From contig CM119371.1 of assembly GCA_051294905.1 (NCBI GenBank), positions 39,000,001-39,064,000 of the forward strand: a stretch of 64,000 nt of DNA. Direction: 5' to 3'. The position numbers and the translations under genes were made by a program. The notes beneath the pieces are model-generated. The model made no database searches. It had not been told where the DNA came from and saw nothing but the letters and a program-made list of their open reading frames with translations. This document shows positions 1 through 64,000 of this stretch, piece after piece; positions within the stretch are counted from its first letter, which is position 1, and each line of letters begins with the position of its first letter. Source of the DNA: Botryllus schlosseri. Lineage: Eukaryota.

Positions 1-1127
1 GCGGAAGTGCTCTCTTCGTCCCGATCATTCGAAATTTCGTGCCGGTGAACTCATATTTTGAGATACGATTGTTTATAAGGTTCTTTCCGATTTTCCGCTA
101 GCTGCTGACGATTAATCCTGACGAGTGTCAGCCGATAACATTAGGGTTCATTTCAATACGAATATATGATACTAAATATATACTTCAATACACTATGAGG
201 TCCACGGTCATCAACCCTGTGTTTTCAGTCTTTTCGCGTTACAAACCAAATACTAATAGCAACTCAAGAAACTTGCTCTAGTCCACTATAGTCGCCGAGT
301 AGGCTATATCAATGTGTGTCACAAGCTTGCACTGAAATGATCGAGTACGACAAGTATACTTGATAGTCTTGAATGGGTCTACTAGCATTAGCTTGTGGTG
401 TGATAACCATTACTTGATCCCAGCAATCCTTCATTTATCCATCATCAAAACAGGATGTGCTTGTAAGAACGTAGTGCGACTTCGACGATATGTACCGAAC
501 CGGATAACACCCCTTCAAAACTTGTTAAAACAGTGTTGAATTCCCATAGCCAGGGAAGCGCGTGCGCATGATATCCTGCATAGAGTGATGAGCTCATTAT
601 ACCCACCTTGCACAGCGTCGTTAAAATGAGTAGGCTACGCCAATTGATTTGACAGTAAAATCCGTGCTAGTACAAACTAGCGCGCGCGGCTCACGTGTGC
701 GTGTGAAACGTATAGACATATGTTCAATGTCCATCTATTAACAGAGGTAGTAAGTATAAAGTTCGTATACGTTTCATTCGAGTCGCATTTTTCAGTGCTT
801 CGGTTTGAAATAAGTCATTGCTATTAAACATGGAAAAGGACTCGACTCGACTTGAGTCACTTTCTGCATTGACTCGACTTGTCTCGAGACATGCGATACG
901 AATTTATTCATGTGATGCATTTTGCTGACTTTTACCTGTTTGAATATACATTTTCAAAGTAAAAATATACGTATAGGAATGCGAGATATTCGATATCTCG
1001 CATGAATTTTACAAAAGCGAGCTGAACAAGATTTGGACTATCGATTGAGCAGTGAACACCATGACTAGATTGACTCGGACCCAAGTCGCAATAATTTGAT
1101 TCGGACTCGACGCTTTGAACCCTGACT

Positions 1128-1388
1128 CGATCCTTTACTCTAAAATCCACCTCGGCCAGGAGTGCCCGTTGTCGCAGTTCTTTTCGATGTTGATCTTTTT
1201 TGAAGCAGTGGCCCTTTCTACTAGTTCTTACCATTCCTTGTGACTGCTTTCTTTCGCCGGGTCTTTTTACTGGGCTTTTCTGTCGCCGTAAGTACGGCAA
1301 CGGCGAGCCCAGGTAAACCTACGACGGGTATCGAACCCGGTCCGTCTGATTGGTGGGCGCTTATCGTAACCACTACACTATCTCCCCC
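1128..1388 (-). mobile_element. tRNA-derived SINE, copy 1
   Basis: The minus strand has Pol III A box TAGTGTAGTGG and B box GGTTCGATACC, followed by a body of about 190 bp shared with 54258-54519. It does not fold into a complete cloverleaf. Confidence 0.7.
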
Positions 1389-3987
1389 GCTAACTTGACT
1401 CCAGTCAAAACTATGAAAGTGAGATTGACTTGTGACTGGGAACCTTGCGACTTGCTAACTTTCCTGCGCAATATAAACCCTTTTATACACGAACCTGGCA
1501 TACGTTTCAACCGTTAATCCGTTACCAATGAAAACCCTCCATTTCGCGACTACACTCTCTGCTTTTTTTGGCTTTTTCTTATCATTTATTGAATTTACAA
1601 AAACAACGCCAACGGGCCAAGGCAAAAAAAAACATTATTATGTTATGGAAAATTTCGCTTAGATTTGTCAATCGAAAGTAATAATTTCATGAGTGTAAAT
1701 TTGCACTTTAAATTCGCCTACCATGCGATGTGATAGTATTGTCAACTGTCGCATTTTGTAGTTTATATATGCAACATTTGAACTGAATCATTCCCTAGTC
1801 TTATACAAGAATCGTGATACGAATAAAGACGACATTAATTAGAGTCAATTACAAGACATGAAATCATCGGTTGCTTTTGTGAAAATTGAAGGAAGACGCC
1901 TTCAAATCGCTGTACATGCGGAAAACAATAAAACACGAATTAGCACCCCGAAGGAAGCCTGACAGAAATAACCATGGGTATTTGACTGCGTCGATTTCAG
2001 TTCTAGAGCATCAGTGGTGACTGTCGTGAAGCTTGCTCAACTGTGTGTAGCTTCATGTAAAGCTAAGGCATAATAGTGACACGATTCGCCATGTGATGGG
2101 TTGAGCTTGTGTTTTTTTTAAACCTGGGTCAGGATTCCATAATGCTATTTCCAATGGTCGGCATGTCTAGGCATATGTGTAACGGAGTAAAAGGCGCTGA
2201 ATGTGTTAGTGAAATGGTAGAAAACGAACCAGCTATATTCGTAAGGCCGTCCTGTGCAGTAACGAAGCCATGAGCAATATGGATTTACTCATTACTGGAT
2301 GTGACAAGGATTGGAAATAGCTAGGGTTGGATTTAAAACAAATGGTTGTTTAAAACATGTGTTTTAAACAAAGGGCTTTTTAAGCAAATTGTGTTTTTCA
2401 AATTGTAAAATCATGCCATAATTGTGTAAATACTTTCAAAAAAACTTGTTGTATGAGCCTACGGGCAATTACCATCTGATGTAGCTGACGTATACGACAT
2501 GGGATGGTTGGAACCCTCAACCCTCGTCAAAGGAGCTATATATACCCTACAATTGACTATTGTTTTAAATACAACCCTAGAAATTGCAGTTCAAAAGTTC
2601 TACTTATTTATCGATATACAATAAAAATGATGCTGGTACTCAGCGTACAAATCCTTGAGTCAATTTCATTTGCTGTGTCGAAGATGTATACCTACCTAAA
2701 TACCGTACAGTGTGTATAAAGATATCGCCGATAACGTGTATCGTGCAATTACTAATTCCTATGCCCTAGGATTTTGTTTCTGTAGATTGTAGATATACAA
2801 ATCAAACTTTCGCAGCAATTCATCTGATATGAATACTTTACTGAAAATCGGAACAGTACTCGCCATGGTGGCAACTGCCAATTGCAGGTGTAAGTATACG
2901 ATCGGTTTAAGTCTATCACATTCAGAGATAGTTATCACCCACAATAGAAAAGTACTTCAATTCTTTTCGTAGTATTGGCCAAAGAGAGTTTTGCCAACTT
3001 ACTCTACTAACTTAGATTATTATATTCTAAACCGCTTCCACTTATACAAGATTACCATGTTATTTTGGAATCGGGAATGAAGGACACTTTTTGCAATTCA
3101 TAATAGTTATTTTAACGGAGTTGAAATCAGCTGATTTTAAAACTAAAAGTGTAAATTTTGTTGTGTTGACTAAAGAAAGGGGATTTTTTCAGTCCTTCTC
3201 CCGAATGACCCCCTCGAACGTCCGCATTACATATTTCGCGTCATTTGTGGCGCTTTCAGTCGTGCCTGTCCTTTCGCCTAGCTGTCAATTTCCAAGAAGG
3301 AGAATATTTAGGCGTTCTCGGAGGACATTTTCCATTTCCTGAAAAAGGAGGACAAATCCTCATACGGCAACCCTAACGTATAGCTACTGAAACAGTCATT
3401 GATTCAAAACCGCTCACTTCCTCACTACCTCATTATGATTTTAAAAAGTATGAAGTATTTTTGGGATGACTTTACATAAGAATTGAGTGAAATAGCTTCG
3501 TTATCACGACTTTTAAATGCATTTACCAAACTTCTAACTATTTGCATTGTGATTAGTTATTTGTCGTTATAGTTACATAAATGGACACCCCAAACAGCTA
3601 CCGAAAATATGCGACCCCGGAGCCAACCCTACTTTCTGCAACTAGTGACTTGAGTACTTCTGAAACTTTCATGCCCTGCCTCAATGGGAATTAGTTTTGG
3701 CTTCTTTTATGAATCGCTAATCCTACTTTAATTAAGTAGAAATTTAAGGCGGATATTCACTTGTAATTAAGTAGCATCACTGGCTACTTTGAACACCCCT
3801 GGTAAAACTATAATCATTGCATAATAGTTGTCGTTATTCTTATTGTCGAAGAGTTTTCTGTCGATCAGTGTGTGACACGATTCTAAATCTGATGTCAGAT
3901 TAACTATGGGCGAATTAAATTAATTAAAAGTGTATCGGATTGAGATGAACGTTGGAGAAGTTATATCATTGCTTATATATTTTCCAG

Positions 3988-4082
3988 GTTGCGGATTTTT
4001 TAGCGATTCCTGCCCGCCCGGAATGTACTGTGACCACGCGCTTTATTGCTCGAGCGGCCCCGGCTACAAGTGCATGCACTGA
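3988..4082 (+). CDS. Probable Cys-rich terminal exon of an upstream gene
   Basis: Pyrimidine-rich acceptor tttccag|, then a GC-rich island reading CGFFSDSCPPGMYCDHALYCSSGPGYKCMH* in phase 1 (5 Cys). Upstream exons were not identified. Confidence 0.5.
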
Positions 4083-6324
4083 AAAATGATGGCTTCAATT
4101 TAAGTAAACTATGTTCCGTTCTTTATTAACATTTCACGATATTTTATTCAAGGTGTATGGTACCTTAATTTCAAACGGGTTTCATGTATATTATAGGTTG
4201 CTGCCAACGCATTTTAAAACTATGCACGTGTAGTAGTAACGACCTTCATTTCACTTACAAGTGAGATAGCAATTCAACATATAGCCAAAAGTCCATCTGA
4301 AAAGTTAAAAGCGACTTGCTCTTGAAAACCAATGTAGTACATTATTCTCATTGGCATTGGTATTTGGTTATAATGGTGCTTTACTTTTCACCAGTTGCAA
4401 TAATTTGTTACAAGATATTTCAGATGAATCTATTGCCAGAAATGAAGAATTCTGCAACAAGCATAGCTCAGGCATGTCCGGAATATTATGGTATTTAATG
4501 TGACATGCACTCGTGATTGAGGCGGCAAAATGCAATGATAATGATGCAATAGAAGTCGATTTCAGTCACTTCAAAGAATAACCTAATGTTTTGTCATTTG
4601 TTTGTCCAGTCAGAGTGTTTTTAGCGGATATACATTACAATGTGCCATATTGATATTTGGGTATCATTTCGGATGAATATGATATATGGGGTCTGTGTAT
4701 AATATTAACAAACATCATACGATTCATCTTCTAATCTCATTCAGGTTCCAATCGTGCCGGAATAAAGATCGACATGAGACTGCCACGATTGGTATTGATC
4801 GCCTCTTGAAAAATAAATCTGACGATGAGAACTGTTACAAATTTGTAGACGTGAGCCAGCGAGGGCAGGAGTTGGGCTCATACCACGCATAGTAAGGGTA
4901 TTATTGCCGTACAGCTATAGCTTAGATGATGATAGTCGAGTAGGCCTACCAAGATGCTCAGAAGCAAATACGCTGACTAGCACGTAATCACTTTGAAAAT
5001 GCACAGATGGCGTGAAGAAGCTCTTAAATATATATTAATTACTTATAAAATAGGAATGATCATCCTCTCTCCCAATAATAATTGCATAAGATATCTCAGG
5101 CCAACGTATAGCCGAGGACCAAAATTTGAAATTTGAATACCCAATTCAAACCATGGTATCAAGCAATATAGGTGGCTAGAGCAGTTGGGTTTGCTACTCA
5201 CGTAGGATTAGAAGTACTAATCGTTCTACTAGATTACGAGTGGAAGTAACAATCCGATAGGCCTACTAATGAAAACTGCTTTAGGGGGAAGTAGAAACCA
5301 GGAAGTTTGAAACCTAATTAAGTAGGGATACAGTATGTTCTCTTGTAAGAGGACTTGTCCTCGTTTTACAAGAAATGTAAAATCTCCTCCGAGGACGCTC
5401 CATTTTTTCGCAATTCGTCCTATTTTTATAGCTTTGAGAGTTATGGGAAAGTCGTTCCCAGCGTGGATGACATCGCCCCCAACGGACGATTTTGAGAAAG
5501 CGGGCGGCGAAACGGGCGGTCGTGGGCGACAATGTTTGAACGTACGATGAGATATATTTAATTATTACGGCAAAACAATGCACGTGAAGGCGGCTTATTC
5601 TGTATATAACATGTAAAAACGGTCAACTCGAAGGAAAGTAGCCGCGGAAACCGATTTTCCGAGCACATATTTTTTTAGTCAATTCACAATTTGGTGAAGA
5701 AATTTCCCGTTGATATATCATCTTTTTCGGATTCGTGAATATGGGATGCGAAGATCTGGGTCGAGCTTGATCTGGGGGCGATTAGTCGAAAAAGGTGGGG
5801 AACCACTGGTGTAGGCGACTATAAATAGACAACCAAAATATAGGTCATATCACACGTGAAGTCTGGTTTTCGACGAATTTGAAGGAAATATACACAAGAA
5901 ACAACGTTCACCGGACAAGGCCATCTTTAACCGATCATACGTGGGATCTGGACTCTCGGGAGTGCAGTCACGAAGATACTTTTTTTTACTGAAACCAATA
6001 GAGTTAACCTTATGAATGTCCAAAGTACCCGTATGCTTATCCACTATTGTAACTTTCGTAACTTGTGAAAAGTGTCCTCTCTTGCAGATCTCAAAACATA
6101 TTAACACTAAAATTAAGTGATTTCTAGCGCTTGTTCTGAAACTTTTTCAGACACGGCCCCCGTGATGATAGTGAAACTTTTCGCCCCCCCCCCTATCGTC
6201 ATATCAAAAAATATTAAAAAGAGCAACCACAATGTTTGTATAGTTTCTAGCATGAAACGTGATCAATGTTGACAGACCTCTCAAATATCAAATCTGAACT
6301 ATAGACAGAGCCATAGCTAATCAC

Positions 6325-7179
6325 TGGGGCGATTTTTTGACCTAAAAAAAGATTTCGCGGACATAAATCAAAATTTTGACATTTTTGATATTAGAAGACT
6401 TCATTTTGACCAAATAGTCACCTCATTATGTGAATTAGGTGTTTCCCCACATATAATGTTGGAATTGTAGTAGCCTACTTATCTCGGTTTCTGTTTGGAA
6501 CTGTCTGTGCTTACGAAGTAGTTTGGTCTGAAAAGAGTTTTTGACGTAAAAATAGACACATTTATTCGTGAAAAATACTTTATTTTTATCGACATTTTGA
6601 CCAATGAAGAGTTCCAGTAGTTACATCACGCCTTATGGTGAAAATAATTGAAATTTGTCGTAGTACAACGAAAGATACTTTCCTACATTTTTGGTTAGAA
6701 TGTGTCTGTCCTTACCAAATAACTTGCCAAAAATGGAGAAAGAACGTTCAACAGCAGCATTTGTTAACTGGCAACAATGAAGTTGGGCGTAGACTGCTGG
6801 TGAAAAACCGTGTTGCTTCATTCTGACAATGTTTTATACATCACAATTTCTCATCATGCGCTTCTTGATATGAGAACCACTGTCCACGCAGTCTTGCTTC
6901 AGTTAGGATATTGCGGTACGTTGAGCATAACACGATGTCAACCTAATTGTTTCGATCGACCGTTTATGATTCACAATGAGTAGATAATGAGCCTTCTACA
7001 ATAGGCCTAGGCTACAAGCTGTTAAACGCCAAAGACAAGTTCATCGACCGTGCAAACACTTATGATACAAATGAAGTGCAGGCTGCAAAATAACTTGGAC
7101 TTTGTAAATAATTTTGACATTTTTTGACCTAACGCTATAATTTTGACTTATTCTAACATGTTAAAATATAATCGCCATA
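6325..7179 (-). mobile_element. Non-autonomous hAT derivative carrying a transposase C-terminal remnant, copy 1
   Basis: Ends tggggcg and cgccata; TSD ctaatcac/ctaataac. Encodes ...NAAVERSFSIFGKL...KYLSLYY, resembling the hAT C-terminal dimerisation motif. Confidence 0.75.
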
Positions 7180-8413
7180 CTAATAACTAATCGCACAGTG
7201 CGTGAAAATACTGTCAGTTGAATATTTTGTCGAAAATGACGATGTGGCTTGCTGGTAGCACGTAGGATATATATATTTTAGCGGTTTTGGAGTTAATCGC
7301 TTCTATTTCCCGACGTGGGCTTCGCTCAAACGTACCTGACTATTTGCTAAATCAAAAACCGATGGGACTGGCTGCACGCCATTAAAACTTAGCACTTCTT
7401 CTTGAGACAAACAATTTGTCCGTAAGCTCCAATCACTTCGTTTGCGGTCAATATGTTTTTGATAGGACAATGGACAATTGAGTCATTGCTCTCTCTCATA
7501 GGTAACAACAGCGTGTCGCTAACAATCCGAATTTAAGAAATGTCCGCCATTTTCATCGACACCGTTACTTGATGACTTGAAATTGACCGGTAAATTTTGC
7601 TCCGAGTCAATCCATATTTCTGAAACGGCGAGTCAAGTCAGGTCGAGTCAAGTCGCTCGAAAAAAGTGACGCGAGTCATCCTAACACTGGTATCAGTACA
7701 AACTAACATCGGTGTATGGATAGTGCGGCGCTATTATGACATTTAAGATCGCAATGTAATTAGGAAAACTTCAGCACAAATTGAACTCATTTCGAGTTCA
7801 TAAACGTCATTTTTCTCATGGGAGTTCTCTCCCTCCGTCATATGCTGCCTTCCCCCTTCCAGTTTGAGAACCACTGATTATAGTATATAAGTAAGTGTAT
7901 TTATACGAGTGGTCACATACTTTTAGCTGATCGACGGGGGTATTTTCCAAATTGCAACATGCGACATGAATATCGAAACTATTAAATGAGGGCACACGAT
8001 CTTCCAGAATATATTCAGTCACTCGGATCTTGCGACAATCTAACTATCTTCAAGGTCATGCAAAGTTATCAAAAACTTATTTTCCACTAATTAAATTGTT
8101 AAATTTAAAAAGTAAGTTGTAGTAAAAATACTCAATTAGAAATACCCTAAACATAACCACGTGATTAAATACTGCATATACAGGCACAACCTTCCGGAGT
8201 ACTTTGAAAACGGATCGCGCCACTTTTGCTCAAATCTTATCTGGGCAGATGTCGAATAACTAGTAGTTGAGTATGGTCGTAATGTGATCACGGTATTGCT
8301 TCCAAGTGCGGAAATATTTGGAGATCAATTGGTGGAAATGGCGAGGCCAAAACTGGGAATACGTTGACATTTCTGTAAACAATGTGGTAGCGAGGGAGAA
8401 ACTGGGAGAAGTC

Positions 8414-8465
8414 ATGAAAATTGCACTTTTGTACGCTGCGCTGATGATGTTTGCGTATTTGGAAG
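8414..8465 (+). CDS. Putative first coding exon (signal peptide) of the CCP-MAM-EGF gene
   Basis: ATG at 8414 gives [17 protein letters not shown] (basic residue then hydrophobic core). It ends G|gtcagt in phase 1, matching the phase-1 acceptor at 11351. Confidence 0.65.
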
Positions 8466-11400
8466 GTCAGTAACGAAGAAAAATCTTCAGAGCAAATTAT
8501 AACCTACTTTGGGACGACCAAGAAAATCAAACACAGTTATAGTAGCTTAATATATCGCGTCTTGGTGAAAATACCATATACCTCTATCAGTAATCAGGGC
8601 GTTTTTTTTTTGACATGTCAAAATTTGTCAAGATTTTGTCAAAATTGTAGCGTTAGGTCAAAATTTGTCAAAATTTTTCATGAAGTCAAAAAATTTTTGA
8701 CGTCTGCATTTTGTTTGTATCGTAGATTTTGCACTGTTGGTGAACTTATAATTTGATATTTTACCGCTGTTAGCCTATTTTATAGGCCTACCGTTGTAAA
8801 CGGCTAATCGTCTGCTCATTGTGAATCATAAACGGTCAAATAAAACGGTCAAATAAAACAAATATTAGGTAGACATGGTGTTATGGTCAACGTACCGCAA
8901 TATCCTAACTGAAGAGAGACTTCTTGTGCATTGCATCATTCTTATATTAAGAAGCGCATGATGAAAATTTGTGATGTAGACAACATTGTCAGAGTGAAGC
9001 AGCACGGTGTGTCACCAGCACCAGCAGTGTACGCACAACTTGAGTGTTGTCAGCCAACAACTGCGGCTGTTGAACGTCCTTGGCAAGCTTCTTAGTAAGG
9101 ACGTGCACTTTCTACCCAAGGATGTAGGAAAGTATCTCTCGTTGTACTACAAAATATTTTAATTATTTCTACCATAATACATATTGTAACCACTGAAATT
9201 CTTCATAGGGCCAGACTTCGTTAAAATATTGTTTATTTCATGAAAAAAGTTGCCTGTTTCTAAGCCATAAACGCTTTTTCAGGCCAAACTACTTCGTTAG
9301 GACAGTCACATCCAACCAGAAATGAAGATAAGTGGTACAATTTTAACAGTATGTGGGAAAACACCTAATTTGCATACGTTATGTCAAAATTTGGTCAAAA
9401 TTCATTTTTTTAGGTAAAAAAAAGTAAAAATTTGGATTTTTTAGGTCAAAATTATTTTTTTTAGGTAAAAAAAAACCGCCCTAGTAATCAGTAATGCGGA
9501 TTTTGCGATGTTTTCGATATTTGGAATTGAATTCGGATTCTGTTTGTCTCTGATCCACTTCGGGTATTTTCGGATTTCGTTTCAGACTTTGGCATGAATA
9601 AATGGATGATTTTTATAAATTGTGATTTTTCCGCCCCTCCATGATATTTTCATAGTATCGATATCAGTAATCATCGCAGTAATGGTAGACATATGGATTA
9701 GAGTCTTTAGGCATTATACCTGCCCTACTGTGCTGCTGTCGTCTGAAATGATCAGATCGAAATAAGCTTTTGTCAGAATGAACCGTGTCGTAGTTCATTT
9801 CAGTTCAAATATCTTTATTCGCGTTCGGTTCAGTTTATGAACAATTTCATCATTTCGAAATACTAAAAGATTGGTATACAATGAAAACATAGAAAGTCGA
9901 ATGGAATTTGAGTAGTCTTTTTATCCAACAACCTAAAAGTATTGAAAATGTGCGTAGTAAAAGTACAAATATTGCATCAACTTTAAAAAAAATTCTTCAA
10001 AATATTTCACAATGATGTATTGGTAAGTTATAGCGTTACTATGATTGTTTCATTTATTTGCTGGTGCGATAGCCCAACTGCTGAATAAAGCAACCAAACT
10101 AATAAAATGCTTAGCACATCATTAAATCAGGTTAACAAAGTGTGAAGAAGGCAAGTTTTACATAGTAACGGATTGAGCAATTTGGTGAAGCGAAATGGAA
10201 ACATTAATTATGATGCTGTCAGCAATTGATATCCCAAAGGTAAACCAAAACTAGAAACAGCAAATCCATGAACAGTTCAATTCAGTTTATTATTAATTCC
10301 ATCATTTTAACACATCAAAAGATTGCTATACAATAATACGAGAGGAAGAAGTCCTTTCGGACTATATAGGCTAGTTTTCGATCAAAATCCGGCGTCAGTC
10401 TAGAGTACTAGAGCATGTAAATATGAGACATGCATACCGAATCGAATGTAATATAAGATAACCATGAAGAATAAGCGCAGACTAGTGTACAGTTAGGTGT
10501 TAATCAAGATATACCTTTGCAGTCAGCAATGCACGGAGATGCCGAAAAATACAAAGACGCGTTGAAGAAGGAAGAAAATGCCGAAGGCCGTGTGTGGTTG
10601 ATGGCGATTGCAAAGCTCCGAACAAGACATGTAATTGCGACGGACAATGCGGGAAGAGCTGCTACAATCCGAGTATGTAGGCTAATCACCCCACAGCTTT
10701 AGACATCAGGAATCAGTTGCGATCGAAGGAAGCCATTGCCTGTACTCAACCAGAAGTAGAAAATGAGTCCTAAATTCACTACTCAAATACAAGTGGAAGT
10801 AGCGATTTCGAAGTAGAAAATAAAGGTATGTAAGATATTTAAGAGAGTAGTTTAAAACCGTACATTTGGTGGAGGGCCTGCATGATTATAGCGGGTATTC
10901 TGAGGTCAGTACTAAAAATAGCAAGATATATCTTTAGGACTGACACGATACTGATACGATATCAAATAGTACAATTTTCGAAAATATTTCCAGATACCGC
11001 AATATGTCATTGTTATGGTAATTGTGTTGTGACGCTCCGATTGTTCTGAACAAAGCAGATTTCAGATAATGAGGGCGATTTGAGGTGTGATTCCAGTGTT
11101 CCGGCCTGAATTTAATTTAGATTTTCGAAATCAGTGCGATGGTAGCTTGCAATCGAGAGCAGTTTCAATAAATACTGCGATGTGGACGCCAGCTATAAGA
11201 TTGTCAGAAATAGTAAATTCGCTGCCGCGAAACGATTACGAATGCAGTCTGACTGAACCGTAGCGAAGCAAAAAATCGACAGTTGCCATTGCATGTTTAC
11301 AATCGATATGAAAATCATCATTTTCAACATGTTGGTGATATCATTGACAGATGCTCTTTGCGATGAGCTGGAACCGATCCCAAACGGTAGCATGGATCTC

Positions 11401-14400
11401 AATGCGATCACGATGCAGAGCACGGTGTCGTACACTTGTGACGGCGGATTTGTCATGAGAGGCGACAGCGTTCGGACGTGCCGCGCTGATAAGAAATGGT
11501 ATCCGAAATCTCCCGTCTGTAGACGTAAGTATACAGACAAGGTGGGCACCTAGGACTTTCAGATCAACCTGTAAACATGTGATTCTCAACCTTGTTCTAG
11601 TGCAGACATCTACATATATTTGTGTGGGTTTGAATAGAAAAAAGGGTTATTACTTCCGCTCAGGCCTATAATCATGTCATATTGCCATGGTGTTGTTGTG
11701 GCCTGAAATGCTACCGATTGATTAAAAAAAGGCCATCTCTTTCGGTAAAATAAGGACGTAAGTGAAAAATATGGAGAGATGTTGTAAAGGATAATTTAAG
11801 TTTATAATTGTAAAGATTTAACGTTGACATTGGATGGACACCTACAATTAGTCCACAGACCCCAAGGCTTCCATGGATGAACATCGGGTTGAAAAAAAAA
11901 ATTGTATTACCTGTGTAGGCGGGTATAAGGTTTGTTTGCTTTCACTTATTGTGTAAGTGATTACATTTTTAAACAACTCAAATTCTACTTGTAACATTAA
12001 GCTTGTCTTGGATTCCGTAATGAGCAAAGTAGTTTTGGGATAACTTCGCGTCACTTTTACGTCATTACTTGTCATAAGAACAGCGTGAAGCAGCCATCAT
12101 AGTTGTTGCTTAATATAGCTTGATGATTGCACCTAATCTCAGGGTCATTAGCCCGTCTTCGTTAGTCCCGAAGGTGCATTTTGCCATCTCGAAAGTAGCT
12201 ACCGCCGAGTTACTTCCCAATAAATACGAATCCTCGGCGAACTATGCTTTTCGAAATGCTTACCTTGAAGTAATTTTGATACGTTTTCGTATTCTACTTC
12301 TGCTTGCAAGTAGTTTCGTAAAAATCTTTATAATCGCTATTATACATACCTGCACAATTTTTATAAGCCATTCTTTTGGTCTGCTCAAAGCTCGAACCAT
12401 ACCTCAATGACTACGTTATCTAATCTGTCAATTGGCGATCATATCAAAACCAATTTGTCACTGCATTTCAGGTGGATGTAAAAGACCACCTCATATCGGA
12501 AACTCTTACCCGTTATTGAACGGTACTATTTACGATGTTGGCAACGAGGTCACATACCGATGCCTCACAGGTTTTGTATTTTGCATCTACCAGCATTTAA
12601 CGAAGCGCTCGGATACAGCGGTACAAATTATTTCAGCATCAGACCATAGCGCTCTATGTTGTGTGGACACAGCGAGACTGAATGGCTCACTGCATTTGGG
12701 TTACGTCATACTTTCCATTTGACCAAAGGCAACTTCACGGCCATTTTTGACCGGCTTGCCGAGCGAAAAATTCGATAACATGGGTATCACTGTAAAGCTG
12801 CTGCGCTACTGATTGCGAATATATAAATTTTAGTCCGCTCATGGTCCTGGAACCCCCCAAAATCAGCCTCGAAATTTGCATTGTGATCGACTTTTGGCAA
12901 TGTGACGCAACAGTACTGTCTGGCTCCTTCTTCTCCGCTTCACTCTCGTTTTGCCGGACAGAATTGTCGCATCACGATGCCAAAACTCGATCACAATGAA
13001 AATTTGAAGGCTGATTTTGGGGGGTTCTAGGACCATGAGCGAGATCAAATTTATATTTTCGAAATCAGTACAGCAGTTGCTTTCCATTGATACCCGTTTT
13101 ATCGAATTTTGCGCTCGGCAAGCCGGTCAAAAATGGCCGTAAAGTTACGTTTGGTCAAATGGAAAGTATGACGTAACCCAAATGCAGTGAGCCGTTCAGT
13201 CTCGCTGTGTCCACGGCATATAGGACACTATGATCAGACCGTAGCTTACTAACCTAAGGATCCATGCCTAACACGTGACTGCACGGTTGTCCAGCCCGAT
13301 TTTTCTAGCAATTTCCAGTAGCTTCGTAAACAGACGAGGTCACATTGTCATAGCTTGCGATTTATTGAAACCGGTAATGGACTAAAGCAATTGTTGCACT
13401 GAATTAGAAAATTGATATTACGATATAGTCATGGCACTGCAACCACCCCAAAGACGCATTTAGAATACGGATATTTTCATTGTTTTGAACAACCTCGTGC
13501 CGTAATACAATGAACGAAACAATAACCTATTACGGCGTTACAATTGTTCGCGACGATTATGACGCAAATGAACTCTGAATTGACATGAACTGAAATTGAT
13601 TTTGGTTGTATTTCTTTTTGAATTCAATTTCGAAATTTTTTCGCATTCAGTATTTCTTACTCTTATCTAATTTGGAAAAGTAGAATATTTAATAGTTCTC
13701 CAACTCTTCCGTGCTGCTCATCTTAGGCTAGATATCTATATTATTCATACTTGAATGTGTTTCTAGGCTACTACACCTACGACGAAGGTCCGATGATAGT
13801 CTCGTGTCTCGAGTCGGGGCAGTGGTCAGTGGGAAGATTCAGCTGCGAGTTACAAATGTGCGACCCCATTCCGGAAATAATCGGCGGAAGAGTGACTTAC
13901 ACGTCACAATACTACTTCGGATCCATCGCGACCCTTGTCTGCATCGACGGTAATCAGCAGTTTTCCTATTCTGTTTTAAGTGAAGACCGTGAAGACCAAC
14001 CTCTTTGCTATTCACGGCCGTATTTCGATTATCTATGTAGCTTGCGACCGCATACCAGGACATAGTCGCAATGAACTAACTGGACACCAAATACACATGT
14101 TAAACTCTCCATTAGGGATGTTCAAAAATAACTTTTTTTCAAATTCCACTGGCTACTTGATAAAATTTTTAGTTTATCTAAAAAATATTGTGGACAACAA
14201 ATTTGGTTCAATTACACCCGTAGCCGCATTGCTACAAGAGAAGAAAGTTTTCGATTTGTTGTATGGAAAAATTCAAAAATAATTTTGAAAGTTTTTTCAA
14301 TTTTTCGAAATTGTAAAATTATCCAAGCAACTCAAACGAATAACTATTGGTACTAAAAGTAGGTAAAATCTTGAAATATATATTGGGGCTATACAGGGGC

Positions 14401-17400
14401 TATTTCACGTGATTTCACGAAGACTTATCTAATAAAACTGAAGCAATCTTTGCGCAGATAACAATCGACTTCACAAATTCAAATTCCAAGTGTAAAAATG
14501 TAACAGTTTGATTATAAAGTTGTAGAAGTGGAAGTATAGTCTAAAGATAAATCCAGCTAAGAGGTGCAAGTAGGCAACACTTAATAGACTACTACTAAAG
14601 CAGATCTAGGCTAATTCGTTACCGACCAGCTTCGCCTATGACCACGGACCAACATCGAGGGGTGGTATATTTCTACACTCTGTGGGTGTAAAATCACAAA
14701 AAGGTATACAGTACCAACATAAATAACAAATTCGTCTTCCCTTAAAGCGTTTAGAGCAGTGGTTCCCAAACGGGGGGAAATTCCCCACTGGTGGGAAATT
14801 CAATGATTTCTAGTGGGGAATAGACGCATTTGTTCAAAATTATATACACGACAGTCTACACATTCACGGAGACACATGCGCAATTGCCATTACCAGTTAA
14901 CTGCTTAGGAATGTATGTATCGAAAATTATTTTGCGTGTTGTTCACAAAACCTCATTTTTAACTCTGGATGACCAATCATGGCGTCACAAACGCATCCAG
15001 CACGACTAGTGTCACGTGAAATAACGCTTCAGCGAAATTTTGAGCGTTACTGGTATCGGTTCCAAATACGGTACGTTTTATGTTGCAGTTAAAGGCGATT
15101 GTCTCGCGTACTGGTGTGGTACCAGCAGCTAGCTGGTCTCTGATGACAGAAGTGCTGGGTAGTGGGGCACAGGACCGTAACTGTCACACCCCAAGCCCCC
15201 CATTAGAGGGAACGGCGGGTTCGAAGAGGCCCAAAAATATTTTGTGAAATAATAACATAAATGGAAGCATTTATTTTTTTAATTTATGCAACTTTATCAG
15301 AATATTTTCGCGCTGGTGGCGCGATTTAATATCGCCACATATCTGATTATTCGGTACCCTTCCCCCACGAAAATACGTAGAATTTATAGAAATGGAGACT
15401 TCGACGTCGGCCATTACTGCACCACGACGCACCAAGGCCATGTAACATGCAACTCCAGAAGTGTGCCAGAACGATCAGCAGCGAGAAAACCTTGGCCGAT
15501 AAGGAATGACCTTGTGGTGACCGTAAACATACAATATACATACATAGATGTTAAATCGTCCATAGGCGGCTAAATGGCTGGCGCCGAATGTTCCTGTCTT
15601 GGCGATCAGAACCCCACAGGGCAAATGCCATCCCGCAGGGAATATTATTTGCCGATCAAGCAATACCAATTTGAAATCGTGTGTGCCTTTTAGTTTGGGA
15701 GATTTCCATATCTTTTGACAGAGCAGATATATGAGGTCACGAAATAGCATAATGTAATGAAGTTAATATACCAACGGGTCCGCCTGAAAATGTTTAGTTC
15801 TTATTTAGGGGTCCTACCTTTTCCAACACACCTCACTCAGCTCTACCGGTAAATCTGATTAGGTGAGCAGAGAGGGAATAAAAATTGATAACAACATCCT
15901 ATGCAAGTCCCGATCATATTTACCTATTCAAACACGAACTATATAAATTTTTCGAGCTTCGCTCGTTTAGTCCAAATAAGGTGACGCACTAAACAGTATA
16001 CCCAATGTAGCTGATAAGTAGTGGGATAAAAGCGTACAGGCTCAACGGGACTGAGGGGGTTAGGTTTAGGATATCAGTTAATTAGTTTTATCACACTGGG
16101 GGGGGGGACCAAGATCAACGTTTCTGGGCGGGGTAGACGAAGTGCTGTTGCGGTCCGGATGGGAAATGAAGGCTCGGAATAAGTCTGAAGTGGGGAATGA
16201 AGACAAAAAGGTTGGGAACCACTGGTGTAGAGACAGGCGATTGTACAGACGCTACTGAAAAAGGCCATATTGAACGAGAAATGTGGCTTTCAACGGCAAG
16301 GTTGACTAAAAAAGGTCAATTTCAACCGATTATACGTGGGGAGGTTTCATTCCGGAGCCGAGGCGGAAGAATCACCGTTTTTAATTTTTAGTCAATCCAT
16401 CAATAATAGTGGTAAAGGTCATTGACACTAGCGGAATTATTAATGACACTACAAATTTAGTTGCAATTATCGACATTTACCAATTTCGTGACTATTAGAA
16501 TGAAGTCTAATTTGATATGAACTGACCTCGATTTATGTCGTATATAATTCTAATTCTCATTTAATTCCGTCTCCAAGTTGCAGCAAATTGAGTAATTAAT
16601 ATTTTAATCTAAACCAGAATAGCTGGATAATTTTGAGCTGTCCAAGTCTGTTCGTTACTGTCCTAGTATGATACGATGACACAATGCTACGGTATGTTCA
16701 GGTTACGAACCAATGGGCGGGGTACTGAAGAGATACTGTGAGGCTGGCCGTCAGGACGATTCCTCTGCAGAATGGTCTGAGCCATCATTAGCAAAATGCA
16801 CAAGTAACGCTATCGATATACTGTATGTCGATTTCCCTTAAAGATACCCATACAGGAAAACGTTGCCCGCCGCCACGCAAGCCGGAGAATGGATTCGTGA
16901 ATTATGAGTGGAGCACTGCGGATGTGTTCGGCACCGAAATACGTTATAGCTGTATCGATGGCTACCGATTGGAAGGGGTTGAATCGGGTCGTTGTAACGA
17001 GGATAGCACGTGGGGTGTGGTTCCCGAATGTGTCGGTAAGATTAATAATATGCGGTAAGTAACAGGGTTGGAAGCAAGTCACTCGGTTCTGTGTCACATG
17101 TAAATTTGACTTTTTACAGTTTGACTCGAGTCAAGTCCGAGTCCGCATCACTGAGCAATAGGGCTGTTCAAAAATAACCTTTTCTCCTGAATCTTGTTGG
17201 CTACGTGATTAAATTGTTAGGTTGCCTTGAAAAACGACGCACTCCAAATTTGAATTCATTCCAACCAATATTCGTGGGTTACGTAGAGTTTGAAAATATT
17301 GAAGTTGCCTAAAAACGCAAAAAAAAATGTTTTTCAAATTTTTCTGCCAACCCCATGAAATTGTTGGGCTGTCTTCAAAAACTATGCAAAACAAATTTGA

Positions 17401-20400
17401 CTCAATTCCAAGCCCTAGAAGCGGAGTTTTGCACCACACATTTTGCAAATTTGGAGTTTTCGTGGTCCCCCCAGTGAGAACCACTGATCTAGTCCAAGCC
17501 GTAGTCTTGAGGCTCAAGTCCAAGTCCAAGTCATTGTGTTCGCAATGAGTTTAAATCAATTTTTCCTATTCTTGGGCAATATCTAAGGTCTCGCAATGAG
17601 ACTATGGTTATATTTCTCACTCTTAACATTTTCACGCAAACAGATAAAATACATCTTCTTGGTTTATGTTTCAGGAAGCGGTTCCGACACCCGAGACTTC
17701 AATTAGGACATGTTTAGAATGTCTCAAGTCAAATGACTCGTCGAGTCGCGCGCAATGGATTACACAAATTGACTCGGGACGAGTCACTTTTTTTTTTTTT
17801 TTTATCAACTCGAGTTTTGTCGAGTCAACAAAAAATTGCGACTCAAGTCATCAAAACACTAGTCAGTATTGAAGTACTTCTACTGTTTCGGAGTGCTCAA
17901 GTAGGTTTTCTTCGCTATGCTTAATCAAGTGGATGCGTTTCTAGACTATATACTTCCACTTCTACTTCAACATTTGTTGAGGAAAACTAATTGCTTTGAA
18001 CACTTTTTACACTGGAATTTAAACTGTAAAAGATAGTCTTGAGGATAGGTTTGCATCACGATGAAACCCAACCGCAGCTCTCAAAGTAGCACGCGGCTCC
18101 AAAGTAGCTTTCTTGCGGCTCTGGCCGACCTCTAAATATGCCTTAAAATATTATAGATGATATTTGTTTGTTTCTATGAATATTTATAGTTGATTTTTTG
18201 TAAATGGATGCTGAAACCGGGAAAGATAATTTTTGCAGACTAGCGTTAAATGCATGCGGATGAATACCAGTCAGACAGGATATATCTTGAGTTCTGCTGG
18301 TCATGTAACTTTATATATCGACAATGTGAAGAGTACATTTCGACACAATTTTAGTAACATCAAAATACGGCTCATAATCATGTATAAATTGCAATAAGTC
18401 CAATATTATTCAGCGCAAAATCCCCCGAAACCTTGTGTATTATGTGCTAGAATGAATGAAGAGCTATCACATTACGACAAAATAGTAGGGTTGGTGTGAA
18501 CGTGAGGTTCACGTTCGCGTTATGTGTGTGAACCTTATAAATTTAGAGGTTCACGTTCAAACGTACCTTGGTAGGATCAGCACTGTGAATCTTTTTCATA
18601 TATTACAGTTTTCACTTCATTATAACATCTTGCGTTCAAATTTATTGCATTTCCAACTGCGGGCCACAATATGCATTGCGCTGGCAGCATAAAATCAAAA
18701 CTGAACGAGCATGCACCTTGACAATCTTTAAACTTTTACTTGCTTTTTTACAAAAGTTTGATCGAAATATCCAGCTTTCCGTTTGTGAATATTTCGTGAC
18801 TCTATGCTGTGAGTTTGACACGCAATCACACAACACCGAGAGCAAGATACATTACATGTAGTCAGCGTATGATGCATATTCAACCAATCAATGAAATTGA
18901 TATCGTTTTGTGATGTAAAAATCTAGCGGGCTTACGGGGTCAAACTTAATTTCATATGTTTATTGTATCATAAAAACAAAATCCGTGCGATTGGGGTGTT
19001 GGCTACTGCTGTATAACTTGTCAATGGGGTAGTGTCGGTAGGAAGGATAGAAACCCGTCATACACTCAGCTCAATATCAATGTAACATTACTCGGATGCC
19101 GAATACATTGTACGGTCTGGCCTAGACCGTTAAGGCGGAAGCTTATATTCCTACATGGCAAGTACTCGTCGAAAGTGTTGGTAAAGCGACGTAAGATATT
19201 GATTTTATGGGATTATTGTATCATTTGATTGCCTTAGTTGATACATTTAGCGACGTTTAAAACTTCGATGTGTACTTCAGCATTGTGGCAGTATGTGGCT
19301 CGAGTCGTCTCAAGGTAACGTGTACGTACATTAATTAAGCCTATCACTTCACTATAGGGTTGGACTTGGCAATATGACGTTACGTGACATCATAACGTTG
19401 ACGTTCGCGCTCACACAGAACCTTTCAAAAAAGTTCGTGTTCACACCAACCTGAACCCTTCAGAGGTTCGCACCAGCCGTACAAAATAGTATGTTGTCAT
19501 ATGTCCTCTTTTAAGTGGATTCGACCTCTTGTTTTCAAAAGATTAAAAGTGTATTCGGGGGACGCCTAAATGCCCTATTTTTGGTAATTTTCTAGAAACA
19601 GTTTAAAAACATGATCGAAAACACGTTTCCGAAGCTGCGAACACCTGACTTGGCGAGTCAATGAACGAAAAATGGCGTGACGGGTATTTCGGGGATAGAG
19701 AGGAGAAAGATGACTTTTATTTAGTCAATAACACAGAAGTATCGTAAAATGGCAGTAATTCGGGAGTCGAGTCAAAGTAGCAACCTTTTTTTAATTAAAA
19801 CACAGTAATATTGATCTAAAAATCACCAGTTTTATTTTTTCGGTACTAGAGCTTTCACAATTTTTCAAAAGTGTCCACTTTTTCGGACGGACGGTACCGT
19901 TGCGTATGTATGGCAGATCTGGTCAGTAACGAAACACTTTTACCGATAAAGTTTTAAAAAATCACTCGTGGATCTTATGAGCTCAGAGGTGAATTCACTT
20001 TTACATTACAAATCTGAAGAAATCAGACTTATGAGCCATGAATACGTACGGTGTTTTAAAACACTTTGTTTAAAACATGTTTCAAACAGTGTTTTAAACA
20101 AAGGCCTTTTTTTCAAAAAATGTGTTTTCAAGTTTTAAACTTATGCCATAATTGTGTGAATACTTTCCAAAAACATGTTGTATGACCATATAGACAATTA
20201 CGACCCGATATAGCCGACGTATATCGATATTGGAACGCCCAAAATAGTCGGTTCAACAGCAACAGTACTCGTCAAAGCAGCTATATTTACCTTATATTTT
20301 ATATTTTCAATATCAATTTACTATGACGTCACAATTGAATATTCATGACGTCATGGCTTACAAATAAACAATAAAAAACAGGGTATAAACAAGGGCCTTG

Positions 20401-23400
20401 ATTTAAACATGTTTGTTTTAAATCGATTTTTGTTTTAAATGCAACCCTAATTATACGTGTAAAGTTAAGCGACTGAATGTCATATGTCACTCTTCGTTAA
20501 TTGCTAAGCAATAATTTGCTGTCATTTCCAGAAATCACATGCGAGACGCCCCCCACTTCTCTTCCATTCACCAGCAATGGGACGGTTGGCAACACAGAAT
20601 CAGGATCGTTTCGTCTTGCATCAACCGTCACTTACAAATGTATCGATCAGTACACATTATCTGGCCACGAATCCTCAACATCTTTTACGTCTACTTGCAA
20701 ACGCGTATCGGCCATGGAAAGTGTTTGGTTCCCGTCGTTTGCAAATGTTCGGTGTGAAGGTAAGCGAATCACGTCAGGTTGAAGATTATTCAAGAACAAT
20801 ACAACGCGGTAAATTTTGAACGATGGTATATAATTTAAATCATGATGTTTCCTTTCCGCTGTTACAGCCGATGTGAATTGTACATTTAAGCGCAGCTATT
20901 GCAGTTACACCAACAGTGGATGGAGATATCGTTATTCCAGTGAGTTCTCTTCCTGTGTACATACATTTGTAGGCACTGCGCGAAGTACGCGGAATTTACT
21001 TCAGCTTTATCCTCTTGTATGGATCTGACGTTCGAACAAAGTTGCTGTGCTTTGTCGAGATTCAATAGAAATCTGGTATAGTTGCTGACGACTAGGCTAC
21101 ACGTGACGAGTGACGAAAATATTCTGGTTTATTTCAATATGAATATATTATTTTATTGTATGAATGAATTCAATATTCTACAGACAACTGGATATATACG
21201 GCACGATACAATGCTATCCTCACTTCTCCATGGATATATCGCGAATATGCGATTCGCGGATACATTTGCGTTGTGTTCGAATATTATCTTGAAGATCATT
21301 CCTCCACTTTGTTGTTACAAAAGATGTCGTGAGTACCTTTGTAAAATGATCATGAATTTTGACGTTTCTCTCTGGTCCGTGGACAATGACCATGCGACAT
21401 AATAGCATGCTACACTTGAGAATTTGGGTAAAATTCGGGGTTAGGGTCGGGTTTGTATCTAGATTGATGATTGGGTTAGGGTTAGATTTGGGCTTGGGAT
21501 ATATATGAAGATTGAATTCTGGGTTGGGGTGGGGGTTAGGGTACGTTTTAAAGCTGTGAAACCACATACTAAAGTGCCAAATGCTGATCTGTCGTTTTTC
21601 ATTGTGTTGCATGCTCATTAGGGTTGTTCAGATTTGAAAAATTGTCAGGAAACTTTGATGCTTATGATCCAAATGATGGTTTATTACATAAAAACACTTT
21701 TATGAGCAATTTTGAAATAGCCCTTCGTCAGCCCCTCCAAGCGTTGGTCTTGCCCTCCTTCATAGGATGAGAAACCAAACTTATGGGGCCTTGGCCCCCA
21801 GACCCCATTGGAATGAACGTCTCCTCCGCTACTTGTGAATGAGATTTCTGACACCGAGTATTCCATGGGTTTCTCTGGCCCATTTATGACCCATTCACCA
21901 TAATTCCTGATTGAATCTGTCAATATATTGCGGTAATTGCAATATATATTGTTATAAATATTCTGTCCTCTCTACAAGCCCGCATAATCGGATTTACCGG
22001 TAGAGCTGAGTGAGATGTTGTCTTGGAAAATTTAGGGCACGTAATTAATTATTACTTTGTTACAGTTGCTGTTTCGTGACCGCCTGTCTGCTATGTCAAG
22101 CGATATTGAACTGACCCAAACGTACCAAACACACGATTCCATATTGATATTTCTACACTCTCAAATAATTTTCCCTCTGCAGTGGCATTTGTCCTGTTGA
22201 GTTCAGATTACTAAGACAGGAAGATACGGCAACAGTTATGTAGGCGCCTGTAAACAATTAGATATATATTTATATATATCGAAGTTTTCGGTCAACATAA
22301 GGGCTGTCCTTGTCGGCCGAGGTTTTCCCGCTGCCAAACTCTCCCATACTGGCCTAAACCTTATATATGTGGCTCGCTAATGGCCGACGCCGGAATGTAT
22401 ATTTCTATAAGTCATGCGCATTTGTTATTGGGGAAGGGTTTTTAATAATCAATAGATTTACCAACATGATATCGCCGGTACCGCGAAAACAAATGAAAAA
22501 AGATTCGTGAATGGTCGAAAAATACTTCACAATTAATGGGCATTCAGGAAAACACTTTGGTCCCTCTTCAAGCCCGCCCCCTCCTCCCCCCAATTGTGGG
22601 ATTTTGGTGCGGTATATGCGGTCCTGTATATAGTACATATCATTGAATGTATTCTGAATGATGTACCATCATCGAAAGAATCCTTGATCTGTCTACAATA
22701 GCGGAGGGCAATGTCAGGCACATGCGTGAATGTTTTACATGTCACGTCAAATTATATTACCAGCAAGTTATGAATATGTCATTCCCCTTCAAGAGAAACC
22801 ACTTTAAGAGATGAAACTTCAGATATGGGGTGTGGTGAAATTGGTGACTCTCTCATGTCTCAAAAGAGAAACACCATGTTTTATATTTCGCGCTGTTGAC
22901 AGGCCCATCTGTTTTGAGATGTGTCAGAGCTCAGGGGCTTGAAATTCTCGCTACGATAGGCCTACTTTGCAATGGCGTGCCATGTCAAACCTCAAATGGG
23001 GCTTCGGCGTCAGCGCAAGGATGAATGATATAAAGGGTCAGGTTATTCGACTTCTTGTGTTACTGATAGGTCCCAGTCAAAGCAAACAGTCTGGACTTCT
23101 CACCCGGAGGAGAAGCGACGTGTTTGGCTCACATCGTTTGCGAAATTTTCAATCGAGCAAAATCTTCAATATCAATTCCAATCCACAGCATCACGTTTAA
23201 ATTTCATTGAATTGAGAAAAACAGACTGCGGTGAGAACATAATTACAAGAAAAGGTGTTTATTGCACTAAATGAAATAATGCTGCATCTGTTTAGAGTAC
23301 TCGTGTATGTCGACACCATGCACGAATGGAGGTACTTGCGTCAACCGCTTGAAGTCATACACTTGCTTTTGTCCAACGGGCTATTCAGGAGAGCAATGTC

Positions 23401-26400
23401 AATGGGGTATGTGCGATATAATCACAGAAGGACCGTTGTCGTGCGAAGTGCTTCTACTTTTCAGAGTATGCCTACTGAAGAATGTGTTTCATGCTATGCT
23501 AAGTGGTGGTGTTTTAGAGTATATGATTCCACTTCTACTTAAATATTTATTGGGCAAAACTAATTGCTTTGTAAACTTTTTACACTGGAATTTGAACTTT
23601 GAGAAGTAGTTTTGGAATAAGTTTGCGTCACTTTTGCGAGTGACAACGTCATAAAACCGCCGGGAATACACATCACCTTAGCTGATGCATATATGACAGA
23701 TGCGGTCGGTAACGAAGAACTTATACCTATATATTTTTTTAAAACATCAGTCGCGGATGTTATGAGCCCATAGATGAATTCTCTTTTACAGTATACTCCT
23801 GAAGAAATCACACTTATAAATCAAGTATGCGTCTGAAGAAAATAAACCGATTGAATCTGATCTGTTACTCTCCCCTATTTGCAAAGCAGGAATTTGCTGT
23901 CATTTTCAGAAATCACATGCGATCCGCCCCCCACTTCTCTTCCATTTACCAGCAATCGCGCGGTTGGTAACACGGAATCGGGATTGTTTCGTATCGGATC
24001 AACCGTCACTTACCAATGTCTCGATCATTATACATTATCTGGCCACGAATCCTCAACATCTTTTTCGTCTACTTGCAAACGTGTATCTACCGTTAAAAGT
24101 GTTTGGATTCCGTCGTTTGCAAACGTTCGGTGTGAAGGTAAGCGAATGACGTTAGGTTGAAGATTATTCAAGAACAGTGCAACGCAGTAAATTCTGTAAG
24201 ATGGTATAAAATGTGAATCATGATGTTTCCCTTCAGCTGTAGCAGCCGATGTGAATTGCACATTTGAGCGCGGCTATTGCAGTTACACAAACGATGGATG
24301 GAGAATGAGATATCCGGATTTCAGTGAGTTCTCTTCCTGTGTTTATTAGTTTGTAGACACTGCGCGAAGTAGGCCTACAAGGAATTTACTTCAGCGTTAT
24401 CTACTGATAGGTACGTGAAGTCCAAACAATCTGCCGCTCTTAGTCGCTAGCCATTACACGTGATCTGTGTAGTGACCTTTCGAAGAAAGCTTATGGTGGT
24501 TCTTAACCTTTTTGGATGTCGGAGCCGCATTTAAAACTTCAGAGTAGGCTACGTATAGAGCCGCGAGAAAACACTCCAGTAGACTAATAAATATGTAGCG
24601 GCCCCGTTACGGCGCATACTCGTAGCAATAAGAACGCGAGATGTTCCTGGGCTCGCGACCTCGTCTCTTTGTGACTGCTGCCTGCTCAAGACCAGTGACA
24701 ACACCACAATTCTATACAGTTATAATATTATATTAATACGACACAAGAAACTCATAACAGCGATGCTCCCTGACACACACATAACGGAACCCAGACGATC
24801 TATAAAACTCCTATACGATGCATGCACACCGCACAGCCAACTGTAACGAAACTCCACCCAAGCCTTCTACACACACCAGCCTTAACATAGACCATCAGCA
24901 GCCTTGTCATCTACAAGCTAGTACGAACTACCAACGGGGCAACATCACTCCTTAGATGGTCGCGTAGCACCGTCAGTGACTAGGCCGTGCCCGTGGCAAC
25001 TATCCGCACAGAGATTGCGACCGGTACATCCAACGCAAGCCCGCAAATACAAGGCAAACTACTTACTACTCCACGCCCTAACTGCCTAATACTACCACTG
25101 CCACTGCCACTGTTCCCGACTACCAATACTTCACGCAACCAAACATAGAGACATACTCACTCGCATCCATCTTCAGTCACGCTCTCAGCCTACTGCCTCA
25201 CTCAACCAAGTCAACACGCGGTCTCCAGCCATACCACGCTCAACATAATTTCCAAACAGCAAATACAGAACATTCTGGAAACGGGTTTCCACAAATATAC
25301 TGAAAATTTATAGGTAACTAGCCTACCTCTGGATCTCACCATCCAGCAGCTAATTCAAAAGCAAACACATAGACTTCTATACGTTCGATATCGGTTATTT
25401 CAGCATTGATAGACGCGGATTGGCGAGTGCCATAGATTCGGGTGCCACCATCCGAGGATGCCTAAATATTATATTTTTCGGCAATTCGTCCTCATTTACA
25501 GATTTTACAGCTATAGGTTAATGTAAAGAGTCAACTGACAATCGGCCTAAATACCACGAAATAGGTAATGCGGGCGTTCGAGCGTGTCATTCGAGAGTCA
25601 AATCAAAAAGACAACATTTTTTTATTTTTATTTAGTCAACACCGTAGAAGTATCGTGAAAAAGTGGGTAATGAGGGAGTCGAGTCGAAGTGATGACCTTT
25701 TTTTATATGTTAGTCAACACCACAAAATTGGAGTAAGTATTTCAAAATCAGCTGTTTTCAATTTCGGTGAACTAACTTTTATGAATTGATAAAAGTGTCC
25801 TCATTTCCCGATTCCAAAATATGGTAACCCTATATACATTGAAAAAAATGCTGAAATTGCATGTCATTACTACAACATAGAATACTATTATGTCGTTATG
25901 TGATAGCTCTTCACATAAATTCCAGCACTTCATGCGAAAGTTTGCGGGGAATGTTACTGCATTATCGGACTTATTGCAATTTCTACTTGACTATGAGCCG
26001 TTATTTTGATGTTAGCAAAATTGTGTCGAAATTTACTCTTCCCCGAGACGATATGTAAAGGTCTATGACCAGCAGAATTCAAGATGATTCCTTGTCTGGT
26101 GGGTATTCACCCATGCATTTGACGCTAGTCTGCAAGAATTGTCCTTCCCGGTTTTCAGAAGGCGCCTTGGACGGCTTTAGACATAACCAATGACGCTCAT
26201 TTTAGCTTTCGTATACCGAAATTGACTATAAGTATTCATGGAAACACGCAACAACTGTCGTCTATTCAATTTTTGTGTCATACTTAGAGGTCAATCGTAG
26301 CCGCAAGAAGGTTGCCTTGGAGCCGTATGCCGCTCTGAGAGCCGCGGTTGGGAGTCACTGGTATAGACGAATTCGATTCATCACAACCAGTGTCCGCCGA

Positions 26401-29400
26401 AAATATTTGGGCTTAGGCTATTTCAATGCGAATACATTTTTATATTGTATAAGTGAATTCATTTTTACAGATAACTGGATATATACTGCACGATACATCG
26501 CTATCCTTACTTCGCCACGGATAAATCGTGATTATGCGATTAGCGGATACATTTGTGTTGTGTTCGAATATTATCTTTATGATGATCGTTCCTCCATTTT
26601 ATTGATGAAAAAGATGTCGTAAGTACATTTATAGAACGATCAATAATAATGAGGATTTTTATCCCCTAGAACCCACATATTACTTATCTTTAAATGTATT
26701 CTGAATGAGATGACATCATCAAAATCATCCTTTATTTATCGACGACAGAAGTGGGCAGCCACAGGCAGATCTGCCAATTGTGGCATGCGACAATATTTTA
26801 AGTGCCACGCCAAATTATATTACCAGCAGGTTATAAGTATGTCATTATTTTCTGAAGAATCCACTTCGACTAATGAAATTTCAGATATGTGGTGTCGGTT
26901 TTGAACAATCCACAATCTCAATCGTGTAACGCTTGACTGGTTTCAGACCATTATTTATCAACTTTCTCCTCAATTTAACCCAGGGGTGGGCAGACTATGG
27001 CCCGCGGGCCGCATGCGGCCTGCAACACCACTTGTGCGGCCCGTGAAAACCTGAAGAAAAGCTGTAAAAATATTGATAAAATGCGTACTAAAAATCAAAT
27101 TACTGTGGATTAAACTGTTTCTCAATATATTTAAACATGATATTCGTGGCATAGTATTTCCTATATTTTGTTGATGTCGTGATAGCCCAACCTCGTGGCC
27201 CATGTATTTGTCATGGTTTCAATTGCTAAACATCACAAAAAGTGAAACGTAAATGACTTAATTTGGACCACGACTGTGATTTTAGATTAGCAACACAAGC
27301 AAGTATAGTACTTTAGTCATGTAATTGGAAAAACCGATTCGCGAGTTTGTGAGATAGAATCGTTCTTTGTATGTGCAGAAGTAGGCCTATTTATATTTTT
27401 AATATTTAAATATTGTAGGTGCGTATTTAAAGGTAACGTGGTTATGATGCTGTCAGCAGTGTGTGTCCTGGAGTTGAACCAAAAGTACAATCAGCAAATC
27501 TATGAACGAATTGCTGCTCACATACTCAAATTTACATCCAGTTCCAAGAATCGGGACAACCGACTTTCATCACTAATTTTGACAATGAGAACGACCGGCT
27601 TATAAATTCTCGTCAATGTTTCTGACACGTGTACGTTTTCATCAAATCAATGTTTGGTTTGTTTTAAGTATGCAAATAGTCAAATATATATATATAATTT
27701 CCATGTTGTCGGTCTCTATATTATCAAATAACAATATGGAATTTTGGCTCAGTATCCCAATTTTATATAGTGAGACCCGCGAATGGATTCAAATGTTGAA
27801 TGCAGCCCGCGAGCTAAACAGTTTGCTCACCCCTGATCTAACCTCTATGCCTACATTGTACGTCTTCAAATACCACTAGGAAATATTGACCATGAGACGA
27901 TAAGCCACTTAGGAATCCAAATATCCAGTCTAAACTGCAGTCCAACATGTAGTTACACAATCCTGAAATTTTATATTTATCTTTACCAATATTCGAACGT
28001 AAAACCATAAAGCTTTGACCGGGACAGTAGCATGATCAACAGCCTACCTATCAGGTGCATACCGGAAACCAAGATTATGCGACACTACTCAAATATTGTG
28101 ATATCAGATCCATCTCAATTTTTTGGCGCGCCCAACTTGCAGTGGCGTACCATGTCATACTCCAAATAAACAGGCTTCAGCATTAGACATGGGATGAATG
28201 AGATAAACCGTCAGATTATATAGCCGACTTCCTGTATTACTTATAGGTCCCAGTCACAGCAGACCGTCTGGACTTCTCGTCCTAAGGAGAAACGACGTGC
28301 TTGGCTCACATCGCTTGCGAAATTTCCAATCGAACAAAACCTTCGATATCAATTCCAATCCACGGCATCACGGTTAAATTTCGTTGAATTGAGAAAAACA
28401 GATTGCGGTGAGAATATATCCACAAGAGAGGGTGTTTATTGCAATAAAAATGATGTTGCATCTGTTAAGAGGACTTGTGCATGTCGATTCCATGTATGAA
28501 TGGAGGTACTTGCGTCAATCGCTTGAAGTCATACACTTGCTTTTGTCCAACGGGCTTTTCAGGAGAGCAATGTCAACAAGGTATGTACGAAGGATCGTTG
28601 TCTTACATTCTCAGAATATTGAGACATTGCCATCTACTGCCAGTAGCTATATTTGTCAGAATATTAATTTACAATCCTAAATATTGATATCGGTAACTCC
28701 TAGACATATGTAGGCAATCTTCCTATACTGCCGTACTGTGAAATGTAATAGACTTTAAATGACACTAATTCTCCGCATTTCACAAGGTTGTATCAGTAGC
28801 GGAGAATAAGAGGATTCAAGTAAAATCCACCTCAGCACTTTACTAAATCACCATAAATATAAAATATTTTGCACAGCGGTAGTTCTAGCTAAGAAATTGA
28901 TGCTTGGGGAGATCACATATTGAATTCGTGGATACTGGTCTGTAAAACCTGTATCTGTACTCAGAATAAATTTATTCCCATCTATTTTGCTATGTATCTC
29001 AGCATTCGTATCTTGGAATCCTTCTCCGCAAGGACACTTAGTACAGCAACAATACCAGGCAAATATGAAGTGTCTCAAAATCTTCAATGTATGAGAATAT
29101 AAAACAAACCAATTTTAATGAAATCTCACCCCCTCCCCCTCCAAAGTTCGTAAAATCCGTCTGGTGGGTTCATCCTAAGTTAGGAGCAACTGCTTTATTG
29201 CCAGAGGCCATAAAATTGATGTCCAATTTGTCCATGCATGGTAATGATGAAAGTTCACCAGGTAGATTCTGTGCATCGATTTTTATTTTGGGTCGTCATG
29301 TTTTCTTTCAGCCGACGTGAATTGCACCTTTACGAGAAGCTTTTGCGGTTTTACCAACGATGGATGGAGATTTTATCATCGAGGTCAGTTCCCTTGCTGT

Positions 29401-32400
29401 ATACATTGCAGTTTGAAAAGCTTCTTGAAGGTACAGAACTTCAATACACAATTGAACAGTATATTCATATTGAAAATAACCCGAATATTTTCGGGTGACA
29501 CTCGTCAGGGTTAATCGTCAGCAACTAGTAGAGAATTGGAAAATACATTGTATCAGTGTTGGGATCAAGTCACTACCTTCGAGTCACGAGTCATTTCGTG
29601 TCATTGCACATTTTGACTCGAGTCAAGTCAAGTCAATCGATTTTCGAAGGTGACTCGAGTCAAGTCAAGTCACTCGATTTTTGGAGGTGACTCGAGTCAA
29701 GTCGAGTCAAGTCAAGTCAAGTCACGAGTCAAGTCACAATTCAAGTCAAGTTGCCTTTTCGAAGTATGAGGCATGGATTGCGTCATTGCATTATGTTATC
29801 TGTCTGAAATACAGTTGAGTGTTCATTGATTTTGAACCGATGAAAGAATATAGAGTTAAATATATACACGCAAGAAGTCGCTGTATCGCTAAAATACGTA
29901 AGCATAGCCTTAGTTTGTAGTTACCAGCTAAAATAGAGAACAGAGAAACGAATTGATAAGATGCAATACATTACATTACCCATTTACATATTGATATGAT
30001 ACAAATCGAGCCTGCGACAATGGTTGAGGACTCAATAAACTACATTCGAATTCAATTTCAATAAAACAGGAGGTTTGGTTAAGGTAAGAATAGAAAACAG
30101 AAATAGACATTTTGCTGTAAGCTTCGATCACTTCGTTTGCGGTCAATTTATTTGTGAAAGAACAATGGAGGCTCAATAAAACGCACGATCATTGAATGAT
30201 TGATCGCATTCACGGGTTAAACCAGCGTTTCGCGAATAATACGAACATATGCAAGTTACTGTGATTTTTATCGACCACGATTACTTGATGACTTGAAATT
30301 GACTCGTGAATTTTGCTCCGAGTCACGAGTCAATCCGCATTTCTGATACGCCGAGTCAAGTCAAGTCAAGTCATTTTAGCAAAGTGACTCGATTCAAGTC
30401 AAGTCATACGAAAAAGGTGACTCGAGTCTGACTCGAGTCAAGTCATGACTCGAGTCATCCCAACACTGCATTGTATATCAACAATCGTATCACAAAATAT
30501 GACGTCACCAGCATGAAATTTCTCGCTCAATGTACTATTTTAGGTGGTACACGAACTCCTTTTGTTGACATAGTTTTGGTTGGTGTATTTTGATAAAAGT
30601 CGACTCCAAGGCACACAAATGGAATTGTTATTCTCTACTAGTTGCTGACGATTACCCCTGACGAGTGTCAGCCAAAAATATACAGGTTCATTTCAATATG
30701 AATGTACTGTTTAATTGTACATTGCAGTTTGTAGACATTTCAGAAGGTTCATTGAATTCACTTCATCGTTATCATTTTACCATGGCCTTGAACTCCGAAC
30801 AATGCTGTGTTTGGTCCGTGCGTTACATACATAGGATGGTTCACTATTTTTCAGAAAATTGGATATATGCAGCACAATACGAATCCACCCTGACTTCGCC
30901 ACCGATTAATCTCGATTATGCAATCACCGGACTCATATGCGTCGTATTCAAATACTACATTTATCTCTATCCCCATGACTCTACTCTGACGGTACAACAG
31001 CTGTAAGTATAGGCATAGCCTACTTGTGATATAGTACAGATAGATCACAACCGTCATGGGACATAAACAAATCTATATTCAAAGCGATCAACCCACAAAA
31101 GATCAAGGAACCGAAGCATCGGTATGTAATATATTTTTTTGATACTGATAGGTCTCAGTCCCGACCAGCATGGGAGTCTCATCCGCATGAAAAGCGAGGT
31201 GATTGGCTCACGTCTTTCGTGAACTTTAGAATTGAACAAAATCTTCAATTTCAAGTCAAATCTACGAGAGGAGTATTATTGAAATTCCTGGAAGTAAGAA
31301 GAACGGATTGCAGTAGGCATATATTTTTTCTCAACCGACGTCGTCCACAAAGTACGAACTAATAATCGTCCACTCTTTTAGAGAACTGGTGCGTTTCGGA
31401 GCCATGCATAAACGGAGGTACTTGTGTCAATCGTTTGAATTCATATACCTGCTTCTGTCCCCGGGGATTCTATGGAGAGCACTGTCAATACGGTGTGTAC
31501 GCATTTTCATGTAGTCTCTGGGCGATATTGTTAATTACAAGTTTCTGAGAAATCGACATTGGGTTGTAATGTGAATTCTTCATCATTGGTCCATCAAACA
31601 TGAACACTAGGCCTACCAGCAGTAACTCTGACCGGTGCTTGTAGAGACATTGAACATTCATGTTTGTACCAAAATGAACAGGACAAATTACTGGATCAAT
31701 TGATTTTTTTGGAAGTGTGGGACAGTCCTAGGAATTTCATCTTTTTATTTGTGATTGCTCAAATAGCTAACGTAGGGAGTTGGCGTAGTTGGTTATATAC
31801 GTCACTGACATCAGCGCGAGAACACAGCGGCTGGAAGGTCGGCTGCTGACTTGTTCCCAATCCCGCATTAAGAGGCCGTTTATCTGTTCATTGCGTCAAT
31901 TTTTGTCTTTTGTGTCGCATGGTACATTGTGTCTCTTGAGTGGATGATAGTCAAAGGACCGCTGATTGTGATTATCAATTTGTAAGCCGTCATCCGTTCT
32001 TAATTTTTCTCAATCTGTTCCCGGTATCAACTCCGACTTACTGACTGTATAGTAGGGCTGTTCAAAAATAACCTTTTTTCCTGAATCTTGTTGGTTACTT
32101 GATCAAATTGTTAGGTTGCCCTAAACAACGACGCACACCAAATTTCAATTCATTCCAACTAATATTCGCGGGTTTCGTAGAGTTTAAAAATTTTGAATTT
32201 GCCTGAAAACGCAAAAAAAAATTTTTCAAATTTTCCTGCCAACCTCGTGAAATTGTTGGGCTGTCTTCAAAAACTATGCAAACAAATTTGACTCAATTCC
32301 AAGCCGTAGAAGCGGAGTTATTCCAGTTTTTCGATGATAATTCTGGGATTATCCATCGATCTGATTTGTTACAAAAGCTTACTCGAAATATCCAGCTTTC

Positions 32401-35400
32401 TGTTTGTGAATATTTAATGACTCCCTACTGTGAGCTTGACCCGAAATCACACAGCATCAAGAACGAAATACGCTACCTGTAGGTAGTCAGCGAATGATGT
32501 TTATTCCACCAATCAATGAAATTGATATCGTTGTCTGATGTAAAAAAAATCTAGCAAGCGTACGGGGTCCCTCTCGATTCCATATGTTTATTGTATCATA
32601 AAAGCCAAATCCGTGCGATTGGGGTGTTGGCTACTGCTGTATATCTTGTTATTGGGGTAAAACCCGTTTTACACTCTGCTCAATATCAACGTAGCAACAC
32701 TAAGACGCCGAATATATTGTCCGGTCTTGCCTAGAACTGTTAAGGCGTAAGCTTATATATTTCCTCGCAAGTCCTCGTCGAAATTGTTTTATGGGATTAT
32801 TATATCATTCGATTACTTGAGTTGATACATTTGGCGACATTTAAAAAGTCAATATGTATACTTCAGCATTGCGGCATTATGTGGCCCGAGTCGTCGCTAG
32901 GTATCGTGTACAATAATATATATCACTTCACTGAAAGTAGGGTTGGAATTAGCAATCTGACATCACGTGACGTCATAAGATTCACGTTCGCGTTCACACA
33001 GAACTTTTAAAAAAGGTTCGCGGTCACACGAACCTGAACTTTTCAGAGGTTCACACCATCCCTAGTCTTTATTTATGAACAATCTAACAGTCGCTTATAC
33101 ATAGTCAGAATTGTTTCTCCGTTAATTGACAAGTGTAGCTACCCTGATATAGCGCGATTAACCTAACATGAAATTAGTCGTTATGTTCCGGTTGGGAGTC
33201 TCTATCGTCGGTGAGCTGTTCCCAGCGCACCATCAAGTAGCGCCGAGTATACGGTATGAGTTGAATTACATACCACCGGGTAGCCTACTCCAATCAGCAC
33301 CGTGCAAAGATAAAGATACAACACTGCACTACAAAAGTGGAGCTACACAGTCCACAAGTAGACTATTCTCAAGCTCCCTACTATACGAACTCGCTCTCAA
33401 AACCACTTGTAGCCATAGAGAACATTGTAACATATGGTTACCATCAGAGTTGGATCAATTGTCATTTGTATTTGTAATTGAATGTAATTAATTACATTTT
33501 TTAATGTAATTGTAATGTAATTGTAATTGAAGCATTTTTATTTTGTGTAATTGTAATTGTAATTGTAATTTGACAAAAATTTTGCTCAATTACAATTACA
33601 ATTACATTAAATTGCTATTGAGACCTGACAAGCACAACATAAAACAATTGACTTATAATGCATTCTCTTTAAACGAACGACAAGGAAGTTTGTGGATCCA
33701 TTCGCGAAGGCCATTGACCGCGCCCTTGCGGGCGGAGTTTATTTTTATTTTTACCGCTATGCTGGCCTCGGCTGCCATTCCATACAATTTTTAAATTACT
33801 AACCAACCGATGGATTCGCAACACGTGGCTCACGATTGAATACGCCGAGAAGCGAACTGCTGAGCCGGCTAAAAGCAGCAGAATTGATAGTCCCATAGCT
33901 GGCGATCCAAGAGTCGAAATTTGATATGTATGGTCGTAATCGAAAGCTAGTGTCGCACTGATTCCGCAATAAAAGTATATTTCCAGGCAATGGTACCATC
34001 CCAAAATAGTCGTGAAAGTCTGGGAATCGGCATTGTTCTGAACAATCGCCATGGGCGTAACTGGTAATTGTTGTAGTCATGCTGCTGCAGCGCTCTCACT
34101 TTTCAGAACAGTCGGCCTTAAACGGCTATTTTGGAGCAGTTACATTGCCCTGACGAGATTTTATTTTGTATTTTCGGAATTAGTACATCAATAGCTTACG
34201 ATGAAGACCAGATGCATCAAATTTGGACGCATGGATCGCCAGCTCTAGGACTATAAAGTTTGCTGGTTTTAGCCGACTTTTCAGTACGTTTGTCGGTACA
34301 TTCATCCGTGACTCACATATTGCTCATCTATCCGTGGGTTGGCAATCTACAATACGATTTCAGATCACGATGATGCATCGTTATTTCGTCTGACTAACTA
34401 ACCAGACCACTGGATATTATATAACGTCTTATCTGACAAAGCACGGTTTTGTTTTTACTCCTCATCCTAATTCCTACGTCCCTCGATAAAAATAATATTG
34501 TTTCTTTAATTATATACTATATACGCAAATCCAACACATGCATATATTATAATACTTTTTCAACGACATACTGCACCCTATCCTCAATCCTAACCCATAG
34601 GAAATTAGGTAAATAACATTTTACATTTCCAATTACGTGAGCCATAATTACCTAGCATACAAAACACGCTTACATTACGTCACAGTGACATCTTACATAG
34701 CATACTATGTACGCACATCAACGCAATTATTACTACACAATCTGAACTAGACTTGAATTGTTGTTAAATACGACGCTACGGTTGTCAAGGACCACGGTTG
34801 AATTTATGACTATTCAATTAAATGTTCAACAGCAGCAATTGTAATTGTAATTGTAATGTAATTGATGCATGCAAGGAGTAATTGTAATTGTAATTGTAAT
34901 GTAATTGATGCATGCAAGGAGTAATTGTAATTGTAATTAAAATTTGATATTTTTAGCATGGAGTAATTGTAATTGTAATGTAATTGAAACATTCATGAAA
35001 GTAATTGTAATTGTAATTGTAATTGAACTGAAATAATGTAATTGATCCAACTCTGGTTACCATACGTCATACTTTAGGACAGGGGTTTTTAACCTGGGGC
35101 GCGCGCCCCTCTTGGGGGGCGCGGAAGGCTCTCAGGGGGGGCGCGAGAAATTTTTGTCAATTTTGTCAATGTCTGTAGAAATTGTGACTAAACATGTGTT
35201 TCACAACCATTCTGAATGGACGATTATTGAAGATTAAACTTAATTCGTGGGCTATTCTAGAAAGCTTGGCAAACTCAAACTCCAGCAGTCACGCTCAACG
35301 GAGTAAAGGCTGACTTCAACTTCATTTGAGCAAATTTTTGATATGCTTTGAAGATTTAGAGAAATTCCTACGTGCACGTCATTCATTACTTTATAGCTTT

Positions 35401-38400
35401 GGAAGTAGCCTAAATCTCTGTGCGCTAGGTAGCTGTTGTTGATAGCTGGCGAACTGCACTGCCTGAGACAGACTTAGATGCAATATAGGTTGCCAGGTTT
35501 TACCCTCAATTTGGCTATAAATTAACACAATTTAATTCATTTTCAAAACTGACCAAATTTAGCATGGCAGGACAGAACGACGCCGTGCTCTTTGTAGTCA
35601 CTACAAGCATCAGGATTATTCTCAGTGCAACCTGCCTTGAAATTAATTGATGTCCTTTTCAATATTTTTTTGGTATTTTCAAACAAGTTTGGGGCTGTTT
35701 GTCAGCAATGCAAAAGACTAAACAACTGGAATGCGGATTCAAAATTGGCGTAAGATATACCTCATGTATACTATTAGATCAGGGGTGGGCATCCCGTTCG
35801 GCCTCATGCGGCCGTAGAACGGAATTTGTGCGGCCGTCGACGCCTAATTCAATTTGTGTTGGCAGCCGTAGACGTGCAAATTGCAATTACGAATTCACTC
35901 CCGAATTTTCGAGAGATTTTATTTAATCTTGAAATTTTCTTCGCGCTCCGCGGAATTCAACAAGACTTCATTTTTCGATTTTAATGCAGTAGCGCCCTTC
36001 TTACTTGGAGCAGGAATGAGAATCCTCAAGAAATAACAATTCATTCGCGGCTCTGAAAAATGTTCGCGCTCCGCGCGACAATATGCACTCCCAGCAACTA
36101 TTCATAACATTGCCACTCGCTATTTCGATGCGTACAATAAGCCGTTGTGAATAGTAGAATAGTCCGGAGTTCACCGGGAATGGATATGGACACTGGACAG
36201 TTTACCATAGGTATTTTGCGTCCAGATCGTTCATTGCGGCTATGCCCTGGAATGCGGCCTTAGGCTACATAAGTAACCGAAATGCGGCCATGATTAGTAG
36301 GAAGGTTGCCCACCTCTGTATTAGATGATGTGCTTCTTTCGACATGACGATAAATGTAAGGGGGGGGGGTGCGACTTTTTGACCATCGCCAAGGGGGGCG
36401 CGTGTCAAAAAAGGTTGAGAACCGCTGCTTTAGGAGGATTTGTCCTCCTTTTTCAGATTTTTGAAAATGTCCTTCTTTTTTTGGCAATTCGTCCTTCGTT
36501 ACAGCTTTTACAGATAAGATAATCGACAGATTCGAGTGAAAATGAGCAGAAATGACGCTAAAGAGCAAAGAAGGAAGCTTTAGTGCAGAGGCCTCAAACC
36601 CAAATGTGCTCGCGGGCCAATTTCCTACTTTTTGATGGCGACGCGGGCCGCAGCACCAATAATAGGGGAATTCAATATATTTCTAAGTAGGCCTTATTTG
36701 ACGGGACCTAGCAGACTGACATTCCACACGCATCGTAAAAATGTGATTTACTATTGGGAATTCACGCCTGACACGAGCAAATTGGATTTTTAGATATCTA
36801 AATAAAATTGTTGCTGCACTAGGCATAGTTTGTCAAAGATAATTAGCTGTAGACACCATGCGAGAGTACAAATGTATCAAGCCATCGTAAAAGCTGTTGG
36901 CTTATAATTCCGCAGCTAGCGGACATTTGACGTGACGCAATTATCGGGAGAATTTCAAAATTTTACAAAGATTGATCTGATATCAGGGCATTGGAGAAGT
37001 ACATCCTAATCCGGGTCTCGGGTATACGGGAGATGTGGTACCGATGGATCAAAAATTGCAAAATGATCTCTTGCCCGCAAATCTTCAGCCGAGAATAGCA
37101 GATCTTTTGCTGTCTCGACACCTCGATACAAGATCTACCTATCGCGGACATTTCCATGAATATCCGCCTTTTCAAAAAATATTTATAAACGTTTAAAACT
37201 TGTTGCTCGAACGTGTCATCGGTCCCCACCCGGTGGGTCCAAAGGCACACGACCATGGGACCTATGAGACATACGCTCAAAACTCAAATTTATTAACTTG
37301 TTTTGATGTGTACTATAATCTAAGCTACAGCAAGCCAATGAAGAATGTTTCTTCGCGACCTTCAAGAATAAAATAGATTATATCAACTCAAATGTTGGCA
37401 TAAAATCATGTTTTGATTTACGCCTAAACTTACAAAATTAATGCCACATACATATTACCCGCAAATCGCCATTTTTACTTTCAAAAACCTCGTAGTAGCG
37501 ATAAAACACCACAGGTAACTATAATTTAGAGCCAATATATATGTAGGCGAGTTTATGTTGCTAAGTGATTAGTTGGTCCATCTATTTGGCTATGGTACCA
37601 TAGGTCCCCCACCCCATAAATATTGTAATTGACTTAAAAATAGTCCACTCGAGGATGGTATTGATTCAAAAAATATGTGCCATTATATACCCTGATACAA
37701 GCCATATACTTGACATCAAAATTTATGGCGGGTTTGTTAGTCTGAAAAGTGATAAAGAAAAATGAAAATGTCGATCCAAATTTACTTTACAGCCCCTAAA
37801 ACGTAAATCATTCGTCACAGACTCCATAACTCACGAAGGTCGAATTTTTTTGCATGTGAGGAAAGATTCTGTCAGCATGTAATTGTAGACAAATTCCCGG
37901 AGTGTAATCATGGAATTATCATGGAGAATTTTTCAAGTATTTTCGGTCCCAGTGATCCATCGGTACCACATCTCCCCTACTCCTGATAACTAGGCTATTG
38001 ATCGTGTCATTACCAAGTCAAATTAAGTCAGCGTTAGATTAAGCTTCGACTATTTGAACAGATCAATAGCGAATTGAGTATAATGATTACTGTGTCACAG
38101 CAATAGAAATGTCCAATCGCCCAAGAATCCATTTGTGTTACAGCTGTGAAGTGTAGGCTACGACTACTTTAAACTCGCAACATTTAATTTGCGATGGATA
38201 AAGATACCCAAGATGACACACGGTGTAACCAACTATACATCAAGCGGGCAACATAATGCCAATGGTTGCCAAACCGGCCTGCCTAGATATATAAATAAGC
38301 TACGAAACAAGCTACGACTTTTTTTGATATTTTACCATTTTCCATGCCAGTTTGATAGTTTGTTGCGTCCGTGTTTGTACCAAGACACAGCGTTCCATGT

Positions 38401-41271
38401 CACAAAAGTCCTTCTCTGATTGTATCTTTTGATGCGACTCAACTCGAGTATTTTTTTATTTTATCACCCATTGTTTGTGTCGGAGTTCGAGTAATTCTAC
38501 AGGTCGCGCCCAAGTCCAAATCACAATTTTCAGTACGAATCATCAACGGGTCCTGTTTAACCATTATAAACAATGCCACGTAATAGGTAATCTTCCACTG
38601 AGTCGCAACTTTTGAACGCGATGTAATAGTGAGGTTTAATGAGTAGTTTTAGAGCGAATTGTAAGTTCTTAAATTTTAAAAAAATGGTAGGTAAAAATTG
38701 TCGAATACTTCGAAATCCCAAATGTCGTCGCGGGCCGCATGCGGCCCGCGTGTTTGAGACCTCAGCTCTAATGGGTAATTCGGGGTTTGATCGAAAGTGA
38801 CCTTTTTTTAATCAACCTCACAAAATGTAAGTAAAAAGTGGTATACCTGGAATCGAACGAAAGTGATGACCTTTTTTTAGTCAACTCACCGGATTTTACA
38901 GCAAAAATTGCGAAATCGGCTGTTTCCAGTCTTCATCAACTAACTTTTCTGATTTGGTAAAAGTGTCCTCCTTTCGCGATTCCAAAATATGGTAACTCTA
39001 TTCTAACAGCGTCCACGATCATGAAGCTGTGACTACTATCCAATCAGGTGTGATAAAACAATGCAATCACCATTCACCAAGCCCGTCATAATAATAATCC
39101 ATTAGCATAGATAACTAACCTACGTAGGGTAGGTTAGTTATCTATAGTTACAGTCACCCATAAATCTACCAATTTATTATGAATCAATCATCCGGAAACA
39201 TCTGTCACGTGTATGCAGGGCCGTAACTACCGTCCCCCAAACCCCCCCAATGAGGGGGGGCGAGCTCGAAATGGGCCCCAAATTTTTTGGTGAATTAGCA
39301 TAAATTATAGAGTATTTCAAGTTGCCAAATGTTACAATTATTGGGTACTCTTCCCCAAGGAAAAATACACAAGATTTATATAAATGGGCATATCGGCGTT
39401 GGCCATTACCGCGCCACGACGCACCAAGACATATACAGTTTTAGGCCATGTAACACGTGACTCCAAGAAGTGTGCCAGAACGATCGGCAGCGAGAAACCT
39501 TGGCCGAAAAGGAGTGCCCTTATGGTGACGGAAAACTTCGTTGTATATACGATATACAGATAGGTTTATTTGTCCATAGGCGCCTAAATCACTGGGGCCG
39601 AATGTTCCTGTCTTGGTAATCTGAACCTCACAAGACAAGTACCATCCCGCAGGGAAAAATTAGATGCCAGTGAAGAAATACCAATTTGAAATCGTGTTAT
39701 CTATTAGTTTAGTACGTTTGGGCGATCCTATATTTTTGATATAGCAGACAGCAGGCCACGAAATAACATCATGTAACGAAGTCATACCAACGAGTCCGCC
39801 CGTCAGAAGATGTTTAATTATTATTTACGGGCTCTACAGTTTCAAAGACACCTCGCTCAGCTCTACCGGTAAATCTGATTACGTGAGTAGAGAGGACAAG
39901 AAATTGATAGCAATATACATGCAATTCCCGATCTTATTAACCGATTTTATCATGAATTATCAAAAATTTTCGCGCTTCGCGCTATCTAACTGAACAGTAC
40001 AACTGTAATTTCGTGGCAAAGGCGAACAACGTGATTGGGAGGGGGTCGGTTTAGCACCCTGTGGGAGCCCAAGACTCAAGTTTTCTGGGGGCCTGACGAA
40101 GTGCTGTTTCGTTTCTGACAACGGGTATACACCCGAGATGTTCAATTATTATTGAGGGGTCCTACCTTTTCAAGCACACCTTACTTAGCTCTACCGGTAA
40201 ATCAGATTACGGAAGCAGAGAGAGGATAAAAATTGATAGCAATATATAAGCAATACCGATCATATTGACCGATTCAGTCATGAATTACAGAAATTTCTCG
40301 CGCTTCGCGCGATTAAGCAGACAAAACTGACTCGCTAAACGGACACCCAATCTATAAACAGCGTCATATTGACCGATTAAGTCATGAATTGTACAAATTT
40401 TTCGTGCTTCGCGCGATTAGGCTAGCAAAGCAGACTCACTAAACGGACAGCCAATGAATAAACAGCGTATATCCAATGTAGAGAGCGAATAGTCGGAGAG
40501 GGTCTGGGGGGCGAAGCCCCCCCGAAGTCCGGTTTACCACCCTATGGGGGGCCCTAAACCAACGTTTTTTGGGGGGGGGCTGACGAAGTGCTGTTACGGC
40601 CCTGCGTGTATGTATTTGTATATTATACTAATGCGGGCGGATCGACAAATTACCTGGTCCGACTCTGAACCTGTTTTTCAATTCTCTGATCCGATTTCGA
40701 TCCGACTCCTGTGCCAGATTATTGAAATGACGGTGATCCGATCCTAAAAACTCCGATAATAATCCTCTTCGAGTATCTGTTTCTGGTGAGCTACAAAAAC
40801 AGTAGCTCACACGGTACGGGTTGCAGGATATATTGCAACAAAAGAAACATGACATTAAAACTAGCAGGTTTGTGTTTGTATTGAATAATAAAACTAATAC
40901 ACTAAGCAGGTGCGGTTGGTGGTTATTGCTGTCATGTTCATCAATAAAAATTTTGACCGTATTATCGAAAGTACTGATCCGACTCCGGCCGTATCAGAAA
41001 AATGCTGCCCCGGTCCGAACCTTCTCCAGTCAAAAATGAGAAAATCCGGCCGTATATCTAATCCGGCTCCGACTATGCCCCGCTCTAGTCTATACCAGTA
41101 GAAAATATCGGGAAATTCATACGCACGAACTAATAATATTCGAATATTTTAGATGACTTTTGCATGACGGAACCTTGTATGAATGGAGGTACCTGCGTCA
41201 AAAACGGGAAGTCCTATAGCTGCAGCTGTTCCTGGTCATCTTCGGGAGCGCTATGTCAATACGGTTTTTAG
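8414..41271 (+). CDS. Secreted mosaic protein, CCP(sushi)x5-MAM-EGF-CCP-MAM-EGF-MAM-EGF-EGF, 21 coding exons, about 947 aa
   Basis: Exons with GT-AG ends and compatible phases: 8414-8465 (signal peptide [17 protein letters not shown]); 11351-11524 (CCP1); 12472-12570, 13767-13949 and 16702-16803 (CCP2-3, split across exons); 16856-17035 (CCP4); 20532-20759 (CCP5); 20868-20939, 21184-21328, 23070-23230 (MAM1); 23296-23406 (EGF1); 23910-24137 (CCP6); 24246-24323, 26471-26618, 28247-28407 (MAM2); 28470-28580 (EGF2); 29312-29383, 30855-31002, 31152-31312 (MAM3); 31382-31492 (EGF3); 41153-41271 (EGF4 plus TAG). The lengths sum to 2844 nt with no internal stop. Domain calls rest on the CCP pattern C..P..NG...Y.C..GY...C...W...C, the MAM pattern NCTF...C....W...LTSP...CVVF.YY...W...C, and six-Cys EGF spacing. 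Confidence 0.85.
8595..9483 (+). mobile_element. Same hAT derivative, copy 2 (intron 1 of the CCP-MAM-EGF gene)
   Basis: Aligns with 6325-7179 in reverse orientation. Ends in cgcccta; gtaatcag occurs at both flanks. Confidence 0.75.
12645..13232. mobile_element. Foldback MITE with CATAG termini and 7-bp TSD (P-element-like)
   Basis: Almost the whole 588 bp is one inverted repeat. Termini are catag and ctatg, flanked on both sides by atcagac. Confidence 0.75.
14757..16224. mobile_element. hAT/Charlie-type MITE with a nested element at about 15170-16157
   Basis: TIR cagtggttcccaa / ttgggaaccactg; TSD gtttagag/gtgtagag. The internal segment starting caggaccgtaac is homologous to 39216-40604. 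Confidence 0.7.
18486..19481. mobile_element. hAT-type MITE with GTTCAC subterminal motifs
   Basis: Ends tagggttggtgtgaac and gttcgcaccagccgta; perfect TSD caaaatag. A partial second copy lies at about 32370-33064. Confidence 0.8.
20050..20449. mobile_element. MITE with TTTAAAAC motifs
   Basis: Ends in aaatgcaacccta, is homologous to the sequence starting tagggttggatttaaaac near 2322, and is absent from the paralogous intron 23407-23909. Confidence 0.55.
21424..21541 (+). repeat. Degenerate TTAGGG-like tract
   Basis: gggttagggtcggg...gggttagggttagatttggg. A similar short tract lies at about 49835-49895. Confidence 0.5.
24493..26360. mobile_element. Degenerate Charlie-type MITE hosting the solo LTR
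   Basis: Ends resemble (ca)gtggttcttaacc and ggttgggagtcactg, with gagccgc subterminal motifs. It is absent from the paralogous intron. Confidence 0.5.
24594..25293 (-). mobile_element. Solo LTR (700 bp)
   Basis: TGT...ACA termini, 4-bp direct repeat aata on both sides and strong C/A strand skew. It is absent from the paralogous intron 20940-21183. Orientation is inferred from an AT-rich patch followed by GT-rich sequence on the minus strand. Confidence 0.65.
26981..27835. mobile_element. hAT/Charlie-type MITE
   Basis: TIR caggggtgggca / tgctcacccctg; GGCCCGC subterminal motifs; TSD atttaacc/atctaacc. Confidence 0.75.
29554..30468. mobile_element. hAT-type MITE with GACTCGAGTCAAGTC subterminal arrays
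   Basis: TIR cagtgttgggat / atcccaacactg; perfect TSD cattgtat. Partial copies lie at about 7420-7689 and 49033-49142. Confidence 0.85.
33445..35055. mobile_element. hAT-type MITE with (GTAATT)n subterminal microsatellites
   Basis: TIR cagagttggatcaatt / aattgatccaactctg; perfect TSD gttaccat. It contains an internal inverted repeat at about 33800-33910 and 34230-34345. Confidence 0.85.
35080..36427. mobile_element. hAT/Charlie-type MITE
   Basis: Ends caggggtttttaacc and ggttgagaaccgctg; perfect TSD ctttagga. Confidence 0.8.
35780..36318. mobile_element. hAT/Charlie-type MITE nested in 35080-36427
   Basis: Ends caggggtgggca and tgcccacctctg; perfect TSD tattagat. Confidence 0.8.
36586..38765. 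mobile_element. hAT/Charlie-type MITE with a nested TIR element
   Basis: Ends cagaggcctcaaac and gtttgagacctcag; GCGGGCC motifs; TSD ctttagtg/ctctaatg (2 mismatches). Confidence 0.6.
37020..37985. mobile_element. TIR element, possibly Tc1/pogo-type
   Basis: Inverted repeat gggagatgtggtaccgatggatca / tgatccatcggtaccacatctccc. Exact ends and TSD are uncertain. Confidence 0.6.
39216..40604. mobile_element. hAT-type non-autonomous element
   Basis: TIR cagggccgtaac / gttacggccctg; perfect TSD cgtgtatg; internal direct duplications. Relatives lie at about 15170-16157, 21900-22400 (reverse) and 43974-44200. Confidence 0.85.
41153..41271 (+). CDS. EGF exon, probable last coding exon of the CCP-MAM-EGF gene
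   Basis: Acceptor ttttag| is followed by [39 protein letters not shown]. The flanking sequence resembles the flanks of the EGF3 exon at 31382-31492. Confidence 0.7.
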
Positions 41272-43973
41272 GTACGGATTTTCACGGAGTCACTGGAACA
41301 TCTTGTAACAACAATTTTCTGGAAAACGTCATCAGCGGATTGTGACAAACATATGTTGAGGCACTGATCCCCTCAGAATCCGGTTTACATATATATGGAC
41401 CCAAAATGGTAGCTGATTCAGTCGGCGACTTGTTTCTATCACGATAGCTCGGGTTAGGTTACCATACGTCCTTCTTTAGTAGGATTTGTCCTCCTTTCTC
41501 AAGAAATCGGAAATATTCTCCGAGGAAGCCCGACACAAATGTCCGCCTTTTTGGCTATTCATCCTTCTTCATAGCTTTGAGAGCAAGGCGACTATACGCG
41601 AAATCTTGATGTCAATTTTTTTTAGTCCACGTAATCATGTTTACCGTAAAATTGTTGAGATTACCGTCCGTTACCAGATATTTCGCAACTTGTAAAAACT
41701 GTACTCATTTTCGATCTCAAAATATGTTTACCCTACAATGGCAGTATTCACACACAGGCTACGCAATAAGCTACTGTAGATATCCACAATTGAAGGTATT
41801 AGTAATCTGGTATATGAATGGGAAATAGGACTACATAACATATATGTCAGTAAAGTAAATGAATTTGCTCTGCACTACATGTTGGCCGTCGCAACTGCAC
41901 GATTCATAATACCGTCATTTTGCGAAGTGGATACCTTATTGTATCACTGCGCTGCGATTGTCCAATTGTTATCTTACAGTGAGTGAGGCAAATCCATCTG
42001 TGCCTCACCTGGTCATTGTTTCTCCGCGCTGTCATTGTACGTCACAAAGACGGATCTCCCATTCCTCGGCAATTTGGAGGGGTTCTGGTGCTCTGGCGCT
42101 AATGATGTTTAGATTTTCGGAATCGGAGCGACTGAGCTTATTAGTATGTTGAATTGCGCTATCACAAATGAGGCTCGGTCCATCTGTTCCTCACCTCTCC
42201 TTTCGCGCTATATTTTTGGCCAATATATATGCAAATTCCCTGATTTTTTGGTGTTTGCTTCAAAATTAGTCATTCATGAATATCGATATAAATTACCCAT
42301 AATCATTTAGGATTTCACAATTAACTTTACTCATCCTGACAACAGATGATGCACTAGCCTACCTCACTCTCCTACCCTGACTGCACGTCAATGTGTTGTG
42401 ATGCAAAATGCGGCTGTTTCGCTGCAGAATTTTACCTTTCCGCAATAGGCTCATCAAACAAGAACAATCGGCATGAATGGCCTAACACAGTGGTTCTTAA
42501 ACTTTTTATAGCCGTGAATTAATTTCTGATTCGAAAATTTTCCAAGGACTAACCTTTAAATTTGGTAAAGTGATTAGGCTACTACGGCAAGATTTTGCAA
42601 CTTTTTCCGACAGTTTCCTAGATACTCAGAATCCATGTATTATGGTGTTTCAAGCTGTTTGGGGGGATTTAATTGTGTAACTTTTTGCAACTTCTCTCCA
42701 GTTGTCCTGCAACTTTTATCAGATATCGCGTGAAAAGGTAAAGGAGTGATTCAAAAACAAGCTATAAACTATTTATACTATGGTTCTAACCTCTCATAAT
42801 ATGTTTGCTGCATCTGATTGTTATCTATACGACACAATGGCTTGCAAGCGAGAAGCTCAACTACCCCTGCAAAGCACGACCTTGTCCGGACACTATGTAA
42901 ATAGATCGCTATATTAATTCTGTCGCTTAAATTTGACATAGTTTCCCGTTTCACGAACGCCCAATTATAAAGTCACCTTTTTCAGTTGATTTTGTTAAAG
43001 TCGCTAAAAATGAACTTTTCTGCAGTGCCTTTGGTCAACTTTGCAGACCTCGGGGGTCTGGGGTGTATTATTTGACTTGGTTTAGGTGGAGGGGTTATCG
43101 CTATGCTGTTTGGCTTTTATTGGGAAAATTATTTCCGATTGCGTAATTTTCTTGATGTGTGCCGGTAAAAAATGTAATTTTTGGCGGTCTCGCCAGTCGC
43201 CGACCGTCCGTGGAATGGCAAAGTAACAAATTAGACAGCTATGCAGGATCCAGTTTATACATCGGAACCTTTCGAGTATTTCTTGCCGTAATAATTCAAC
43301 GAAAATTATAAATGCAACTTTTTACTGCAATTTTTGTTAAAGATAGGTGCAACTTTCTCGTGATTTTAGTGCAACATAAACTTGCCCTAGTGATTACTAA
43401 AATAAAGGTCAGCACTTTCACCAAGATCTACTAACGGCCTATTTGGGAAGCTGATTACTAAATAATTAGGAAGTCAGCACCTCCACGACCCCCAGAAAAG
43501 GCAAACGATCCCTGGGCGGAGTAACACTGCCACGGTGGGAATGACGATGACATCGCACTTGAAATCGTTCTTCAAGGTCGAATATCGTCATTGCTCGAAA
43601 CAATAACAATTTTTGAATTTGAGGGCTCCAGTGCCCTGACCAGATTATAGTTTAGTTTCTCGGAATCACCGCGATAGTAGCTTTCGTTTAACACCATTTT
43701 TCTTCAATTTTTCGCTTAGGTTGTCACTTGTCAGCAATAGGCCGATGGTGATGTTTACGAAGAGTCCAAGCTGTTTTTTTTATCTGGGTGAAGGCTGTGA
43801 ACTAACTTGCTTTCAGTGAAAAAGAAGAAACTCGATTCTCAGTGCAGAACTACGGTTCGATATTTTATCGGCCATGTATCTCTTCATGAATAAATATGAC
43901 TTACAAGAGTGTGACGTTGACTTTAGACGTGCAACTTTAGTGGCTCGCATCATTCATACAATGTCCCTACATG

Positions 43974-44200
43974 CAGGACCGTAACAGCTGTACCCCACAC
44001 CCGCCAAGTAGAGGGGCTCTCAATTATTTAGTAGACAAACAAAGCCGAATATGTTTGTTTGAATATGTCACGCATGTGATGAAATGATGCGTAGCAGGGA
44101 GGATGGTATAGAGGCGAAGCCTTCAGAAGCTGGTTTGAATACCCTGGGGGCCAGGACCAGCGTTTTGGCGAGGGCCTGACAAAAAAATGTTATGGTCCTG
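43974..44200. mobile_element. Short MITE with the same termini as 39216-40604
   Basis: Ends caggaccgtaac and gttatggtcctg; TSD cctacatg/cctagatg. Confidence 0.7.
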
Positions 44201-44483
44201 CCTAGATGTATGTGCCAAATGATATAGGTCTGTTCCAACTTTTAACTGTTTGACCTGTTTTCATCTTATTTGCGACGTGAGACGCGACAAGATATTTTAG
44301 CATGCTTCTATACTGCATCAATGTGGCTGACTGGAACCCCAAGGATCCTATTGCTGCACCTTGTATTATATTTTGACTGCAATTGTATTCCATAGAACTG
44401 TCTGTACGGGTATGTTATCGATGGCTGCTTAGCACTTCAGTACAATCTACAGTCCGAGACACGCGATCACATATGATGTACAT

Positions 44484-45245
44484 CAGCGGTCACCAACACG
44501 CGGCCCGCGAGGTCACATTTTGCGGCCCGCGACTTGATTTGAGGTTTTTTGAAATTTGATTTGAAATTGACTACAGTTTCGACATATTCTTGATGTTGTT
44601 TCAAAATAAGCTATTTTGCGATGCCCAACACCACTAAGAAAACGGCTTAGGGCAGTGGCAGGGGGCGTGAAAGCATCTGATGGGGGCGCTGAGCTGCGGT
44701 CAAGTGAATAATTTTTCGCGCACTGGGCGATTCATATATAGTCCGGAATTCGTATTATAGAATTCTCTCATCAACAGTGATAACCTTCAATGCCATCAAA
44801 CTATCCGTTGGGATTGCTAGCATTCTGGTTGCATTTTGTGATATGTCGATAAGGGGGGGGGGGGGGGGGAATGTTTGCAGTATCATCAAGAAGATCAAGC
44901 TTTACCTGGAGATGGTCTTACTGCTAGTAACGTGTCTCGCTAGCCGTAATATCGATTCCTTATTCGCTGAAAACCGTTTCCAGTTAACGTGCACAGCAGA
45001 GTTCAAAATGAAGTGAAATTGATGATAATGATTTTTTCTTGCATTTGCATTCCTTTATTAAAATTACTTTTGTGGTCACTATGCCCATCGCCTCCGTTAG
45101 GTGGCACAGCGTCGTACGGACGTAGAGTTTTAAAACGTAGGCCCCGGTGGTTATCTATTTTATATCGATGTTGAATACATACGGCCCGCGGCCGCTAGGA
45201 AATTTGAGAAGTAGCCCGCGACCCGTTTTGAGTTGGCGACCCCTG
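44484..45245. mobile_element. hAT/Charlie-type MITE
   Basis: Ends cagcggtcaccaac and gttggcgacccctg; GGCCCGCG motifs; perfect TSD atgtacat. Confidence 0.8.
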
Positions 45246-46743
45246 ATGTACATTGTACAAACGATGCGCCAGCACTATGTAATCCTAGAAACGTCTTCTC
45301 CTAATTACAATTTCTTGTAGATAAAACTCAAAAAGAGCGTCTCTGCGGCCATCGGGAATAAATTGAGAACATATTGATATATCGTACAGATAACGATGTT
45401 TAAATCTCATCTCGTGGTCGAATGTTTTTGTGTTGTAAAGTTAGGCAATATTCCACGACATGAACGATGTAGCAACGCGAGCTGCGAAAGTAAATCTGTA
45501 AATCCTCCTGCTTGTGAAGTTCCAGCACCTAACTATGAAGGCTTTCTGCAAGCGCAACTTCCTGATTTGAGTGTTCACATTCGCAGAAGCTTACTAATTT
45601 GAGCTCAACTTTTGAGGCCCTCTTGTTAAATCGGGCGCAAAACACTGGCTCACGCCGACTTGCTTCTGAACTCGCGTTTAAATGATAAAGACACCAATAG
45701 GACGTCACAAAACACAACCGCATTAAGTCGCTCAGCTTCATGTTAATCTTACAGACAGCTTCTCACAAATAATCACACTAGCAGAGACGGGAACTAAGAA
45801 ATGAATCTTTTGGAACCTCATGAAAGAAATAATGGAACGAAATCACGTCAAATAACAAAGAGTACCAGCACAGAGTGTAAGAACACTAAAGATTCAAACA
45901 TAACATCGCATCCTTTCCAAGCCCGTCACAAACAATGCTAGCGAGAATGAGAAGGTCCCAAAACCATAGCCGGCCAACTAAGACAGCCCAGGAGCCTCTG
46001 TGGTTAAGTTGAGAAAAAATTGGTACCAACGAAATGTTTGCACAGAAAATGTGTAGGACCGAGCATTTATAGTAACAACGCCCAAAACTAGAGATTCTCA
46101 CTATGACTTGGAGCAAAAAGGTTTAAAGACACCGTGACATCAATGACGTGCAAGAAAAATGGAAACAAGGGACTACTATTGCAAGCAGCACAGAATTAAT
46201 TCACGTTGAAATGGAAATGGTGACATGATAGCAAGACGTGACACGAAAATGAACCAATATCAAATTTAAACGGGCAATAATTATGTATGGTAAAATATCA
46301 AAATTGAAATCATTTCGCCAAAAAAAATCTTATCGTTTTCTATGGTTTTCTCGAAATACGTTTACAAAAAGAAATCGGCACTGATATTTGGTGAAACGCG
46401 ATCGTATAGTAACATGCTGTAGAATTTCCAGGAAAACCAAACAGCAGGTTATAATCAAAATTAGAGCCAGTGTAGTGGGGAATTAGAATTGAAGCTAGTT
46501 TTTTTTTCAAATTAAATTAGAAATTGAGAAGTAGAATTATCTAGTTGTCCAAGTCTTAGTGCGATTCTATAACAGTAAATCTAACGGACCAACATCGACG
46601 CGACAACATATCAGGAAACCATTTACATCACAATTTAAACAGACAGTCTGCTGGCGACACTTTATCATGCAAGGTGAAGTTAATTTCGGCCTTTGGGTCT
46701 GTTTTTGGGTTATAAAGTCACATGCCAAAAAAGAGATCACCAC

Positions 46744-48930
46744 CTACCACCTGTTCCTCCGAAATCCACCACCTCTTCTGTTACCGCGAAAACCGCCTTC
46801 CCTCTCTCTCCTGTCTTTCATCCTAGCAAAACGATCGGCCATTTCCTGCAGTTCGATGGGTACGTTCTGCTGCGCTTCCGCCAAAATCTCGATCAATTCC
46901 TTCGCTGTACTCCAATCGTCCGTAGTCACGAGCGTGATAGCGGTGCCGCTTTTACCAGCGCGACCTGTACGTCCAACCCTGTGCACGTATTCCTCTGTGT
47001 TGCGGGGGTAATCGAAATTGAAAACGTGCGTGATATCGGCCACGTCGAGCCCACGCGATGCTACGTCTGTAGCTACCAGTATACGGACATATCCTGTTTT
47101 GAAATCATCGAGAGCTTGTTCGCGATCGTACTGTTCACGGCCTCCGTGTATAGACTGACAGGATATTCCGCGCATGCAAAGATCAGCTGATAAATTATCG
47201 GCGGTCACTTTTCTACCCACAAACACCAAGACTTTATCCTCTTTCTCCATAGACGCGATAAAATCGTACAGTCTTTCATGTTTTTCAGCTTGTGGTACAA
47301 CTTCAACGATTTGTGTCACAGTGTGTGTAGCCGCTAAGTCTAACGATCCAACCGAGACTTGCATTGGATCTGTTAGATAGCTTCTCGCTAATCTCCGCAC
47401 GCCTTCAGGCCAGGTAGCTGAAGTCATCATTGTTTGCCTGTCCGGGCGTATATCCAAAAGTATCTTCATAATCTGCGGTTCAAACCCCATGTCCAGCATA
47501 CGGTCTGCTTCATCCAACACCAAAAACGTCACAGAGTCTAGAGACACAAATTCGTTAGCGAGAAGATCGTTAAAACGCCCGGGCGTAGCCACGATGATTT
47601 CAACGCCTTGCGTCACAAGATTGATTTGTTTACGCCTATCTCCACCACCGTACACGCAAACACATCGAATGTCGCGGTACACATACTTTTTAATCTCCAT
47701 TTCGATCTGTAAAGCAAGCTCTCTTGTAGGCGTCAGTATCAGGCAAGAAGGGCCCTTTCTGTCTTTACGTGGTATCGCTTGTCCATCAATGTGCACAAAA
47801 GCAGGCAGCAGAAACGCTAACGTTTTTCCAGTACCGGTTTGAGCGATACCGATCACATCATATCCACGCAAAGCTAAAGGCCAAGCTTGGCTCTGTATCG
47901 GAGATGGCTTTGTGAAATTTTGGTTGTAAATCGTGTCGAGTATGCCAGGGTAGTGTTTGAAGGCGTGTTCGAACGTTAAGCATGGATTTAAGACACTGTG
48001 ACCGTTCTCTTTCGCTAAGTGAGAGACGGAAATATTGAAGTTATCCTTCCTCCATTCGTCGACTTCGAACGGAAGCATGTCAGCGACCGTGTTGTCTTCG
48101 ATGTAAAAATTCTTTTTGATCGCCTCCAATTTACCCCATCTTTTACGCTGGTGTTCCGTACTTTCGACTTTCAATTTCGCCCAGTCGATCATAGTTTCAT
48201 GTCCATAATCATCGTCCATAGGCGGAGTGTCATATCGCTTCCTTGGTTTCGCGTTAAACGCACTCTCTTCCAACAGTTCGTTGATTAATGATTCTGCTTT
48301 TTGCACAGAAGCTTCATCACCACGTACTAAGACAGGAGTGATATCGTCGTACGATTCTTGACGTTTGATTTCGATTCTAGCACCGCTTTCGTCTTGTAGT
48401 GACATAATTTTAGAGCCACCGCGTCCAATTATACGCCCACAATCGGAGGATTTAACCTCGATAACTTTCTCTGTAGTGCTAGATCCCGCGGCGCGATTAC
48501 CAAAAAAATTACTGCTAGAATATCCGTTTTCGCGGGATTGCGATGGTGTCGATGAATTGAGTTCTTCGATCAATTCAATAGCTTTTTGTACATCCGCTTC
48601 TACACCCGATATATGCACAGGTACTTGGTCACCGTCGCCATCTTTGGAGATATTTATGTTAGCTCCGCTAATCTCTTGCAATTCACGTATCTTGCTGCCG
48701 CCGCGTCCGATAATTCTTCCCACAGAACCGCGTGGGACTAAAATTGTTTCTTTAGGTCCATCGGAGTAGTTATCACGATCACTAGCGCCTCTGTTGTTGG
48801 TATTAGCGCTGCCGCGTCCAAATCTTATATTGTGCGGCACTTGCAGTTCTGTTTCATGTTGGTTTACGACTGGTTTCGCGTCTGGAAATTGTACGTCCCA
48901 ACCATCATCTTCTTCCCAATTTTCAGACAT
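46744..48930 (-). CDS. DDX43: DDX43-family ATP-dependent DEAD-box RNA helicase with two N-terminal KH domains; single coding exon, 728 aa
   Basis: Uninterrupted 728-aa ORF. Two KH domains each carry the GRIIGRGGSKI (GXXG) loop. Helicase motifs present: Q motif (PSPIQ), AQTGTGKT, PTRELA, TPGR, DEAD, MTSATW, ATDVASRGLD, HRVGRTGR. KH plus DEAD-box with MTSATW is the DDX43/DDX53 architecture. Confidence 0.92.
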   Translation of the reverse strand: MSENWEEDDGWDVQFPDAKPVVNQHETELQVPHNIRFGRGSANTNNRGASDRDNYSDGPKETILVPRGSVGRIIGRGGSKIRELQEISGANINISKDGDGDQVPVHISGVEADVQKAIELIEELNSSTPSQSRENGYSSSNFFGNRAAGSSTTEKVIEVKSSDCGRIIGRGGSKIMSLQDESGARIEIKRQESYDDITPVLVRGDEASVQKAESLINELLEESAFNAKPRKRYDTPPMDDDYGHETMIDWAKLKVESTEHQRKRWGKLEAIKKNFYIEDNTVADMLPFEVDEWRKDNFNISVSHLAKENGHSVLNPCLTFEHAFKHYPGILDTIYNQNFTKPSPIQSQAWPLALRGYDVIGIAQTGTGKTLAFLLPAFVHIDGQAIPRKDRKGPSCLILTPTRELALQIEMEIKKYVYRDIRCVCVYGGGDRRKQINLVTQGVEIIVATPGRFNDLLANEFVSLDSVTFLVLDEADRMLDMGFEPQIMKILLDIRPDRQTMMTSATWPEGVRRLARSYLTDPMQVSVGSLDLAATHTVTQIVEVVPQAEKHERLYDFIASMEKEDKVLVFVGRKVTADNLSADLCMRGISCQSIHGGREQYDREQALDDFKTGYVRILVATDVASRGLDVADITHVFNFDYPRNTEEYVHRVGRTGRAGKSGTAITLVTTDDWSTAKELIEILAEAQQNVPIELQEMADRFARMKDRREREGGFRGNRRGGGFRRNRW

Positions 48931-51900
48931 AATTAATGATGTACAGTAATCTCTACAGGTGCATATTCATGATTTAAAGCTGATTCAACATCGGAAAGAG
49001 AGTACCGGTAGATAAGCATCCGATGACACTAACAGTGTTGAAATTAAATCACTACCTTCGAGTCATTGTACATTTTGACTCGATTTTTGGAGATGACTAG
49101 AGGCAACTACGGTCATCTATGAATCGAGTCATCCCAACACTGGAGACTATGTTGTCGATGTGGAATCGAAAAAGCTTACGTTCTTCTACACGTTTTGAGA
49201 ATATTAGCTTTATATGTAAAGTTTTCATCTTCTTTCGGCCAAATCTCTGCCATAGTTCACTTTCAGACAATGTAATAAACATTAACAAGGAAATTTTACA
49301 AGCACTTCGTTTTCTATCAATATGAAAAACGGATCTCAAAATTTGTAAAATTGGTGACAAGCTAATTTGATTCCACAGCGATGGCATTATCAGTGGTTCT
49401 CGAACTCTTTAGCCTAGGTACTGGTAAAATCATACCACAAATTTAGAGAACTGGTCCACCTTTATTAATCGAGATTAAACTATTATGTAATCAAGAAACA
49501 CGACAAACGTAAGTACCGTAATTCAAAAAGATATACTTGAAACTGAATTTTTGATTTGATTTATTGGGTATCAGTATCACTATCAGTTTGCTTTTTCCAA
49601 ACACTATAGTCAAGGCAATTCTGTGTTCAGGAAATATGAGAGTCACGACGTTAGCACTCTTACCTTAAATAATTTCAATCATATATAGCAAAATTTAATG
49701 GACTGTTCTAAATTGTAAGTCACTTGGGTGTAGGGTACAACTTTCCTGTCCACAACAACATGACCATAAAAAATCAGGGTTCCTCATGAACACGTCAAAA
49801 TATGAGTTTATTGGGTTTTTACGTTATCGTAAGATTAGGGTGAGGTTAGAGTTGGGATAAGGTTAGATTGGGGCATAGGGGACCATGGTTGGGGTAATCA
49901 AAGTTCCTACAATACTCCCCAACTCCATATTTCCAATGTACTTTAATCCTAAATAAATCATACCCCATTGAAATTTTAAAATTTCATAACTAATGAGGCA
50001 TTGGAAACCCTGATTATTATGATCATGATATTGTGGATAGCAAAGATTACATACCCAGTTACTGTTACACTGTGTTCGAGAATAGCTTATTACAAGCTCC
50101 TGGTCCTGTAAGCGGTAAGGTGGAGCAATCTGACGGACCATACAGTTCAGGTACTCGGATGTGCGCAGGAAAATTTGCTCATGTACCTGTTCATCACTTC
50201 TTACGGGTTACCTCCATCTGTTAATATTCCCACCCGTAACCTCGCGAATTTTTTTTTACCCATTCGCCTAATCTCGTAACGAAATAACCTAGAGATGTAC
50301 GAGCTCAACTAGCATGCCACCAGAACATGCCAAACTGCTGGCTGCCTAAAAGGCGGACCAGGAAGGATATGCTGATTCATCGACGAAAAACACCGCAGCT
50401 GTAACTCGGGGATTAGTGAAAGATGATCATACTTGAACAAACTACCAATCTTATTGGTTGACAGTCAGCTAACTTTAGTTTTTAGTAGTTTAGAGTTCTA
50501 GTTGCGGATATTAAAAAGTGAATAGTTCTACTTCTGGTTGCGCACTTACAAAATTAGTTGTCGAACAACTAGTAATAACGTGTTGTTGTTTGGCGTGAAT
50601 CACTACGCCAATGTTCACTCTTGAGATTCGCAATATTCCTACAGCAATCGCTAGCTCAGAAACATCACTCTACGAGCAGTGCCATACCCAGGGGTATAAC
50701 TGGATTAGACACAAAACCTCTCACATGTCGAATTCGGACCCTGTCCTTCTGAAATTCCGATTCTCTGCCATACCTTCAACTCGTTGGAAATACAGGGATT
50801 GTAGTTCTTGCGGAGTTTTAATGTGCGTTAGCTGATGTTACGAGTCTCCAAAAGTGAGTATATAGTTCCTTTCCAGCATTTTCAAACTACCATACTTTGT
50901 AGAAATCTGAAGGTAGTCCCGGTTTGTGTGGTCCGCTGTTCTATCTTCCCAGGATTAATATTCTTTCTTGCCAGTTTTAAGTTCTTACACAAAGTCTCAT
51001 ACCACGATCACCATTTCAGTGAAAAAGTAATTGTTATGTTCGTGTATTTACGTTGGTATCGTTTCACTCTTATTTGTCTAGGATTAGTAATTACCGCCAA
51101 TCATCATTTCTTCGTGTGTCGTGCTTTGTATTTATACCCTGTGTTCTGTTGTCTACTGGTCTTTTCATTTAACTGAACTCTGGATCGTGTCGCCTGCCGT
51201 AAAGTTATACTGCTGATAATATACTGATTTCTTATTGCAACCTCGTCGCATTGAGTTATTGTTCGAACAAGATCTAGAACATAACAGTAATGTCGCCCGA
51301 GACCACACATCGTCCCACAACGATTTCGAAAACAGCCACACGACTAAGTATCAAAATATATATTTCGCAGGTGAAAATAAAATCAGGCAATAAAATACTT
51401 GAACATAACAAAATCTACAAGGACACTTACGGATCCCAGATACGACGAAGATCGAGACACTAATAACCACGCGACAGTAGAATCTAATCTGTTATCTGGC
51501 AAGATATATATGACTCTTATTGGAGTGACTTCGCCTTGCGTACCATTAGATGTAAATTGCAAAAATAGTCTATCAAAAAATGCTAGGCAAAATTGAGTAC
51601 CTAAGAGATTTGATACCGAATCGAGTACCTAGGCTTAGGGTGAAGTATTACTCATTATGACGTCATAACAGAATGGCATGGAGTGTTCAAATCTGTTCCT
51701 TTTGTGTGATAACAAAGAAAAAATGCCATTTCTACACCATATAACAATAATTTGGTGTTTTGCACTTCGTGACAACGATTTTATTTGATAATGACTTCAC
51801 AGAAATGTCATTACCACTCAAGTTTGTAGCTTTGTACTGCTTGTTTGGGATGCTGTGATAGGACCAATTGAAGTTTCAAGTTCCAAGTTGTGAAAAAATG

Positions 51901-52572
51901 ATCGAAACATTAATATTATAAGTCTCAGTGGAAGGAGGCGTATCATTCATTTACACGAAAAAATTGTGTTTCGTTGTCACTACTCAAGTAGAATTAGGAG
52001 TAACGGCACGAATTTCTAATATAATACATGTGGAAGTAGAAAGTATAAGCCCTAAAACAATCCAAGGAAGTAGTCTCGAAATATAAATAAGTAGATTTGG
52101 TAGAGGGGTTGCATACTATTTGTAGTTTATTGGCAGTGGCTACGTTTGACTAAGCAAAAGGGCTATCAACACTCGGTATAGGTAGTGTTCGAGAATATAT
52201 TCAGTCATCATTACCCAGGGGCTATTTCATCCAACAAATTTGACAATTTCACTAATAAAAGAGACACAAGGTTCTTGGAAAACTACTTTCCGCCTTTCAT
52301 AGCACAAAGTTAAAAAATGAGTAGATTTGCCCAGAAAATGTCCGAATAGATGCGGAAATAATCAAAAATCGTAACCGCTCGAGTGAGCATAGCAAGTACG
52401 CAAAATCTGCTCGTTTATTCCGTAAAAGTAGACGTGCTTTGTTAGTGACCACCTCTTACAGTTTACCATCGTAAACTAGGACACACTTGCACTTTGCAAT
52501 ACCCCGAAGCAACACATAATGTGCGGAACGCCCAAAATCTCTGTGCTTTACGTGGTAATATCGGTATCGCCG

Positions 52573-55500
52573 TCAGAGCTGGGCCTCGGACTGAGAAATG
52601 ACGGAATTCGTGGTACTGACAGGGATTTCGACGATCGGTTGTCTGTGCCATCGGCACACTTGGCACCTTAAAACCTCCAACGATTTTTCTCTCATTTCTC
52701 TGAAAAAAAAACAGACACAATGGTTTCTGCGACACATATGATACACTCAGACTTGGACAACTAGATAATTCTAGTTCAGTGGTTCTGAAATTTCTTTCTT
52801 AGCTCCTTGAGGTTTGTACGATTACCGATAAACTTTACTTCAACCGAAACGTGTAAAGGGCGGACTAGCAAATACGTCAAGTAGGAAATTTTATACCAAA
52901 TGCAAACAATGAGCTAATCCGACCCAGTTTATTATTACCAGTGTATATGACAAGCCACAAGTAATGTGAAAAGTGATGGCTGCAATTGTTTCTTCTCCCG
53001 AGCTAATCTAGGGTCGGTGAATCTGAGTGGAATCACACGTAGACGTAGAGTATTAATCTATGCAGGCGATGAAGACATTTTTGACATCTGAAAACCGTAA
53101 TTCTACTTGAAAAGAAATGCATTCACTGCGTACCACCTCAAATGACTTCACAACAAGCTGAGAACCAGTGAATTGGATTAATTTGAGTGAAATGACAGTA
53201 CTCAAACTTGAATCTAATTTGCGAAATGTTGCCATGCTCTAATTTTAATTCTAATCTAATATCTGGTTTTCCTGGAAATGCTACAGGAGAAATGCATCGT
53301 CCGGAAAGAGCCAAGCTTGGTTTACAGACATTTGCCATTCTTGTGCTTACGAGAGTCTACTCAACAATTTGATACGAAATGAACTTCATTTTTGTTGTAC
53401 TTCTTTCTGATTTGGTAGTTTTCGCGAAATCAGTCAAGCTACGTCTAATGTAATTAGGAAAAACACTGTGTAGCTATAATTCTAAATGCAATCTAATTAG
53501 GAAAGGATGGGAATTTTCTAGCTGTCCAAGCCTACAATCGGTAGCCGCTTACGCTGACGCGCAGTTGTAGAATATCGGATTCAGGCATTCGGAAAATCTC
53601 ATGAATATGTATTGGACCGTGCCGAACAGCCATTCCGCCTTCCACCCTTCGTAAGACGAGTCTGTGTTGTTCATTGCGTAGAATTCAAAAACTACAACAA
53701 ACAAATACGCTGTAAGAAACCGGTCCTGCAGATTTCTTGTTTTCAGGCATATTGTGTCTAAGGCAAAAAATTAACAATCAATTTAAACGAAAACGTCAAG
53801 AGATCACAAAACTCAAACATAATATACTCGTATTGAAAGAAACCGGCGTATTTGCCGTCAGCAAACTGCCAATCTAGTTAGCTGACGGTCAACTAGCTAC
53901 TGGATTTTCGAGTAGGCCTACGTCTTGCGCATCTAAAACAAAATTGATTTGCAAAGCAACTAGAAAAATCATGTCGTCGTGTGGCGTGAATCTTGATAAC
54001 GGTGTTCTGTTGTGTGATGCCGCCATCAATAGCTCAGATTCATCACTGCAAACAGTGTCGTAGCCAGGAGGTGGTTTTTAGTGGTCGAAATCTCTCCCAT
54101 TTCAAACTCGAAAATCTGTCCATATGAAACGCCGATTCTACGGCCACCATTTCCTAGCTCATTTGCGAATCAGTAGTTCGTGTTATCAGTTAATAGTTGG
54201 TTGTGCTTTAGTCAGGTATTACGGATTTTTAACTGTCAGGAGTTATATTTGTATTTGCTAGTTTGGGTGAAGATAAGCGCCTACAAATCTGGCGGACACG
54301 GTTCGATTCCCGTCGGAGGTTGATCTGGGCTCCTCTTCCCCCGCCGTCGCCGTTCTTACGGCGACAAAAACAGCCCAGAAAAAGAATCGACGGAAGAAAG
54401 CACTCACAAGGAATGGAAAGAACTAATAGAAAGGGCCACGGCTTCAACAAGATCAACATCGAAAAGAACCGTGACATCAGGCACTCCGGGCCGAGGTGGA
54501 TGTTACATTAAAAGGATCGCTACTGATGCGTGTCGTTCGACATCCTCCTATCTGTTCATGACATCGCATTGTGTCTTATCGCATTGTTCATTGTGTACGA
54601 TTTGTTCAGATGAAATATGTAACTCAACCATTATTATCATTAATATAAAGTGATTAGTCCTTGTTCCAGTTCAAGTTGCGAGTTTTAAGAAATAAGTACT
54701 TTCAGTTCCAGTTATGGTAGCGAGTTTTACAAAGTGAGTAGTTCAAGTTTCAAGTTTTGAATGATGAGTAGTTCCAGTTCTAGTAGCGAGTTTTGAAAAT
54801 TGAGTAGTTCTAGTTCTAGTTGCGAATTTTTAAAAATGAGTAGTTCTAGTTTCAGTAGTAGCGAGTTTTGAAAATTGAGTAGTTCTAGCTCTAGTTGCGA
54901 AATTTTAAAAATGAGTAGTTCTAGTTCTAGTAGTAGCTAGTTTTGAAAATTGAGTAGTTTTAGTTCCATTTATAGCAGCTAGTTTTGAAAAGTGAGTAGT
55001 TTTAGTTCTAGTTGCGAGTTTTGATAAATAAGTAGTTCTAGTTGCAAGTTTCGAAAAATTAGTAGTTCTAGTTCTAGTAGCAGCTAGTTTTGAAAATTGA
55101 GTAGTTTTAGTTCCATTTATAGTAGCTTGTTTGAAAAAGTGAGTAATTCTAGTTCTAGTTGCGAGTTTTCAAAAGTGAGTAATTCTAGTTCTAGTTGCAA
55201 GATTTCAAAAGTGAGTACTTGAAGAGTTGTAGTTGCGAATTTTGGAAATTGAGTAGTTCTGGTTCCAGTTGTGAGTTTTGAAAAATGAGTAACGGTAGTT
55301 TTAGTTCCAGTTATAGTCGCTAGTTTTGAAAAGTGAGTAGTTCTAGTCGAGAGTTTTCTAGTTCATTGTGTTTTAGTCAGTTAGTTGAGGATTTTCAAAG
55401 ATCGTTCGTTCTAGTTGCTTGTTTCGAAGATAGAGCACTTCTAGTTCTAACGAGTTTTGCAAAGTGAACTTTTCTAGTTCGAGTTGCGAGTTTTGATAAA

Positions 55501-58500
55501 TGAGTAGCGCTAGTTCTAGTTGGGCATTTTCAATATCCACTAGTATGTACATGTCTGTACGAGAGTAGTATTGTTGAATTCACGCAAAGAGCCACATCGC
55601 ACATACTTGTAAAGGGAAAATACCCGACCACAAACGAGACCACGATCAGCGACACTTGCAGCAAGGCCCTCTCCTCCTCGCGTTCCTCTTTCTGGTGCAG
55701 AGAAGCCACGGGCGCTGCCGATATCGACGGCAGTCTCTCCCGTCTCTTCCTCTTGGTCACCACCAGAGTGGCGACAAACAGCATCATGATCGCCATGCAC
55801 GGCGCGTACAGAAATAGCGGGAACGTGATCGCAATCATGTCTCCGTAACTGCTAATCCTGAAAACAGAGCAGCGGATTAACCACTGTTTTAAAGCCTCGC
55901 GATAAATTCAGTTCGATTCGGTGAATGTACGAGAAAAGAAAGGTTCAGTATAAGTTTGTTAAACAATTTCGTTATTTGTGGAGCTTCTTGGAAGTACGGC
56001 GCTTCAAAATACTATTCAACTTCATTATTTCAATCCACCACACTCAGGGTTGCAACGACTCGAGTCATGACTCGATTCGAGTCGATTTGTGTATTGACTC
56101 AACTTGTACTCGAGTCATTGCGCATGACTCAGCCAAGTCATATAATTCGATAAATGCTTATTGAAAAACAGTCCCAGGGACACAAGATGTCCCTGTTGAG
56201 GTGCTAGCAGGGTGTTGTAACCAGGTCACAAGGTTCCGAGTCACAAGTGAGTCTCACTTTCGTCGTTTTGACTCGAGTCAAGTCGAGTCATTTTCACTTC
56301 GCCACCGAGTCAAGTCCGAGTCCAAGTCACGGAGTAGAGTGTCGAGTCCGAGTCATAGTGTATTGACTCCAGTCCGAGTCCAAGTCATTGTATCGACTGA
56401 TCAGTTCCGAGATAATGTCATGTGAAACCCACTTTTTACAGCTCTGCTCGGGGATATCGATAGCTTCGCATTCATAATATACTAATTTTCCTCACTTTTA
56501 ACAGTTTTTGGTAACATTTTCAAGTACGGTACCAGTACTGATAGACGAAATACCAATAGTGTGATACCCTAACTTTACTATTCTTCGAAATTACAACGAA
56601 ATGCCTATCTTGGTAGCCCCGGTCTCGAGTCATGCGCAATGACTCAAGTACAAGTCGAGTTAATACACAAATTGACTCGAGTCGAGTCGAGTCATTTTTC
56701 ACTTTTAAGAAAATGACTCGAGTCAAGTCGAGTCACCAAAAAATCGCGACTCGAGTCATTACAACCCTGTCTATTATACTAATTTCCCTCAGTTTTAACA
56801 GATTCTGATCGCATTTTCAAGTACTAGTACCAACAGACGAAATACCAATAGGGTGGTTACTTTACTATTCTTCGCGATCACAATGAAATGACGGTCTTGG
56901 CCGTCTCAGTCGCGATTTATATGACTTGGTCTAAGTCATGCGCAATGACTCGAGTCCAAGTTGAGTCAATACAGGGATTGAATCGAGTCGAGACATTCCT
57001 GCATCTTGAGAAAATGAATCGAGCAAGTCGAGTCAACAGAAAATCGTGACTCGATTTGAGTCAGGACTGGAGTCATTACAACCCTGGGTGCTGGTACCCT
57101 GAAAACTATCCTATGATTGTAATATTTTGAGTAAACTGAATACGTACTGCGCGCTTACGTTTCGAGATACTGCGTACATGAAGGCCACCTCGCGTTTGGT
57201 ATCGACAAATCGCTTCGATCTATAACTGACACTCCGCTCAGCAATGCAACGGGGACAAATCCAGATATGAATCCGATGAACCACATTACGAAGATCCCAA
57301 TCTGCAATGAAGAGTGAAGAGTAGGGCCGGCTACAATGATTCCAGTAATAATTATACCGATTGAAGGCAAATAGTGAGACATGATATTTTCAAGTGATGG
57401 TACCGGTACTGAAAAGATACGCTCCCTGCTACTAAGTTACTTTATGATACTGTTTTCCACTGTGGAAGTATCGAATGTAAACATGGAATGGCAACGATTC
57501 TCCAAGTTCGTTCCGTTTCGCTGGGGCTGTAATCAGAATTGTTTTGCAGCCGCGACTGTAGAATTTCTGGCAATCCAAAAGTTATCATCCAAGCGCAAAA
57601 TTTACTGAATCTGGTCTTTATCGAAAGCTACTGTCGCACTGATTCCGAAAATATAAATAGCTGAAACCAAGTAGCTTGCCAATAAAGGAGAAAGAACGTT
57701 CAACAGCAGCAGTTGTTGGCTGGCAACACTGAAGTTGCGCGTACACTGCTGGTGACAAACCGTGTTGCTTCATTCTGACAATGGTGTCTACATCATAATT
57801 TTCCATCATGCGCTTCTTGATATAAGAACCAATGCCTGCGCAGTAGGGTCGTTCAAAAATAACTTTTTTTCCCGGATTCCAGCCAGTCACTGATTGAATT
57901 GTCGGGTTACCCTAAAAAACGCTGCACAACAAATGTGGGTCAATTCTAACAAGTATAGGACTCCGCAGTTCCAATTAAAATTTTTAATTTATCATGAAAA
58001 ATTAAAAATAAATATTTTCTGCCAATCCCATTAAATTGTTGAGCTGTCTTCAAAGACGTTGCAAAACAAATTCGAATCAATTCCGACCAGTAGAAGCGGA
58101 GTTATGTGAGTTAGGATAATCCGAGGATTATCAACGAAAAACTCACATAACACCGCTTCTGCTGATCGGAATTGACTCAAATTTGTTTTGCAATGTCTTT
58201 AAAGACAACTCAACAAGTTCACGGGGTTGGCAGAAAAATTTGAAATTTTTTTTTTTAATTTTTCATAATAAATTAAAAATTTTAATTGGATCTACGGAGT
58301 CCTATACTTGTTAGAATTGAACCACAATTGGTGTGCAGCGTTTTTAGGGTAACCTGACAATTCAATCAGTGACTGGCTGGAATCCGGGAAAAAAAGTTAT
58401 TTTTGAACAGCCCTACTGCGCAGTCTTGCTTCAGTTAGGATATTGCGGTACGTTGAGCATAACACAATGTCAATCTAATTGTTTCATTTGTCCGTTTATG

Positions 58501-61193
58501 ATTCACAATGAGCAGACAATGGGCCGTTTACAACGACAGGCCTATAAAATAGGCCGCAAATATCAAACAAAAACTTCACCGACAGTGCAAAATCTACGAT
58601 ACAAACAGAATGCAGAGAATTTTGACTTCGTGAATAATATTGACAATTTTTTAACATAACGCTTCAATTTTGACAGGTCAAAAAGATCGGCCTAATTATG
58701 AGTCATAATCAGTGATGAACAAATACTCGAATCGAAGCCTAATACTCGATTCAGAATCGAATCACTCAGTTAATCGATTTTGCCCAGCCTTTCGTAGTAA
58801 CATGAAAACAAAGCTTACCTTTACATGAACTATTTTGATGTTCTCCATATAAGCAGGCCTCCATACTGATACAAAACGCAGGACAGAAAACACAACAAAG
58901 TGCATCGCCGTTACGTACGATGTGAGGATGTCAGCACCCCAGTAGAACTGTAATGAAAATCACGACAAGATTACATCGATAAAAAACAATATATGTAGTA
59001 GAGGTATTCAAAAATGACTTTTTTTCTCAAATTCCACTGGCTACTTGATAAAATTGTTAGGTTACCTAATTTAAGCCTACACACCAAATTTGGTTCAATT
59101 TCAGTCAGTAACCGCATTGCTACAGTGGAAGCGGAGTTATTGCCATCAGATTATCAATAAAATAGTATTTACGGTGTCCAATTCATCAATTATTTATTAT
59201 AAGTGTGCCCACCGTAAATACTATTTTATTCAAATCAAAATTTTTCGACGGCAATAACTCCGCTTCCACTGGTTGAAATTGAGCCAAATTTGGTGAACGT
59301 CGTTTCTATAGATAACCTAACACTTTCATGGGGTGAACAGAAAATTTTGAAATTTTTGTTAATTTTTTTTTAGGTAATAAATAGAAACTTTCTCCTACTG
59401 TAGCATCGCCGCTACTGGCTGGAATAGAACCAAATTTGGTGTGCAAGCTTAAATTAGGTAACCAAACAATTTTATCAAGTAGCCAGTACAATTTGAGAAA
59501 AAAAGTTATTTTTGAACACCCCTAATATATAGCGTAACTTCCGACTTGTACCACCCACAGGATTTTCAAAATACGCAACTAGAACTGCAACTAGTGACTT
59601 TTCAAAACAAGCAACTACAACTAGAAATAATCACTTTTGAAGCTCGCAATTAGAACTAGAACTACGCAACTTTCAAAATCCGCAAATAGAACTAGATCTA
59701 GAACTACTCCCTTTTTAAAATTCGCAACTACAACTAAAATCAATGAGGGCAAGTTTTGGTTGCACTAAAATCGTGAGAAATTTGCACTTGATTTTAACAA
59801 AAGTTGCAGCGAAAATAACTGTTCAGAATTATTAGGGTATGAGTGCGTAACCAAACAGTTTAAGATTTACATCATGTCTGCTCGTTTTCCTTCTTTCTTT
59901 GCTATTTAATCGATCACACATACACTTTAATGTTCTCTAGGTTTGCAACCTACATGCCAGCATTCCGCCATCAGCTCCTGCGTATCGGTGTCAGATTCGG
60001 TACTGCCCCATTTCACGGACAGCATGGCGAGACCACCAAAAATTACATTTTGTTTTCCGGTATTCGACGGGAAAATAACGCAATGCGGAGATAATTTTTA
60101 GCGAGAAGCCAAACAGCAGAATGATAGTACACAGAAGAAGTCAAATACCATGCTCCGGACTCCCTAGGTCAGCAAACTTGGCCCAAGGCATTGCAGCAAA
60201 ACTCGATAAACCATAGCCTATACAAACGCTATGGATGAACTTATCATTTGAAACTTTACACATTGTAGACTACTCAGTAGGCCTACCGTTGTAGACGGTC
60301 CATTGTCTGCTCATTGTGAATCATAAACGGTCAAATGAAACAAAAAGGTTGACATGGTGTTATGCTCAACGTACCGCAATATCCTAACTGAAGCAAGACT
60401 GCGTGGGCATTGGTTCTTATATCAAGAAGCGCATGATGAAAAATTGTGATGAAGACACCATTGTCAGAATGAAGCAACACGGTGTGTCACCAGCAGTGTA
60501 CGCACAACTTCAGTGTTGCCAGTCAACAACTGCTGCTGTTGAACGTTCTTTCTCTATTCGTGGCAAGCTAACGGACAGGAACTTCCTACCCGAGGATCTA
60601 GGAAAGTATCTTCCGTTGTGCTACAACAAATTTCAATCATTTCTACCACTAGGCGTGCTGTAAATACTGGAATTCTTCATTGGTCCAGATTTCGTTAAAA
60701 TTAGGTTTTTTTCATGTAAAAATTTGTCAGTTTTGAAGTCAAATAAGTTTTTTCAGGCCAAACTACTTCGTAGGGATCGACAGACAGTTCTAACCGGAAA
60801 TGAAGATAAGTACCTAGTATAATTTTAACATTATGTGGGAAAACACGTAATTTACATACATGGTGTCTAAATTTGGTCAAAATTAGGTTTTTCAAGGTAC
60901 AAAAATGTAAACGTTTCAATTTTTTAGGTCAAAATCTTCCGTTTTTTAGGTAAAAACAATCGCCCTAGTAATAACTGACAATAAATCACACGGAGCGCAA
61001 AAATGATTTACAGGTTATTGAATTTTTTATCAAAATTTCAATATCGGCAATATGACTCACCCAACAAAAAAAATCAGGCGGTAGGAACTGATTAAAGCCC
61101 CACGTACGTCGGTACAAGTTAACCCAGCTCACACAAGCCGACGTTAGATCCGCGAAACAAAGGCTGAGGATGATCTGGTTGAAGACAACACTT
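52573..61193 (-). CDS. Class A (rhodopsin-like) orphan GPCR, peptide-receptor-like; partial, TM2 to C-terminus, six exons
   Basis: Exons with GT-AG ends and consistent phases: 61193-61061 (FNQIILSLCFADL, TM2, and the ECL1/TM3 Cys); 58947-58819 (TM3, SVLRFVSVWRP); 57301-57159 (TM4 Trp, ECL2 Cys in RWPSC); 55857-55607 (TM5 LFLYAP, TM6 SFVVGYFPF); 53709-53553 (TM7 SECLNPIFY); 52699-52573 (helix 8 EMREKSLEVLRCQVC to stop). The TM1 exon was not found in the window. Confidence 0.85.
54258..54519 (+). mobile_element. tRNA-derived SINE, copy 2
   Basis: B box GGTTCGATTCC, and the body aligns throughout with the reverse complement of 1128-1388 (cacaaggaatgg, aagatcaacatcgaaaagaac, ggccgaggtggat, aaaggatcg). 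Confidence 0.7.
54660..55520. repeat. Minisatellite of 36-42 bp units, about 20 copies
   Basis: Unit resembles gagttttgaaaattgagtagttctagttctagttgc. Shorter arrays of the same motif lie at about 50480-50570 and 59570-59740 (reverse). Confidence 0.85.
56208..57086. mobile_element. hAT-type MITE (GACTC/GAGTC family) with a duplicated right end
   Basis: Ends cagggtgttgtaac and ttacaaccctg; TSD ggtgctag/ggtgctgg. A second right end occurs at about 56769. Confidence 0.7.
57661..58694 (-). mobile_element. Same hAT derivative, copy 3, interrupted by a palindromic MITE
   Basis: Remnant [17 protein letters not shown] at about 57680-57840. Homology resumes at 58424 after the inserted element. Confidence 0.75.
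57844..58415. mobile_element. Palindromic (foldback) hAT-type MITE
   Basis: Near-perfect inverted repeat with arms of about 280 bp, from tagggtcgttcaaaaataac to gttatttttgaacagcccta, and a perfect 8-bp TSD ctgcgcag. Related ends occur near 14112, 17159 and 32053. Confidence 0.85.
58999..59524. mobile_element. Palindromic hAT-type MITE related to 57844-58415
   Basis: Long inverted arms (ttcaaaaa...ctcaaatt..actggctacttgataaaattg and its reverse complement); TSD atatgtag/atatatag. Confidence 0.75.
60270..60967 (+). mobile_element. Same hAT derivative, copy 4 (left end missing)
   Basis: ORF 60403-60663 contains QSTTAAVERSFS. Right end is cgcccta followed by gtaataac. The left boundary is approximate. 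Confidence 0.75.
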
Positions 61194-61615
61194 CTAAACG
61201 ACAAATAATAAAATGTGCCAACCGTGGAAATGTATATATCTAATCGCATGATCGATACATGTGGAGATATTGTCATAGCCAGGACCCTGGGTTACAATGA
61301 CCCGAGTCAATTTGTGTATTGCCTCGATACATTCCATATAACTTATTCATGTCTCGTAGAGGAAATTGAGCAATTCGCCCAGAAACTGTCTTCTATCTGT
61401 TTAAATAAACTTCGTTCGAGTTAAAAAAATCTGCGGCATTCGATATCACCTGAGCCTTCCACAGAAGTGAGATGAGCTTGGTTTGAACTTAATACTGAAC
61501 AGTGATCCCTATGACTCGGACTCGGCCCGTTTCTCTTTGAATAAGACTTGATTTGGCGGTGAAATGAATATGACTCGACTTGACTCGAGTCAAAAGTATA
61601 AAAGTGAGATCGAAG

Positions 61616-62511
61616 CAGGGTTGTAACCAAGTCGCAAGGTTACGAGTCACAAGTCAATCTCACTTTTATAGTTTTGACCCGACTCAAGTCGAGTCATTTG
61701 CAATTCACCAACGAGTCAAGTCCGAGTCCAAGTCAGTGAGTAAAGGGTCGAGTCCGAGTCATACTGTTCAGTTTTCACTTCAATCAGGTCCAGCCCACAT
61801 TTTTTGACTCTGCAGTATATAATGGCTCAGATTCATAATATAGTAATTTTCCTCATTCCTAACAGTTTCTGGCCCTATTTTCCAAGTATCAGGACTGACA
61901 CACGAAACACCGATCATGGGATGACTTTACTACTCTTCGAAGTTACAATGAAATGTCTGTCTAGGCCAGTGGTTCCCAACCTTTTTCGACTCATCGCCCC
62001 CTTTTCAAGCTCAACGCCGATCATCGCCCCCCAGATTTTGTGAACCGAAAAATCGGTATACGATCAGTAGTGGTTGACTAAAAAAAAAAAAGGTCAACTT
62101 TTCGGATCGTTGTCGAGTTTTACACTTTTGCAACCAAATTTCCGTTGATTGACTAAAAAAAAAAAAAAAGGTCATTTCTCCGAATTGAGTCCAATATAGC
62201 CGTTTTAACGCGTCATCGCCCCCCTATCGCCCCCTTCGCTATTTTCGCCCCCCTCGTCATTTTCGTCCCCCTAGGCCGCCAAATCGCCCCCTGGGGGGCG
62301 ATATCGCCCACGTTGGGAACCACTGGTCTAGGCCGTCCTAGTCACGACTCATATGTCTTGGTTCGAATTCAAGTCGAGTCAATTCACAAATTGACTCGAG
62401 TCGAGTCATTTTACGCATTTGAAAAAATGACTCGAGTCAAGTGGAGTCATCAAAACATCGTGACTTGAGTCGGACTCGAGTCGAGTCATGATTTCAGTCA
62501 TTACAACCCTG
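61616..62511. mobile_element. hAT-type MITE (GACTC/GAGTC family)
   Basis: Ends cagggttgtaa and ttacaaccctg; TSD gatcgaag/gatcgaac. It appears to sit inside an oppositely oriented copy of the same family (about 61430-62750). Confidence 0.75.
61967..62325. mobile_element. Charlie-type MITE with TCGCCCC motifs, nested in 61616-62511
   Basis: TIR cagtggttcccaac / gttgggaaccactg; perfect TSD gtctaggc. Confidence 0.85.
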
Positions 62512-62864
62512 GATCGAACTCTGACATTGAGACACAACCCTGGCATATGTTTTTTATAACATAACATGAACAATTGAACATACTCAAATATCGGTATAGT
62601 AAGGTTACTTATAACCCGCGGTTGCAATGACCAAACTGTAGCCCTATTAGGGCCGCAATTTTTCAGTGATTCGAATTGACTCAAAGTGAGTCACAATAAA
62701 AGTGTAAGATTGACTTGCGAATGGGAATCTTGTGACTTGATTGCAACACTGAGCTAAAAACTAATCACAAGGTTCCAAGTCTGAATTACATCACCTTGAA
62801 ACAAAATTCAATATTGAATATACCATCATCAACAATCAAGTAAATGAAGAGACTCTTTACGGTA

Positions 62865-63760
62865 CCGTAAACCGGTGTAACTTTGGACAATTTTTCACAA
62901 TTTCGCTTTATATCTTGGAAATGCTTGAGTGCAGGAGTGTCAATTTTTTGTGTTTATGGGTTTATGGGGCAAAGATTAGAATTAACAAATCCAAAATCTT
63001 CAAGGTCATAAATAAGTAATACTGTAAATTATCCGTGTCCAAAGTTATGTAGTTAATGTAGTTTTTTGTATGTCTTTACACTCTATTGTTTATGAAACCT
63101 CTTGAATGGGGCTTATTTGGTGAGAGTTGATGAGAGCAGTGGCTAAAAATGAAACAAAACAGTATATGTCTGACCTATTGCATGAATTTTACCTAATCCC
63201 ATCCCCCCACCCCACCCAAAAAAAAAAATAGGTCGTTAGTAAAGGCTAATGCCCCCTTATTCAACCCTTATCTCAATTCCCCCTCATGTCTTCTCCAATT
63301 TAGACTTATAAATAACATATGGTGATAAGGTTATCCCACTGGCGGCGTCAGCAAACATTAAGCTTGTTACCGTGATTTATTGCTCATTTCAAATATTTTA
63401 CTTCTCTATAAAATATCCGCTTTCCCTTTCCTATGTCATCAGATGGATATATTTAGTCGTAATTTATGCCACATTCAGCGGGTGCATCTGTAAGAGCATG
63501 TGATAAGTTTTTGAAGTAGCTTCCACCCGCTTACGATCTCTCGGCTTATTGCCTGTTTTTTCATATTTTGGCAAACTCTCAATTAATTAACCTTCTCATT
63601 CCATTTTAAAAAGCCATCAGGTACGTCATCACGAATAAAGTTGACGATACAGTTTGACACATAGCAGCCACTCTCCAGAGCTCTAAATATCGCATTTTCC
63701 ACTGTCCAAAGATACCCTGACAAAATTTGAGGGGGTAACTTTGGACATCACATTTTCTTA
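62865..63760. mobile_element. Possible pogo/Tc1-type element (left end)
   Basis: Starts ta|ccgtaaaccggtgtaactttggaca, and the taactttggaca motif recurs at about 63036 (reverse) and 63735. The right end was not seen. Confidence 0.35.
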
Positions 63761-64000
63761 TATCGATCTAAGGCTGAGCCCCCTGAGATTTTTGCCACGG
63801 ATTAAGACTACTTATAGGTATGTGCTGCCAAGCTTTGAATCTAGGCCTATGACTCACATGCTATCTATGTTTGATTGTTGATGAAATTGACCCCCACCAT
63901 TAATTTATCAATATTGGGTCAAGTTTATCTGGTAGTGAAATCAATCCACCTTTTATTGAGACTACTTGTGGTACTGTTGCCTCATGCAAAAGAATTGGAC

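Follow-up and report, generated by a model that had tools for sequence, protein, structure and literature searches.

RCA regulators (C4BP, factor H, and CR1) are arrays of CCP domains only, and nephronectin and EGFL6 consist of calcium-binding EGF domains followed by a single C-terminal MAM domain, with neither a WAP nor a CCP domain. LEV-9 (WAP plus 8 CCPs) and Hasp (WAP plus up to 17 CCPs) are presented in PMC9083331 as secreted receptor-clustering scaffolds. The complement system of ascidians includes C3 and Bf and has opsonic activity; its proposed regulators include CCP proteins, and section 12 of PMC5465252 treats such regulators as still putative only.

The window analyzed here is a 64,000-nucleotide stretch of contig CM119371.1 from Botryllus schlosseri, an ascidian of stolidobranch type. 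It carries a plus-strand gene from an ATG at 8414 to a TAG at 41271, whose 22 exons splice to 2994 nt encoding 997 aa in the predicted domain order signal-WAP-CCPx5-MAM-EGF-CCP-MAM-EGF-MAM-EGF-EGF, with GT-AG at all introns and a single stop. An earlier note had proposed a single spliced in-frame CCP/MAM/EGF gene, which the splice sites, the one stop, and a contig of probable RNA linking CCP4 to CCP5 uphold, but its 21 exons become 22 with the WAP-like exon at 10523..10672, which is easy to overlook because its omission leaves the reading frame intact. The gene is real and probably functional. The gene together with its assignment to the tunicate WAP-CCP-headed mosaic proteins, a grouping made in this analysis and not a published family, is highly probable. 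Its exons are as follows.

8414..8465, + strand: exon 1, ATG and signal peptide (aa 1-17); N-terminal hydrophobic peak, no junction among the RNA rows listed.
10523..10672, + strand: exon 2, WAP-like, 8 Cys, LEV-9/Hasp type (C-x-C-D-x-x-C-G-x-S-C); Pfam WAP E 0.0027, below cut-off; 27 relatives; alignment.
11351..11524, + strand: exon 3, CCP1 with family motif CRADKKW and RGDS at 11458-11469; Pfam Sushi E 2e-13.
12472..12570, + strand: exon 4, CCP2, first half; gene model, alignment to relatives.
13767..13949, + strand: exon 5, CCP2 second half and CCP3 first half; Pfam Sushi E 4e-5.
16702..16803, + strand: exon 6, CCP3, second half; gene model, relatives.
16856..17035, + strand: exon 7, CCP4; Pfam Sushi E 9e-10; contigs X1 records 5 and 6, X24 record 12.
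20532..20759, + strand: exon 8, long CCP5, opening repeat unit 1; Pfam Sushi E 3e-4; joined to exon 7 by X24 record 12.
20868..20939, + strand: exon 9, MAM-like 1a; gene model, relatives' MAM HMM.
21184..21328, + strand: exon 10, MAM-like 1b with LTSP motif; gene model, relatives' MAM HMM.
23070..23230, + strand: exon 11, MAM-like 1c; X1 record 7, relatives' MAM HMM.
23296..23406, + strand: exon 12, EGF1; Pfam EGF E 3e-10; 111 unplaced letters in X1 record 7.
23910..24137, + strand: exon 13, long CCP6, opening repeat unit 2, 80% identical to CCP5; Pfam Sushi E 9e-6; X1 record 7.
24246..24323, + strand: exon 14, MAM-like 2a; gene model, relatives' MAM HMM.
26471..26618, + strand: exon 15, MAM-like 2b; gene model, relatives' MAM HMM.
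28247..28407, + strand: exon 16, MAM-like 2c; gene model, relatives' MAM HMM.
28470..28580, + strand: exon 17, EGF2; Pfam EGF E 2e-10.
29312..29383, + strand: exon 18, MAM-like 3a, unit 3 having no preceding CCP; gene model, relatives' MAM HMM, repeat comparison.
30855..31002, + strand: exon 19, MAM-like 3b; gene model, relatives' MAM HMM.
31152..31312, + strand: exon 20, MAM-like 3c; gene model, relatives' MAM HMM.
31382..31492, + strand: exon 21, EGF3; Pfam EGF E 5e-11.
41153..41271, + strand: exon 22, EGF4 and predicted stop, preceded by an intron of 9660 bp; Pfam EGF E 4e-5.

In scans of single exons, 5 of the 7 exons carrying CCP exceeded the Pfam cut-off for Sushi and all 4 EGF exons exceeded that for EGF; the two half-domain CCP exons (32-33 aa) gave no match. 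The CCP and EGF order of the earlier domain string is borne out by these matches; the string missed the WAP-like module, and its MAM domains are MAM-like only, with moderate support. A search within the window for more WAP, CCP, VWA, or protease exons found none. Between whole repeat units dN/dS was 0.26-0.32 and between single repeated domains 0.13-0.40; values of about 0.3 between repeats indicate that the gene model is more than chance.

The product is probably a secreted protein, with a predicted mass of ~110 kDa. Kyte-Doolittle hydropathy in 19-residue windows peaks at 1.53 at the model's N-terminus, from which alone the signal peptide is called, and rises no higher elsewhere, in agreement with the earlier claim of no transmembrane segment in the predicted model. 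That translation ends at the TAG at 41271 and that the product lacks a membrane anchor are predictions from sequence, and so is the 5' end of the model. An incorrect model at the ends, with a main product that is membrane- or GPI-anchored or with two transcripts in place of one, is highly improbable. Such an error could lie in the last six exons, which fall beyond the read mapping (8400-28399 only); exon 22 has a candidate donor at 41263, in-frame hydrophobic stretches occur at 31873 and 44984, and read-through of the EGF3 donor would give a short hydrophobic tail. However, hydrophobic stretches arise at 0.2-0.7 per kb in local non-coding DNA, and the candidate transmembrane exons in the window were set aside as chance at that rate; the stretch at 44984 lies inside a MITE-like element, the contig joining CCP4 to CCP5 ties the head to the repeats, and no second signal exon was seen.

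Read mapping used 4 of 24 runs, which are probable RNA by a guess at their nature and come without stated tissues, and covered 15 introns in 8400-28399 (20 of the gene's 33 kb). Two contigs, with depths of 5.5 and 9.5 and differing from the window by 4-13 letters per 100, bridge three introns in total: X24 record 12 joins the CCP4 exon to the CCP5 exon, and X1 record 7 runs from MAM1c to CCP6 across 111 unplaced letters, the length of the EGF1 exon. No junction for the remaining 12 of the 15 introns was found among the rows listed, and none of the 15 rows listed from the joint table, which has 221 more, lies at a model intron; the listed rows are apparently repeat-derived. Raw-read depth in the four mapped runs was ~0-1.5 in repeat-free bins, and a sequencing-run search gave a small share in 1 of 24 rows, with no RNA run among those listed. 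We infer that the gene is weakly expressed, from runs only guessed to be RNA. An alternative acceptor for CCP4 at 16844 was dropped on the evidence of X1 record 5, in which 11 unplaced letters precede 16856.

The CCP4 exon occurs in two versions within one run, 13/179 and 1/158 letters off the window (X1 records 5 and 6). These, with a variable Ciona CCP receptor proposed as an individuality marker in PMC5465252, would fit a polymorphic protein of self/non-self or gamete recognition. However, the versions may reflect paralogy or simply the heterozygosity usual in ascidians, and the dN/dS of ~0.3 between repeats also speaks against such a role. Fester/FcoR-type receptors, moreover, are membrane proteins, and we regard a recognition function as very unlikely.

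The WAP-like N-terminus is the most informative part of the protein. Exon 10523-10672, phase 1 at both ends, encodes 8 cysteines between the signal exon and CCP1 and scores 18.4 bits against Pfam WAP (PF00095; E 0.0027, cut-off 20.8). In the window protein, C-x-C-D-x-x-C-G-x-[ST]-C thus lies in a WAP-like module of 8 cysteines that adjoins the CCP after it, and its relatives place the same module immediately ahead of their first CCP. A PDB sequence search with the exon gave SLPI at E 0.5, and fold matches of its structure model stayed at or below Z 2.5, with SLPI and nawaprin (Z 2.1-2.3) among 6 tied weak rows. A protein search with the WAP exon returned 27 relatives, 17 of them with Sushi. 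Tunicates account for 14 of the 17, with 12 assigned from the species name and 2 from the accession series. The CCP1 motif CRADKKW fits C[RQ]x[DN][KR][KTWQ]W, present in 14 of the 17 CCP-bearing relatives; the motif also occurs in P0125, non-tunicate by appearance. Payloads among the 17 are trypsin-like (10), VWA (6), C-type lectin (2), MAM (2), and VWD (1), under database names, all automatic, such as "complement factor B-like," "CiBf-3," "C3/C5 convertase," and "complement receptor type 2-like." Common to these relatives is the WAP-CCP head; what follows it varies and can be a factor B-like serine protease/VWA part, a lectin, VWD, or MAM.

The WAP-CCP head ties the protein to this tunicate expansion, to LEV-9/Hasp, and to the factor B-like models of ascidians, and not to nephronectin or EGFL6, which the earlier note had named, along with zonadhesin, as examples of proteins with MAM and EGF. 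Nephronectin and EGFL6 share MAM, EGF, secretion, and RGD with the window protein, but membership was rejected on architecture, given the WAP-like module, CCPs, three MAM-like domains, and EGFs under the EGF_CA cut-off of the window protein. RCA membership was likewise rejected, as the protein is not a CCP-only array. Ascidian factor B-like models (Phallusia "CiBf-3" CAB3230286.1 and CAB3226759.1; Clavelina XP_076821430.1 and XP_076821631.1) have a WAP-like module with the same cysteines directly before their CCPs; unlike the window protein, they carry a serine protease domain and most also VWA. Complement factor B/C2 membership was rejected, since tblastn with VWA-bearing relatives found no VWA exon in the window and there is no trypsin-like domain.

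The closest layouts belong to uncharacterized gene models. CAB3266729.1 (P0127), a protein of 1611 aa that is automatically named "SVEP1-like" and that its accession series assigns to Phallusia mammillata, shares Signal-WAP-CCPx4-MAM-EGF-long CCP with the window protein, and CAB3266727.1/28.1 (P0140/P0170) share WAP-CCP4-MAM. The window head is co-linear over ~310 aa with P0137 (37%), P0140 (34%), and P0127 (32%), and the model minus CCP5 is identical to P0127 1-560 in 164/518 columns (32%), with 38/38 cysteines retained. Kinship with other tunicate proteins is thus evident, at the level of sequence, for the WAP-CCP1-4 head and the MAM-EGF-long-CCP segment. P0127 and P0140 have one MAM each, whereas the window protein has three degenerate MAM-EGF units and an extra long CCP ahead of MAM1; P0127 continues with further CCPs, TSP1, and EGFs, and P0140 with a Ser/Thr stalk. 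Clavelina XP_076821854.1 (P0145, "complement receptor type 2-like") shares a WAP-CCPx5 head (33% over ~390 aa), but continues with FN2-like, TSP1, C-type lectin, EGF, and CCP domains and has no MAM. Adjacent genes may have been fused in some of the Clavelina and Styela models. In word-index protein searches the CCP5/6 profile picked out a single relative from 114 candidates, which was an unspliced genomic exon, and the WAP exon found no candidate; a metagenome scan with CCP5/6 gave 69 pattern matches, 0 of them confirmed. The unfamiliar architecture of the earlier note therefore holds for the exact string, which is lineage-specific (the 1/114 result), but not for the core, which CAB3266729.1 and CAB3266727.1/28.1 share. 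The arrangement is new in detail, but other sea squirts have close look-alikes that are themselves unstudied.

In the WAP+CCP1 tree and in a second tree of 13 selected heads (hits with <3 CCPs after the WAP and near-duplicates left out), no starred set includes the window protein, branches are long, and it is placed neither with factor B heads nor with any other row; P0145 has the top identity to it in both. A clade with the P0127, P0140, and P0137 heads was marginally rejected (p-AU 0.047), so the common MAM layout may not mean orthology. A clade with Hypsibius "Protein lev-9" (OQV22151.1), one of the WAP-exon matches, was not rejected by the AU test (p-AU 0.15 and 0.28; C. elegans and fly sequences are not in the tree). 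This sequence has the same WAP cysteine pattern and aligns with the window head at 29% over ~340 aa, and LEV-9/Hasp share secretion (called for the window protein from hydropathy only) and an N-terminal WAP followed by CCPs. The protein could then be a derived LEV-9/Hasp, a scaffold that clusters acetylcholine receptors or organizes synaptic clefts with MAM-EGF units in place of distal CCPs. We consider this clearly unlikely: LEV-9/Hasp as described are WAP and CCP only (8-17 CCPs, against 6 CCP, 3 MAM-like, and 4 EGF domains here), tunicate proteins outscore lev-9 against the window head, and the window protein falls outside the starred group (96/89) that unites the non-tunicate rows of the WAP+CCP1 tree. 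The LEV-9 WAP is also not needed for clustering, according to PMC9083331, and receptor clustering in Ciona is reported for agrin.

The three window domains are MAM-like with moderate support from sequence comparison. They are short (126-129 aa) and degenerate, with the C-terminal DDI motif usual in MAMs replaced, and Pfam MAM (PF00629) matched 0 of 9 MAM exons scanned singly. Once spliced, they reach 15.6, 14.2, and 12.4 bits with an HMM built on MAM domains from three relatives, of which two are near-identical; the best control among 900 shuffles and 3 reversals reached 9.6 bits. The hhalign probability was 78%, and single MAM-exon profile comparisons were weak (22% and 0.5%). Profiles of the MAM exons drew chance matches only in PDB sequence searches, and an Atlas search with a MAM exon gave no usable match. 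The matching P0127 domain is a Pfam MAM (E 1.4e-8), and its model (pLDDT 77) has the neuropilin-1 MAM domain as top match (E 1e-5), followed by enteropeptidase and RPTPmu; a MAM-type beta-sandwich is thus predicted for this relative's domain.

Three MAM-like units in a secreted protein with no enzyme could also indicate a structural matrix or adhesion protein of the tunic, mucus net, or basement membrane, in which MAM-EGF units cross-link or oligomerize and the CCP head is a spacer or cell binder. The RGDS in CCP1, the Ser/Thr stalk of P0140/P0170, the VWD-C8-TIL of P0146, and an Atlas search with P0127 19-540 that reached EGFL6 clusters at 0.80, a lead only, are consistent with this. However, the low RNA depth in four runs of unstated tissue is unusual for a bulk structural protein, the RGD is built on a conserved CCP glycine with no RGD at that position in 25 relative segments examined, and 10 of the 17 CCP-bearing relatives have a protease domain. 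A matrix role is a lesser possibility, on the unlikely side.

The C-terminal half, as comparison of its units shows, grew by tandem duplication of a long-CCP/MAM/EGF cassette, made easy by the phase-1 intron at every domain boundary. Units 1 and 2 differ by dS ~0.3 and unit 3 by dS ~1; a CCP remnant before MAM3 and a MAM-exon remnant in intron 21 were sought and none was found.

Our leading explanation, held tentatively and with somewhat less than even confidence, is a protease-less multivalent extracellular adaptor that arose in the tunicate gene expansion and most likely serves innate immunity. Among the functions put forward in the earlier note (immunity, gamete or self recognition, matrix), the relatives tilt the putative function towards immunity; CCP modules are widespread in non-immune proteins, which counts against this, as does the same WAP-CCP head in LEV-9/Hasp (PMC9083331). 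The absence of an enzyme domain suggests that the protein works by binding. We hypothesize that the WAP-CCP4 head docks on a partner also engaged by other family members, most likely in the haemolymph complement/innate system, e.g., deposited C3 or an activation surface, and that three MAM-like domains, putative beta-sandwiches, on EGF/CCP spacers would provide multivalent contact with cells, tunic, microbial surfaces, or its own copies, so that the protein would act as a non-catalytic adaptor, opsonin, or regulator. This immune-adaptor mechanism is plausible without being probable. More speculatively, a WAP-CCP head of LEV-9/Hasp type may have become a portable tunicate docking cassette, coupled to factor B-like proteases, lectins, VWD, or MAM across an expanded family whose genes are in part clustered; the protease-less window member would then bind C3b through its head and tie complement to surfaces through its three MAM-like domains. 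This is a long shot; if true, it would reveal a complement regulator or opsonin built unlike vertebrate ones and link synaptic scaffolds structurally to the alternative pathway.

The single gene is of small importance, because ascidian genomes hold many shuffled extracellular mosaics and the core layout is known in a relative. The wider point is the family it exposes, with one WAP-CCP head on ascidian factor B-like proteases, lectin-type and mucin-type proteins, and LEV-9/Hasp-like scaffolds; a search of the literature on these domain combinations found no description of such a common head. A non-catalytic member whose head is factor B-like makes a concrete candidate C3b binder. Binding to C3b would show how regulators arose in the vertebrates' sister group, and a location at synapses would extend LEV-9/Hasp biology to chordates.

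The exon structure of the head offers a further point of comparison. CCP2 is split over two exons at 12570/13767, and the second SCR of C4BP alpha is also split over two exons (PMC2118859); in the window protein, unlike C4BP alpha, CCP3 is split too.

The mosaic gene is real. Built from sequence, its model comprises 22 exons on the + strand between 8414 and 41271 (2994 nt, 997 aa, one stop), with GT-AG at every intron, phase 1 at all domain boundaries, and phase 2 restricted to one intron per MAM-like unit, the second. The modelled protein runs signal-WAP-CCPx5-MAM-EGF-CCP-MAM-EGF-MAM-EGF-EGF, and its peak 19-residue hydropathy (1.53) lies at the N-terminus. The earlier note had rightly proposed a single spliced gene, but its 21 exons omit exon 2, which can be skipped without loss of frame, and its domain list overlooked the WAP-like module. 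When Pfam was run exon by exon on the 21 exons after exon 1, Sushi exceeded the cut-off in five of seven CCP-bearing exons and EGF in four of four EGF exons, bearing out the CCPs and EGFs that had been listed, while exon 2 matched WAP below cut-off (E 0.0027) and none of the nine MAM exons matched Pfam MAM. An RGDS motif in CCP1 (11458-11469, +) does not occur there among the 25 relative segments listed and is possibly due to chance. In-frame hydrophobic stretches at 31493-31545, 31873 onward and 44984 onward (+) could yield anchored isoforms, at chance level.

Four of 24 listed sequencing runs, none of the 24 recorded as RNA, were matched to 8400-28399 at 88% likeness. A contig of run X24 (record 12), putatively RNA, joins 16856-17034 directly to 20531-20759, that is, CCP4 to CCP5, and one of run X1 (record 7), also putatively RNA, carries 23070-23229 and 23909-24061 with 111 letters between them, the length of the EGF1 exon. 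Together these contigs (depths 5.5 and 9.5) bridge at least 3 of the 15 introns in 8400-28399 and, if RNA, tie the N-terminal head of the gene to its repeats. The bridging pieces differ from the window at between 6 of 153 and 23 of 229 letters, X24 also contains unspliced pieces, two raw-read runs have depths near 0-1.5 outside repeats in this interval, and 5' junctions do not occur among the matches listed for the four runs there. That the 3' end of the model, downstream of this interval, is wrong strikes us as very improbable. Run X1 also contains two versions of the CCP4 exon (16856-17034, +), 13/179 and 1/158 letters off the window, which are either divergent alleles or a paralogue.

The three domains previously called MAM are, from sequence comparison, likely degenerate MAM-like domains. 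The MAM domain of a relative, P0127 (CAB3266729.1), scores 35.2 bits against a Pfam cut-off of 26.4, and its model is a beta-sandwich (pLDDT 77) with neuropilin-1 MAM as top match (E 1e-5). All three mosaic domains align to this MAM and to those of P0140/P0170 (CAB3266727.1/28.1) via C-x-F, C, W, and LTSP; hhalign against the relatives' MAMs gives 78% (P 1.8e-5), and each outscores 900 shuffles (12.4-15.6 vs 9.6 bits). The C-terminal DDI motif is substituted, and single-exon comparisons are weak. The classical WAP pattern has CC; aligned with SLPI, the WAP-like module has eight cysteines and C-x-C in its place. Its model (pLDDT 75) matched SLPI and nawaprin at just Z 2.1-2.3, so that protease inhibition is possible, though unsupported.

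Word-index searches for relatives found almost none. A complete HMMER search using the WAP exon returned 27 proteins at E <= 0.001 (17 with Sushi, 8 short WAP-only pieces, 2 with neither), and records were inspected for 20, including all 17 with Sushi. Because such a search favours close relatives, these matches do not give the range of the family. The 17 comprise 3 Styela, 7 Clavelina, 2 Phallusia by name, 2 Phallusia by accession series, 1 Hypsibius 'lev-9', 1 Logan protein, and KAJ8038235.1, which from its accession series we take to be from a sea cucumber. In all 17, the WAP pattern is immediately followed by a CCP; payloads include a trypsin-like domain (10), VWA (6), C-type lectin (2), VWD-C8-TIL (1) and MAM (2). 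At least seven Clavelina WAP-CCP gene models with close accession numbers (XP_0768214xx-XP_0768219xx) lie on contigs of equal size, which suggests a tandem cluster, and some long relative models may be fused neighbouring genes. In the factor B-like models P0123, P0126 and P0147 (Clavelina, Phallusia), WAP-like modules precede the CCPs at the N-termini, laid out in the first two as WAP-CCP-WAP-CCPx3-VWA-protease; the pattern is otherwise known from LEV-9/Hasp (PMC9083331).

The closest layouts are those of P0127 (signal-WAP-CCPx4-MAM-EGF-long CCP, then more domains), P0140/P0170 (WAP-CCPx4-MAM-stalk) and P0137 (WAP-CCPx4, where the sequence ends). With CCP5 removed, the first 630 aa of the mosaic protein agree with P0127 1-560 in 164 of 518 columns, all 38 cysteines included, and the core layout is therefore common to another ascidian lineage. 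P0127, one of the two proteins assigned to Phallusia by accession series, also has a near-identical long CCP in common with the named Phallusia protein P0143. Of the unfamiliar architecture claimed earlier, then, the core already exists in P0127, and the additional long CCP and the threefold MAM-EGF are what sets this protein apart. The mosaic gene belongs, as a novel variant, to a so far unstudied expansion of WAP-CCP mosaic proteins in tunicates. In a WAP+CCP1 tree (26 rows) it belongs to no starred set, and the Hypsibius and KAJ rows form a group (96/89); in a tree of 13 WAP-CCP heads, the sole starred set is the three factor B-like heads. AU tests on the 13 heads marginally rejected grouping the mosaic protein with three look-alike heads (0.047) and did not reject grouping with LEV-9 (p 0.15, 0.28) or with the factor B heads (p 0.37). 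As a function, a LEV-9-like synaptic scaffold is unlikely in our estimate.

Between units 1 and 2 (long CCP-MAM-EGF) dS is 0.30 and dN/dS 0.32; comparing the third MAM-EGF with these two gives dS 0.95 and 1.09 (dN/dS 0.30 and 0.26). The short introns of units 1 and 2 are 84-86% conserved as well, and the unit was therefore duplicated as DNA. A polymorphic recognition protein, a reading against which these repeat ratios count, has a slim chance.

Every step from architecture to function we infer. Lacking both an enzyme domain and a predicted anchor, the protein must act by binding; the head is the portion common to the family, and the repeats would provide valency. The reading that we tentatively prefer, at somewhat short of an even chance, is an adaptor, opsonin or regulator in the haemolymph, because the relatives include factor B-like proteases and lectin/TSP1 'CR2-like' models, and because ascidian complement is opsonic with regulators that are only putative (PMC5465252). 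Matrix adhesion seems a rather less probable role. In the accessible part of a Botrylloides study, Sushi/EGF genes serve as blood-cell markers, the mosaic layout not among them (PMC12212465). A search of main texts, covering few subscription journals, found no paper on ascidian factor B/CiBf with WAP, or on ascidians and WAP with sushi and MAM, and none among the other papers listed has the mosaic layout in its title or abstract. The title of Ji 2000, on ascidian factor B, reportedly speaks of a 'unique combination of domains'. Yoshizaki 2005 is also said to concern ascidian factor B; either may already describe the WAP-CCP head under other domain names, and the mosaic gene could be listed in gene tables of ascidian transcriptome papers.

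The window as a whole has about 40% GC and is rich in MITE-like repeats; besides the mosaic gene it holds the following features.

2829-2889 and 3988-4082 (+): two exons that may form a gene for a secreted, cysteine-rich peptide of 51 aa, the first signal-like, the second with six Cys and a stop; no match in a Pfam scan
6317-7147, 8638-9491, 60234-60972: a decayed hAT-type element in three related copies, one of them inside intron 1
12639-13238, 33789-34352, 57826-58432, about 44481-45248: elements with inverted ends, of fold-back or MITE-like type
54647-55533 and 59560-59740: tandem array of 36/75-bp repeats and a partial copy of it in inverted orientation
55907-55533 (-): fragment like TM5-TM6 of rhodopsin-family GPCRs (E 0.008 for Pfam 7tm_1, which is below the cut-off)
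48966-46747 (-): intronless ORF for a DDX43-like KH-KH-DEAD helicase of about 729 aa, counted from the first Met, in convergent orientation to the mosaic gene

The best named match of the helicase ORF is Styela clava DDX43 (65%), which marks the host as a stolidobranch-type ascidian, and two Logan proteins score higher (92% and 70%).
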